Shown: piece after piece, positions 1 to 64,000 of the stretch
How the letters are laid out: the number at the start of each line of letters is the position of its first letter
How positions within the stretch are numbered: position 1 is the first letter of the stretch
Origin: Eledone cirrhosa
Taxonomy: Eukaryota
NCBI GenBank assembly: GCA_964016885.1
Contig: OZ024740.1
Location: 360,592,001-360,656,000, forward strand
Direction of reading: 5' to 3'
Length of the DNA: 64,000 nucleotides
Notes under the pieces: model-generated
Told to the model about the DNA's origin: nothing
The model's database searches: none
What the model saw: the letters and a program-made list of their open reading frames with translations, nothing else
Translations under genes and position numbers: made by a program

Positions 1-472
<472 letters not shown>

Positions 473-666
473 TAGATAATTTAATATATCTACTAACATA
501 AGCGCACAGATGTACGCTAATGCCAGCAAATACACAGGTTATGTCATAGTACCTAGGTGGTTCAATGCAGGAGAATGCAGAACAATAATATAAAAGACGT
601 AAAATAAGAAAATTTCTTTAAAAAAATTTTTTTTTTTTTAAATTAGCTTACTTAGTTAAATTTTCA

Positions 667-746
667 CTCCAACTAATTAGTTTCTGCAATGGGATAAAGA
701 CAGTTACGTAATGAACTGTTGAGAATTTCATTGCGTCATCAGGGAG
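667..746 (-). ncRNA. Type I hammerhead ribozyme
   Basis: Minus strand: CUCC-CUGAUGA-C-GCAAUG...CAUUGC-A-GAAA-CUAAUUAG-UU-GGAG; stem I CUCC/GGAG, palindromic stem III, GUU triplet. Confidence 0.75.
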
Positions 747-1227
747 GTCATTCTCAGCCGAGTCTCCAGGCAATGCGCGGACACTGGGGACTCATATAAA
801 AATAATAATAATTCGGTAACTGGAACAGCTATCGAGGACTGGATTCCAGCCACTGAAAATTCTCACTGCCACTGATCATATGGCCGATTCTAAAGAATCA
901 ATCACGTGACACAGAGGCTAGTCAGTAGGAATGGGATGGTAAGATGACAGACGCCTACTAACACCCCCAAAAAAGAAATTTAGAAGTGGTTTTGGCAGGT
1001 TTGCTCGACAAATCAGTGATTTGGAGATAAATATAGATAATTTAATATATCTACTAACATAAGCGCACAGATGTACGCTAATGCCAGCAAATACACAGGT
1101 TATGTCATAGTACCTAGGTGGTTCAATGCAGGAGAATGCAGAACAATAATATAAAAGACGTAAAATAAGAAAATTTCTTTAAAAAATTTTTTTTTTTTTT
1201 AAATTAGCTTACTTAGTTAAATTTTCA

Positions 1228-1307
1228 CTCCAACTAATTAGTTTCTGCAATGGGATAAAGACAGTTACGTAATGAACTGTTGAGAATTTCATTGCGTTAT
1301 CAGGGAG
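1228..1307 (-). ncRNA. Hammerhead copy with core mutation (CUGAUAA)
   Basis: Matches 667-746 except for G>A in the CUGAUGA box. Confidence 0.6.
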
Positions 1308-1363
1308 GTCATTCTCAGCCGAGTCTCCAGGCAATGCGCGGACACTGGGGACTCAATGAAATT

Positions 1364-1439
1364 CTGATGACGCAATGAAATTCTCAACAGTTCATTACGT
1401 AACTGTCTTTATCCCATTGCAGAAACTAATTAGTTGGAG
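1364..1439 (+). ncRNA. Inverted hammerhead copy lacking the 5' strand of stem I
   Basis: CTGATGA at 1364, GAAA-CTAATTAG-TT-GGAG ending at 1439; upstream bases are not CTCC. Confidence 0.55.
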
Positions 1440-1506
1440 TGAAAATTTAAGTAAGTAAGCTAATTTTAAAAAAGAAATTTTTTTTAAGAAATTTTCTTAT
1501 TTTACG

Positions 1507-1548
<42 letters not shown>

Positions 1549-1554
1549 ATATAT

Positions 1555-1655
1555 ATGGGCCCAGCACTATGTGTCAATAATTGTCACAAGTGTAATGTTT
1601 GTACCAGAGTTTTCAAGTCGTTGGCTGGACTAAAAGGTCACACTCGTTCAGCGCA
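1555..1655 (+). mobile_element. LINE C-terminal C2H2 zinc-finger fragment
   Basis: Encodes [22 protein letters not shown] between TA arrays. Confidence 0.5.
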
Positions 1656-1689
1656 TATATATATATATATATATGTATGTATATATATG

Positions 1690-1720
<31 letters not shown>

Positions 1721-1857
1721 ATATATATATATATATGTATGTATGTGTATATATATATATGTATGTATATATATATATATATGTATTTATATATATATAT
1801 ATATATGTATGTATATATATATATATATATGTATTTATATATATATATATATGTATT

Positions 1858-1904
<47 letters not shown>

Positions 1905-1929
1905 ATATATGTATATATACATATATATA

Positions 1930-2178
1930 GTGACATATAAAAGTGACACAGAGGAGACTGAGGTTAGCTGGACATGCTCACCGACATCCAGAGTTGACAT
2001 TGCACTCAGTTCTCCTGTGGGAGCCCCTACATGGACACACTGGAAGAGGAAGACCAAGGTTGATGCCCTAAGGACAGACACTGGTCTGTTGGAGATGCAG
2101 GACATGGCAGCGATAATGAGGGGCAGAGACCGCTGGAGAGAACTCGTCCATGGATCTCGGGAATTTTACCCGCCCTAG
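1930..2178 (+). mobile_element. RTE/RTEX-like LINE 3' fragment
   Basis: [31 protein letters not shown] then RDRWRELV in a shifted frame. Confidence 0.65.
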
Positions 2179-2189
2179 ATAGATATATA

Positions 2190-2746
2190 TTTCGTTTCTG
2201 AATTTGTTTAACAAAATTCTGTATCTGAAAACGTGTGTTGAAACCGATATTGTTATGCTTTGGGAGGGTCATGTTGCCAATAAGAAACACACACACCAGT
2301 TGCTTTCACTTCAATTTATTATAAATTTAGGAATTTATAAATTTCTGGTTGGTTGGTTTGGTTGGTTCCACAACCAGACGATTGTTCATATATTGTTAAA
2401 GTTCTTTCGTCACACATTCTATGACCTCTTCAGTGACTGGGGATTATTTTCTTTGTTTTTTTTTGTGCCTCTCTTTTGTTCTGTCCTATGCCATCTTGTT
2501 TGGTGTAAGGCGTAGGACAGAACAAAGGAGAAGCACAAAAAAAAAACAAAGAAAATAATCCCCAGTCACTGAAGAGGTCACAGAATGTGTGACGAAAGAA
2601 CTTTGACAATATATAAATAACCATCTGGTTGTGGAACCAACCAACCAGCCGGAAAATTATAAATTTAATTTATAATAAATTGAAGTGAAAGCAACTGGTG
2701 CGTGTGTTTCTTATTGGCAACATGAACCTCCCAAAGCATAACAATA
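2190..2746. mobile_element. Palindromic hammerhead-bearing PLE-type element
   Basis: Arms ~2248-2492 and ~2509-2746 are diverged inverted repeats, each with a hammerhead core; ends in CCTCCCAAAGCATAACAATA-(TA)n. Confidence 0.7.
2565..2607 (+). ncRNA. Minimal type I hammerhead-like motif (mirror copy 2395-2437 on minus)
   Basis: GUCA-CUGAAGA-G-GUCACA-GAAUG-UGUGAC-GAAA-GAAC-UU-UGAC. Confidence 0.6.
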
Positions 2747-2886
2747 TGTATATATATATATATATGTATGTATATATATATGTATGTATATATATATGTA
2801 TGTATATATATATATATGTATGTATATATATATATATGTATATATATATGTATGTATATATATATGTATGTATATATATATGTATG

Positions 2887-2919
<33 letters not shown>

Positions 2920-3032
2920 GTATGTATGTATATATATATGTATATATATATGTATGTATATATATGTATATGTATATATGTATATATATGTATGTATATA
3001 TATATGTATGTATATATATGTATATATATATG

Positions 3033-3075
<43 letters not shown>

Positions 3076-3596
3076 ATATATATATATATTTATATATCTA
3101 TGTGTGTATATATATATATTTATATATGTATGTGTGTATATATATATATTTATATATGTATGTGTGTATATATATATTTATATATGTATGTGCATATATA
3201 TATATTTATATATGTATGTGTGTATATATATATTTATATATGTATGTGTGTATATATATATATTTATATATGTATGTGTGTATATATATATTTATATATG
3301 TATGTGTGTATATATATATTTATATATGTATGTGTGTATATATATATTTATATATGTATGTGTATATATATGTATATATATATATTTATATATGTATGTG
3401 TATATATATATGTATATATATTTATATATGTATGTGTATTTATATATGTATGTGTATATATATATGTATATATATATACATTTATATATGTATGTGTATA
3501 TATATATATGTATATGTATATGTATATGTGTATATGTATATATATATATATGTATATGTGTATATGTATATATATATATATGTATATGTGTATATG

Positions 3597-3634
<38 letters not shown>

Positions 3635-3645
3635 TATAAATATAC
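2747..3645. repeat. (TA)/(TATG)/(TGTG) compound microsatellite
   Basis: Visible low-complexity array. Confidence 0.95.
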
Positions 3646-3678
3646 ACGAGTGTGTATGATTGTGTATAGAAGATTATA

Positions 3679-3972
3679 TTAATAAAAGGAATTCCAACTT
3701 AGTCTGATTTACTTGTTTTATTTACAATCCTTTAAAATTTATAATGGTATTAGAACGAAATAGTATGGTAGAATATAAAATGTTAAGTGTTAATTGAACA
3801 AGTACTTTCATGCTTTCGCAATCTTCAGGTCATATTGTGTGGTGACAGTCAAGTTTGCAATTTTCAACATTTAATATTCTACCATACTATTTCCTTCTAA
3901 TACCATTATAAATTTTAACGGATTGTAAATAAAACGAGTAAATCAGACAAAGTTGAAATTTCTTTTATCAAT
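3679..3972. mobile_element. Inverted-repeat element (~105-bp arms) with a hammerhead in the spacer
   Basis: ~3679-3785 is the reverse complement of ~3866-3972 with mismatches; TA arrays on both sides. Confidence 0.7.
3795..3832 (-). ncRNA. Minimal type I hammerhead ribozyme
   Basis: UGAC-CUGAAGA-U-UGC-GAAA-GCA-U-GAAA-GUAC-UU-GUUCA; GNRA-capped stem II, palindromic GUAC stem III. Confidence 0.65.
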
Positions 3973-4029
3973 ATATATATGTATATATATATATTTATAT
4001 ATATGTATATATATATTTTTATATATATG

Positions 4030-4061
<32 letters not shown>

Positions 4062-4073
4062 TTTATTTATATG

Positions 4074-4136
<63 letters not shown>

Positions 4137-4138
<2 letters not shown>

Positions 4139-4478
4139 AGGCACATGGCTTAGTGGTTAGAGCATTGGCCTTGCAATCGAAAGGTTGTTAGTTCAATTCT
4201 CAGACCGGGTGATGTGTTGTTTCCTTGAGCAAGACACTTTATTTCACATTGCTCCAGTTTACTCAGCTGTAGAAATGAGATGATAGGGACTGGTGTCCAT
4301 ATTCCACTGCAAAGTGGTCGTGTAGGCGCCACGGAAAGAAAGCACCCAGCACTCACTGTAAATGAGGTTGGTGTTAGGAAGGGCATCCAGCTGTAGAAAT
4401 CAAGCCAGAATCAGTTCCCGTCCCACCCTTGCAAGCAGGGAAAAAGCGGACGTAAAATGAAATGATGATGATGATGAT
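4137..4478 (+). mobile_element. tRNA-derived SINE (Meta-type core) with RTE-derived 3' tail
   Basis: A box TGGCTTAGTGG, B box GTTCAATTC, core CCTTGAGCAAGACACTT, RTE-like tail ending (ATG)n; copies at ~33831, ~34450, ~46975. Confidence 0.8.
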
Positions 4479-4622
4479 GATATATTTATATATATATGTA
4501 TATATATATATTTATATATGTATATGTATATATATGTGTGTATATGTATATATATGTGTATATGTATATATATATATATTTATATATGTGTATATATGTA
4601 TATATATATATATATATATATG

Positions 4623-4689
<67 letters not shown>

Positions 4690-4910
4690 GTGTGTATATA
4701 TATATATATGTGTATATGTGTATATATATGTATATATTTGTATATGTGTATATATATATATGTGTGTATATGTATATATGTGTGTATATGTATATATATT
4801 TGTATAGATATGTATATATATATATGTATATGTGTATATATATGTGTATGTGTATATGTATATATATGTGTATGTGTATATGTATGTGTATATGTGTATA
4901 TGTATATATA

Positions 4911-4958
<48 letters not shown>
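4479..4958. repeat. (TA)/(TATG) microsatellite
   Basis: Low-complexity array. Confidence 0.95.
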
Positions 4959-4960
<2 letters not shown>

Positions 4961-5092
4961 TACGTTATTCCGGGTTGATTCGGAGGTAACCACAGTGAGT
5001 AAGGTACTCAATACATTGCAGAGTATAAAAGTTTTAATATAGATGAGATTCTACAGGACTAGAACTGTTTCATTCGTTAGAAATCATCAGGA

Positions 5093-5142
<50 letters not shown>

Positions 5143-6940
5143 ATATCATATATATATCATATATATATATCATATATATATATATATATATAATATATAT
5201 ATATATATGTATATGTACATATATATATATGGGATAACAAGTTATCGTTATAGGTAATCCAGTTAGAGGTTGTCAGTATTCTTCGTCGTGGGTAGTTTTA
5301 ACGTACGGCTTTGTTTAACTCAACAAGATGTTTCCATAGTTAGGCAGCGAGTTCGCGGTAATTCCTATGTAGATTATACTTGGAGTAATAATAGTGAAAG
5401 AATGAAGAGTAACATGGTTGGCTGTACAATAAGGGGTTTTATTTCAAGTACTGACAATTGTTTCGTTGATCAGGTGAGTCTAGAGGTCGCTAATCACTTG
5501 AAGTTGTGCCACTTGTTCTCCAATACATTATTTACCTCTGGTTAACACATCGGCTTCGGCAGACAAAGGTCGTTGCACTAATATCTTTTGTGATAAAGAT
5601 TTTGAAAGATTTGTTTAAGATGTTTTCTCTTTGGTAAATATTTGTGAGTGTGAGTGGAGGAGCTTAATTTATTTGAAATATTTGTTGATATACCTGAATT
5701 GGTAATTTTAGTAAAAGTAGAAATAGTAGTGGCAATAGTAACAGCTAAAGTAGTACCAGTAACAGCTACAGGGATAGTGTCTGTTGTATTTATATTGTTT
5801 ATGGAAGAGATGGGGATTGATTTTGTTAACTGCAGGACTCTGTTTATCTGAAGGATTGGAACAAATTGTTGAGTCGAAGGAAGAACGGAAGTTCTAAAAG
5901 TTGTCGATACACTACTGGTTACTGCCTCGGGAGAGGTATTTGGACTTTTCATATTTACACTGAAAATTTCTTTCCGCATTTTTGGAATGCTCCTTTTTTT
6001 TCCAACAAGTATTTCTTTGGTACTTTCATCTTTTATGATACATGTTTCATTTGCAGATGTGGTTGCAGTTGGATTACCTTGTGAATTGTATGTTATTGTT
6101 TATGCTGTTTATCAGATTTTTGAAATCATGTTTTCCTGCCATAGTATAAAGCAATTGTCTAGGTATCTTTTCCAATTGTTTTTGAGATGTGTAAGGAAAG
6201 AGTCTCCAAATAATAGAAGGAATTGGTTGTAGATTTGTTGTTCGTGGAATCCCATGATTAAGTTGGCGTATGTGGGGACTACCTTCGTACCCATTGCAGT
6301 ACCTGAGATTTATTGGTATGTTGAACCATTGAAAGTAAAATAATTATTCTGTAAGATAAATCGGAGTCCGTCAATAATAAAGTTTTTATTGATGTGTGTT
6401 GGTATTTCAGATTGGTGTGTGTTTAGCCAGTACTGGATTGCCGTTATTCCATAGTTGTGGAGTATGCTAATGTAAAGGTTTACTACATTAAAGGAGACAA
6501 GAATTGTGTCTTCACTTACTGTTTTAGGTAGGTGGTTCAGCATATCGTATGAAACTGTATATGTTTTAGGAAGGGCTTTAGTAGGATGTCCAGGAAGTTG
6601 CTAAGTCTGTGAGTTTCACACACAGGGCCTGCTATAATTGGTTTCAGTTTTATGTCTTCTGGTGGTGTAATTGTATGTATTTGAAGTGTCACAGGTGTCG
6701 TTTATGAGTTTACATTTGTGGATTTTTGGTAAGCCGTAAAAAGTACTTATTTTGTATTTGAAATAGCTTATGTATTCAAATTCTTTTGTGGTTAGGCTAT
6801 TGCGATATTTTTGTTGTAATTCTAGGAGATTCCGCATTGCTTTAGTTTGTTTGTAGTTTTCTGTTTTTTTGTAGTATTTGTTGTCGTCTAAGATTTTAAG
6901 TGCCAGGTCTCTTTAGTAGTCAGTATTTATGATGACTACA
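4959..6940 (-). mobile_element. Degenerate Penelope-like retroelement (RT fragments plus pLTR)
   Basis: FYGLPKIHK (6616-6837), LVSFNVVNLY..FILQNNYFTFNG (6310-6543), MGTKVVPTYANLIMG..WKRYLDNCF (6112-6294) are PLE RT motifs; broken by stops and frameshifts. Confidence 0.85.
5047..5095 (-). ncRNA. Type I hammerhead ribozyme in PLE 3' pLTR
   Basis: GAUUC-CUGAUGA-U-UUC-UAAC-GAA-U-GAAA-CAG-UUCUAGUC-CUG-UA-GAAUC; perfect 5-bp stem I, GUA triplet. Confidence 0.8.
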
Positions 6941-6948
6941 GTATATAT

Positions 6949-7285
6949 CAGTGGCGAAGGGTAACCTGGAAAGCAGGGCATGCAGTCCAATTGTCATGGC
7001 GGAGAGTAGGGCTATGCACACACCCCTCCCCAAATTCCCTCTAAATGACCCTCCCGGTCAACGCCGCATGTAGTGTTATCTATGTGTGTGTGTTATCTTT
7101 TTATGTGTCTACGATTTAGCAAGCAGCCAAAATTCTGCTTGCTTCAACCAACGCTGTCGTGTGTGTGTGTGTATGTGTGTTTTATGTGTCTACGATTTAG
7201 TAAGCAGCCAAAATTCTGCTTGCTTCAAACGACATAATTGATCAACTCAAGATTCTATAATGGATGCACGCACCCTTCACCCCTG
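6949..7285. mobile_element. hAT-type non-autonomous DNA transposon
   Basis: TIR CAGTGGCGAAGGGT / ACCCTTCACCCCTG; 8-bp TSD GTATATAT/GTATCTAT; internal ~50-bp repeat x2. Confidence 0.65.
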
Positions 7286-7300
7286 GTATCTATATATATA

Positions 7301-7431
7301 TAGGTATATGTGAAAAAAGGAAAAGAATGACTTCACTTGCAGTTCTAAATAATTTAATTTTATAATATTATAAAATTAAATTGTTTAGAACTGCAAGTGA
7401 AGTCATTCTTTTCCTTTTTTCACATATACCT
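7301..7431. repeat. Near-perfect palindrome (~65-bp arms, no spacer)
   Basis: TAGGTATATGTGAAAAAAGG...CCTTTTTTCACATATACCTA centred near 7366. Confidence 0.9.
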
Positions 7432-7473
7432 AACTGTACCAAGGATTTCACACATTTTCCAATATGTGTATAT

Positions 7474-7539
<66 letters not shown>

Positions 7540-7689
7540 TTGTGTGTGTGTGTGTATATACACACACACATATATAGACAGATAGATAGATGTGTACTCT
7601 TTTGTTAGCTTTGTGATGAAAACTTAAGGTCTATACAACAATCATGTTTGGAAACAAACAAAAATTAAACAAAAGTAATGTGTTTGAAT

Positions 7690-7720
7690 ATGTATGTATG
7701 TATATATAAGTATATGTATG

Positions 7721-7779
<59 letters not shown>

Positions 7780-7820
7780 GTATATATATATATATGTATG
7801 TATATATATATATATGTATG

Positions 7821-7883
<63 letters not shown>

Positions 7884-7938
7884 GTATATATATATATATG
7901 TATGTATGTATGTATATATATATATGTATGTATGTATG

Positions 7939-7971
<33 letters not shown>

Positions 7972-8017
7972 TTTGTTTCTGAATTTATTGGCAACATGAT
8001 CCTCCCTAAGTATAACA

Positions 8018-8052
<35 letters not shown>

Positions 8053-8057
8053 TGTAT

Positions 8058-8090
<33 letters not shown>

Positions 8091-8435
8091 CATATATATG
8101 TATATATATATATATATGTATGTACATATATATGTATATATATATATATATGTATGTACATATATATGTATATGTATATGTATGTATATATATATATATG
8201 TATGTATATGTATGTATATATATATGTATGTATATATATATGTATATGTATGTATATATATATGTATATATATTTATGTATGTATATGTATGTATATATA
8301 TATATGTATATGTATGTATATATATATATATGTATATGTATGCATATATATGTATATGTATATATATGTATATGTATGTATATATGTATATGTATATATA
8401 TATGTATGTATGTATATATGTATATATATATGTAT

Positions 8436-8473
<38 letters not shown>

Positions 8474-8769
8474 GTATATATATATATGTATATATATATA
8501 TACATATGTATATATATATGTATATATATATATGTATATATATATATGTATATATATATGTATATATATATATGTATATATATATATACATATGTATATA
8601 TATATGTATATATATATGTATATATAGATATGTATATGTATATATATATATGTATATATATATATGTATATGTATATATATGTATATATATGTATATGTA
8701 TATATATATGTATATATAGATATGTATATGTATATATATATATATGTATATATATATACACACATTTAA

Positions 8770-8802
<33 letters not shown>

Positions 8803-8840
8803 CACACATTTAAGTATATGTATGTATATATATATAATAT
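7690..8840. repeat. (TA)/(TATG) microsatellite containing a 50-bp PLE terminus at 7971-8020
   Basis: Low-complexity array; insert matches the 2706-2746 terminus. Confidence 0.9.
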
Positions 8841-9562
8841 GTGTGTGTGTTCTGTTTATTTCATTTTTTCATTCAATAAACTATCAATATTCCTAATCTA
8901 TGTTTTTCTTCTTTATGTTCCTTGACTTATACCAGTCATTAGACTGCGACCATGCAGGAGCACGGCCTTGAAAGGGTTTAGCTGATCTTATCAACTCCAC
9001 TAATCAACCTCCTTACTATATTTTACACACTCTTACAGTCTACGCCTAACAATCTTCTACACACACTCTGCTATCTTGTATACACAGCTATACTCTGTTC
9101 AATCAACGGAACTATATTTCAGCCAAGCCCCCTTATCAATGACAACCAATTAAAATACAGAAAACCTCTGAATTACCTGTTCTATTACAACTACGTAGAT
9201 AACAAGAAAGAGCATTTACTTGGTAACAAGAGAGAGCATTTACTTGGTTGCCCAACTTGCTAGAAATAGCAACCAAATCTATTTCAAATTACATCTTAGA
9301 AAAGACACTTAGGATATTGTGGGTCTGAGTTCTCTGTACATGGGATTGTCATATCTGGAGTAATTTTGATCATAGGTCTGCTCAATCAAGATTAACCTGT
9401 GGCTAAACAATAACCACCTCGTTTAACAAGAAATATATAAGCAGGATTTATCCAGTCATATATGGTTAACCAACCAGATATCTCAGTTTTGTATTTTCCT
9501 TTATGACGTATATTTTGTTGTATTATTTAATATACAAAACGGTGGTGGATTGGCAGTAAATG

Positions 9563-9752
9563 ATGGTGGATTGGCAGTATCGGTAGAGGGTCGGACGCCA
9601 TGCTTTCCAGCATAGTTACGTCCCTTTACGATCTGAGTTCAAATCCCGCCGAGGTTGACTTTGCCTTTCATCCTTACGGGGTCGATAAAATAAAGTACCA
9701 GTAATGCACTGGGTAATTGATGGCCTTGTGCCTAAAGTAGAAACAATTATTT
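9563..9752 (+). mobile_element. tRNA-derived SINE with Nin-like core
   Basis: GAGTTCAAATCCC B box; GCCTTTCATCCTTACGGGGTCGATAAAATAAAGTACCAG core; many copies in window. Confidence 0.8.
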
Positions 9753-11149
9753 AATATACAAAATATGCCTGTGTTTAAGGAAGGGTATATTGTATAAATT
9801 GAGAAAAACAAAAACTTCCCAAAAATAGGATGTTCATGGCTATGTAGCCTTAGATTAAATAACAACTTTTAGAGTTCATCATCATCATCGTTTTTACGTC
9901 CACTTTCCGTGCTTGCATGGGTTGGACGAGTCCTTCTTGGTACAATCTAACCTTTTGTGACATGGACTTTAGCCACTTGATTGCCTGCTAATCAGGTATC
10001 ATACAAGCCAAATAGACTTCATTCTCACTAGAAAACAAGATAGGTGAATGGTTGTAAATGCCAAGTTCTTCTCTGGAGAAGAATGTACCTCCTGAAATAG
10101 ATTAGTTGTCAGTGACATTAGAGTAAGTGTAGACAGATTAAGAGACAAAAGTCAGTCTGGAGAAAGAAGACATGGAAGCTGAGAGAACCCTCTGTGATCA
10201 ACAAATTATGAGAAATCCTACTCGATACTTATGACAGTATGAAAGAGGACATGGAGACCTATCAATCCAGAGCCTTCTCACTCCTGTTAGATGAACCCCT
10301 CCCTGGTGGACCTCCACTGTTTTCTGTTTGGTTTTGTTCATGTCTTCAGGGCTGTACCTGAACTCACTATGTTTGGTCATTTAGCAGGTGAAGGATATAA
10401 TTAATAATGCCACGAGTAACCACCTTAGCAGAAAGATAGGATAGCAATATCGACAACGAGTAACATAATAATGATGTCAGCATCAGAAATAAGAGATGAA
10501 ATGTATGTTTATTTGTTGTAGCACAAAGTAATGTTTGTTTAATTGGACAGTCAAAGTTAAACATAAAAGGGTTATAAAAGGAATGCGGCATCGTGCCAGG
10601 CTCAAGGAAGGCCAACAGGCCAAAGTTCAAATCTCACCGTTACATATTGTTTGCGTTCATCCTTCAGAGTTCAAGCAACAAGAGAGCGAGATTTCTGAGC
10701 TGACGCGGCAATTTTTCCTGCAGGGCGTGTAGAGATACATTCTCCTCCACTGGCGGCGATTGGCTGAGCAGAGCCAAATAATGCACAGAGAATGTATCTA
10801 TGAGCCCAAGAAACGTAGGTCACTACAGCCAATTATGTGTTGGTGAGGCTATTTAACTCATAGTTGGGGTGGATAGCTGTTGACTCTGAGGAGTTCATCC
10901 ACCCTTTTACCAGCTCTTATTTTTTGTGCTGCTGGGGTTCCATTTACCCTCCTCAAGAGACCGGGATCTAGTGGGGGAACTGATTTAATTGCCAAGCACA
11001 CAACCATAAAGCAAGTTGTATTGGGTGGGTTATGTGGTACCAGGACCTAGGTATGGAGACCTATAACACATAGAAAAATTGAAAATTTCTACAAGATGAT
11101 TGTCTTGTAGAAAGCCATAGACTAGGTCTGTACTTGGAACAAGATCCTG

Positions 11150-12003
11150 GCTTGATGGGGTGTGATGCAGTGGGGGAATGATAAGGTACATAGAGCCTTA
11201 AAAATCAAAAGGACAAGCCCCAAAAAACTGGAGGAAACAGCAATACCAGATAGCTAGAAGTGAGCCCAAGTGCCAGGTATACCTAGCAAGGAAAGAAGCT
11301 GAAAAGAAGTTTGCAAATGTTCTAGATCATGAAGATTGGAGGCATGATGTGTTCAATATTGCGATACAGTGTGTTAGAGATAATGATGACATAGTTAGGG
11401 AAAAGTGTGTCTAAAATTATAGTGGAGCACTTGCTCTCTCTGATGATGAATAGACAGAGGCATGGAAGACTTACCACAAGAGATGGCAGAATGAAAGGAA
11501 TAATTGGGACAATGCGGGTATATCACAACTAAAGGACCAGTCATAAAAGTTGGCAGCAGTGTGATAGACAAAGCAATTAAGAACATGAAAGTAAGGGAGG
11601 TAGCTGGACTATCGGATATAGCTCCTGAGATGCTAAAAGCATCTGGCATGGTGGGTTATGTGCTACTCAGACACATAATTCATTAAGTAACACAATGACT
11701 GGTGCAGCAATATCATTGTAAACTACTATAAGTAGAAAGGAGATACACTAAAGAGAGGTAAGTACTGAGACACCAGGTCATGAAAATTGGTAAAAGGATT
11801 ATAGCACAGCTAATTAGGGACAGTTCCAAGTTAGATGAGATGCAGCTTGGCTTTATGCCAGGTAAGAATATTACCAATGCCCTCTTTCTGGTGAGACAAC
11901 TGGAGAAATACTTAGCTAAGAGTAAGTCTCTGTAATCTGGTAGGCACTAAAGAAATTAGGTGTAGACAAATGGTTCTTGAGGGTTGTGCAAGCCATGTAT
12001 AGA
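11150..12003 (+). mobile_element. Highly degenerate RTE LINE fragment
   Basis: DKAIKNMK..EMLKASG, LDEMQLGF motifs homologous to the intact RTE. Confidence 0.75.
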
Positions 12004-12639
12004 TCAGATCTGATAATACAAGCTGCCAGATCAGATCCAATAATACAGGGAGTCTGATAGTTTTGATTAATACAAACATCAGATCAGATAATACAGCCAG
12101 TCTGATAGTTTAATTAATAATACAAGCAGCCAGTTCCAATTCCATATCAGACCAGATCAGATCAGATACGATATTATAGATAGTTTGATAGTGTTGACTG
12201 ATTATATAGACATCAGATCTGATAATACAGGCAGTCTGATAGTGTTGACTAATAATAGACATCAGATCAGATCCAATAATACAAGCAGCCAGATCAGATT
12301 CGATAATACCAGCAGTTTGATTAATAATGCAGACATCAGATCAAGTCTGATAATACAAGCAGCCACATTAGATCCTATTCCGGATCAAATCCAATGATAC
12401 AGGCAGACTGATTGTGTTGGTTAATAATACAGACGACAGATCATATCCGATAATACAGTCTGTCTCATAGTTTTGATTAATAATACAGCCACCAGATCAG
12501 ATCTGATGTCGGATTCAAGAGCCGAGCTAACCTAAGCCAAGCCAAGCTGGACTGAGCTAAGCTCAGCCAAAAAAACCTGGACAGAGTTGAGTCTGATAGT
12601 GTTGATAGTCTGATAGTGTTCATAGTCAGATAGTGTTGA

Positions 12640-12640
<1 letters not shown>
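12004..12640. repeat. Degenerate AGATC/GATAATACA minisatellite-like tract
   Basis: Recurrent CAGATCAGATC and TGATAGTGTTGA units. Confidence 0.65.
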
Positions 12641-12670
<30 letters not shown>

Positions 12671-13807
12671 CAAAAAGAGAATAAAAGGTACAGAGGACAA
12701 GAGGTTACAATATTACTTAACAGACCCAAAGACTGAATTAAAAGGACTGTTACAGTTAAATGGTTTCGGAAAAATGATATAACTGACAGTCTCACTACAG
12801 CTATTTTCCCCAATAAAATGCACTCAATAAACTCTGTAAAGCAGTTGCTGTTAGGAAGGGGATCCAGCCATAGAAACCATACCAAATATGGAACATACAT
12901 GAGATATCATCCTTAGATCTATGTGGGAGGACAGTGAGTCGGACATTAAACCCATGCCAGTATGGAAAGTAGGTGAAAAATTATGATAATGAGTTCCAAA
13001 GAGATACATAGTCTTAGAGAGGAGGAATCGGGCAGAATGCTTACTCCAGAGTTTAGAATGTGGGATATTGTAAGAAATGAAACAAGTTGATTTAGGTGAA
13101 GTTAACAATGCAATACAAGTGTTTTCAATATTGTGTATCTTTCCACAACATAATTCTCATAACACAGGTAGTAACCTATGAAATCTCAGTAAATTCAGCC
13201 TATAAAACAGGTATGATTCTCCATTCTAGCTACATTATCGATAGGGTAAGTTAGAAAATCTTTAGTCAACAACAATATTTACTATGATGATCTTGTAACA
13301 GAACCAAGTAAATCAAAAGTTATCTCGAGAAGCAAATAACATGCAAATATCAGAGACTCAATAAAAGAAGAAATGCATTTTGTCCAACATAAGGGAATCC
13401 TATGTCATTACAGCTTGCGAGAAATAGCAAAAAATCTCCTTCATATATCATGTTCTACCACCTTGAAAAAAGAGAAGCACACTTTAGATTATGTAGTCCT
13501 TGAAACAATCATCATCATCATTGTTTTATGCCTGCTTTGTTTTGATGGGTTGATAGGTCCAAGTCAATTCTTACTTGGAGTTACAACCCTCCTAGATATG
13601 TTAGGAGTCACATCTTGCTCGTACATTCCATGTTTGGCATGGTTGCTATGGCTAGAAGCTTTCTTAATACCAATAGTACATCTGAATAAAAGACAAGGTA
13701 GTCACAGAATTGCTTTTGAACAAAGGTCTGTTCCATCAGAACTGACCTAAAGCTAAACAACAATGCAATGTTCATGAAGAGATTTGAGCCCATAAAATAA
13801 TGATTAA

Positions 13808-14031
13808 CCCTTTCATATATTTCTAATAAAATACACAGTATGTGGATTAATTATTGAAGAATTTGGAGGGATTTATGAAAACTATTTCTATTATTAAGAT
13901 GGTATTCCTAACAACAAAATATTCCTACATTAAATTGTGTTGAAAGATTTTAATTTAAATCAGAACTATTTAAAAGGAATGGCTTTGTTCCATAGAAGTA
14001 GAGAGTTTTAATGGGATTGGTATTGAAAGGG
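13808..14031. mobile_element. piggyBac-like MITE
   Basis: TTAA-CCCTTTCA...TGAAAGGG-TTAA. Confidence 0.6.
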
Positions 14032-14579
14032 TTAAAACTCCCATACCTTAATCCTTCTGTTTCTATGACACACAGCCAGGCAAGGCGAGGAGGAGTACAA
14101 TTGCTTACTTTCCATACAATCCTGTAAGTATTTTGGCATTTTCACTTTCAGCTGTTATTTATAATTTGATATATCAAAGGGTTCAAAGTCATCATCACTA
14201 TCAGAATATGGAAAATCACAGCTTTACAAAGGAGTGTAGAGAAAGTGGTTGGGACTTGTGGAAGAAGCACATAAAATTGATGAGACTTACTCAGTGTAAT
14301 ACTTGCTCTGTTATCGTTAATTATATCAAAACGTCCAGATCTTATTATATCACAGATCTTACTGCATGGATGTTTGTTGCTACAGTTACTACTACCTTCT
14401 GATGCTTAATTGTCTTCTCATCTTTATTCCTGCATTTTGCTATTTCTACCCTCTCACTGTTATTGTATTCAGCACCTCAGGCTTACTCTATGTTAAGTCG
14501 ACCTACCATAATGTGTGCATCGTTATGAATGTATCTTATTTTTTTCAGTATAACCTGCCCTAGCTTTATCAAAGGTTTA

Positions 14580-15535
14580 TTCTATATAACTGCCAAAACT
14601 TTTAATGCCTGCTTTAATGCCGGAGGTGAAAGCTTGATGTGCACAAATCAAATGGTCCTTATTCATTTCACACATTATGTTGACAATGGCGGCCTTCAGT
14701 GAATCTTTCATATTGTAGGGATAGATGTTTATCAGTCTCCCTTTCAATAAGGCTCTACATATAGTGGTCCAGTGTACTTGGAGGCTAAATGCTGGGTGTC
14801 ACAGGATTGTGAAGATTGTCTGCCATCCATTCATGAGTCACCTAATTTTTATAAAGGTGTTGATTCCTGCTGCAACACATATCTTTCTATTGCTTACATC
14901 TTTCATCCACGGTTCAACAACTGTTTGAAGCACCTCAAGCCAGCAGCATTAAATCTAAGACCCTGTAGAAAGAAGTGGGATATGGCATGGCACTCCTTTG
15001 CTATTCACTACTAAAATCATCACAGTTGCCAGAAACTTGATGTACATAACACTGGAGACATCAGCAGGATCTGCACACAACCACCTCTCATTTCTACTGT
15101 TAAACTCTTGATCCTAGTAGAAGTTTTTTTCTCATCAGAGAACAAACAGAGCATATCATGTTATTCGGTTTTTTAAAGCCTTGCACAGATCAGCCTATTT
15201 TGCCATGACTTTGCAGTCGTGAATTGATCTCTCATCAGATACGACTTGTACCGAATGTCCTCATGCCTCACAGTTCTGATACTACCCTCCGATACATTAA
15301 GATGTTTATCAATGGCCCTCATTGACTTTCCAGGGTTATGTCATCAATAATGTTCTGAACCTGTTGTGTAAGCTGTGGTATATTGATAGTGACAGAATGC
15401 TGAGAATGCCTTTTTCGTTTAAACTGGACACTTACAACTTTTTTCTAACATTATGAAGAAATGATCTAATAACATTTATAAATTCAGCGAATTTCGAAAT
15501 CGCTAGAATGTGGTGGGAACTTCCTTCTGCACCAG
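14580..15535 (-). mobile_element. Degenerate maT (DD37D-type) Tc1/mariner transposase
   Basis: Minus strand reads NPGKSMRAI..HEDIRYKSY, FSDEK, NSRNERWLC, HFFLQGLRFNAA with frameshifts. Confidence 0.65.
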
Positions 15536-17062
15536 CTATCATGCTTCTTCCAATTCTGTCTGAACAACGGTGCTACTCCAGAACAGTGGAAAACTGCCAG
15601 TGTCATTCCTCTGTTCAAAAAGGGTGACTGCACATCACCTGTGAACTATCGTCCGGTCAGTCTTACTAGTTGCATTGCCAAACTGATGGAATCCTGTGTC
15701 AGAGAAACACTTTGGAACTTCTGGAACTCTCACAGTCTTATCCGGCCCTCGCAATTTGGATTTATCCCCAACTCCAGCTGCTGTAATCAACTTATCGAGT
15801 TTCTTGAAGACATCACCCGGATCACTGATGGCGGCTCATGGGTGGATGTTGTTTACCTTGACTTTGTGAAAGCTTTCAATTCTGTGCCACACAAAAGGCT
15901 TATGGCAAAACTCTCTGCAATGGGTGTGAAGGGTGATCTTTTTAACTGATTGAAGTCCTTCATTCTCAGTCGAAGAGAGGTAGTCACGGTTCTGGGACAG
16001 CATTCCTCACCATATGAGATGTCATCTGGTGTACCACAGGGATCTGTTCTTGGCCCCCTTTTGTTTGTGGCATATATTAATGACATAGATGCCAACTTAA
16101 AGAATGCCACAGTACTAAAGTATGCAGATGACATCAAGCTGTACCTTGAGATAAAAAGGACAGATCCTGAACACTATAGATCTTGCTTGCAGTCTGACCT
16201 GGACACAATGCAACAATGGATCTCAGACTGGCAACTCAAGCTAGCTGCGGACAAGTGCACCACCATGCATTTTGGGAGTAAAAACCCAGCGTCCACATAC
16301 TCCCTCCACAGCACTAATATCAAGAAGTCTTCTTGTGAACGTGACCTGGGTATTACGGTCAGCAACGATATGCGTTGGACGAAGCACGTCTCTAAAATTG
16401 TCAAGAGGGCTGAGGATGTCTTAGCATCACTCAGCAAGACCTTTGTCAGCTGCTCTCCAGCTATCTATTTAAGGCTGTACATGGCTATGGTGCGGCCACA
16501 CTTAGAATTTGCATCACCAGTCTGGAACCCCTATCTTGCTCAGAACATTGACCGCCTGGAAACTGTTCAGAGACGAATACCCTCCATCAGGCATCTACCA
16601 TACTCTGAACGCCTTGCTTCCCTGAGCATGGATACATTGAAGCTCCGACGCCTGGCAACTGACTTGGTAAACACCCACAAAATTGTTAACCATCTTGCCA
16701 ACAACAACACTGAGTACCTTTTTGATTTCCATGTGTCTAACACATGTGGGCATGCCCACAAAGTCAGAAAACAGCACAGTTCCCATGACTTTCGGAAACA
16801 TTTTTCACACTCAGAGTTGCTGAAGCATGGAACAAACTACCTGCATCAGTTGTTAGCTGTCGAAACACTGCATCCTTTAAAACCTCCATGCTTCCTGAGA
16901 TTCGCTAACACTACACCTAATGTTCCCTCTCCATACATATACACACATGTCTATCATGACTCATACACTATTCACTTCACTGACATTTGTATATTATTCT
17001 ATGTACTATACATGCCCCTTTGACGAGTTGTAGTGCACCTGAGCACTTTACACAATAATTTC
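15536..17062 (+). mobile_element. CR1-clade LINE, 5'-truncated
   Basis: NYRPVSLTS, VYLDFVKAFNSVPH, SGVPQGSVLGPLLF, YADD, VRPHLEF; (ATT)n tail; internal stop. Confidence 0.9.
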
Positions 17063-17100
17063 ATTATTATTAATGATACATCATTATTGAGAGGCAAAAA

Positions 17101-17283
17101 GGGCGGTGAATTGGCAGTATCGGACGCCATGCTTTCCAGCATAGTTACGTCCCTTTACGATCTGACTTCAAATCCCGCCGAGGTTGACTTTGCCTTTCAT
17201 CCTTACGGGGTCGATAACATAAAGTACCAGTAATGCACTGGGTAATTGCTGGCCTTGTGCCTAAAGTAGACACAATTATTATT
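17101..17283 (+). mobile_element. Nin-type SINE
   Basis: Same core and tail as 9563-9752. Confidence 0.8.
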
Positions 17284-17777
17284 AGAACAAAATAAAATAA
17301 AAAAATCAAAGGGAAATAACTGATGTATTAATTTTTTTTCTATAAAGGGAGATAAATGAAGAATGGGGAAAAAAAAACAAAAAAACGTTACCTTCAACTA
17401 GTCTGGGACAAAGCTAGTAAACAAACGGATTTCGATTCAAGCCTCAGATACACAGTCTTTAGCGTATGGAATCCCTATCATTCCTTTTTTACACATTGAG
17501 CATAATCATTTCTCTGATGTGATATGCCAAATATGAGAGCTAGATCATCAGCATACAGGAGCTGCCACAGAGAACCAGTTTTGAATTACTCTATGGCCTG
17601 GATGACTATAATAGACAAAAGGGGATTGTGAACTTTGCCTTAGTGGACTCCCACCTGTTCTGTACTAATTGTTAACCCTCAACTTGTTGGTTCCACCTCT
17701 GTATATGGATTCTACAGCCCTCACAAGCCATTCGTCTACACCTAGCTTTCAAAGCATTCACCAGATTACAGATTAAA

Positions 17778-18098
17778 AATAATAATAATAATGAAATTAT
17801 TGTGTAAAGTGCTCAGGTGCACTACAACTCGTCAAAGGTGCATGTATAGTACATAGAATAATATACAAATGTCAGGGAAGTGAATAGTGTATGAGTCATG
17901 ATATACATGTGTGTATGTGTATGGAGGGGGAACATTAGGTGTAGTGTTGGCGAATCTCAGGAAGCATGGAGGTTTTAAAGGATGCAGTGTCTCGACAGCT
18001 AACAACTGATGCAGGTAGTTTGTTCCATGCTTCAACAACTCTGAGCATGAAAAAATGTTTCCGAAAGTCATGGGAACTGTGCTGTTTTCTGATTTTGT
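17778..18098 (-). mobile_element. CR1 LINE 3' end (inverted relative to 15536-17062)
   Basis: Reverse complement of ~16760-17062. Confidence 0.9.
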
Positions 18099-18829
18099 AT
18101 ATATACTAGTTTTCTGTGGCAGCTCCTGTATGCTGATGATCTAGCTCTTATATTTAGCATATCACAGAGAAATTATTATGCTCAATGTGTAGAAAAGGCG
18201 TGATAGGGATTCCATACGTTAAAGACGGTGTGTCTGAGGTTTGAATCGAAATCCATTTGTTTACTAGCTTGGTCCCAGATTAGTTGAAGGTAATGTTTTT
18301 TTTTGTTTTTTATCTCCCTTCATAAACTTAAGAAATTTAACAAAGAGAGGACAAGACAATGAACAGAAACAAGGCAAAACGAAGGACACAGAACTCCAGG
18401 GTAATCAGCCATTGAGATAGATTTCAGCAGTTTCGACCCCTACCAACATACTGCTAGTCTACCTGGGATCACAGCGTCTAACATAAGCTAAATGCTGTCC
18501 AGTGGAGTAAGAGACAAAACATTAATTCATAGCAATTAAGCTACAAGTATACAGAATTTTATGCGATATCAGGGAAAAAGTGTGGTGCCTTGTATAGCAG
18601 GAGAGTCTCAAGAATGAAAAAAAGGAAAAAAGGGCTGGAGCTGGATCTATAACACTGGGACATGTTCTTTTACTGAACATGACCAATAAAAACTTAATGT
18701 GAAATCTGAATTTGTTCTTTATACGTTCTGCTATAGCACTGAGTGCTAATATTGGTACCTTCCGCAGTAAACCACAAATCTACTGAATTATTTAATTATA
18801 AATAGAGAGAGAGATAGATAGATAGCTTT

Positions 18830-19500
18830 TCAAAGAAGTATTCATGGGATGTAACATTAGGGAAACAAGCTGCATATACTCATGGGCATGCATAGTTTTT
18901 ATCAAGTTCATTGGATGCATCAATCACAACTAGTGTGTGAGGTGTCATATTACATCCTTATTGCATTTTTATTTTAACTGTGATGATGGAGCATATCTTA
19001 CCTCAAATTTTGGCAAAAGCTTGGAGATATCAAAGTAGAAACAGTTCACAAAATTAAACAAGCTTTTGCAGATAATGCTATGTATGATACCCAAATAAAC
19101 AGGTTCAAAGATAACCCCACATCAATGGAGAGTAACCAGGATTCCAGAAGGCCATCAACAAGTTACAATGCATTTATTGAGGAAGTGTGTACAATGAAAA
19201 TGGAGGATCATCGTTTGACAGTGCAAGAAATCAGTGTTGAGGTTAGTATTATAAAGGTTCTGCATATGCAATTTTAAAGGAGGATTTGAGCATCGACAGA
19301 GTAGTAATGAAATTTATACCCAAGTTGTTTTCTTGGAAACAATAACTTCATCTTGAGGTAGAACAGGACTAGCTGGATACTACCAACAATGAGCCTCAGT
19401 TCCTGTATACCATAATAACTAGAGATGTGGGTGTACAGGTATGACCTGGAAACCAAAGCTCAGTTATCAGAGTAGAACAGGTAGCCAGACTACACAATTC
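18830..19500 (+). mobile_element. Degenerate mariner transposase relic
   Basis: EDHRLTVQEI and a WVYRYDLETK-like motif. Confidence 0.6.
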
Positions 19501-19569
19501 AAATGACAGTTATACACAGAAACACACAAAGCTACAGGTGCACAACTCTACATACACACACAAATATAT

Positions 19570-20050
19570 TTTTACTGGTTTCAGTCAGATTATGCCCATG
19601 CTGGGGTTACCACCTTTGAGTCAATTATATCACTTCCACTACTTGTTCTTATTTTATCAATCTCTTTTTTAGAACTGCTCAGTTATATGACAAACATAGG
19701 TACACACATAAATACATATATGATGGGCTTCCACACAATTTCTGTTTCCCAAATTTCATTCACAAGGATATAATAGAAGAAACCTGCCCAGGGTACCATG
19801 CAGTGGGACTGAATTTGAAACTATGTGTTTGCAAAGTGAACACCTTAATCACACACCCACGCTTGTACCTTTAAAATATATAGAAACACACATGCCCCTA
19901 CCCACCCCACCCTACACATAATTTCACTCATGAGGCATGAGTCAACCCGAGATTAGGATAAATGATACTTGATCAATGTACCATTGCAGTGGGACCGAAC
20001 CCAAGACTTAATGACTGCAGAGCAAACTTCTTAACCATTCAACTATGCTG
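19570..20050 (-). mobile_element. tRNA-derived SINE copies (third family)
   Basis: Reverse-complement tRNA-like heads near 19780-19865 and 19960-20045; related fragments near 8930, 25620, 52690. Confidence 0.55.
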
Positions 20051-20344
20051 TGTTCACAATCAAATCTAGAATTATATGATTGAAGATAAAAGTTGAAAGT
20101 TCTAATTACAATCTAAATTGAATTTGTTGAATGGAAGTTACTGATTACAAATTGTGTTTGAACCAGAAAATAATGGCTTTGTCTTCCACTGGTCAATAAC
20201 AACAATAATAATAATAATAGAAGTTACTGTTGTGATTACAGATTGTGTTTGAATCTGTCCTTCACTTCTACTGATCAACTATAATAATAATAATGATTTA
20301 TTCATTTATTGTTTATTTCTTTCTTTTTTTTTTTTTTATTATGG

Positions 20345-21045
20345 TTTTTAATTCAAGCACGAAGCCAACAATTTTGGAGGAGGAGAGTAAGTCGATTAGA
20401 CCAACATCAGCACTTGTACTCTATTTTATTGATCCTGGAAGGATGAAAGGTAAAGTTGACCTTGGTGAGATTTGAACATAAAGAACCAGGAGAAATACTT
20501 CTAAATTTTTCCCCTGATACTCTGACAGTTCTGTCAATCCACCACACTTTTGATGATATAATAATAAAATAACAACAAAAAGAACAGCAAGAGTAATAAT
20601 TGTTTCTACGTTTGGCACAAGGCCAGAAAATACCCAGTGCATTACTGGTACTTTATTTTATCGACCCTGTAAGGATGAAAGGCAAAGTTATCCTCGGCGG
20701 GATTTGAACTCAGAATGGCAAGAGCCGTAACTCTATACATCAAAGCATGGCGTCCGACCCTCTACCAATACTGCCAATCCACAGCAAGAGTAATAATGGA
20801 AACAATACCGAAACTAACTTCAACAGGAACAGTAATAACAATAATAATAATGATTTCTACTATAGGCACAAAGCCAACAATTTGGGGGAAGAAAAAGTTG
20901 ATTAAATTAACCCCAGTGCATTACTGGTGCTTTATTTTATCGACCCCGTAAGGATGAAAGGCAAAGCTAACCTCGGCGGGATTTGAACTCAGACCGTAAA
21001 GGACTGTAACTCTGCAAAGCATGTCATCTGACGATTCTGCAATAA
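20345..21045 (-). mobile_element. Cluster of three Nin-type SINEs
   Basis: Three GATGAAAGG(C/T)AAAG...ATTTGAAC units. Confidence 0.75.
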
Positions 21046-21799
21046 CAATAATAATAAAAAGAAAAATAATATATAATTTATTATACACGACAGGTGTTCA
21101 ACATAAACCCACAAGTCAGCAATACTCGAACACTGGATGAGTGGGTATGGCGATTGGTAGCATGGCCGGGCCAGGGATTTCTGGATATTATCCATAGGTC
21201 CTGGACCGAAAGTCCTCTCCAAAAAGTGGCTGGTTGAAGACATTCTAGTTTTCAAGCATTCCTCCTCGGTCTTTGCTTGACCCAGGTCTGCAGCTCCATC
21301 AAGGAGACGAGCTGAGGAAATGTGTTTAGCAAACGGCAACCACACCTGTTCACTGTCAAGGAAAATCTGGAGATGTCATAACCTCAACACATGTTTGCAC
21401 ATCATCAACTACGCCACTCCCTGTCCCCTATGCAGTGCATGGACTGCCTGATTTATCAGAAAGTGTCATTTCCAGAAGAAGCAAACAAGCAAATACTCTA
21501 GAGCAGTCTGATGGGGGGGACTAGAATAATAATAGAAGGTACTGATGTGTTTATAGATTGTGTTAGAACTTTAAACTAGTTTTGGCTTCCATTGGTTAGG
21601 ACAGTCAACAACAGCAATGACAACCAATAATATTAATAGAAAGACAAGAACCAACAGAACTCCCAAAATAACAAGACAAGCAACAACATCAATAACAACA
21701 AAAGAAACACCTCCAAAAATAACAACAGAAACTAATCCAAAAGTAACAAAATTAATATCAGCAACAACAATACTGGAACAAGGGTGAAAAATAAGCATA

Positions 21800-22010
21800 A
21801 TAATGATTTTTGATTTAGGCTCAAGGCCAGCAATTTGTAGGGAAGAGGAAAGTCCATTATATCGGCCCCTGTACTTTACTGGTACTTTATTTTATTGACT
21901 TCAGAAAGATGAAAGGCAAAGTTGATCTTGGATTTGAACTCAAAATGTAAAGAGCCAAAACTAAATCCTGCAAAGCATTTGATACTAATGATTGTCAATC
22001 TACTGCCCTC
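21800..22010 (-). mobile_element. Nin-type SINE
   Basis: CTGGTACTTTATTTTATTGAC..GATGAAAGGCAAAG. Confidence 0.7.
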
Positions 22011-23115
22011 AGTGATAGAGATAATAAATATTATTATGACTAGATGAGGGCAATATTGTCTTCTCCCTCTTTCTATCACTCACACTCACTCTATCTTTCT
22101 AAACAAATATCTTTCCTTTTCTCTCTCTATCTATGTACATCTCTCTCGCTTGACGCTTCCCCTCTCTATATAGATGAGGGTGATGTCATAACTTTCTGTC
22201 ATCTTGAAAACACACGGAATTCCCTTTTTTCTCTCTATCTATGTCACTTGGCATTACTCCTCTATATATAAAGTGAGCGTGACAGACGGACAGCACTCTT
22301 ATTATAATATAGATTGTGTTAGGAAAGTTGGTACTAAGCAAATAAAAAATAGAAGAATCAAAACTAGAGTAAAGTAAGGAAAACAAAGCAACATTAATGT
22401 TCTGTATCACATGAAATCATATTACTTTTGAAAAGTACAAAACAGTACTGTGGCTGCATCATATGAAAAATTAAAGTCTTCACTCTAGTTTACTGCAAAC
22501 TTTCACAACATACTTTAAAGATTTAAATCAACAAACCCTATTTATATATTTTCTACTAAATCATTACAGAATTAAGAGTTAAATAATGGTGCTAAATCTT
22601 CATTTAAAACAAAATTCTTGTTGAAAATACAGTTAAATCTTCCTGTTAATGTAAATTATTTCAATATAGATCAAAATTGCTTAGTGTATCACTTGCTAAA
22701 AAAAAAAGTGCTACATGTTAACTAAAGCTAACCACACACTCTGACAATGTAATACCATAGTGATGTTGGGGAAAATTAAACTTGTCCCAGAGGAAAGGAT
22801 GAACTCTTTAACTTTGGTTGCCAATCCTCCTAGAGATATGTCTTGATAAAACCATCAGTGGCTGTGTCACATTATAATCACAATCTTTTGATCCATAAAA
22901 ATGGCAAATAATTTATTCCACAATGACATGAACAAGGCATAGTGAATGTCCCATTGTACAGTAAGATGGGCCTCATTGTTACTCTACAACCACAAGAAAC
23001 GTGTAGTTTATTCTACCTAAACATAGACTTGAAAATAAAAATTGCATGTTATCAATACTACCTAATAAATAATCAAAATAATTCAAGTTGTTGAAGTTTT
23101 GAGCTTAATACCACT

Positions 23116-23384
23116 CATCATCATCATCACCGTTTTACGTCCGTTCTTCCACGCTAGCATGGGTTAGACGGGTTGTCCTGTTGTGGCAGTGTCTGGTCGG
23201 CTGACCATGCCTTGCTCATACAGGAACTGATTTTGGCTTGATTTCTACAGCTGGATGCCCTTCCTAACACCAACCTCATTTACAGTGAGTGCTGGGTGCT
23301 TTTTCGTGGCGCCTACACGACCACTTTGCAGTGGGGGCATATTGTCTATATGCTTCAGCTTGTACCCATGGGAGGTCGGGTACC
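23116..23384 (-). mobile_element. RTE family A 3' UTR/tail fragment
   Basis: (CAT)n tail and match to 31065-31390. Confidence 0.85.
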
Positions 23385-23549
23385 ACTAAGACCTTAAATT
23401 ACAAATTGATCTCTTATTAAAGACTGTCCTTTTTGGCAGTGTACATTTACGCTCAGGAAAGTACTGTCTGCTTAATGTCCTTGTTGAGACTCGACAGGCA
23501 GTAAAAGATCCAGTAATTATATCAATTGGGTAAACCATCAATAATAATT

Positions 23550-23965
23550 ATAATTGTTTCTACTTTAGGCACAAAACCAGCAAATTACCCAGTACATTAC
23601 TGGTACTTTATTTTATCGACCCTGTAAGGATGAAAGGCAAAGTTAACCTCGGCGAGATTTGAACTCAGACTGTAAAGGGACGTAACTATGCTAGAAAGCA
23701 TGGCGTCCAACCCTCTACCGATACTGCCAATTCAACGCCCTCAATAATAATTATAATGTTTTCTAATTTAGGCACAAGGCCAGCACTTTTCGGGCAAGCC
23801 GATGAAATTGACCTCAGTACTGGAGTGATACTTTATTTTATCGACCCCAAAAAGATAAAAGGTAAAGTTGACCTCAGCAAGATTTGAACTCTGAATGTAA
23901 GGGTATAATTATGTACCACAGAGCATTTTGTCTGATTCTCTCATGATTCTGCCAACCCACTGGTC
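23550..23965 (-). mobile_element. Two tandem Nin-type SINEs
   Basis: Nin core twice in reverse orientation. Confidence 0.75.
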
Positions 23966-24066
23966 TAAAAAATAATAATTAACAATATCCAATGTTCTAA
24001 CGATTCTGCCTAATTGAAAGACATATAACAAAAAAATAAAATAAAATAAGATAGGTATGAAATCAT

Positions 24067-24072
24067 TTTATT
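24067..24072 (-). terminator. Candidate CDC16 polyadenylation signal (AATAAA)
   Basis: TTTATT on plus; U-rich tract follows on minus; ~1.2 kb after the stop. Confidence 0.35.
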
Positions 24073-25242
24073 AATGTTTACTTTGTGTTGTTCATCTTTG
24101 CAAGGTGGGAGAGGAGATTTGTAAAAACTGTCGCTTCCTGCTCAATGATGGGTGGGGATCACATTGGTAAAATGTGAAGTGAATCCCTCCACCAAATTAA
24201 TGCTGAATGTCTTCAAGGGCGAGAATCCACAATGAGGAATTTGAAATGTCACCATGATAGACGTTATCAAAACACCCATTCAGAACATCTCAATATTGCA
24301 AGCTCGGTGCAGAAGATTTGTGTTTGTTATTCTGTGTGTATGTTTTATAAGTGGATATGTTCGTGTAGTCAGATTATATGCCTGTGTGTGTGTTTGTTAT
24401 CCTGTATGTATGCATATCTGTACACATGTTTGCGTATTTAAGTGAGCACGTGTTCATATATTTGTGTGTGTACATGTAATGAAGTGTGGACATGTTCATA
24501 TATTTGTGTGTGAGCATGCATTGTTGGTGTGTGTGCGTACATGTAATGAAGTGAGCACGTGTTCATATATTTGTGTGTGAGCATGCATTGTTGGTGTGTG
24601 TGTGTACATGTAATGAAGTGGGGACATGTTCATGCATATCTACCCTCACACACACAGATATACACTACACTGCATTTTCAGGTTGTTATTCCATCAGTGC
24701 AATAAAGTGTTGCTGTCTACATGCAGCAGATCACTAGCTGCACTCCAAATGGGACAGACATTCCACTGATACAGTGAATGCTTTAACGAATGCAGTAATT
24801 CTATTAAGTATTCCAAAATCAAAGTTGCCTATAACTACCCATTTAGTTATATGCCAGCAGAATTAAGAGCTAAGTTCAACATACAGCTGAGTTCATAAGC
24901 TCAGCAAAATACTGCTGAGTTTATAAGTTCACTAATGAGTTGAGTTCATAAACTCAACAACATACAGCTCAGTTCTGGAGTTCACCAATCTAGTGCTGAG
25001 CCCATAAACTCAGCAATATACAGTCCAGTCCAATGTACAGCCAAGTTCATAAGCTCAGAAATGTACAGCTCAGTTCATAAACTCAGTGATGTACTCTTGC
25101 CTCAGTTTTCATTCATATCAAAATGGGGTCATACAGTCATCAGGTTGGAGAGAGAGAGAGAGAGAGAGAGAATAAAAATACACAAATGAATATTCAAGGT
25201 GGTCTGTTTTTTAAGTGTGGCACCATGTAGCACCATAGAGCA

Positions 25243-25358
25243 TTATCCATCACTGCTGCCATCCATGTCAACTTCATCGGTATCAGATGACATTGAGAAC
25301 TTCGGGTGGTTACTGGGACAGTCAACAAGCTCAAGAGATGGAACATCATTTGGTATGT
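25243..25358 (-). CDS. CDC16: CDC16/APC6 last coding exon
   Basis: AG acceptor; phase 1 from the previous exon gives DIPNDVPSLELVDCPSNHPKFSMSSDTDEVDMDGSSDG-TAA; acidic tail as in other CDC16 proteins. Confidence 0.75.
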
Positions 25359-26743
25359 CTACAATGAAACAAAATTTAACCCTTTTATTACAATATTTCT
25401 AATGAAAGACACTGCCTAAAATTTTCAAATCATTCTGAAAATAATTAAGAATTCGAAAGGATTTAGTAATATAACTAACTTTTTCATTATTAATCTCATG
25501 TTTGGAACATGACTTAACAAAGGTTCTTACATAAAGAAGATTTTTAGATAAATATTAACAAGAATTTGGAGGAATTTAGTAATATAACTAACTTATTAAG
25601 CTGGTGTTTGGAGCATAGCTCACTTTTACTGGTTTCAATCATTAGACTGGGTCCATACTGTGGTACTGACTTACAGTCAATCATATCAACCCAAATACTT
25701 ATTATGGCCAGATGTCCTTCATCATGCCAACCCATACTATATATTTTTTAAAAGTAAGGTATACATTGCTGATATTTGTCAAGGATATAGTAGAAGGCAA
25801 GGTGAAACACAGTGGGATTGAACTGGTAACCACATGATTAGAAAGCAAATGATGTAATGTACACATTATTATAAACAGGAGTAGCTTACAAGGGATATCT
25901 ATGTAGGAGCTTTATTCATGGGCTACAGATGATACATTAAATGTTTACTCAGTGCATACATGTTGAATATGAAATTGTATTGAATTAGACTGAAGGTAGA
26001 CATTGTTATTTTCGTTATTAACCTGCAAAACCTCAGATAATGACCTATAAATGTAGTGTACCAGATTATATTGTATTATATTTCTATTCCATACCCGTTT
26101 ACCAGTAATACACTGGGTCATTGCTGGCCTTGTGCCAAAAGTAGAAACAATTATTATAAATGGGTATGGAATAGAAATATAATACAATTTAATCTGGTAC
26201 ACTACATTTATAGGTCATTATCTGAGGTTTGGCTGTAAACAACTACAAGGATTGGCAGGTTAATAACAACAATAACAATGTCTACCTTCAGTCTAATTCA
26301 ATACAATTTCATATTTAACATGTATGCACTGAGTAAACATTGACATGACATTGTACATGTTTTTACTAGGAACATATGTGTGTGTGGGGGGGACTATCCA
26401 TTTAATGTGTCATCTGTAGCTCATGAATAAAGCTCCTACATAGATATCTCTTGTAAGCTACTCCTGTACCTCGATCTATTTAAGCTTGCGAATATAGACT
26501 TACAAAGCCATCCCTGTTAAGCTACTCTTGTATCTTCATTTCATGCAGTTTGTGAATAAGGTCCCCATATATCAATCATTTAAAAGCTACTCCTCCATCT
26601 TGGTTCTCTGTAGCTAATGAATATAGCCCCAACATACCAATCCCTTCTGAGGCATTACCCAATCTTGATACCCTGTAGTTTGTAAATAAAGCCCCTACAT
26701 CATCATCGTCAAATTATGTCCAATTAAAAATCCATTATCTCAC

Positions 26744-26834
26744 CACCAAAGGGGGCAGTCTCGGCAATAAGGACATCAAGGACTTGCTGTAGCATGGTCG
26801 TAGAGAAGGAGTCATCACGGCGAATACCTAGAGC
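26744..26834 (-). CDS. CDC16: CDC16/APC6 exon
   Basis: ALGIRRDDSFSTTMLQQVLDVLIAETAPFG (human ALGLRRDDTFSVTML); AG/GT; 91 nt. Confidence 0.93.
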
Positions 26835-26931
26835 CTAGAAAATAAAATTAGAGAAAGGAAATTTAAGGCACAACACACAAAAAAGTTAACATTTTAATAT
26901 TTGAAAGTATAGTCACCACAATGTATATATA

Positions 26932-27910
26932 TCTATATTATAAAGCTGAGTGTCGTGTGTATTATGTATGTATCCTACACACCTCCCTATAGTTTCTTAG
27001 CTTTACTCTCTCCGTTGCTCTTCCCTCTCTTTATAATAGATCATTCCCCCTCTCTATAATCTAACTGCTTTACTCTCTGTCGCTCTTCACTCTCAAATAT
27101 TATAAAGCTGAGCGTCGTCTCTCTCTCTCCCTCTTTCACCCTCTCTATAATTTAACTGCCTTACTCTCTGTCTCTCTTCACTCTCTATATGACAACACTC
27201 TTTTACTTTCCGTAGAGATGAGCGTTGTATGTAAATTCGGCTCTCTATAATAGATCATTCCCCCTCTCTATAATTTAACTGCTTTACTCTCTGCCTCTCT
27301 TCACTCTCTATATGACAGCAGGTAATACAAACATCAAAAGGCAACCCTGACAAATATAATAATGTATGTATCCCACACACTTTTTCTGTCATCGCTCGCA
27401 TAAGTAACACACACAGACACACACACACACACACACACAAATACACATACTTTCACACCTGATTTCACCAATTGCCGGATAACATCAAAAAACACAGACA
27501 CACACATGCACATACACAAACACACACACACATCTATACTTTATATGTATGTATGTAAGATCATTCCCCCTCTCTATAATTTAACTGCTTTACTCTCTCT
27601 GTCACTCTTCACTCTCTATTTTAGTTTCCGTATCTCCCTTCAATATATACACATAGAAGGAGAGAAAGAGAGATTTAGAGAAAGATTAGGAAAACTACAC
27701 ACACACACCTACTGAGAGAGACAGAAAAACAGAGGGAGGGGGGAAAAGAGAGATAGGCCGTTAGACAGAGAGAGATACAATTAAAGTGTTAGTTATTCAG
27801 AGAGAGAGAGAGAGTCGGAAGGACAATGTGACACAGGAGGGTGTGTGGTAACTTTGCAGTGAAGTGGTGGGGGCAGGTATACCTAGCCAAGCGCCAGCTG
27901 GACAGGCCAG
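26932..27910 (+). mobile_element. Helitron-like non-autonomous element
   Basis: A|TCTATATTATAAAG start, internal repeats, GC hairpin followed by CCAG|T end; related 5' end on minus near 22313. Confidence 0.45.
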
Positions 27911-28289
27911 TTATATATATATATATAAATAAAAGCTTTGGGCATATCTTTAGCAGCTCTAATACGATCAGTGACAGTGGCATTTACCATCTAACCTATT
28001 TTAGTATAATTTTACTCTTCAAATACTACCTCCAAACTGAAGCAGACAGAATATTCTAGAGAAAAATCCCCCTATTTATCTCTCACCCATAATTTCACCA
28101 ACCACCCTCTCACTTCATATATGTTTTATAAACCCACTAGGCTCTTAATTCTATCCTATGTTCCACTTATCTGTTGTACTGGGTGAAACAATAAGTACAT
28201 AAAAGCTTTTTATCTTTAACTTAGTATGTTCCTTTCAATATACACTCCAAGTCAAATAATATGCAATACAGCATATTTACATAACAGTA

Positions 28290-28865
28290 AATAGAGTTAA
28301 CAACAGAATCATTAAATTTAGACTATCCTAAATAGAACAAATGTAACAATTATATCTGCATATGCACCTCAATCTGGAGTGTCAGAGGAACTAAAAGACA
28401 GATTTTACCAATCCCGAATGCAAACTGCTTCCATAATGATTGATGTTGACTTCATAATCATTGCAAGTGGCTTTAATGGGCATGGTGGGCAACACTGTGA
28501 TGGCTTCTACAGGGTTCAGAGAGGTTTGGGGTTTGGTGCGAGAAATGAGGAAGGTTCCAGGCTCCTGGAATTCTGTGATGCCAATGATCTATTTACCTGC
28601 AACACAAACTTCAAAAATACCAGACAACCACTTGATCACCTATAGATCAGGTGAGCACCCGAGCCAAATTGATTTCATTCTCACCAGAAAGCGAGATAGA
28701 ATGATGGTCGTAAACACAAAGTCCTTTCCAGGTGAGGAATACACATCTCAGTATAACCTAGTAGTTAGTGACTTACTAATTAGAGCTAGATGCACTGTGA
28801 GAGGGAGAGCAGCCTGGAGGAGAAGAATATAGAAATTGAAGGAGTCCTCAGCCTGTAACAAATTT
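28290..28865 (+). mobile_element. RTE AP-endonuclease fragment
   Basis: GFGARNEEGSRLLEFC, ITYRSGEHPSQIDFIL. Confidence 0.8.
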
Positions 28866-29404
28866 AAGGTTTTTAGATATGAATACTTTAAAACACACTT
28901 GCATCAAAGAACAAGGGCAGTTTCAAGAAGCTTGATATCAAAAGGGTTAACAAAGTGACGATGAAAAGTATTAGTTTAAGGACACATTAAAATGGGCAGT
29001 TTTATATCCTAGAACCAGTTGAGGGCCTAGGTAGAATGATATTGGAAAGAAAAATTCCAAGTAGATCTTTGAAACTATACATGCATACATAGGCTCTTAA
29101 CTCCTGTTAGAGATGTGGGGGCCCCATTGTAACATACAGCGTTTAAACCTGGCAGAGTCCAATCTTTTTCAGATCTGAACACATCCAATTTTTTCCAGAA
29201 AAACAGAGAGAGCAAGAAGAGATATAGAGGAAGAATGAAACCCAGTACTAGACTGGTACTTTATTTATAGACCTCAAAAGAATGAAAGGCAAAGTTGACC
29301 GTGGTAGAGCCAGAAGGAATACTGCAAAATATTCTATCTGATGTTCTAACAACTCTGTCAATTAACTGCCTTTGAAACTATAAAAGAGTTAAATGGTACT
29401 TTAC

Positions 29405-29540
29405 CTTGTGGAAATAATCAACAGCTTTCAGGCTTTGACCCATCAGAACATAGACGTAACCAATGGCTGAATATGTGGACGGTGTGTGAGGACAAAGAGT
29501 GAGAGCATACTCGTGGTACTCGAGGGCTTCTTTGTATTTT
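29405..29540 (-). CDS. CDC16: CDC16/APC6 exon (TPR)
   Basis: KYKEALEYHEYALTLCPHTPSTYSAIGYVYVLMGQSLKAVDYFHK (human KYAEALDYH..STYSAIGY..AVDYFH); AG/GT; 136 nt. Confidence 0.95.
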
Positions 29541-29686
29541 CTAGAAGAACAAAGCAATAGAATAGATCTCTCGTTACTGGTATATATTTATGTGTGTGTG
29601 TGTGTGTGGTGTGAGGGGGATAGAGAAGAGTGAGAATCACAGCAAAAGGAGGAAGAGAATATCAGTGGGAGAAAGATACAGGAGAT

Positions 29687-31012
29687 AACTCTCACAGTCT
29701 TATCCGGCCTTCGCAATTTGGATTTATCCCTAACTCCAGCTGCTGTGATCAACTTATCGAGTTTCTTGAAAACATCACTTGGATCACTGATGGCGGCTCA
29801 TGGGTGGATGTTGTTTACCTTGACTTTGATAAAGCTTTCAATTCTGTGCCACACAAAAGGCTTATGGCAAAACTCTCTGCAATGGGTGTGAAGGATGATC
29901 TTTTTAACTGTCGAAAAGAGGTAGTCACGGTTCTAGGACAGCATTCCACATCGTATGAGATGTCATCTGGTGTACCACAGAGATCTGTTCTTGGCATATA
30001 TTAATGACATAGATTCCAACTTAAAGAATTCCACAGTACTGAAATATGCAGATGACATCAAGCTGTACCTTGAGATAAAAAGGACAGATCCTGAACACTA
30101 TAGATCTTGCCTGCAATCTGACCTGGACACAATGCAACAATGGATCACAGACAGGCAACTCAAGCTAGCTGTGGGCAAGTGCACCACCATGCATTTTGGG
30201 AGTAAAAACCCAGCGTCCACATACTCCCTCCACAGCACTAATATCAAGAAGTCTTCTTGTGAACGTGACCCGGGCATTACGGTCAGCAGTGATTTGCATT
30301 GGACGAAGCACATCTCTAAAATTGTCAAGAAGACCGAGGGTGTCTTAGCATCACTCAGCAAGACCTTTGTCAGCCGCTCTCCAGCCATCTATTTAAGGCT
30401 GTACATGGCTATGGTGCGGCCACACTTAGAATTTGCATCACCAGTCTGGAACCCCTATCTTGCTCAGAACATTGACCGCCTGGAAATTGTTCAGAGACAT
30501 GCAACCAAGCGAATACCCTCCATCAGGCATCTACCATACTCTGAACGCCTTACTTCCCTGGGCATGGATATATTGAAGCTCCGACGTCTGGCAACTGACT
30601 TGGTAAACACCCACAAAATATTATTAACCATCTTGCCAACAACAACCCTCAGTACCTTTTTGATTTCCATGTGTCTAACACACGTGGGCATGCCAACAAA
30701 GTCAGAAAACAGCACAGTTCCCATGACTTTCGGAAACATTTTTTCATGCCCAGAGTTGCTGAAGCATGGAACAAACTACCTGCATCAGTTGTTAGCTGTC
30801 GAAACACTGCATCCTTTAAAACCACCATGCTTCCTGAGATTCGCCAACACTACACCTAATATTCCTCCTCCATATAAATACACACATGTATATCATGACT
30901 CATACACTATTCACTTCCCTGACATTTGTATATTATTCTATGTACTATACATGCACCTTTGACGAGTTGTAGTGCACCTGAGCACTTTACACAATAATTT
31001 CATTATTATTAT
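29687..31012 (+). mobile_element. CR1-clade LINE, 5'-truncated, frameshifted
   Basis: Same family as 15536-17062. Confidence 0.9.
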
Positions 31013-31064
31013 TTATTATAAAACACCAGAAGAGTGAGAGGACGCAAAAGCAAGAGAGAAGGAT

Positions 31065-32908
31065 ATCATCATCATCATCGTTTTACGTCCGTTCTTCCAC
31101 ACTAGCATGGGTTAGATGGGTTGTCCTGTTGTGGGCAGTGTCTGGTCGGCTGACGATGCCTTGCTCATACAGGAACTGATCTGGCTTGATTTCTACAGCT
31201 GGATGCCCTTCCTAACACCAACCTCATTTACAGTGAGTGCTGGGTGCTTTTTCGTGGCGCCTACACGTCTACTTTACAGTGTGAGCTGGGTGCTTTTTTG
31301 CCGTGGCACCTCCACGACCACCTTGCAGTGGGAGGGTGTGGGGGCATATTGTCTATATGCTTCAGCTTGTACCCATGGGAGGTTGGGTACTCTGTATTAC
31401 TGCGTGACGCCAGAGGTCACGGTCGTGTGTCATCGCCTTTGAGAGGTGTAATTGGGTAAGGTCAGCTTTTATCACCTCATCCCAGGTCATCTTGGGTCTC
31501 CCCACTCCGCGGTTTCCATCGACTTCTAGTGCTCTGCACCTTTTTATGCAGCTGTCATCCTTCATACGCATCACATGTCCATACCAACGCAACTGCCTCT
31601 CCTGAACACAGCATTTGATTCCTCTTATGCTCAGTCTCTCTCTCAATTCATTTATGCTTTGTCGTTCGCGTATATTACTGTTACACATCCATCGGAGCAT
31701 GCAGGCTTCGTTTCTCTCTAATCTACGTAAGTCTTTCACCTTCAGCGCCCAGGTCTCACTACCATCTAACATAGCTGTTCGGATACACGCATCATACAGT
31801 CTGCCTTTCATTTTGAGGGAGAAGCCTTTTGCAGCTAGCAGTGGTAGTAGTTCCCTGAGCTTCTTCCATCCCGTTCTTACCCTAGTTATTGTACTTTCTG
31901 AACACCCACCTCCGCTGCTAATTAGGTCACCTAGGTAGCAGAAGCTGTCTACTGTCTCTACAGAGGCCTCCCAGAGATTGGTGGTACTTGTTTCCTGTGG
32001 CTGTTTGCTGCTTGATGTCCCAGTACAGCTGCTGCATGTGAAGCCTACATTCTTAACTAAGCTTCCTGAGATCCCGCTACATCTCTTGTATACCCATTGT
32101 TTGCATTTGGGGCAGAGAATGGAGTTCCTACCTACACCTTTCCTACATACTGAGCAAGGCCATTTCCCTGAGGAGATCTGGGTTCTGTTTTCTCGTCTAC
32201 TTACAAGGACCTTAGTCTTTGTCATGTTGACTTTGAGACCCTTTCTTTCTAGTCCCTGCTTCCAAGTTTGGAATTTCTTCTCTAGTTCTACCATAGATTC
32301 AGCTATAAATGCGAGGTCATCAGCATACAGGAGTTCCCATGGGCATCCGGTCTTAAACTCTTCCGTTATTGCCTGCAGGACTATGATGAACAGGAGAGGG
32401 CTAAGAACAGAGTCCTGGTGGACCCCAACCTGTACGCTAAATTCCTCGCTATACTCATTGCTAATCCTAACTTTGCTGACTGCTCCCCTATACATGACTG
32501 GTACAGCTTTCACAAGCCATTCATCTACTCCTAGTTTTCTATGAGCCCACCAGATTACAGCACGTGGAACTCTGTCAAAGGCTTTCTCGAGATCGACGAA
32601 TGCCAGGTAGAGTGGCTTACTTTTAGTTAGGTACTTTTCCTGTAACTGCCTCACAAGGAAGAGGGTATCAGTGGTGCCTCTTCCTGGTACAAACCCAAAT
32701 TGCATCTCATCTAGCTTCACCCGGTCCCTAATCAACTGTGCTATAACTCTTTCTGTTACTTTCATGACCTGGTCCATCAGCTTTATACCTCTATAGTTTC
32801 CTCTATCGAGTGCATCACCTTTACCTTTGTAGCAGTTGACAATGATGCTACTGCACCAATCTTTTGGTATGGCCCCTTCTAGTATTACCTGGTTAACGAT
32901 ACGTGTGG
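31065..32908 (-). mobile_element. RTE LINE family A, 5'-truncated (RT + PHD)
   Basis: ORF 31362-32945 with LEKAFDRV and YADD; (ATG)n tail. Confidence 0.95.
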
Positions 32909-33404
32909 TTATATGAATGAATATCAATATATGAATGAATATCAAGACAGGATTGCATTTTTAACAAAACCGTGTCAATATTCATTCATATACCAATACT
33001 CTATCATGTACAAAATTCTACATGATGCCATATCACAGTTGGACATATACAACTGATGTGGAGTGCTCAATTCTGTTTGTACCATAGTTTAAGGTGGTGT
33101 AAAAGCAACGCTGGCAACCAAATAAACACTTTCAGTCACAAAAAGAGTGAAAGTGCATATATATATATAAACGGAAAAAATGAAACGAAATTTCATTTCT
33201 CACTCTTAGTACGGCTGTTACTTAAATATAAGTATGTATACGTACATACATATATGTATACAGACGTACAGTAGTATGTATATATGTATATACGTATACA
33301 TACTTATATTTAAGTAACAGCCGTACTAAGAGTGGGAAATGAAATTTCGTTTCATTTTTTCCGTTTATCGTTTTCGGTGCGCCCGGCCGATTAACTCACG
33401 CGAT

Positions 33405-33452
33405 ATGCAAATTAGGCTGCTCAGCTGTTAATATGCATAAGGAAAGTATATA
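33405..33452 (+). promoter_or_regulatory. Putative snRNA-type promoter cassette (octamer, PSE-like, TATA)
   Basis: ATGCAAAT-N8-TCAGCT-N20-TATATA; near-identical spacing at 60285. Confidence 0.45.
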
Positions 33453-33481
33453 CTTTCAGAGGTTCAACCATCTGGCAGGAA

Positions 33482-33530
33482 GGTACGGTGCAGACGATAG
33501 ATAATAAGCTTGAAACTAGTACATCGTTCC
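33482..33530 (+). ncRNA. Type I hammerhead, degenerate core
   Basis: GGUACGGUG-CAGACGA-UAG..CUU-GAAA-CUAG-UA-CAUCGUUCC; palindromic CUAG, GUA triplet; U>A in core. Confidence 0.6.
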
Positions 33531-33830
33531 TTTGTCAGTGTTCTCCACAATAAGTCTATATGTTAAGTGTGCATATATCTATGCATATAATCAAGTATGC
33601 ATGCATAATATCTGTGTGTGTGTGTATAAATCACAGTAAGGAGAGAAATACACATAAGTGTATGTCTCAGATTGTGGTTTTATATCCCCTATAATCGGAC
33701 AATTATATTTATTTGTATTTCTCTCCCTACTATGATTTATAAAGAGCTCAGAATTTGTTCCTTGAGCTTATTGGATTGTAGGGAATTATGTCGAGTTTTT
33801 AACCCATCATCTTAATTTGCTATATATATA

Positions 33831-34200
33831 TGAAGGCACATGGCTTAGTGGTTAGAGCATTGGGTTTGCAATCGAAAGGTTGTGAGTTCAATTCTCGGAC
33901 CGGGTGAGCAAGACACTTTATTTCACATTGCTCCAGTTTACTCAGCTGTAGAAATGAGATGATAGGACTAGAGTCCCTATCATTCCACTGCAAAGTGGTC
34001 GTGGAGGTGCCACAGCAAAAAAAGCACCCAGCCCACACTGTAAAGCGGACGTGTAGGCCCCACGGAAAAAAAGCACCCAGCACTCACTGTAAATGAGGTT
34101 GGTGTTAGGAAGGACATCCAGCTGTAGAAACCAAGCCAGCATCAGTTCCCGTCCCACCCTTGCAAGCAGGGAAAAGCGGATGTAAAATGATGATGATGAT
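33831..34200 (+). mobile_element. Meta-type SINE with RTE tail
   Basis: Same family as 4137-4478. Confidence 0.85.
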
Positions 34201-34234
34201 TTATAGATATATGTATTATGTTATATGTATATAT

Positions 34235-34415
34235 ATGTGGTTTGACAGTATCGGTAGAGGGTCGGACAACATGCTTTAAAGAGTTACGCCCTTTTCTGAT
34301 TTGAGTTCAAATCTCGCCAAGGTTAACTTTGCCTTACATCCTTACGCGGTCGATAAAATAAAGTACCAGTAATACTAATTGCTGGCCTTGTGCCAAAAGT
34401 AGAAACAATTATATT
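34235..34415 (+). mobile_element. Nin-type SINE
   Basis: Nin core and tail. Confidence 0.8.
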
Positions 34416-34449
34416 ATATATAAATATATATTATATATACATATATATT

Positions 34450-34890
34450 CATCATTCATCATCATTTCATTTTACGTCCACTTTTCCCTGCTTGCAAGGG
34501 TGGGACTGGAACTGATGCTGGCTTGATTTCTACAGCTGGATGCCCTTCCTAACACCAACCTCATTTACAGTGAGTGCTGGGTGCTTTTTTGCCGTGGCAC
34601 CTCCACGACCACTTGCAGTGGAATGATATGGACCCCAGTCCCTATCATCTCATTTCTACAGCTGAGTAAACTGGAGCAATGTGAAATAAAGTGTCTTGCT
34701 CAAGGAAACAACACATCACCCGGTCTGAGAACTCACAACCTGTGGTTGGTGTTAGGAAGAGCATCCAGCCGTAGAAAACCCGCCAGACAGTCCTATACGA
34801 GCAAGACAACCAATCTTGCCTCAAGTGGGAAAATTCCCGTCCAAACCCATGCAAGCATGGAAGATGGACGTTAAACGATGATGATGATAT
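34450..34890. mobile_element. Meta-type SINE (minus, to ~34738) fused to an RTE family B tail (plus)
   Basis: Reverse complement of the 4137 family, then a match to ~38757-38907. Confidence 0.75.
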
Positions 34891-35488
34891 ATATATTATA
34901 TATACATATATATTATATATATACATATATATTTTATATATACATATACATATATATTATATATATATATATATATATCTATATATATATCATCATCATC
35001 ATCATCATTTTACGTCTGCTCTTCCCTGCTTGCAAGGGTGGGACGGGTATTATTCAGCACAGCATCTCTCCACTTGTCACGGTCCTTTGTGATATATATA
35101 TATATTATATATATATACATATATATGTTATATTATATTATATATACATATAATATATATGTATATATAATATAATATATATGTATATATAATATAATAT
35201 ATATTATATATACATATATATATATACATATATATATATATTATATATACATATATATATATATTATATATACATATATATATATATTATATATACATAT
35301 ATATATATTATATATACATATATATATATTATATATACATATATATATATACATATATATATATATTATATATACATATATATATATATTATATATACAT
35401 ATATATATATATTATATATACATATATATATATTATATATACATATATATATATTATATATACATATATATATATTATATATACATAT

Positions 35489-36414
35489 ATCATCATCATC
35501 ATCACCGTTTTACGTCCGTTCTTCCACGCTAGCATGGGTTAGACGGGTTGTCCTGTTGTGGGCAGTGTCTGGTCGGCTGACCATGCCTTGCTCATACAGG
35601 AACTGATCTGGCTTGATTTCTACAGCTGGATGCCCTTCCTAACACCAACCTCATTTACAGTGAGTGCTGGGTGCTTTTTCGTGGCGCCTACACGTCCACT
35701 TTACAGTGTGGGCTGGGTGGTTTTTTGCCGTGGCACCTCCACGGCCACCTTGCGGTGGGGGGGGGGGGGGCATATTGTTTATATGCTTCAGCATGTACCC
35801 ATGGGAGGTCGGGTACCCTGTATTACTGCGTGACGCCAGAAGTCACGGTCGTGTGTCATTGACTTTGAGAGGTGTAGTTGGGTAAGGTCGGCTTTTATCA
35901 CCTCATCCCAAGTCATCTTGGGTCTCCCCACTCCGCGGTTTCCATCAACTTCTAGTGCTCTGCACCTTTTTATGCAGCTGTCATCCTTCATACGCATCAC
36001 ATGTCCATACCAGCGTAACCGCCTCTCCTGCACGCAGCATTTGATTCCTCTTATGCTCAGTCTCTCTCTCAATTCATTTATGCTTTGTCGTTCACGTATA
36101 TTACTGTTACACATCCATCGGAGCATGCAGGCTTCGTTTCTCTCTAATCTACGTAAGTCTTCCACCTTCAGCGCCCAGGTCTCACTACCATGCAACATCG
36201 CTGTTCGGATACACGCATCATACAGTCTGCCTTTCATTCTGAGGGAGAAGCCTTTTGCAGCTAGCAGTGGTAGTAGTTCCCTAAACTTCTTCCATCCCGT
36301 TCTTACCCTAGTTATTGTACTTTCTGAGCACCCACCTCCGTTGCTAATTCGGTCACCTAGGTAGCAGAAGCTGTCTACTGTTTCTACAGGGCCCTCCCAG
36401 AGATTGGTGGTACT
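35489..36414 (-). mobile_element. RTE family A 3' fragment
   Basis: ORF 35788-36237; (ATG)n tail; flanked by TA arrays. Confidence 0.93.
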
Positions 36415-37075
36415 TATATATATATATTATATATACATATATATATATATTATATATACATATATATATATATTATATATACATATATATATATATTATA
36501 TATACATATATATATATATTATATATACATATATATATATATTATATATACATATATATATATATTATATATACATATATATACATATTATATATACATA
36601 TATATACATATTATATATACATATATATATATATTATATATACATATATATACATATTATATATACATATATATACATATTATATATACATATATATACA
36701 TATTATATATACATATATATATACATATTATATATACATATATATATACATATTATATATACATATATATATACATATTATATATACATATATATATACA
36801 TATTATATATACATATATATACATATTATATATACATATATATACATATTATATATACATATATATACATATTATATATACATATATATACATATTATAT
36901 ATACATATATATACATATTATATATACATATATATACATATTATATATACATATTATATATACATATATATACATATTATATATACATATATATAAATTA
37001 TATATACATATATATAAATTATATATACATATATATAAATTATATATACATATATATAAATTATATATACATATA
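36415..37075. repeat. (TATATATACATAT)-type minisatellite
   Basis: Regular ~20-24-nt TA/CA units. Confidence 0.9.
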
Positions 37076-38907
37076 AAGGAGATGCCCTAGATAGGAGTAA
37101 CTATAGAGGCATTAAATTAATCGACCAGGTCATGAAGGTCACGGAAAAAGTAATAGCGCAACTCATCAGAGAGAGAATTGATCTAGATGAAATGCAGTTC
37201 GGGTTTGTGTCAGGCAAAAGTACCACAGACACTCTTTTCATTGTACGACAACTACAGGAGAAGTACCTAGCTAAAAGTAAACCCCTATACTTAGCTTTTG
37301 TCGACTTGGAGAAAGCCTTCGACAGAGTCCCCCGTTCTATTATCTGGTGGGCTCTTAGAAAACTTGGTGTTGATGAATGGCTTGTGAGAGCTATACAAGC
37401 CATGTATAAAGAAAGTCAGCAAGGTTAGAATTAACAACGAACATAGTGAAGATTTAGCATAAAAGTTGGTGTTCATCAGGGCTCTGTTCTTAGCCCCCTA
37501 CTATTTATTATTGTCCTTCAGGCTATAACAGTGGAGTTCAAGACCGGCTGCCCATGGGAACTCCTATATGCAGATGATCTAACGCTCATAGCTGAATCAA
37601 TGGCCGAGCTAGAGAAGAAATTCCAAACATGGAAGCACGGCCTAGAATCAAAAGGCCTTAAAATTAACCTGGCTAAGACTAAAGTTCTAGTTTGTAGGAA
37701 AGAAAATAAGGCGCCGGTCCCTTCCGGGAAATGGCCATGCTCAGTGTGTAGGAAAGGCATAGGTAGAAACTCCATTTTATGTCCCAAATGCAAAGTATGG
37801 GTGCATAAAAGATGTAGTGGGATCACAGGTAAGCTAACTAAGAACATAGATTTTACATGTGGCCGGTGCTCTGGTGCAATAAGTAGCAGCAAGTACCCAC
37901 AAAATACTAGCTCTTTCAATTGCGCAGAGGGTTCTATAGAAATAGTGGACAGCTTCCGTTACCTGCGTGACAAAATCAGCAGTGGAGGAGGGTGCTCTGA
38001 AAGTACAGAAGCTAGAGTCAGAACTGGATGGAAAAAGTTCAGAGAGCTTATACCACTATTAGCCGCTAAAGGGTTCTCCCGAAAAATGAAAGGCAGGCTG
38101 TATGATGCCTGCATACGAACAGTAATGTTGCATGGCAGTGAGACCTGGGCATTGTGTGCAGAGGATATACGCAGACTAGAGAGGAACGAAGCTTGCATGC
38201 TCCGCTGGATGTGTAATAGTAATATATGTGAATGGCAAAGCATTAACGAAGTAAGGGAAAAATTAGAAATAAGAGGGATCAGATGTTGTTTACTCGAGAG
38301 AAGGCTACGTTGGTATGGTCACGTGATGCGCATGAAAGACGACAGCTGTATAAAAAAGTGCAGGGCAATAAAGATAGACGGTAGCCACGGAGTAGGCAGA
38401 CCCAGAAAAACCTGGGACAACTTGATAAATTCCAACCTCACACACTTACACCTCTCCAAGACAATGTCACTGGACCGAGATCTTTGGCGGTACTCAGTAA
38501 TAGAGAAGACCCGCCTTACCTAAATACAAAGTAAAACCTACTACAGTCAGTAGGCACCTCTAACAAAATACACCCCCGTCCCACCACCCCCACCCCATCC
38601 ACACCGCCCCTTTCAATGTAAAGTTATGTTGGTGCCACAACATCCAGGCCGAAACAAATGAGGTCGTGTAGGTGTCACAACAAAAAACACACAGTCCACG
38701 CTGTAATGTGGCCATTTAGGCAACACGGTAAAAACCTCCCAGCCCCCCACTGTAAATGTGGTTGGTGTTAGGAAGGGCATCCAGCTGTAGAAAACCCGCC
38801 AGACAGTCCTATGCGAGCAAGACAACCACTCTTGCTTCAAGTGGGAAAACTCCCGTCCAAACCCATGCAAGCGTGGAATATGGACGTTAAACGATGATGA
38901 TGATGAT
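37076..38907 (+). mobile_element. RTE LINE family B, 5'-truncated
   Basis: ORFs 37132-37428 and 37531-38523; (ATG)n tail. Confidence 0.95.
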
Positions 38908-38910
38908 ATA

Positions 38911-41900
38911 TCATCATCATCATCATCATCAACGTTTAACGTCCGTGTTCCACGCTTGCATGGGTTTGGACGGGGGTAGTCCCACTTGAGGCAAGAGTGA
39001 TTGTCTTGCTCGCATAGGACTGTCTGGCAGGTTTTCTACAGTTGGATGCCCTTCCTAACACCAACCACATTTACAGTGTGGGTCTGGGAGGTTTTTACCG
39101 TGTTGCCTACACGGCCACATTACAGCGTGGACTGTGTGTTTTTTGTCGTGACACCTACACGATCTCATTTGTTTCGGCCTCGATGGCGCGGCACCAACAT
39201 AACTTTACATAGAACGGGGTGGTGTGGATCGGGTGGGGGTGGGGGTGGTGGGACGGGGTGTATTTTGTTAGAGATGCCTACTGGCTGGAGTAGGTTTTAC
39301 TATATATTTAGGTAAGGCGGGTCTTCTCTGTTACTGAGTACCGCCAAAGGTCTCGGTCCAGTGACATTGTCTTGGAGAGGTGTAAGTGTGTGATGTCGGA
39401 GTTTATCAGCTCGTCCCAGGTTTTTCTAGGTCTGCCTATTCCGTGACTACCGTCTATCTTTATTGCCCTGCACTTTGTTATACAGCTATCGACTTTCATG
39501 CGCATCACGTGTCCATACCAACGTAGCCTTCTCTCGAGTAAACAACATCTGATCCCTCTTATCTCTAATTTATTCCTTAGTTCGTTTATGCTTTGCCGTT
39601 CACGTATATTACTGTTACACATCCAGCGGAGCATGCAAGCTTCGTTCCTCTCTAGTCTGCGTATATCCTCTGCACACAATGCCCAGGTCTCACTGCCATG
39701 CAGCATTGCTGTTCGTATGCAGGCATCGTACAACCTGCCTTTCATTTTTAGTGAGAACCCTTTAGCAGCTAATAGTGGTATAAGCTCTCTGAACTTTTTC
39801 CAACCAGTTCTGACTCTAGCTACAGTACTTTCAGAGCACCCTCCCCCACTGCTGATTTTATCGCCCAGGTAACGGAAGCTGTCCACTATTTCTATAGAAC
39901 CCTCTGCGCAATTGAAAGAGCTAGTAGTTTGTGGGCACTTGCTGCTACTTATTGCACCAGAGCACCGGCCACATGTAAAATCTATGTTCTTAGTTAGCTT
40001 ACCTGTGATCCCACTACATCTTTTATGCACCCATACTTTGCATTTAGGACATAAAATGGAGTTTCTACCTACGCCTTTCCTACACACCGAGCACGACCAT
40101 TTCCCCGAAGGGACCGCCGCCTTGTTTTCTTTCCTACAAACTAGTACTTTGGTCTTAGCCAGGTTAATTTTAAGTCCTTTTGACTCTAGGCCGTGCTTCC
40201 ATGTTTGGAATTTCTTCTCTAGCTCGGCCATTGATTCCGCTATGAGTGTCAGGTCGTCTGCGTATAGGAGTTCCCATGGGCAGCCTGTCTTGAACTCCTC
40301 TGTTATAGCCTGAAGGGCAATAATAAATAGTAGTGGACTGAGAACAGAGCCCTGATGGACGCCGACTTTTACGCTAAACTCTTCACTATATTCGTTGTTA
40401 ATTCTAACCTTGCTGACTGTTTCTTTATACATGGCTTGTATAGCCCTCACAAGCCATTCGTCAACGCCTAGTTTTCTAAGAGCCCACCAGATAATGGAGC
40501 GGGGGACTCTGTCGAAGGCTTTCTCCAAGTCGACAAAAGCTAAGTAGAGGGGTTTACCTTTAGCTAGGTACTTCTCCTGTAGTTGTCGTACTATGAAAAG
40601 AGCGTCTGTGGTACTTTTGCCTGACACAAACCCGAACTGCATTTCATCTAGGTCAATTCTCTCTCTGATTAGTTGCGCTATTACTCTTTCCGTGACCTTC
40701 ATGACCTGGTCGATTAATTTAATGCCTCTATAGTTACTCCTATCTAGGGCGTCTCCTTTACCCTTATAACAGTTAACGATGATGCTGCTATGCCAGTCCT
40801 TCGGAACAACCCCGTTCTGTACGACTTGGTTAACTATGCGGGTGACCATGGTGTGTCCCACCGTGCCAGATGCCTTCAGCATCTCAGCAACTATTTCCGA
40901 AGGCCCAGCCGCCTTACCAGTCTTCATATCCTTGATTGCCTTACTTATTATACTCCCCTCGACTAACACTGCTGGTCCCTCTATTGGGTCGATATGGGGG
41001 AGACTGCCTTTCTCCCAATTATTCTCCTCATTTAGAAGCCTTTCATAGTGACACTTCCAAGCTACCTTCTTATCAGCGTCGGTGATGGCAAGTGTGCCAT
41101 CGTCGTTTAGTACACACTTCTCCCCGACAATATCACGGTTTTCCTTGACGCATTGCCTAGCAATCCTGAACACCTCACGTTTTTGGTCATCGCGTTGTAG
41201 AACATGCTTGAACTTTCTTTCCTCAGCTTCCCTTCTTGCTAAGTACACTTGTCTCCTAGCTTCCCTCCTGGCCACTTGATAGTCCTCTCTACTTCCCCCA
41301 TCCCGCCATACTTTCCAAGCCTGCTTTTTGGCCTTAATTGACCCCTCCACCTTACTGTTCCACCACCATGTTACTCTCCTCCTGCCTACAGGCCTGCTCC
41401 AGCCACAGACCTCGTCTGTCGCCAACAGCAGGTTTGCTTTCAGAAATTCCCACTCTCCCTCTATATTGTCCGACTCTAAATGTTCTTCCTTACTGTCGAA
41501 AGCATCAAGTAATATGCTTTGAAATTTATTCCTGGCTGTGGGGTCCTTTAGCTTCCATATTTTCCTCCTGAGGATAGTCCTCTTCTGTTGTCGAGTACGT
41601 CTCGTCCTGACTATGAGGTCGCTAATTATCAGTCTATGTTGGGAGGTGCATTCTTCATGGGGGAGGGATTTAGTGTTAACAACAGACACTCTGTCACGTC
41701 TTCTGGTAAGGATATAATCTACCTGGCTTGTGTGTTCCCCGGATCTATAGGTGATCAGGTGATTGTCACGTTTTTTGAAGTTAGTGTTACAGATAGTTAG
41801 GTTATTTGCATCACAGAATTCCAGGATTCTGGAGCCTTCCTCATTTCTAGTACCAAACCCATAGCCTCCATGGATTTCGTCGTAGCCGTCACAATGTTGT

Positions 41901-42447
41901 CCAACGTGACCATTTAGGTCGCCTGCGATAATTATATAGTCACTGTCGGATATTTGGGAGGTAGTTAGCATCAGTGTCTCATAGAATCTGTCTTTTATAG
42001 TGCCGGGCAGTCCGGATTGGGGTGCGTACTCAGATATTACTGTCACCGTAGTTCTATTGAGGACAAGTCGTATTTTAATTATTCTGTCGTTCACTCTATT
42101 TACGTCTATTATCTTATCTGCCCACTTTTCTGCTACCATGATTCCTACTCCACCCAGCCCATCGTCGTTTCCCACCCAGAAAAGCTTATAACAACGTTTT
42201 TTACCCTCAATGAACCTAGCAGACCCACCCCTCCACCTGGTCTCTTGAATACAACAAGCATCGACCTCCTTACGTTCAAGCATTTCTACAACCTCGTTAG
42301 CGCGACCCTTTAGGGTGCCTACATTTATGGTACCAACTCTGAAGTTTTGGATTGCGTTTGGGGGTTGGGGGCGGTGAGGGGCGGGGGGCGATGGGGTTAT
42401 GTTAGCCGTCCGCGGTCGAAACAATGAGGAGTGCTCGCATTCTCGGC
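38911..42447 (-). mobile_element. RTE LINE family B, near full-length
   Basis: 3' UTR with (ATG)n tail plus an uninterrupted ORF. Confidence 0.95.
39308..42424 (-). CDS. RTE ORF: AP endonuclease + reverse transcriptase + PHD finger (1038 aa, intact)
   Basis: TINVGTL, CIQET, GDLNGH, DYIL, SQH (APE); LEKAFD, QGSVLSP, YADD (RT); CSVC..CPKC..HKRC..CGRC; start codon is TTG, true start uncertain. Confidence 0.9.
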   Translation of the reverse strand: MFRPRTANITPSPPAPHRPQPPNAIQNFRVGTINVGTLKGRANEVVEMLERKEVDACCIQETRWRGGSARFIEGKKRCYKLFWVGNDDGLGGVGIMVAEKWADKIIDVNRVNDRIIKIRLVLNRTTVTVISEYAPQSGLPGTIKDRFYETLMLTTSQISDSDYIIIAGDLNGHVGQHCDGYDEIHGGYGFGTRNEEGSRILEFCDANNLTICNTNFKKRDNHLITYRSGEHTSQVDYILTRRRDRVSVVNTKSLPHEECTSQHRLIISDLIVRTRRTRQQKRTILRRKIWKLKDPTARNKFQSILLDAFDSKEEHLESDNIEGEWEFLKANLLLATDEVCGWSRPVGRRRVTWWWNSKVEGSIKAKKQAWKVWRDGGSREDYQVARREARRQVYLARREAEERKFKHVLQRDDQKREVFRIARQCVKENRDIVGEKCVLNDDGTLAITDADKKVAWKCHYERLLNEENNWEKGSLPHIDPIEGPAVLVEGSIISKAIKDMKTGKAAGPSEIVAEMLKASGTVGHTMVTRIVNQVVQNGVVPKDWHSSIIVNCYKGKGDALDRSNYRGIKLIDQVMKVTERVIAQLIRERIDLDEMQFGFVSGKSTTDALFIVRQLQEKYLAKGKPLYLAFVDLEKAFDRVPRSIIWWALRKLGVDEWLVRAIQAMYKETVSKVRINNEYSEEFSVKVGVHQGSVLSPLLFIIALQAITEEFKTGCPWELLYADDLTLIAESMAELEKKFQTWKHGLESKGLKINLAKTKVLVCRKENKAAVPSGKWSCSVCRKGVGRNSILCPKCKVWVHKRCSGITGKLTKNIDFTCGRCSGAISSSKCPQTTSSFNCAEGSIEIVDSFRYLGDKISSGGGCSESTVARVRTGWKKFRELIPLLAAKGFSLKMKGRLYDACIRTAMLHGSETWALCAEDIRRLERNEACMLRWMCNSNIRERQSINELRNKLEIRGIRCCLLERRLRWYGHVMRMKVDSCITKCRAIKIDGSHGIGRPRKTWDELINSDITHLHLSKTMSLDRDLWRYSVTEKTRLT

Positions 42448-42449
42448 TC

Positions 42450-42565
42450 TTTCCATTCTGAGTTCAAATCCCGCCATGGTCAAGTTTGCCTTTCATCCCT
42501 ACGGGGTCGATAAAATAAAGTACCAGTAATTGCTGGCCTTGTGCCAAAAGTAGAAACAATTATAT
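42450..42565 (+). mobile_element. Nin-type SINE, 5'-truncated
   Basis: B box, Nin core and tail. Confidence 0.8.
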
Positions 42566-43249
42566 ATAAATATATATTATATATACATACATATATATAT
42601 CATATATATCATATATAATATATATATATATAAAATCAAATTCTCCGTTTTCCTCTCTGATTTAAATTATTATGTTTTTAATATGTCTAAATTTGCTGGA
42701 CCTTTCCTAAAAACTAAACTTCTCCTAGTCAAATTCTCCTTCTAGTATTGTTATTAAATAATTATTCTAGAACCTTCCTGCATCTCACTCGCAAACTTTG
42801 TAAACACTTGCTCCCTCTCTCACCCCCCCCCCCCCCTAATCGCAAGTATAAAATAAATATTGCTGGCTTCCAACGACAGGATTGATCTATCTAATCTATC
42901 TTAAGGCTGATCTGTTGATTTTGAGAATGTAAGCAAAACCTGTCTTTTCTTTATTTCCATAGTCTCCTCAATTAAGCAGTGTTTTTAAAATCTTATTCAT
43001 ACCACTCTAAAATTCAAATTCTCCGTTTTCCTCTCTGATTTAAATTATGATGTTTTTAATATGTCTAAATTTGTTGGACCTTTCCTAAAAACTAAACTTC
43101 TCCGAAAGTCACCCATTTCCCGCCCTCCCACCTCCACACACCACTATTGCTATATGGTCCAATCATAACTCATCGACTTTAGTAAGTTCTCTAACAAATC
43201 AGTATAGCAAAGCTACAACCCCGGTTACTACTCCTTAAGTTTAGACCTG

Positions 43250-45553
43250 TTTGATGGGTTGACTGCGGAAATTTGAAAAGTCTAAGCACTCAATGACAAT
43301 GTCACAGATAAAGATAAATTCATCTCCTGCTGCAAGACGAGAATACAAGGACCCCTCTTTATTTCAGACACGGATGACCAACAAAATCCCGTCTCCCACA
43401 CCCCTCCATCCCACCCTCCCAGCTTCAGAGTTGGTACCATGAACGTAGGCACATTGAAAGGTCGCTCAAATGAGGTTGTAGAGATGCTTGAACGTAAAGA
43501 AGTTGATGTTTGTTGTATTCAAGAGACTAGGTGGAGAGGGGGTTCTGCCAGATTCATCGTGGGTAAAAAACGTTGCTATAAACTTTTCTGGGTGGGAAAT
43601 GACAACGGACAGGGTGGTGTAGGAATTATGCTAGCTGAAAAATGGGTAGATAAGGTAATTGACGTAAATAGAAAGTTCAAGAAAGTTCAAGCATGTTCTG
43701 CAACGTGAGGACCAAAATCGTGAGGTGTTCAGGATTGCTAGACAATGTGTCAAGGAAAACCGTGATATTGTCGGGGAGAAGTGTGTCCGTAATGATAATG
43801 GTGTACTTGCGCTCACTGATACTGATAAGAAGATAGCCTGGAAGTGTCACTACGAGAGACTATTAAATGAGGAGAATACATGAGAAAAAGATAGTCTGCC
43901 CCAAATTGATCCAATAGAAGGACCAGCGGTGCAAGTTAAAGGTAGTATAATAAGTAAGGCAATCAAAGATATGAAGACAGGCAAGGCATCTGGGCCTTCG
44001 GAGATAGTTTCTGAGATGTTGAAGGCACCTGGTATGGTGGGACACACTATGGTCACCCGTATAGTGAACCAAGTAATACAGAATGGGGTCATACCGAAAG
44101 ACTGGCGTAGCAGCAACATCATTAACTGCTACAAAGGTAAAGGGAATGCTCTAGATAGGGGAAACTATAGAGGCATTAAGTTAGTTGACCAGGTCATGAA
44201 GGTCACAGAAAGAGTTATAGCGCAACTAATCAGAGAGCGAATTGATCTAGATGAAATGCAGTTTGGGTTTGTGTCAGGTAAAAGTACCACAGACGCTCTT
44301 TTCCTTGTACGACAACTACAAGAGAAGTACCTAGCTAAAAGTAAACCCCTCTACTTAGCTTTTGTAGACCTGGAGAAAGCTTTTGACAGAGTCCTCCGCT
44401 CCATTATCTGGTGGGCTCTTAGAAAACTAGGTGTGGATGAATGGCTTGTGAGAGCTATACAAGCTATGTATAATGAAACAGTCAGTAAGGTTAGAATTAA
44501 CAATGAATATTGTGAAGAATTTAGTGTAAAAGTTGGCGTTCATCAAGTCTCTGTCCTTAGCCCCATCTTATTTATTATTGCCCTTCAGGCTATAACAGAG
44601 GAGTTCAAGACCGGCTGCCCATGGGAACTCCTATACGCAGATGATCTAACGCTCATAGCTGAATCAATGGCTGAACTAGAGAAGAAATTCGAAACATGGA
44701 AGCAGGGCCTAGAACCAAAAGGCCTTAAAGTTAATTTGTCTAAGACCTAGTTTGTAGAAAGGAAAATAGGGCACAGGTGCCCTCAGAGAAATGGACATGC
44801 TCAGTGTGTAGGAAAGGAGTAGGCAGAAATTCCATTTTATGTCCCAAATGCAAAGTATGAGTACATAAAAGATGTAGTGGGATCACAGGTAAACTGTCTA
44901 AGAACGTACACTTTATATGTGGCCAATGCTCAGGTGCAATAAGTAGCAAGTGTCCAAAGGATACTAGCTCCTTCCATTGCCCAGATGGTTCTATAGAAAT
45001 AGTAGACACTTTCCGTTACCTGGGTGATGAAATCAGCAGTGGTGGAGGGTGTTCTGAAAGTACAGTAGCCAGAGTCAGAACGAGATGGAAAAAGTTCAGA
45101 GAGCTGTTGGCCACAAAAGGTTTCTCTCTAAAAATGAAAGGCAGATTGTATGATGCCTGTATACGAACAGCAATGCTACATGGCAGTGAGACATGGGCAT
45201 TACATGCAGAGGACCTGCGTAGGCTGGAAAGGAACGAAGCATCCATGCTCCGTTGGATGTGTAATAGTAGCCAGAGTCAGAACGGCAAAGCATAAATGAA
45301 CTAAGTGAGAAATTAGGAATAAGAGGGATCAGTTGCTGTTTACTCGAGAGAAGACTACGTTGGTATGGCCACGTGATGCACATGAATGACGACAGCTGCA
45401 TAAAAAAGTGCAGGGCGATCAAAATTGATGGTAGTTACGGAGTAGGTAGACCCAGAAAAACCTGGGATGATCTGAGAAATTCCAACCTCACACACTTACA
45501 TCGCTAAGACAATGTCTCTGGAGCGAGATCTTTGGCGCTACGCAGTAATACAG
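43250..45553 (+). mobile_element. RTE family B-related copy with internal deletion
   Basis: APE N-terminus (43439) jumps from IDVNR to KFKHVLQR near 43670-43680; frameshifts and stops. Confidence 0.9.
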
Positions 45554-46932
45554 AAGGAATTTAGCGTACAGGTTGGTGTCCACCAGGACTCTGTTCTTAG
45601 CCCTCTCCTGTTCATCATAGTCCTGCAGGCAATAACGGAGGAGTTTAAGACCGGACGCCCATGGGAACTCCTGTATGCTGATGACCTCGCACTTATAGCT
45701 GAATCTATGGTAGAACTAGAGAAGAAATTCCAAACTTGGAAGCAGGGACTAGAAAGAAAGGGTCTCAAAGTCAACATGACAAAGACTAAGGTCCTTGTAA
45801 GTAGACGAGAAAACAGAACCCAGATCCCCTCAGGGAAATGGCCTTGCTCAGTATGTAGGAAAGGTGTAGGTAGGAACTCCATTCTCTGCCCCAAATGCAA
45901 ACAATGGGTACACAAGAGATGTAGCGGGATCTCAGGAAGCTTAATTAAGAATGTAGGCTTCACATGCAGCAGCTGTACTGGGACAGCAAGCAGCAAACAG
46001 CCACAGGAAACAAGTACCACCAATCTCTGGGAGGGCTCTGTAGAGACAGTAGACAGCTTCTGCTACCTAGGTGACCGAATTAGCAGCGGAGGTGGGTGTT
46101 CAGAAAGTACAATAACTAGGGTAAGAACGGGATGGAAGAAGTTCAGGGAACTACTACCACTGCTAGCTGCAAAAGGCTTCTCCCTCAAAATGAAAGGCAG
46201 ACTGTATGATGCGTGTATCCGAACAGCAATGTTACATGGTAGTGAGACCTGGGCGCTGAAGGTGGAAGACTTACGTAGATTAGAGAGAAATGAAGCCTGC
46301 ATGCTCCGATGGATGTGTAATAGTAATATACGTGAACGACAAAGCATAAATGAATTGAGAGATAGACTGAGCATAAGAGGAATCAAATGCTGTGTGCAGG
46401 AGAGGCGGTTGCGTATGAAGGATGACAGCTGCATAAAAAGGTGCAGAGCACTAGAAGTCAATGGAAACCGCGGAGTGGGGAGACCCAAGATGACCTGGGA
46501 TGAGGTGATAAAAGCCGACCTTACCCAATTACACCTCTGGTGTCACGCAGTAATACAGAGTACCCGACCTCCCATGGGTACAAGCTGAAGCATATAGACA
46601 ATATGCCCCCACACCCTCCCACTGCAAGGTGGTCGTGGAGGTGCCACAACAAAAAAGCACCCAGCCCACACTGTAAAGTGGACGTGTAGGCGCCACGAAA
46701 AAGCACCCAGCCCACACTGTAAAGTGGACGTGTAGGCGCCACGAAAAAGCACCCAGCACTCACTGTAATGAGGTTGGTGTTAGGAAGGGCATCCAGCTGT
46801 AGAAATCAAGCCAAATCAGTTCCTGCATGAGCAAGGCATGGTCAGCCGACCAGACACTGCCCACAACAGGACAACCCGTCTAACCCATGCTAGCGTGGAA
46901 GAACGGACGTAAAACGGTGATGATGATGATGA
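45554..46932 (+). mobile_element. RTE family A, 5'-truncated
   Basis: Reverse-complement match to ~31065-32447; (ATG)n tail. Confidence 0.93.
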
Positions 46933-46974
46933 TATATATTATATATATATATATATTAATATATATTATATATG

Positions 46975-47270
46975 GCATGGGTGATGTGTTGTTTCCTTGA
47001 GCAAGACACTATTTCACATTGCTCCAGTTTACTCAGCTGTAGAAATGAGATGATAGGACTGGGTTCCCTATCATTCCACTGCAAAGTGGTCGTGGAGATG
47101 CCACGGCAAAAAAGCACCCAGCCCACACTGTAAAGTGGACGTGTAGGCACCATGGAAAAAAAGAACCCAGCAGTCACTGCAAATGAAGTTAGTATTAGGA
47201 AGCCAAAATCAGTTCCCGTCCCACCCTTGTAAGCAGGGAAAAGCGGACGTAAAATGATGATGATGATGAT
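46975..47270 (+). mobile_element. Meta-type SINE, 5'-truncated
   Basis: Matches ~4208-4478. Confidence 0.8.
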
Positions 47271-47345
47271 ATATATATATATATGTATATCCTTCTCTAC
47301 TCCCACTCTTTTTCCAAGCCTTCCATGCTAGTCTTTTGTCTCTAA

Positions 47346-49400
47346 GGCTATTAGAGACAAAAGACTAGCATGGAAGGCTTGGAAAAAGGGTGGGAGTAGA
47401 GAAGGGTATGCAGTTGCTAAGAGAGAAGCTAGACATCAGGTGTACTTAACACGCAGGGAGGCTGAGAGTAGGAGGTTTGCCAATGTTCTGCGACGGGAAG
47501 ATCAGAGGTGTGCGGTGTTCCACATTGCAAGGCAGTGTGTCAATGCAAATCAGGATGTTGTTGGTGATAAATGTGTCTGGAATGATGCCGGTGTACTTAG
47601 TGTCACGAATGATCAGAAAAAGGAGGCCTGGAAATGTCATTACGAGAGACTGATGAATGTGGAGAACGAATGGGAGAGAGAGAAATTACCCTCAGTAGAT
47701 CCGACAGAGGGACCAGCTATTGAGATTGACGAATATAGGGTCCAAGAGGCGATTAAGGAAATGAAAAATGGTAAGGCTGCTCGACCGTCAGGGATAGTTG
47801 CTGAGATGTTGAGGCATCAGGGGACGTAGGCACTAAACTGGTTGCACGCATCATCAATCAGGCTATATATGGTGGTGTCATACCCAATGACTGGTGCAGC
47901 AGCATTCTCATAAATTGCTACAAAGATAAAGGGGATGCTCTGGAGAGGAGCAATTATAGGGGTATAAAACTGATGGATCAGGTTATGAAAGTGGCAGAAA
48001 GGGATATTAGCACAACTAATTAGAGAAAGGGTCAAACTAGATGAGATGCAGTTTGGTTTTGTGCCTGGGAAAAGTACAACAGATGCCCTCTTCTTGGTGA
48101 GACAATTACAAGAGAGGTTCTTAAAGAAGAATAAGCCACTATACTTAGCCTTTGTTGACCTAGAGAAGGCCTTTGATAAGGTACCCCGATCTGTCATCTG
48201 GTGGTCCTTAGGAAACTAGGTGTTGCAGAATGGCTTGTGAGAACAGTACAAACTTTGTACAGAAGTGCTGTCAGGGTAGGAATGGAGTTTAGTGAGGAAT
48301 TCCAGATACAAGTAGTACATCAAGGTTCGGCCCTCAGCCCGCTCTTGTTCATTATAGTCCTCCAAGCCATAACAGAGGAGTTTATGACTGGCTGACCATG
48401 GGAACTTCTTTATGCTGACGATCTGGTTCTTATAGCAGAATCAGTAGAGGAGCTAGAGAATAAATTCTGGCTATGGAAACAGCAGTTGGAATCAAGAGGA
48501 CTGAGAGTGAATCTAGCTAAGACAAAAGTGTTGATGAGTAGAAAAGAGGACAAAACTCTGATTCTGTCAGGGAAATGGCTAGCCATGTTCGATATGCAGA
48601 AAAGGAACTGGCATAAATTCTATAAAATGCACACAATGCAGATCCTGGGTACACAAGAGATGTAGTGGGATAGCAGGCAAACTAACAGGTAGGGAGAAAT
48701 ACGTATGCAGTAGATGTACAGGGAAATTAGACAGTAGAAGTCGCATTGATAGACACATTTTTCAAATGCAGGCGGGTGCTATAGAAGCGGTGGATAGCTT
48801 ACGGTACCTGGGAGATCAGATTAGCATGGGAGGGGGGTGTTCTGAGGCCATAGTATCTAGAATAAGGACGGATTAGAAGTTTAGGGAGTTGCTTCCTCTG
48901 CTGAAGAAGAAGGGTTTCTCCCTGTGTACGAAAGGCCGGTTATATGATGCATATGTGAGGAGCGCGATACTGCATGGTAGTGAGACATGGGCAGCAACTG
49001 CAGAGGATATGCGACGGCTGGCGAGAAATGAGGCAAGCATGCTCCATTGGATGTGCAATGTCAATGTGCGTGAACGACCCAGCATAAATATGCTGAAAGA
49101 GAAACTGTGTCTGAGAGGGATAGAATGTAGTGTGCGAGAGAGGAGACTGAGGTGGTATGGACATGTGATGCGCATGGAGGATGACCGATGGGTGAAGAAG
49201 TGCCAGTTGAAGGAAGACGTGATAGAGGTAGACCACGAAAAACATGGGCGGAGGTGGTGAGAACAGACCTCAGATCGCTGAAGCTCACGGTGGAGATGAC
49301 GAAGGACCGTGACAAGTGGAGAGATACTGTGCTGAATAAGACCCGTCCCACCCTTGCAAGCAGGGAAAAGCGGACGTAAAATGATGATGATGATGATGAT
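47346..49400 (+). mobile_element. RTE LINE family C, degenerate
   Basis: Frameshifted RT/PHD fragments; 3' end CCCACCCTTGCAAGCAGGGAAAAGCGGACGTAAAATGATG. Confidence 0.9.
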
Positions 49401-49608
49401 AATATATATATATATTTATATATATATTTATATATATATTTATATATATTATTAGAAAGTGAGGTTTTTTTACAAAATGAAAAATAACCGAGGTGTCCTA
49501 CACGAGTGAAAGTATAAAGAAAAAAAGATGAAATCGAAAATGCAACTGGAGTCTTATTTAAAAAAAAATATTATTTATTTGGTTCCTCTACCCTCCATCT
49601 CAACTCTA

Positions 49609-49644
49609 CTTTTGAAAAGCAGAAGAACTGCGAAACCGGTAGAG
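49609..49644 (+). ncRNA. Degenerate minimal hammerhead
   Basis: CUU-UUGAAAA-GCAG-AAGAA-CUGC-GAAA-CCGG-UA-GAG; palindromic CCGG; two core mutations. Confidence 0.45.
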
Positions 49645-50124
49645 GAACCAAATAAATATATACTGGCCTCTCTGATTTGCCTATCTGCTGAGTCATTTCT
49701 ATGTTTAGATATTCTAATTTCTATGTTGTCTATAGAAATTAGAATATCTAAACATAGAAATGACCCAGCAGATAGGCAAATCAGAGAGGCCAGTGAAATA
49801 GAAATTAGAAGACCAAAGCTAAACAGAAAGAATGAATGGAATAACAACAACACCCAAACAAACAACACTGACCTAAGAGAAGTATAAATAAGTAAATAAA
49901 ATAAGATAAATAAATAAATAAATAAATACATACACAAGCACAATAACAACAAGCACATAAACACACACTAGTCACCCATCACACAGCAAACATAACACTA
50001 TACACACACGCAAACGCAAAGAAGACGAAATAAAATAAACAAACAAGCAAATAAATAAATAAATATATAGACAGACTGAATAAAAATGGCGTAGACATAC
50101 AACACAACAGGAGGAAAATATAAC

Positions 50125-50166
50125 ACCACTGACGATGTTGCAGATGTGCAACGAAAGATTTATGAT
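50125..50166 (+). ncRNA. Minimal type I hammerhead-like motif in pLTR
   Basis: ACCA-CUGACGA-U-GUUGCA-GAUG-UGCAAC-GAAA-GAUU-UA-UGAU. Confidence 0.55.
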
Positions 50167-50362
50167 AAACTATATATATGTGTTTGTGTCTATATTGTAT
50201 CTGTATTATTTTTGACCGTCGGTCAGTCAATGGCAACATTGAGGACCGAGTAAGTTAGATTACCAATATAAAAGACAGCGAGAAGCGAAAACCAACCAAA
50301 CAGTGAGTGTGTTCTGTTATTAATTCTGGCAATATTACACAAATATGACCCTCCCAAAGTAT

Positions 50363-50399
<37 letters not shown>

Positions 50400-50509
50400 T
50401 ATAGAGAGAGAGAAAGAAAGAGAGAGAGAAAGAGAGAGAGAACTTCTTAGAATGTCTATATGCAGTCCAAAGAAGTAGCAGTTTGCTCTGTTTCTGTGAT
50501 TGGTTATTT

Positions 50510-50895
50510 CCATTGGTGATGTTGATGGTTGTAGTGAGGTGCCATGGTGACGGAATGATCAATTTAGCCAAGAACGATGGTGATGAGAATGCTGATTAAA
50601 TTTATTATGTATGCAATCATTGAAATAGCAATGTTGGTGGTGGTGGTTGAATGGTTGGTGATGGCAGTGGTGGTAATGATGATGAAGGTGGTGTTGCTGT
50701 TGTTGATGGTGATGATGATGGTGGTGATGACGGTGGTGATGATGATGAAGATGGTGATGATAATGATGATGGTGCTGTTGCTGGTGATGATGATGGTGGT
50801 AATGATGATGGTGGTAGTGATGACGGTGCTGGTGATGATAATGGTAATGTTGCTATTGTTGGTGTTGCTGTTGTTAGTGGTGATGATGATGACAA
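50510..50895. repeat. (GAT/GGT)n trinucleotide tract
   Basis: Degenerate GAT/GGT/GTT repeats. Confidence 0.9.
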
Positions 50896-53802
50896 CAATA
50901 ATAATTGTTTCTACTTTAGGCACAAGGCCAGCAATTACCCAGTGCATTACTGGTACTTTGCCTTTCATCCTTATGGGGTCGATAAAATAAAGTCAACCTC
51001 GGGTTTTCATCCTTACGGGGGTCGATAAAATAAAGTACCAGTAATGCACTGGGTAATTGCTGGCCTTGTGCCTAAAGTAGAACAATAATAATGATGACAG
51101 AGATGGATGATGATGATAGATAAATAGATAAAGCGAAAATAATATAAGCTAATTTAGAGCCAATTAACCCTATAATTACTATCACGCTTGAGTAAAAGCA
51201 ATTAAAGGCAATATTTCAGCAAGTCTTCAGAAATTATTCTGTCCAACAGACCAGACCGCCCACTGTTACATCATACCACCCCACCCTCTGTTGTTTCTCC
51301 TCAACTCCATTACTCTGTTGCTATTACTCCAGTCATCAAAGACAACACTATTAACATAACAACCACCACCACCATCAACACCCCCTACTGCCACCAACAC
51401 CTCCCTGCCACCACATCCCACCCCTGCCACCACCATCACCATCACCACCGTCTGCACAACCACAATCACTTCCAAACGTGGATTATGTGTTATAACACCC
51501 TCGCGTGTCATTCATAAACGTGACTACTGTGTGTATAAATATCTATTAAGACAGACAGCAGAGCTGTTAAGCAATCATGCTGAGCAAATAACAATTTAAT
51601 TTTTTGACTTTTATCTAAATATTTATCTATTTGACATTTTCCTTTAAAAAAAAGATTAAAACAATAAATAGAAAAAGAGAAAAGGATTTAAAAATGGGGG
51701 TTGGTGAGATTAAATAATGAAAAATAAGAGGAAGGGGAAAGGGTAGGGGCAAATTCCACATTCTTGGCTGGGCTGTATATTTCAGCTCTGCCCTGTGGAC
51801 ATGATGGCAAAAACATTGCCATAGGGAACAGCCAGTGACACCCACTGCCTCACACAGCTCATTCCTCAGGTCGGATGTACTCTTAACATTTTTCTTCTAC
51901 CAGAATATTCTTTTACTTTTTCCTTCCTAATGATTATTTTAACATGCAATTAACTCCTATTTGTGTAGTTCCAAATCCAGATATTATGTAAGATAAAGCC
52001 TTTACCACAAAAATACAATAGTATATATAGAGTAATGTAAATGTTAAAGGGTTAAAATACTTAAAACACTCACAAAATATTAAAAATAGTCATTACAAAT
52101 GCTTCTCCGAAGCAGAAAATATCAAACAGTGGGGCTATGCTAAACCCTGTTCCTTTCTATTGTATCTTTTTGAAGAGCTCTGAAAATAAAATTTTGCTGA
52201 TTCAATTGTTGTTGAAAGAACAGAACAGAGCACAGTAAAGTGGTTGGTGATTAAACAGACAATATAGGGTAAAGAGGAGTAGTCTCCAGTCAGGTCAAAC
52301 ACATGACAGATTCTTTAGTGCTGATGCCACAATAAAATGCACTCGGTACACTCTGTAAAATGGTGGTGTTTGTGTCACAATAAAGTTCATCCAGTACACT
52401 CTGTAAAGTGGTTGGAATTAAGAAAGGCATTCAGTCACGGAAAAATTACCAAAATATGGTCTCTCCAACCCATCTAGTCATGAACAGTAATGACCCACCC
52501 AACCTATGCCAGGATAGAAGTGCACACAAAATGATGATGTTGATGGTAAAGATATCAAACTGCTTCTCATTCTACATTACCAGGCTATATATTTTTAAAT
52601 GTTTATATTATCCTAAAAAATCTTCCACCATAGTTTTATGTAAGAACTTTTGTTGCGAAAGCCCCTCCTCCTCCTTCTCATAAATAGCCATGGGTTTTGC
52701 ATCCAAGACTGATTGAACATGGATTTACTTGTGAGACACAAGCCTGTGCAGGGTGTTTTGCAGAAGACCAGCAGTTGCATGCATGCAAGTCTCCTCTTTC
52801 TATAGCACTGATGTTGTCCAAGGGAAAGACAAAGACTGATCCAGTCAAGTTTTCTATGGCTAGATGCCCATCCTATCACCATTCACAAGGTATTTATCAA
52901 GTTATGGTTATATATAGAAGAGATTTGCCAAAGGTGCCAAGTAGTGGCTCTGAACACAGAACCTAACTCTCAAACCAGTCATGCCATAAGTAAATATTCA
53001 TATTTTAAATATTAAAAAAACAAAATACAAAACAAGGATTCAAAGGATTCTTAAGTTGTGTCAAGAGCATGGCAACATCTTTAGTGTTGGTGCCATAAAA
53101 TGCATCCAGTATACCGTAAAGTGATTGGTGATAGGAAGGACATCTAGCCATAGAAAACTTGCCAAACAAAAGGTTCGAGAGAACTCTTTAGTTATGTTAA
53201 AGACATGACATCTCTAGTGCTGGTGCCATGATAAAACTAAAATATGGAAATGGGAGCAAAGTTGCAGCTCCCAACTCATCTGACAGATCAATATCTCTGA
53301 TTGAGTATTGACTTGATCTATGACAACCTGTCCAAGCCCTGTTAGCAGTGAAAACAAGAGACAAAGAAATATGACAAAGGGGAAAAAAAAAATAAAATAA
53401 AATAAATAAATAAATCAATGGTAAAATGAGTGTTTGGCTTATATTCAAGGTCAATATTTTGACGATTTCCCCCCAACTTCAGTAAATCTATATTACTAAA
53501 ACAGAGAATGTCTGTTTGTCTGTCCAATCACAAAAACTCGAGAACCAAGTTTTTTCAAACTTTACACATAATATTTATGGTCCCGTGAGTGTTCTGAGCC
53601 AAAAGAATTTCAAATTTCCAATGCCCCAGGGACTGCATTAGGCGATTTAGCAATCTCTCTCTATAATTCTTAGTCATTCTCTTTTCAGAGAGATACATAG
53701 ATATAATGTTGCACCCTTATAATATCTGTCTGTATGCCTGGCTGTCTGCATTACGTCATTATGACACGGTGTGTGTGTATATATGTATATATCTGACAAA
53801 CT

Positions 53803-54280
53803 GAGCACTAGAAGTTGATGGAAACCGCGGAGTGGGGAGACCCAAGATGACTTGGGATGAGGTGATAAAAGCCGACCTTACCCAACTACACCTCTCAAAG
53901 ACAATGACACACGACCGTGACTTCTGGCGTCACGCAGTAATACAGGGTACGCGACCTCCCATGGGTACATACTGAAGCATATAAACAATATGCCCCCACT
54001 CCCCCCACCGCAAGGTGGTCGTGGAGGTGCCACGGCAAAAAAGCACCCAGCCCACACTGTAAAGTGGACGTGTAGGCGCCACGAAAAAGCACCCAGCACT
54101 CACTGTAAATGAGGTTGGTGTTAGGAAGGGCATCCAGCTGTAGAAATTAAGCCAGATCAGTTCCTGTATGAGCAAGGCATGGTCAGCCAACCAGACACTG
54201 CCCACAACAGGACAACCCGTCTAACTCATGCTAGCGTGGAAGAACGGACGTAAAACGGTGATGATGATGATGATGATGAT
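53803..54280 (+). mobile_element. RTE family A 3' end
   Basis: Matches ~46447-46932. Confidence 0.9.
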
Positions 54281-54396
54281 AGTGTGTAATGTTTTTCGAA
54301 ATATTTACTTCTGCGTTCATAGATTTATTATTTTAGTTTCAAAAGATCCCGTTAAGGGTGAAAGCACCGATTCTTTGCTTAAACTTTAATCTGTTA

Positions 54397-54432
<36 letters not shown>

Positions 54433-54435
<3 letters not shown>

Positions 54436-55282
54436 GGTGCGGACGATATTTGTTCGCAATTTTCAACTACTAATTTTATGCAAATTTTTTTTACTTCCGT
54501 TGTCACTCTTGTCTTCATAAAAACAGTGACTATATTTCCACTATTTATTTTCAGAATAATTGATTATGAATAATTTTGAACCTCCAAATTTGTAGAAGAG
54601 ACAGGGAGTTCTTGGAATCTGCGCCGGGAGGACAAATAAGGCCAGAAGATCAACTCCCAGAACAACAGGTGGCTCGCTGTCTCATCCAAAGACGTGCCCA
54701 GAGTCATGCAGACAAAGTTTCCAGCGACAACATTGGTCTTAGGTGTCGTCAGCAGTCAAGGTGAAGTCATGCCGCCTCCTTTCTTCCCTGAGGGCCTCAA
54801 GCTGAACACCGATGGCTACATCCGCATTGGATTGACCAGGTAGCTGCAGGTAAGCCGTACGTGTGGCAGCAAGACTCAGCGCCCTGCCATACCAGCCGAA
54901 AGACCCAAGCCTGGCTGTCAGAGAACTTCGTCGACCACACTTCACCTGACATCTGGCCTCCCAGCTCGCCTGACTGCAACCCCCTCAACTTCTTTGTGTG
55001 GGGCGCAGTGGAACAAGACACCAACAGATCTAGCTGCAATATGAAAGACGATCTGAAGGCCAGGATCACAAGTGCTTTTAGGGGCCTAAGTCGGGGGACA
55101 GTGACAAGGGCCTGTAGCCGGTTCCGTCATCAAAGCCAATGGCGGGTTTATTGAGTGAGATCGAAAGAACAAGTCATGAAGACAAACTGACCCAAGTTTG
55201 ATAAATAAATCTTAAAAAATAAAACTACTGTGTTATTTTTTCCTAGACAGTAATCTTGCGAACAGATATCGTCCGCACCCTG
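54433..55282 (+). mobile_element. maT (DD37D) Tc1/mariner element, internally deleted
   Basis: TIRs CAGGGTGCGGACGATAT(T/C)TGTTCGCAA within TA; WQQDSAPCH..WPPSSPDCNPLN with 37-residue spacing, third D changed to N. Confidence 0.88.
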
Positions 55283-56516
55283 TATATATATATATATATG
55301 TAATTATATATTTGTGTACAGATATTTTTGCATACACATATAAACAAAAGTATTTATTTCGCGATAAAGTATTGATTTTCTTTGAACAGAAAAAAACCCT
55401 GGTAATGTACGACAAATTTTTTTTATAAGCACAAAATGTAGACACCAACCCAAGGCCGAGGTATTCTGTACTTCTTGTACTGTTATTTATATATTCGTGT
55501 ACAGATATTTTTTGCATACACAATAACAAAATATAAACAAATGTATTTACTTCACGAGGCTCGAGAAGGATAAATCTATATCAAATATATAAGAACCCTA
55601 GAGCAAATCCCGAGTAATGCCAGGCCATTCTGCTAGTAAGGTGCTAAAATATCTGAAGTGATTATTTTACAATGAAACAGTTTTTCTACATTTACTAGAT
55701 CATCCTGAGTGTTATTATGCATTCCCTTGAGAACATTCCAAACAAATTTTTATAATTTGAACTTTTTAGTACATAAACATCCTCTACATTTGCACGCGTG
55801 CCACTGTTTTTCACTGTAACTTTATACTTTTTCTTTCAATCTTATTTCTGCCTTGCCTTATATTTTATTTCTCTTGCTCTCTCCCACCTCTTTTTCTTGC
55901 TCTGCCTCTCCCTTCTACTCTGAATCTTTATACAATGTTCTCTTAGTCAATCTATTTCTTTAAACTATTCCCTATTCATTAAGTCTCCCTCTGTACATAG
56001 TTTTGATCTCCCTAGTGTTTTTTATGATATCCATAAAGAAACATTAAACAACATTAAAAAAAAAACATATCGTAACACTTTAGCATTTAAACCGGCGTAT
56101 TAGACTAGAATTCTCTCCCCTCTTTCTGTTCAAAGTGGCTATAACTGGCCGCTCATACTTATGTTCAGGTATTGTTCTTAAAATAAGTAACATTAAAATT
56201 TCATATTCGATATTATGTGAGGTAAAGATATTTAAACATTTTAAATATCAAAATATTAAAACTTCATAAATATATTCTCTACTCACAACATCTAAACATG
56301 TGTTAATTAGCTGCCTCGGCTTATACACAGGGTTTGGATTTTTGTCCATTTTTCGGACATAAAATAGGGGGTTGGCTGAAATTCGAGTATATACGGCAAG
56401 TTTTGACTTGGTCTACAATGATCTGTCCAACTCTTGTTAGCAGAGAAAACAAATGTTAAATGAAGATAATGATGAAAACAATGAAATTAAATAAGAAAGA
56501 GTAAAAGATGACATAC

Positions 56517-56642
56517 TTGAGTTTGCGACATGTGTGGGCTAGGTTGTTATGTAGGGTTTCCCACTTCTCGATTGTAATCTGGTTACTAACACAGCGGACC
56601 TTCTCTAGGGCGTCCAGGAAATACTGCTCTGCTGTCGTATAA
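56517..56642 (-). CDS. CDC16: CDC16/APC6 exon (TPR)
   Basis: YTTAEQYFLDALEKVRCVSNQITIEKWETLHNNLAHTCRKLK; AG/GT; 126 nt. Confidence 0.96.
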
Positions 56643-56834
56643 CTGCAGGATAACAACAAAAACAATAGTAATAATAATAATAATTTCTAACAAAAGCACA
56701 AGATGATTATCTGTAAAGAGAATTGCTATTTATAAAGATTATCAGTATTATACACATTGGCAAAATTCAAAATATTAAAGGATGTAACTAAATATCACAT
56801 GGTATTTCGTCACACCCTCTTCTTTAATGATAAT

Positions 56835-57330
56835 AATAATTGTTTCTACTATTGGCACAAGGCCAGCAATTACCCAGTACATTAATGATAATAATGATTT
56901 CTTATTTAAGCACAAAGCCAGTAATTTTGGGGGAGGGACAAGTCGCTTAAATCGACCCCAATGCATTACTGATACTTTATTTTATCGAACCCGTAAAGAT
57001 GAAAGGTAAAGCTAACTTTGGCAGGATTTGAACTCAAAAGATAAAGAACCAGAACTATATGCTGCAAAGCCTGTTGTCCGACATTCTACCGATTCTGCCA
57101 ATCAAACACCATTTTAATGATGATAATCATGTTAATGATTTCTAATTTAGATACAAGGCCAGCAATTTGGGAGGAGGGAGAAAGTGAATTATATCAATCC
57201 CCAGTACTTCACTAGTACATATTTTATCCTTCAAACAAGGATAAAAAGAAAAGTTGACCTCAGTGGGATGAAATAAGAATGTAAAGAGCCAGAACAAATA
57301 CTAGAAAGCATTTGTTTAAAGCTTTAATGA
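56835..57330 (-). mobile_element. Nin-type SINE cluster
   Basis: Two to three reverse-oriented copies. Confidence 0.7.
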
Positions 57331-57550
57331 CATCACAGGCAGTGATATTTGTTTATGTTTCACACAAACAGAGATACCACTGTTCAACAGTTATACATGC
57401 AAAGAACTGTGCCTTACTTAAAAAATAAGTGAGGGTTGGTATCAGTAAAAGCATCCAGCAATAGAATACTGCCTCAAAATGTCTCTTAAAACCCATGCCA
57501 GCATGGAAAAGTGGATGCAATGATGACGATATATCTGTAAGTATACTTAC

Positions 57551-57703
57551 TCCTGGTTCTGGAAAGCAATTACTCCCATCTCATGAAGAACAAAAGGGTC
57601 TTCTGGAGCAATGGTCAGTGCTTGACTAAAGAATCTTTCAGCCAGTTTAGAGTTGTTGGTCAAACCATACTCCAAGCCAATGTATAGGACAGGGAGATGA
57701 CAG
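57551..57703 (-). CDS. CDC16: CDC16/APC6 exon (TPR)
   Basis: CHLPVLYIGLEYGLTNNSKLAERFFSQALTIAPEDPFVLHEMGVIAFQNQ, near-identical to vertebrate CDC16; AG/GT; 153 nt. Confidence 0.97.
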
Positions 57704-57929
57704 CTGGAATGTATTGATTTGAAAATAATCAGTAAAAAAAGAAGAGAAAAATGAGGGGGTAATATTTGAAACTGATGTACTAATTAACTCTTTTGATATC
57801 AAACCACATGAAATCATCCCTGGTTCTATATTACATAACTGTTTATTTAAATGTTTACATTTATCTAAAAACCTCCCATCATAATTTTATATAAGAACCT
57901 TTGTTAAGTTATGCTCGAAACACCAGCTT

Positions 57930-58118
57930 AATAATTGTTTCTATATTAGGCACAAGGCCAGCAATTTTGGGGGAGGGAAAAGCTGATTAGATCAACACCA
58001 GTGCATGACTGGTACTTTATTTTATCGACCCCCATAACGATGAAAACAAAGGGCTGTAACTCTATGTTGCAAAGCATTGTGTCTCATGCTCTACCGATAC
58101 TGCCAATCCACCACCCTT
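57930..58118 (-). mobile_element. Nin-type SINE
   Basis: Reverse-complement core and head. Confidence 0.7.
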
Positions 58119-59374
58119 TCACCAGCTTCATAATGACAATGTTATTTTCCAAATTGTTGATTATTTTCAAAATTAATTGAAAATTGGCTCCTCCACTGGG
58201 ATATCCAAAGGACAACCAACTTATAGGCATAAAGTTAATCACCAATACACTCCAACTTCTTGTTTACACGTGCTGACTCATTTCTATGATCTTCAGAAAT
58301 AGTTAGCCGCAGATTATCTTCACTCAAACTACCCCCAACTAACTGCTAGTCTCATTCCACTTCCACAGGCTACTTTAACACTTTAGCATTCAAAGCAGCC
58401 ATATCCGGCCATAATTCTCTCACCTCTTTCTGTTCAAACCAGCCGTAATCAGCCACTCATACCAATGTTACAGTATTGTTCCCAAAATAACATCAAAATC
58501 TCGTAGCTTCGACATTATGTAAAATAAAGCCTTTACTGTGAAAATACAATAGTAAATATAGAGTAATGTAAATGCCATCCTCATGCCACATCCACTCTAG
58601 CTACCCTGACTCACTGCTAATCTAACGCTACTTCCACTCAGAGAGCCCCCCACTCACTGTTAATCTCATGCCACCTGACCTCAGAGGCATTCCTTTTTGA
58701 CTCACTGCTAGTGTCATTCTACCTTCACTCCCGATACTGCTAGTCTCATTACAGCTTCACTCAGGCTACAACTCATTGCTAGTCTCATGCTAACTCAGCA
58801 AGGTCACATGACAAGTTTCTCCATTTTACTTTATCTGCATCCTCTACCCTCATCAATCTCCTGGCTCCATTTCCTCTTCCATCATCTTTAGCCATATCTT
58901 TCTTGGGTGGCTGTGATTTGAGGACTCCATAGTGAGTATAGTAAGTGGTGAAATCAATGCAGATAATGCCTCAGAAGAGTCAATGAGAGTGATCATTACT
59001 AGAAATAGCAACCAAATCTTTCTCAAATCACAGCTTACCATTTATAAAAAAAAGAACACAATGAATAATGCAGTTCTTGTAAAACTATACTCATGGAGTC
59101 CTTTCTGAGGCAATGTTTTATAATCAGGTGCCCTTTCTGGAATCAACTCTTTTAGTTGTCTCTTACAACATGAAAGGATATGGCATACCTGTTCTAAACT
59201 GAATATATACAGTAAGTTCTTCATATACTGTCTGAAGAAAAGAAAATGATGGGATGGTCACAGATAGAATGCCTTTAATCCTATGATGTTATTGTTATCA
59301 GTCTTGCCTCAGGACTGACACTAACATGTTCCAGAATAGAGAAGTGGTCAACACAAATCTTACAAACTACTGAC

Positions 59375-59500
59375 CCTTTCATTAGTTGGGATGCTGTAAA
59401 ATAGGCAGCCATAGCTTGGTCGTGTTCTTGGTCAACTGCAAATGAGTGGCCGTATGCTAACCATGCTGGGCCATACATACGGTCTAATGTTGTAGCTTTC
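59375..59500 (-). CDS. CDC16: CDC16/APC6 exon (TPR)
   Basis: KATTLDRMYGPAWLAYGHSFAVDQEHDQAMAAYFTASQLMKG; AG/GT; 126 nt. Confidence 0.97.
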
Positions 59501-59952
59501 CTGAAACAATAGATGATACATATAGACATAATTAGTTGTGCATACAAATGTAGATTTCTGTAAGGTGGTCATGCTGGTGACATGACAAAAAGCACCCAAT
59601 CCACCCTGTTAGATGGTCATTTTGGTGCCACAATAAAAAGCACCCAGATCACACTGTAATGTGGTCACCTAACCTGACAACCTGTCTAACCCATGTAAGT
59701 GTGAAAAAATAGACATTAAACAATGATGATGATGAGGATGAAGAGTGTATGTATATACGTGTATATCAGCATAGCGGTGAACAGAAAAAAAAAAAATATA
59801 TATATATAAATAGGATTTTTCTTTAAGCATAGCGTTATACAAATATGTATAGAAATTTCGTATTTCTAAAAAAACACGGTTTTAGGAAGCTGTAGCTATG
59901 CAAACACAGGGGCTAACGCCCTCTGGTGGTGTCCAGCAGAAGCAAGGGGGAC

Positions 59953-59998
59953 AACCGTCTATGCAGTTCAGGCTTGACTGGCCTTCTTCAGGACGGTT
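59953..59998 (-). ncRNA. Type I hammerhead (GAAC variant)
   Basis: AACCGUC-CUGAAGA-AGGC-CAGUCAA-GCCU-GAAC-UGCA-UA-GACGGUU. Confidence 0.75.
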
Positions 59999-60284
59999 CC
60001 TACCACCGCTTGCAACTGCTGGACTTGAAAACAGTCGAGAATATATAGTTTTCTCGTCTGTATAAATGAGGTGATTAATCTAATTTGCATATGAAGCTGC
60101 ATAAGTTGGCTCAACTTATAATAGAATCAGAGGGCGTTAGCACCAGTGTTTGCATAGCTACGGCTTCCTAAAACCGTGTTTCTTTAGCAATACAAAATTG
60201 CTATACATATTTGTATAACGCTATGCTTGAAGCAAAATCCTATTTCTATTCTATTATAAGTTGAGCCAACTTATGCAGCCTCAT

Positions 60285-60333
60285 ATGCAAATGAGATTAA
60301 TCACCTCATTTACACAGACGAGAAAACTATATA
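60285..60333 (+). promoter_or_regulatory. Putative snRNA-type promoter cassette
   Basis: ATGCAAAT-N8-TCACCT(CATTTACACAG)-N21-TATATA; mirror octamer at 60083-60090. Confidence 0.5.
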
Positions 60334-60376
60334 TTCTCGACTGTTTTCAAGTCCAGCAGTTGCAAGCGGTGGGAGG

Positions 60377-60422
60377 GACCGTCCCAAAGAAGGCCAGTCA
60401 AGCCTGAAATACATAGACGGTT
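60377..60422 (+). ncRNA. Type I hammerhead (CCAAAGA variant)
   Basis: GACCGUC-CCAAAGA-AGGC-CAGUCAA-GCCU-GAAA-UACA-UA-GACGGUU. Confidence 0.65.
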
Positions 60423-60521
60423 GTCCCCCTTGCTTCTGCTGGACAACACCAGAGGGCGTTAGTCCCTTGTTTGCATAGCTACGGCTTCCTAAAACCGTGT
60501 TTCTTTAGAAATACGAAATTT

Positions 60522-60559
<38 letters not shown>

Positions 60560-61165
60560 AGCATTGTTGAACAAAGATCATTCAAACAACAGTTTCCATT
60601 TTGTTATGTTCATGAAAATAATGCATGAATACTAAACATATCCTTATATAGTGAATCAATTAAATATGGAGATGGAGAACAAGGTGAAATTTCCACCTGA
60701 ATGAGAAATATATACACCAAAGGGAAAGACTAATAGTTGTTAGAAATCTGAATATTATTGCCAGAACGTGAAAAAGAAATGAAACCTTCAAGAGGTTTCA
60801 ACTGAGTCATCTCCCTTAACTACAGCTTTATTTCTTTTCAGATCGAGAAATTAACCAGGCAAAGTATGTATGTATTGACCCGTAATTCCTGATGGCGTTG
60901 TAAGGGCACTTTAACCTGGCAGAGTCAATATCTCAACAGGTCTGAACACAGAAGATTTTTACCAGAGAAGGAAAGAGAGTGAGAAAGATATATACATGAA
61001 AAATCAACTGGTACTATGTTAACTGACCATAAAAAGTTGGCCATGGCATGATTTAAACTCTAAGCTCAGAGAGCCAAAACGAATACCACAAATAAGTATC
61101 CATAACTAACCAGATTATCAGTCTAAATTTTTTTTCAGCTGTACTATCATTCATTTTTCTTTTAT

Positions 61166-61386
61166 CCCTTTAGCATTTAAACCAGCCGTATTCGGCCAGA
61201 ATTCCCTCACATCTTTCTGTTCAAACAGGCTATAACCAGCTGCTCATACTTACGTTAATGAATTGTTCTCAAAATAAATAACATAAAAATCTCGTAGATT
61301 CGATATTATATGAGATAATTATGTGAAATAAAGTGTTTACCGTGAAAATACAATAGTAAATATTGAGTAATATAAATGTTAAAAGG
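61166..61386. mobile_element. piggyBac-like MITE (related copies near 51960, 56075, 58378)
   Basis: CCCTTTAGCATTT...AAATGTTAAAAGG-TTAA termini; shared internal sequence. Confidence 0.55.
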
Positions 61387-61838
61387 TTAAATAAGGTATT
61401 TGTGGATTTGAAGTGGATGATGTTCTGATCTTGGAGTAGCAACAGAAAGAATCAAGGCCACAGCAACTTACCAATACTATTAAGGTTAGTCAATAGTGCC
61501 ATGAGATTGCATGGCAGACCTACCACATAGGTTATGGTCACTGAAAATGCATGAATACTAAATACCAACCCCTCTAAAAAAATACCTGTGAATAATGCAG
61601 CCCCGCTTTTTGGGGGGACTGAACATTTGGTCATAAAAACACGCATTATTTTGTCCTGCTTTCCATGCTGGGCAGGGGTTAGACAGGTTGCCACAGTTTG
61701 AGACAAGGCAGGTTAGAGAAGCTCATCTTGCTTATATGTTCCATTTTGGGCCTGATTTATATAGTTAGATACCCTTCCTAACGCCAACAACTTTGCAGTG
61801 TGTACTGAGTACATTTTATATATTGATATACTGTAGTA

Positions 61839-62232
61839 CGAGGGTAATCCCAAAAGTAAGGTCTCCAAAGCGATGGGGACGCAGAGAAACTGTTCGAACG
61901 GCTGTTGGCAACACTGTTGTGATTGATGCTTCCTTCACTCCCAAACAAGCATGCGCGCGCTTCGCTGGGATGTTTAATCTTGGCTTCGCAGCCGTTGAGA
62001 ATGGAGCTCACGTTGAACACTACCGCCAAGTGCGAATTTTGCGCAGTTATTATATACGAGGGCAATCCCAAAAGTAAGGTCTCCTTCCGAAGAAAACATG
62101 CGTAAAGATCGGTGGATCACTCTGGATGCTCTCTGCATTTTGGTTCCTGAGGTTTCCCAAAGCACCATCCACAGGATTTTAACGGAAAAGTTGCAATATC
62201 GGAAGGAGACCTTACTTTTGGGATTGCCCTCG
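61839..62232. mobile_element. Mariner-derived non-autonomous element with three TIR copies
   Basis: TA-CGAGGG(T/C)AATCCCAAAAGTAAGGTCTCC at 61839 and 62057; inverted copy ending at 62232-TA. Confidence 0.75.
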
Positions 62233-62341
62233 TATATATGTTATAGACATTTAGAACTTGTTTGTGTCTTATAAACTAAATAAAATAAATTAAACAGAAT
62301 GTATATGTGTGACATTGTAGTTGATATAAAAAATAACTCAC

Positions 62342-62412
62342 GTTAGATATCTACGTGCAGGTTCGTAGTTATTTATGAGCAGATAGTAGCAGCCAACAGA
62401 CAACCAAGCAAC
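62342..62412 (-). CDS. CDC16: CDC16/APC6 exon (most 5' exon in window)
   Basis: VAWLSVGCYYLLINNYEPARRYL (human VSWFAVGCYYL..ARRYL); AG/GT; 71 nt. Confidence 0.93.
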
Positions 62413-63189
62413 CTGGGATGAAGAACATTTTAAAAAAAAATTGTTTCAAATAAAATGGTGGTATAAAGCAATTATCATTTTTCATCTAGAATATCATGTT
62501 TTTATTTTGGCACAGAAACAAAAAATATATGTCTAATCATGCAAGCATAGGAAAACACATAAAAGATATATATAGAGTATCCAACATTTGTTCTGGGTCT
62601 CTGCAGTCTGAGATTAAAAATCCTGTCAAGGACCACTTAGAATTTCATTCTTTCGGGGCAATAAAGAAAGTACCAGCCAAATAATGGTGTAGCCCTCTCT
62701 CCTAATTTTTACATCTTGGATATTCCACTGGATCAAGAGCTTATCTGTGTCAGCTTGGACACAAAATCCTTAGTTAAAGCATATTACATACCACCAAGTT
62801 ATACTTGATTGCAAGTGACAGTAGTAGTAGTATATGTATACACACGTGCATGAAAATATCTGTATTAACAGTTTGAATTATTTGCACATTATCAGTTGTC
62901 TTGTTAGCCTAAACATGCCAAGCTTCTTCCTAAATAATCTATATATGGAAAGGAGCTGGTTATTAGATCAGATAAAAAAAAACAAAAAAACAATGTTTCC
63001 ATTGTTCTTTCTATTGCTGATACTATCTTTTGGTTGCAACTTCTGGCATAAGGTTGCCCATGCAGTATGTGTGTACATATATATATATATACACTGGAAG
63101 GCACTTATAATTACAAATAATGTTATATGATTTTCAATATATAAAGGTTATATGTTATATACTGTGCTTAATATTATCAGCCAGATATG

Positions 63190-64000
63190 GGCCTTCGGAA
63201 ATAGTTGCTGAGATGCTGAAGGCATCTGGTTCGGTGGGACACACCATGGTCACCCGGATAGTTAACCAAGTCGTACAGAATGGGGTTGTTCCGAAGGAAT
63301 GGCGTAGCAGCATCATCGTTAACTGCTATAAGGGAAAAGGAGATGCCCTAGATAGGAGTAACTATAGAGGCATTAAATTAATCGACCAGGTCATGAAGGT
63401 CACGGAAAAAGTAATAGCGCAACTAATCAGAGAGAGAATTGATCTAGATGAAATGCAGTTCGGGTTTGTGTCAGGCAAAAGTACCACAGACGCTCTTTTC
63501 ATTGTACGACAACTACAGGAGAAGTACCTAGCTAAAAGTAAACCCCTATACTTAGCTTTTGTCGACTTGGAGAAAGCCTTCGACAGAGTCCCCCGTTCCA
63601 TTATCTGGTGGTCTCTTAGAAAACTAGGTGTTGACGAATGGCTTGTGAGAGCTATACAAGCCATGTATAAAGAAACAGTCAGTAAGGTTAGAATTAACAA
63701 CGAATATAGTGAAGAGTTTAGCGTAAAAGTTGGTGTCCATCAGGGCTCTGTACTTAGCCCCCTACTATTTATTATTGCCCTTCAGGCTATAACAGAGGAG
63801 TTCAAGACCGGCTGCCCATGGGAACTCCTATACGCAGATGATCTAACGCTCATAGCTGAATCAATGACCGAACTAGAGAAGAAATTCCAAACGTGGAAGC
63901 ACGGCCTAGAATCAAAAGGCCTTAAAATTAACCTGGCTAAGACTAAAGTTCTAGTTTGTAGGAAAGAAAATAAGGCGGCGGTCCCATCGGGGAAATGGCC
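63190..64000 (+). mobile_element. RTE family B, 5'-truncated, runs off the window
   Basis: Close match to the RT region of the 39308-42424 ORF. Confidence 0.93.

Follow-up and report, generated by a model that had tools for sequence, protein, structure and literature searches.

Why should two hammerhead ribozyme units that otherwise differ share one arrangement of promoter-like motifs? The question arose from a preliminary description of 64,000 nucleotides of Eledone cirrhosa DNA (the window, that is, the whole stretch analysed), in which ATGCAAAT, at 33405 and 60285 on the plus strand, is followed at +16 by TCAGCT in the first copy and TCACCT in the second, then by TATATA at +42 (33447) and +43 (60328), and by a hammerhead core at +86 (33491) and +99 (60384). 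All of these motifs were re-found at the offsets reported, and the units, which belong to families A and B, are indeed dissimilar, with no blastn similarity at E<1e-3 downstream of the cassette. Some details changed. Sharing of the octamer is real, but the true shared box is 11 nt long, ATGCAAAT(T/G)AG. TCASCT occurs in both copies but is too narrow a motif: what holds generally is YCA alone, at about +16, family A often having TCAGCC at the PSE-like position and other families CCAGC, CCACT or CCATT. Finally, both reported cassettes are genuine, but a third had been overlooked, on the minus strand with its box at 60090, as the inverted partner of the 60285 copy.

The first cassette lies in a family A retrozyme copy (33262..33543, plus strand) made up of a unit end, tail, promoter cassette and hammerhead, and cut short at about 33543, the point at which an unrelated repeat starts; 33545-33820 was considered as part of the family A unit and rejected, being a separate repeat. 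An inverted partial family A retrozyme, consisting of the 3' end and tail (33167..33261, minus strand), pairs with 33274-33368 (arms of 95 nt, 96% complementary), and the end of its tail, measured from the next box, is at about −35 to −37. In the plus-strand copy, the box ATGCAAATTAG (33405..33415) is identical to that at −77 of a host U6 locus (L032), the PSE-core-like TCAGCT occupies 33421..33426 (the Pol II snRNA genes of the host have YCAGT/C at −55 to −58), and TATATA (33447..33452) sits within the palindrome GAAAGTATATACTTTC. Host spacing predicts a start site at 33477 (C|A), 30 nt after TATATA. The type I hammerhead spans 33477..33531, with the palindromic stem III ACTAGT at 33515-33520, and the cleavage position of the family would fall after 33521.

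The second cassette is part of a family B partial tandem (60128..60526, plus strand; period 321 nt) that contains the end of the previous unit, tail, cassette, hammerhead and body and ends in (TA)n. Its box ATGCAAATGAG (60285..60295) is identical to those of a second host U6 locus (L031, −76) and of RNase MRP (−77), and its PSE-core-like TCACCT (60301..60306) resembles the host Pol II core less closely. TATATA (60328..60333) falls in a predicted hairpin loop. The predicted start site is 60358 (C|A), and the type I hammerhead, with a long stem I, extends over 60358..60444 (fold z −5.4 for 60350-60445), the family having stem III ATGCAT and its cleavage position after 60415. Beside it lies an inverted family B copy (59804..60127, minus strand) with its own tail and cassette (box 60090-60080, TCACCT 60074-60069, TATATA 60047-60042). 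A CDC16 exon is located near the window copies, for which host read-through is possible.

All three window hammerhead cores differ from the family majority. The core at 33491, CAGACGA, is damaged, as is CCAAAGA at 60384 (family majority CTGACGA), which is accompanied by a broken stem III palindrome, and the minus-strand copy has CTGAAGA at 59991 but GAAC replacing GAAA. Self-cleavage by the window copies themselves has likely been lost. Intact cores, CUGANGA..GAAA, are found in 24/42 copies of A, 16/21 of B, 13/13 of G, 13/16 of F, 5/11 of D and 0/3 of C. A type I hammerhead was found in each unit, and stem III remains palindromic across sequence changes between copies. An Rfam scan of the window at gathering level gave no matches; family G matched HH9 with an E of 2e-6, under the gathering score.

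Across the genome, the exact octamer–TCASCT–TATATA cassette gave 1,978 matches (998+980) against 0+0 for the reversed pattern, which excludes chance. The 11-mer box alone was found 40,173 times (1,169 reversed), and ATGCAAATKAG followed by a hammerhead core 27,364 times (control, 0). Clustering of 124 box-anchored segments gave six or more families of type I hammerhead repeats (non-LTR retrozymes), non-coding and 320–500 nt long, that carry the box by which they had been located; in a hammerhead-first sample the box was present in 0/30 loci, all 30 from one other, ORF-linked family. The units are short, non-coding, tandem, low in GC and without LTRs, and measure 321, 421, 443–502 and 466 nt, some exceeding the published 400 nt. 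As the preliminary description had envisaged, their layout is tandem and circularly permuted with the cassette inside the unit, and the cassette is retained among family copies; arrays are both tandem and inverted and lie inside (TA)n. By blastn, family A connects with C and G, and no match to another family was found for B, D or F among the tested representatives; the box is thus kept in units that cannot otherwise be aligned. Contigs from three runs of one sample carried the family-majority core and head-to-tail joints (60236-60520 region). Variants at ≥10% in these contigs were absent from the box, TCACCT and TATATA, and equally from the intervening 60296-60326, so this result does not single out the motifs. 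In a metagenome scan for box plus core, covering 116 of an estimated ~3,300 stretches, nine had TATA or stem II and none had both; we read these nine as chance.

We compared the cassette with the snRNA-type promoters of the host. All 5/5 U6 (three distinct promoters), U6atac and MRP genes place the box, with at most two mismatches, at −76 to −78, 46–48 nt from a TATA at −30. Omitted from this comparison were 5/10 copies of a U6 array, in which promoter and gene are separated by an insertion, and 14 dispersed U6 and 11 U6atac matches, boxless by eye and excluded as retro-copies. After thinning of near-duplicate array copies, 21 of 21 U1/U2/U4/U5 promoters had YCA(G/A)(T/C) at −55 to −58 and 0/21 had the box; in 14 of the 16 left by further thinning, this core lies 25–27 nt before a TATA-like sequence, compared with a YCAG-to-TATA distance of about 31 nt in host Pol III genes. 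Host Pol II genes show, by eye, an AATTAA near −90 to which nothing in the retrozymes clearly corresponds. RNase P does not fit either pattern (TCAGT at −66, TATA at −34, and no box when two mismatches are allowed) and was left out of both classes.

The retrozymes resemble both host classes. ATGCAAATKAG precedes TATA in the families, as in host Pol III type 3 promoters, and YCAG lies 26–27 nt before TATA in families A, B (with TCACC for TCAG) and C, within the 25–27 nt of host Pol II snRNA genes. Allowing for an uncertainty of ±2 in the register of TATA where it lies in TA runs, the box-to-TATA distance is 42 in A (37/42), 43 in B (18/21) and in C, 41 in G and 47 in D (7/11), so that A, B, C and G fall outside the host Pol III range. 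The window families share the U6 box but not the U6 geometry, being 4–5 nt shorter. When copies were chosen regardless of TATA, it was still found at +38 to +50 in A 9/9, B 1/1, G 13/13, D 6/7 and F 8/14, with at most one match per family in flanking control windows, and the position 30 nt after TATA falls on C|A in 35/39 A and 16/20 B copies. A matrix built on host Pol II promoters, which scores these at 9.7–27.8 when each is left out in turn, gave 15.1 for family C, in range, and values above background but below the host range for A, B and F; G (−5.9) and D (−15.6) fail. Of 127,874 positions scored in the window, the window copies took rank 322 with 6.6 and ranks 1,775 and 1,776 with 2.2. 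The cassette is a hybrid absent from the host genes examined, with a box found only in Pol III genes and a spacing found only in Pol II genes.

Conservation of the cassette and its likeness to host promoters support the earlier view that it is an internal promoter, and we consider it fairly probable that this snRNA-type cassette drives transcription of the retrozyme unit itself, probably by Pol II in the window families. The hybrid make-up of the cassette, the modest matrix scores of the window copies and the lack of a clear AATTAA counterpart count against this. The activity, start site and polymerase of the cassette are inferred from these comparisons. Initiation would be expected about 72–73 nt past the box, immediately 5' of hammerhead stem I, and the transcript would run on through the promoter of the next unit. 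Paired hammerheads would then excise a unit-length RNA that includes the promoter in permuted form; after circularisation, a Penelope-like reverse transcriptase would copy this RNA back, and each new array would thereby bring its own promoter. Runs of at least five T within 65 nt upstream of the box occur in A 13/42, B 5/21, G 11/13 and C 3/3 copies; arrays include the promoter despite these runs, so read-through is needed, which suits Pol II. In Drosophila, the Pol II PSEB (positions 30–37) and the Pol III TATA (34–41) are offset by 4 bp (PMC1761439).

The best-surviving alternative, which we nevertheless judge unlikely, is that all families use a U6-like Pol III type 3 promoter whose RNA, shorter than a unit, ends at the T-run just before the next box, so that only leaky termination would yield the promoter-containing RNA that spreads. 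The restriction of the box to host Pol III promoters speaks for it, as does the host U6 spacing of family D. In vertebrates, TATA is described as dominant for Pol III (PMC1761439). In this species TATA is no Pol III mark, because host Pol II snRNA genes also carry a TATA-like sequence near −30, and the spacing in A, B, C and G is 3–7 nt shorter than in host Pol III genes. Copies of A, B, C, F and G have no run of at least five T over +72 to +170 and A and B bodies lack T4, but this last absence is not significant (shuffle P of zero runs 0.11–0.50), the family G unit tested has T5 within its body, and in family D a T-run directly follows the ribozyme in 6/11 copies. Copy 3' ends were considered as Pol III terminator marks and rejected, since copies end at two TA-like positions beyond the T-run, the family A tail about 10 nt past it. 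A more elaborate form of our own reading, which we put forward tentatively as somewhat doubtful, is that a host snRNA promoter, captured and rebuilt as the hybrid of Pol III-class box and Pol II-class spacing, would have switched polymerase between families by a 4–5 nt shift of TATA, most becoming Pol II self-promoting RNA circles and D a U6-like Pol III gene for a ~80-nt hammerhead RNA, with the same bases serving as DNA promoter and RNA hairpin. If so, ~40,000 boxes could compete with the real snRNA genes for their factors.

It is improbable, more so than Pol III use throughout, that RNA structure is the main reason for keeping the cassette, its two hairpins ahead of the hammerhead serving circle stability or recognition by reverse transcriptase while a vestigial promoter is replaced by read-through from flanking genes, as proposed for retrozymes (PMC7761336). 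Box and TATA regions of A, B, C and G are predicted to fold as hairpins from differing sequences (z −1.5 to −4.0 in B and −3.8 to −5.1 in G), and only 1/5 host Pol III promoters folds (z −2.4; the other four +1.0 to +2.2). Hairpins, however, need neither an 11/11 match to a host promoter box that lies upstream and untranscribed nor host-like TATA distances in two discrete classes, and fold z is near zero in most tested F and D copies, yet box and TATA persist. Selection on the RNA may contribute alongside any promoter function. Spread at the DNA level as satellites, with promoter and ribozyme carried along and not re-copied through RNA, is very improbable. Long homogeneous arrays do exist (at C1:70.056–70.077 Mb, ~45 units in 21 kb; also 466-nt arrays), but many copies are dispersed, with inverted truncated partners and two discrete ends joined to (TA)n, as described for Penelope-like insertions (PMC8557442), and stem III stays palindromic as its sequence changes.

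Partial tandems, an inverted 5'-truncated partner, a tail extension, microsatellite targets and minimal hammerheads are shared with pseudo-LTRs belonging to Penelope-like elements (PLEs; PMC8557442), as is a promoter within the repeat (Schostak 2008, as cited in PMC8557442). The retrozymes described here differ in having no linked ORF: they were not found joined to an RT plus GIY-YIG ORF, and the sampled ORF-linked hammerhead family lacks the box. Among 104 loci with box and core (~3 kb each, four of 10 kb), eight had matches to nine PLE-like protein queries, which cover few PLE families. The idea that neighbouring PLE ORFs have family A as their pseudo-LTR was rejected, (TA)n runs separating the three inspected matches from the unit. 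We take the neighbouring ORF pieces to be PLE-like from sequence motifs and tblastn; Pfam gave no match on the two pieces searched.

Non-coding tandem units of low GC with one type I hammerhead each, a self-paired circular fold and coexistence with Penelope-like elements are shared with the non-LTR retrozymes described from Metazoa (Cervera and de la Peña 2020, PMC7229834, the main text of which has no promoter analysis), although units here reach 440–500 nt compared with ~170–400 published. A 2020 review from the same group states that metazoan retrozymes seem to have no promoters (PMC7761336); in contrast, six families here carry host snRNA promoter boxes. The closest precedent is newt satellite 2, a hammerhead tandem repeat with an internal Pol II snRNA promoter (Coats, Zhang and Epstein 1994) and a dimer-dependent ribozyme, both as cited in PMC2220036. 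As cited there, it is one vertebrate repeat, whereas here several families in another genome have a TATA box and a box of the host Pol III class, with spacings of both the Pol II-like and the Pol III-like kind occurring together. The schistosome hammerhead satellite also has its own internal promoter, cited as Pol III (Ferbeyre 1998, in PMC2220036). From the host genes, the retrozymes share the 11-mer box and TATA with U6/U6atac/MRP and the YCAG core at 25–27 nt from TATA with U1/U2/U4/U5, but the window families combine both classes and place the promoter inside the repeated unit. The schistosome promoter, for its part, consists of tRNA-like A and B boxes downstream of the start rather than an upstream box–PSE–TATA.

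In every tissue examined, animal retrozymes show abundant expression, which is unusual for retroelements. If the unit contains a constitutive snRNA promoter matched to the host, this would explain such expression and generalise the isolated newt result. Our reading predicts a start at box+72/73, with Pol II for the families spaced at 42/43 and Pol III for the family spaced at 47. The analysis also maps the U6 and U1-type promoter architecture of this animal, in which the retrozyme families would form a natural series on how PSE–TATA spacing selects the polymerase.

The preliminary description had placed a common octamer, ATGCAAAT, at 33405 and 60285, with TCAGCT/TCACCT at +16, TATATA at +42/+43 and hammerhead cores at +86/+99 from the box. 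These positions proved correct, and the octamer is indeed common to both sites, but the box actually shared is longer, 11 nt, and reads ATGCAAAT(T/G)AG. A third copy of the cassette was found on the minus strand at 60090, within an inverted and partial-tandem insertion (59804-60526) with a 321-nt period. Core lesions were present in all three window copies, and the family A copy is cut short at about 33543 by another repeat. Scanning the 3.0-Gb host genome assembly (G000), possibly that of a cephalopod judging by its repeat types, for the exact cassette returned 1,978 matches, versus none with the reversed pattern. The 11-nt box gave 40,173 matches versus 1,169 reversed, and the box followed 70–100 nt on by CTGAYGA gave 27,364 versus none.

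Clustering sorted 124 box-anchored segments, taken from fetched loci, into six families (A, 42; B, 21; F, 16; G, 13; D, 11; C, 3), of which A and B are those represented in the window, and left 18 segments as singletons; because the families were found through the box, this list is biased toward box carriers. Among the representatives tested, blastn detected A–C and A–G similarity and no cross-family match for B, D or F, families that may nevertheless share a deeper common ancestry with the others. Tandem units measure 421–502 nt in A, 461–467 nt in G and 321 nt in B. Every family carries a type I hammerhead whose stem III is a short palindrome differing from family to family: ACTAGT in 22/24 intact cores of A and 13/13 of G, and ATGCAT in 14/16 of B, with a palindrome in 6/13 intact cores of F and 1/5 of D. 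Cleavage by paired hammerheads has been described for motifs with a weak helix III (PMC7761336), and the short palindromes would be consistent with such cleavage.

Copies end at two discrete positions, each joined to (TA)n, and many lie beside an inverted truncated partner, a structure like that described for Penelope-like insertions (PMC8557442). We rejected the possibility that the units are part of an element with a Penelope ORF: Penelope-like protein matches occurred at 8 of the 104 loci with box and core, and were parted from the unit by TA runs in the three of these eight inspected. These unit features, together with the lack of an attached Penelope ORF, therefore fit the non-LTR retrozymes, non-coding tandem hammerhead repeats, of PMC7229834.

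An Rfam search that began from the hammerhead instead of the box produced 72 matches, of which the 30 fetched formed a single family; none of these 30 had the box within 130 nt, and one had a Penelope-like RT ORF downstream. Nor did the box lie upstream of four other minimal hammerhead-like motifs in the window, at 2433 (−), 2569 (+), 3828 (−) and 50129 (+), which include an inverted pair. The cassette thus marks some hammerhead repeats and not others, the marked ones being non-coding.

The window holds several further features. At 5050-6912 (−) lie broken RT fragments, presumably Penelope-like judging from their motifs, with a minimal hammerhead at 5090; they are related to an ORF in another fetched locus (L211). 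A separate hairpin-rich repeat adjoining the family A copy (33545-33820) has a 100% identical copy 52 kb upstream (G000:C1:360573234), which suggests either that the sequence was duplicated locally not long ago or that the assembly contains it twice in error. It is followed at 33838-34200 (+) by what appears by eye to be a tRNA-like SINE head with 49-nt tandem repeats ending in GAT repeats. A LINE open frame of 1,051 codons (39308-42463, −) encodes endonuclease, RT and PHD-like domains and has many broken relatives in the window. An exon of a CDC16/APC6 homologue was matched at 57550-57633 (−; E 3e-11); this gene may contain the retrozyme copies or lie close to them.

Host snRNA genes were collected through an Rfam search. 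The box has a counterpart in the host Pol III class: all five promoters compared (three distinct U6, U6atac and RNase MRP) carry it with 0–2 mismatches, starting between −76 and −78, and have TATA at −30, dispersed U6 and U6atac matches without the box having been excluded as retro-copies. All 21 U1, U2, U4 and U5 loci have YCA(G/A)(T/C) at −55 to −58 and none has the box. Unlike the TATA-less vertebrate Pol II snRNA genes, most have a TATA-like sequence near −30, and the core-to-TATA distance is 25–27 in 14/16 non-redundant Pol II promoters. By eye, AATTAA was also seen near −90 in host Pol II snRNA genes (L048-L050, L070-L076, L337-L356). The RNase P gene (L100, G000:C24:12936134) has a U1/U2-type TCAGT core about 32 nt before TATA, a Pol III-like spacing, and only a degenerate box. 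In a U6 array (L034, G000:C19:31.78-31.84 Mb), each repeat unit has a second U6-type promoter 420-480 nt downstream of its U6, comprising a box-like 8-mer and TATA at U6 spacing; no Rfam family was found downstream of it, and it is possibly an unannotated Pol III RNA gene or a duplicated promoter.

In the elements, the box-to-TATA distance was 42 in A (37/42 copies), 43 in B (18/21) and C (3/3), 41 in G (13/13), 40–43 in F (7/16) and 47 in D (7/11), some of the counted copies having been chosen on spacing; TATA was also retained in copies chosen solely by box and core. The YCA-to-TATA distance in A, B and C is therefore 26–27, the host Pol II value, and these families combine this spacing with a box that, among the host promoters compared, occurred in the Pol III class alone. 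The likeness to host promoters is weaker in sequence than in geometry: a host Pol II matrix scored C 15.1, A 6.6, B 2.2, F 1.7, G −5.9 and D −15.6, against 9.7–27.8 for host genes (leave-one-out) and best scores of −1.9 to 3.9 for the host Pol III class. The window copies ranked 322, 1,775 and 1,776 of 127,874 positions. In Drosophila, the downstream element of Pol II genes is offset by 4 bp from that of Pol III genes (PMC1761439). Family D has the host Pol III spacing; exact U6 spacing was noted in its repeats (L103, L113, L118 and related loci) and in L125. A T-run directly after stem I, just past the ribozyme, occurs in 6/11 family D copies and would yield a Pol III hammerhead RNA of roughly 80 nt. 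That the cassette is in general a leaky Pol III promoter seems unlikely to us; we favour a host snRNA-type promoter inside the retrozyme unit, probably read by Pol II in the window families.

Starting from the observed unit layout, host promoter matches and array structure, we propose that such a promoter would start transcription at TATA+30, just ahead of stem I, where a C|A dinucleotide is found in 35/39 copies of A and 16/20 of B. T-runs often lie ahead of the next box; the polymerase would read through them into the following unit, and paired hammerheads would cut the transcript into unit RNA containing the promoter. This RNA may then be circularised and copied by Penelope-type reverse transcription, as PMC7229834 proposes. 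The promoter region of B and G has two predicted hairpins (z −1.5 to −4.0 and −3.8 to −5.1, respectively), folding is weaker in A and C and barely detectable in F and D, and host promoters gave +1.3 to −1.9 (Pol II) and +2.2 to −2.4 (Pol III). This predicted folding would be consistent with a promoter lying within the RNA; it also favours the cassette being an RNA structure transcribed by read-through, which we regard as quite improbable. Spread of these arrays as a DNA satellite is very improbable indeed.

In newt satellite 2 the promoter is of the snRNA type and is used by Pol II, and a schistosome repeat has one for Pol III (both as cited in PMC2220036). An LTR promoter is already known in a plant retrozyme (PMC11722881), and plant and metazoan retrozymes seemingly lack promoters according to PMC7761336. 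No report of an snRNA-type promoter in invertebrate retrozymes was found in full-text literature searches that covered few subscription papers, and the portion of PMC10886601 available held nothing relevant. The cassette-bearing retrozymes are a genuine phenomenon, of a kind already known and in a variant that is new.
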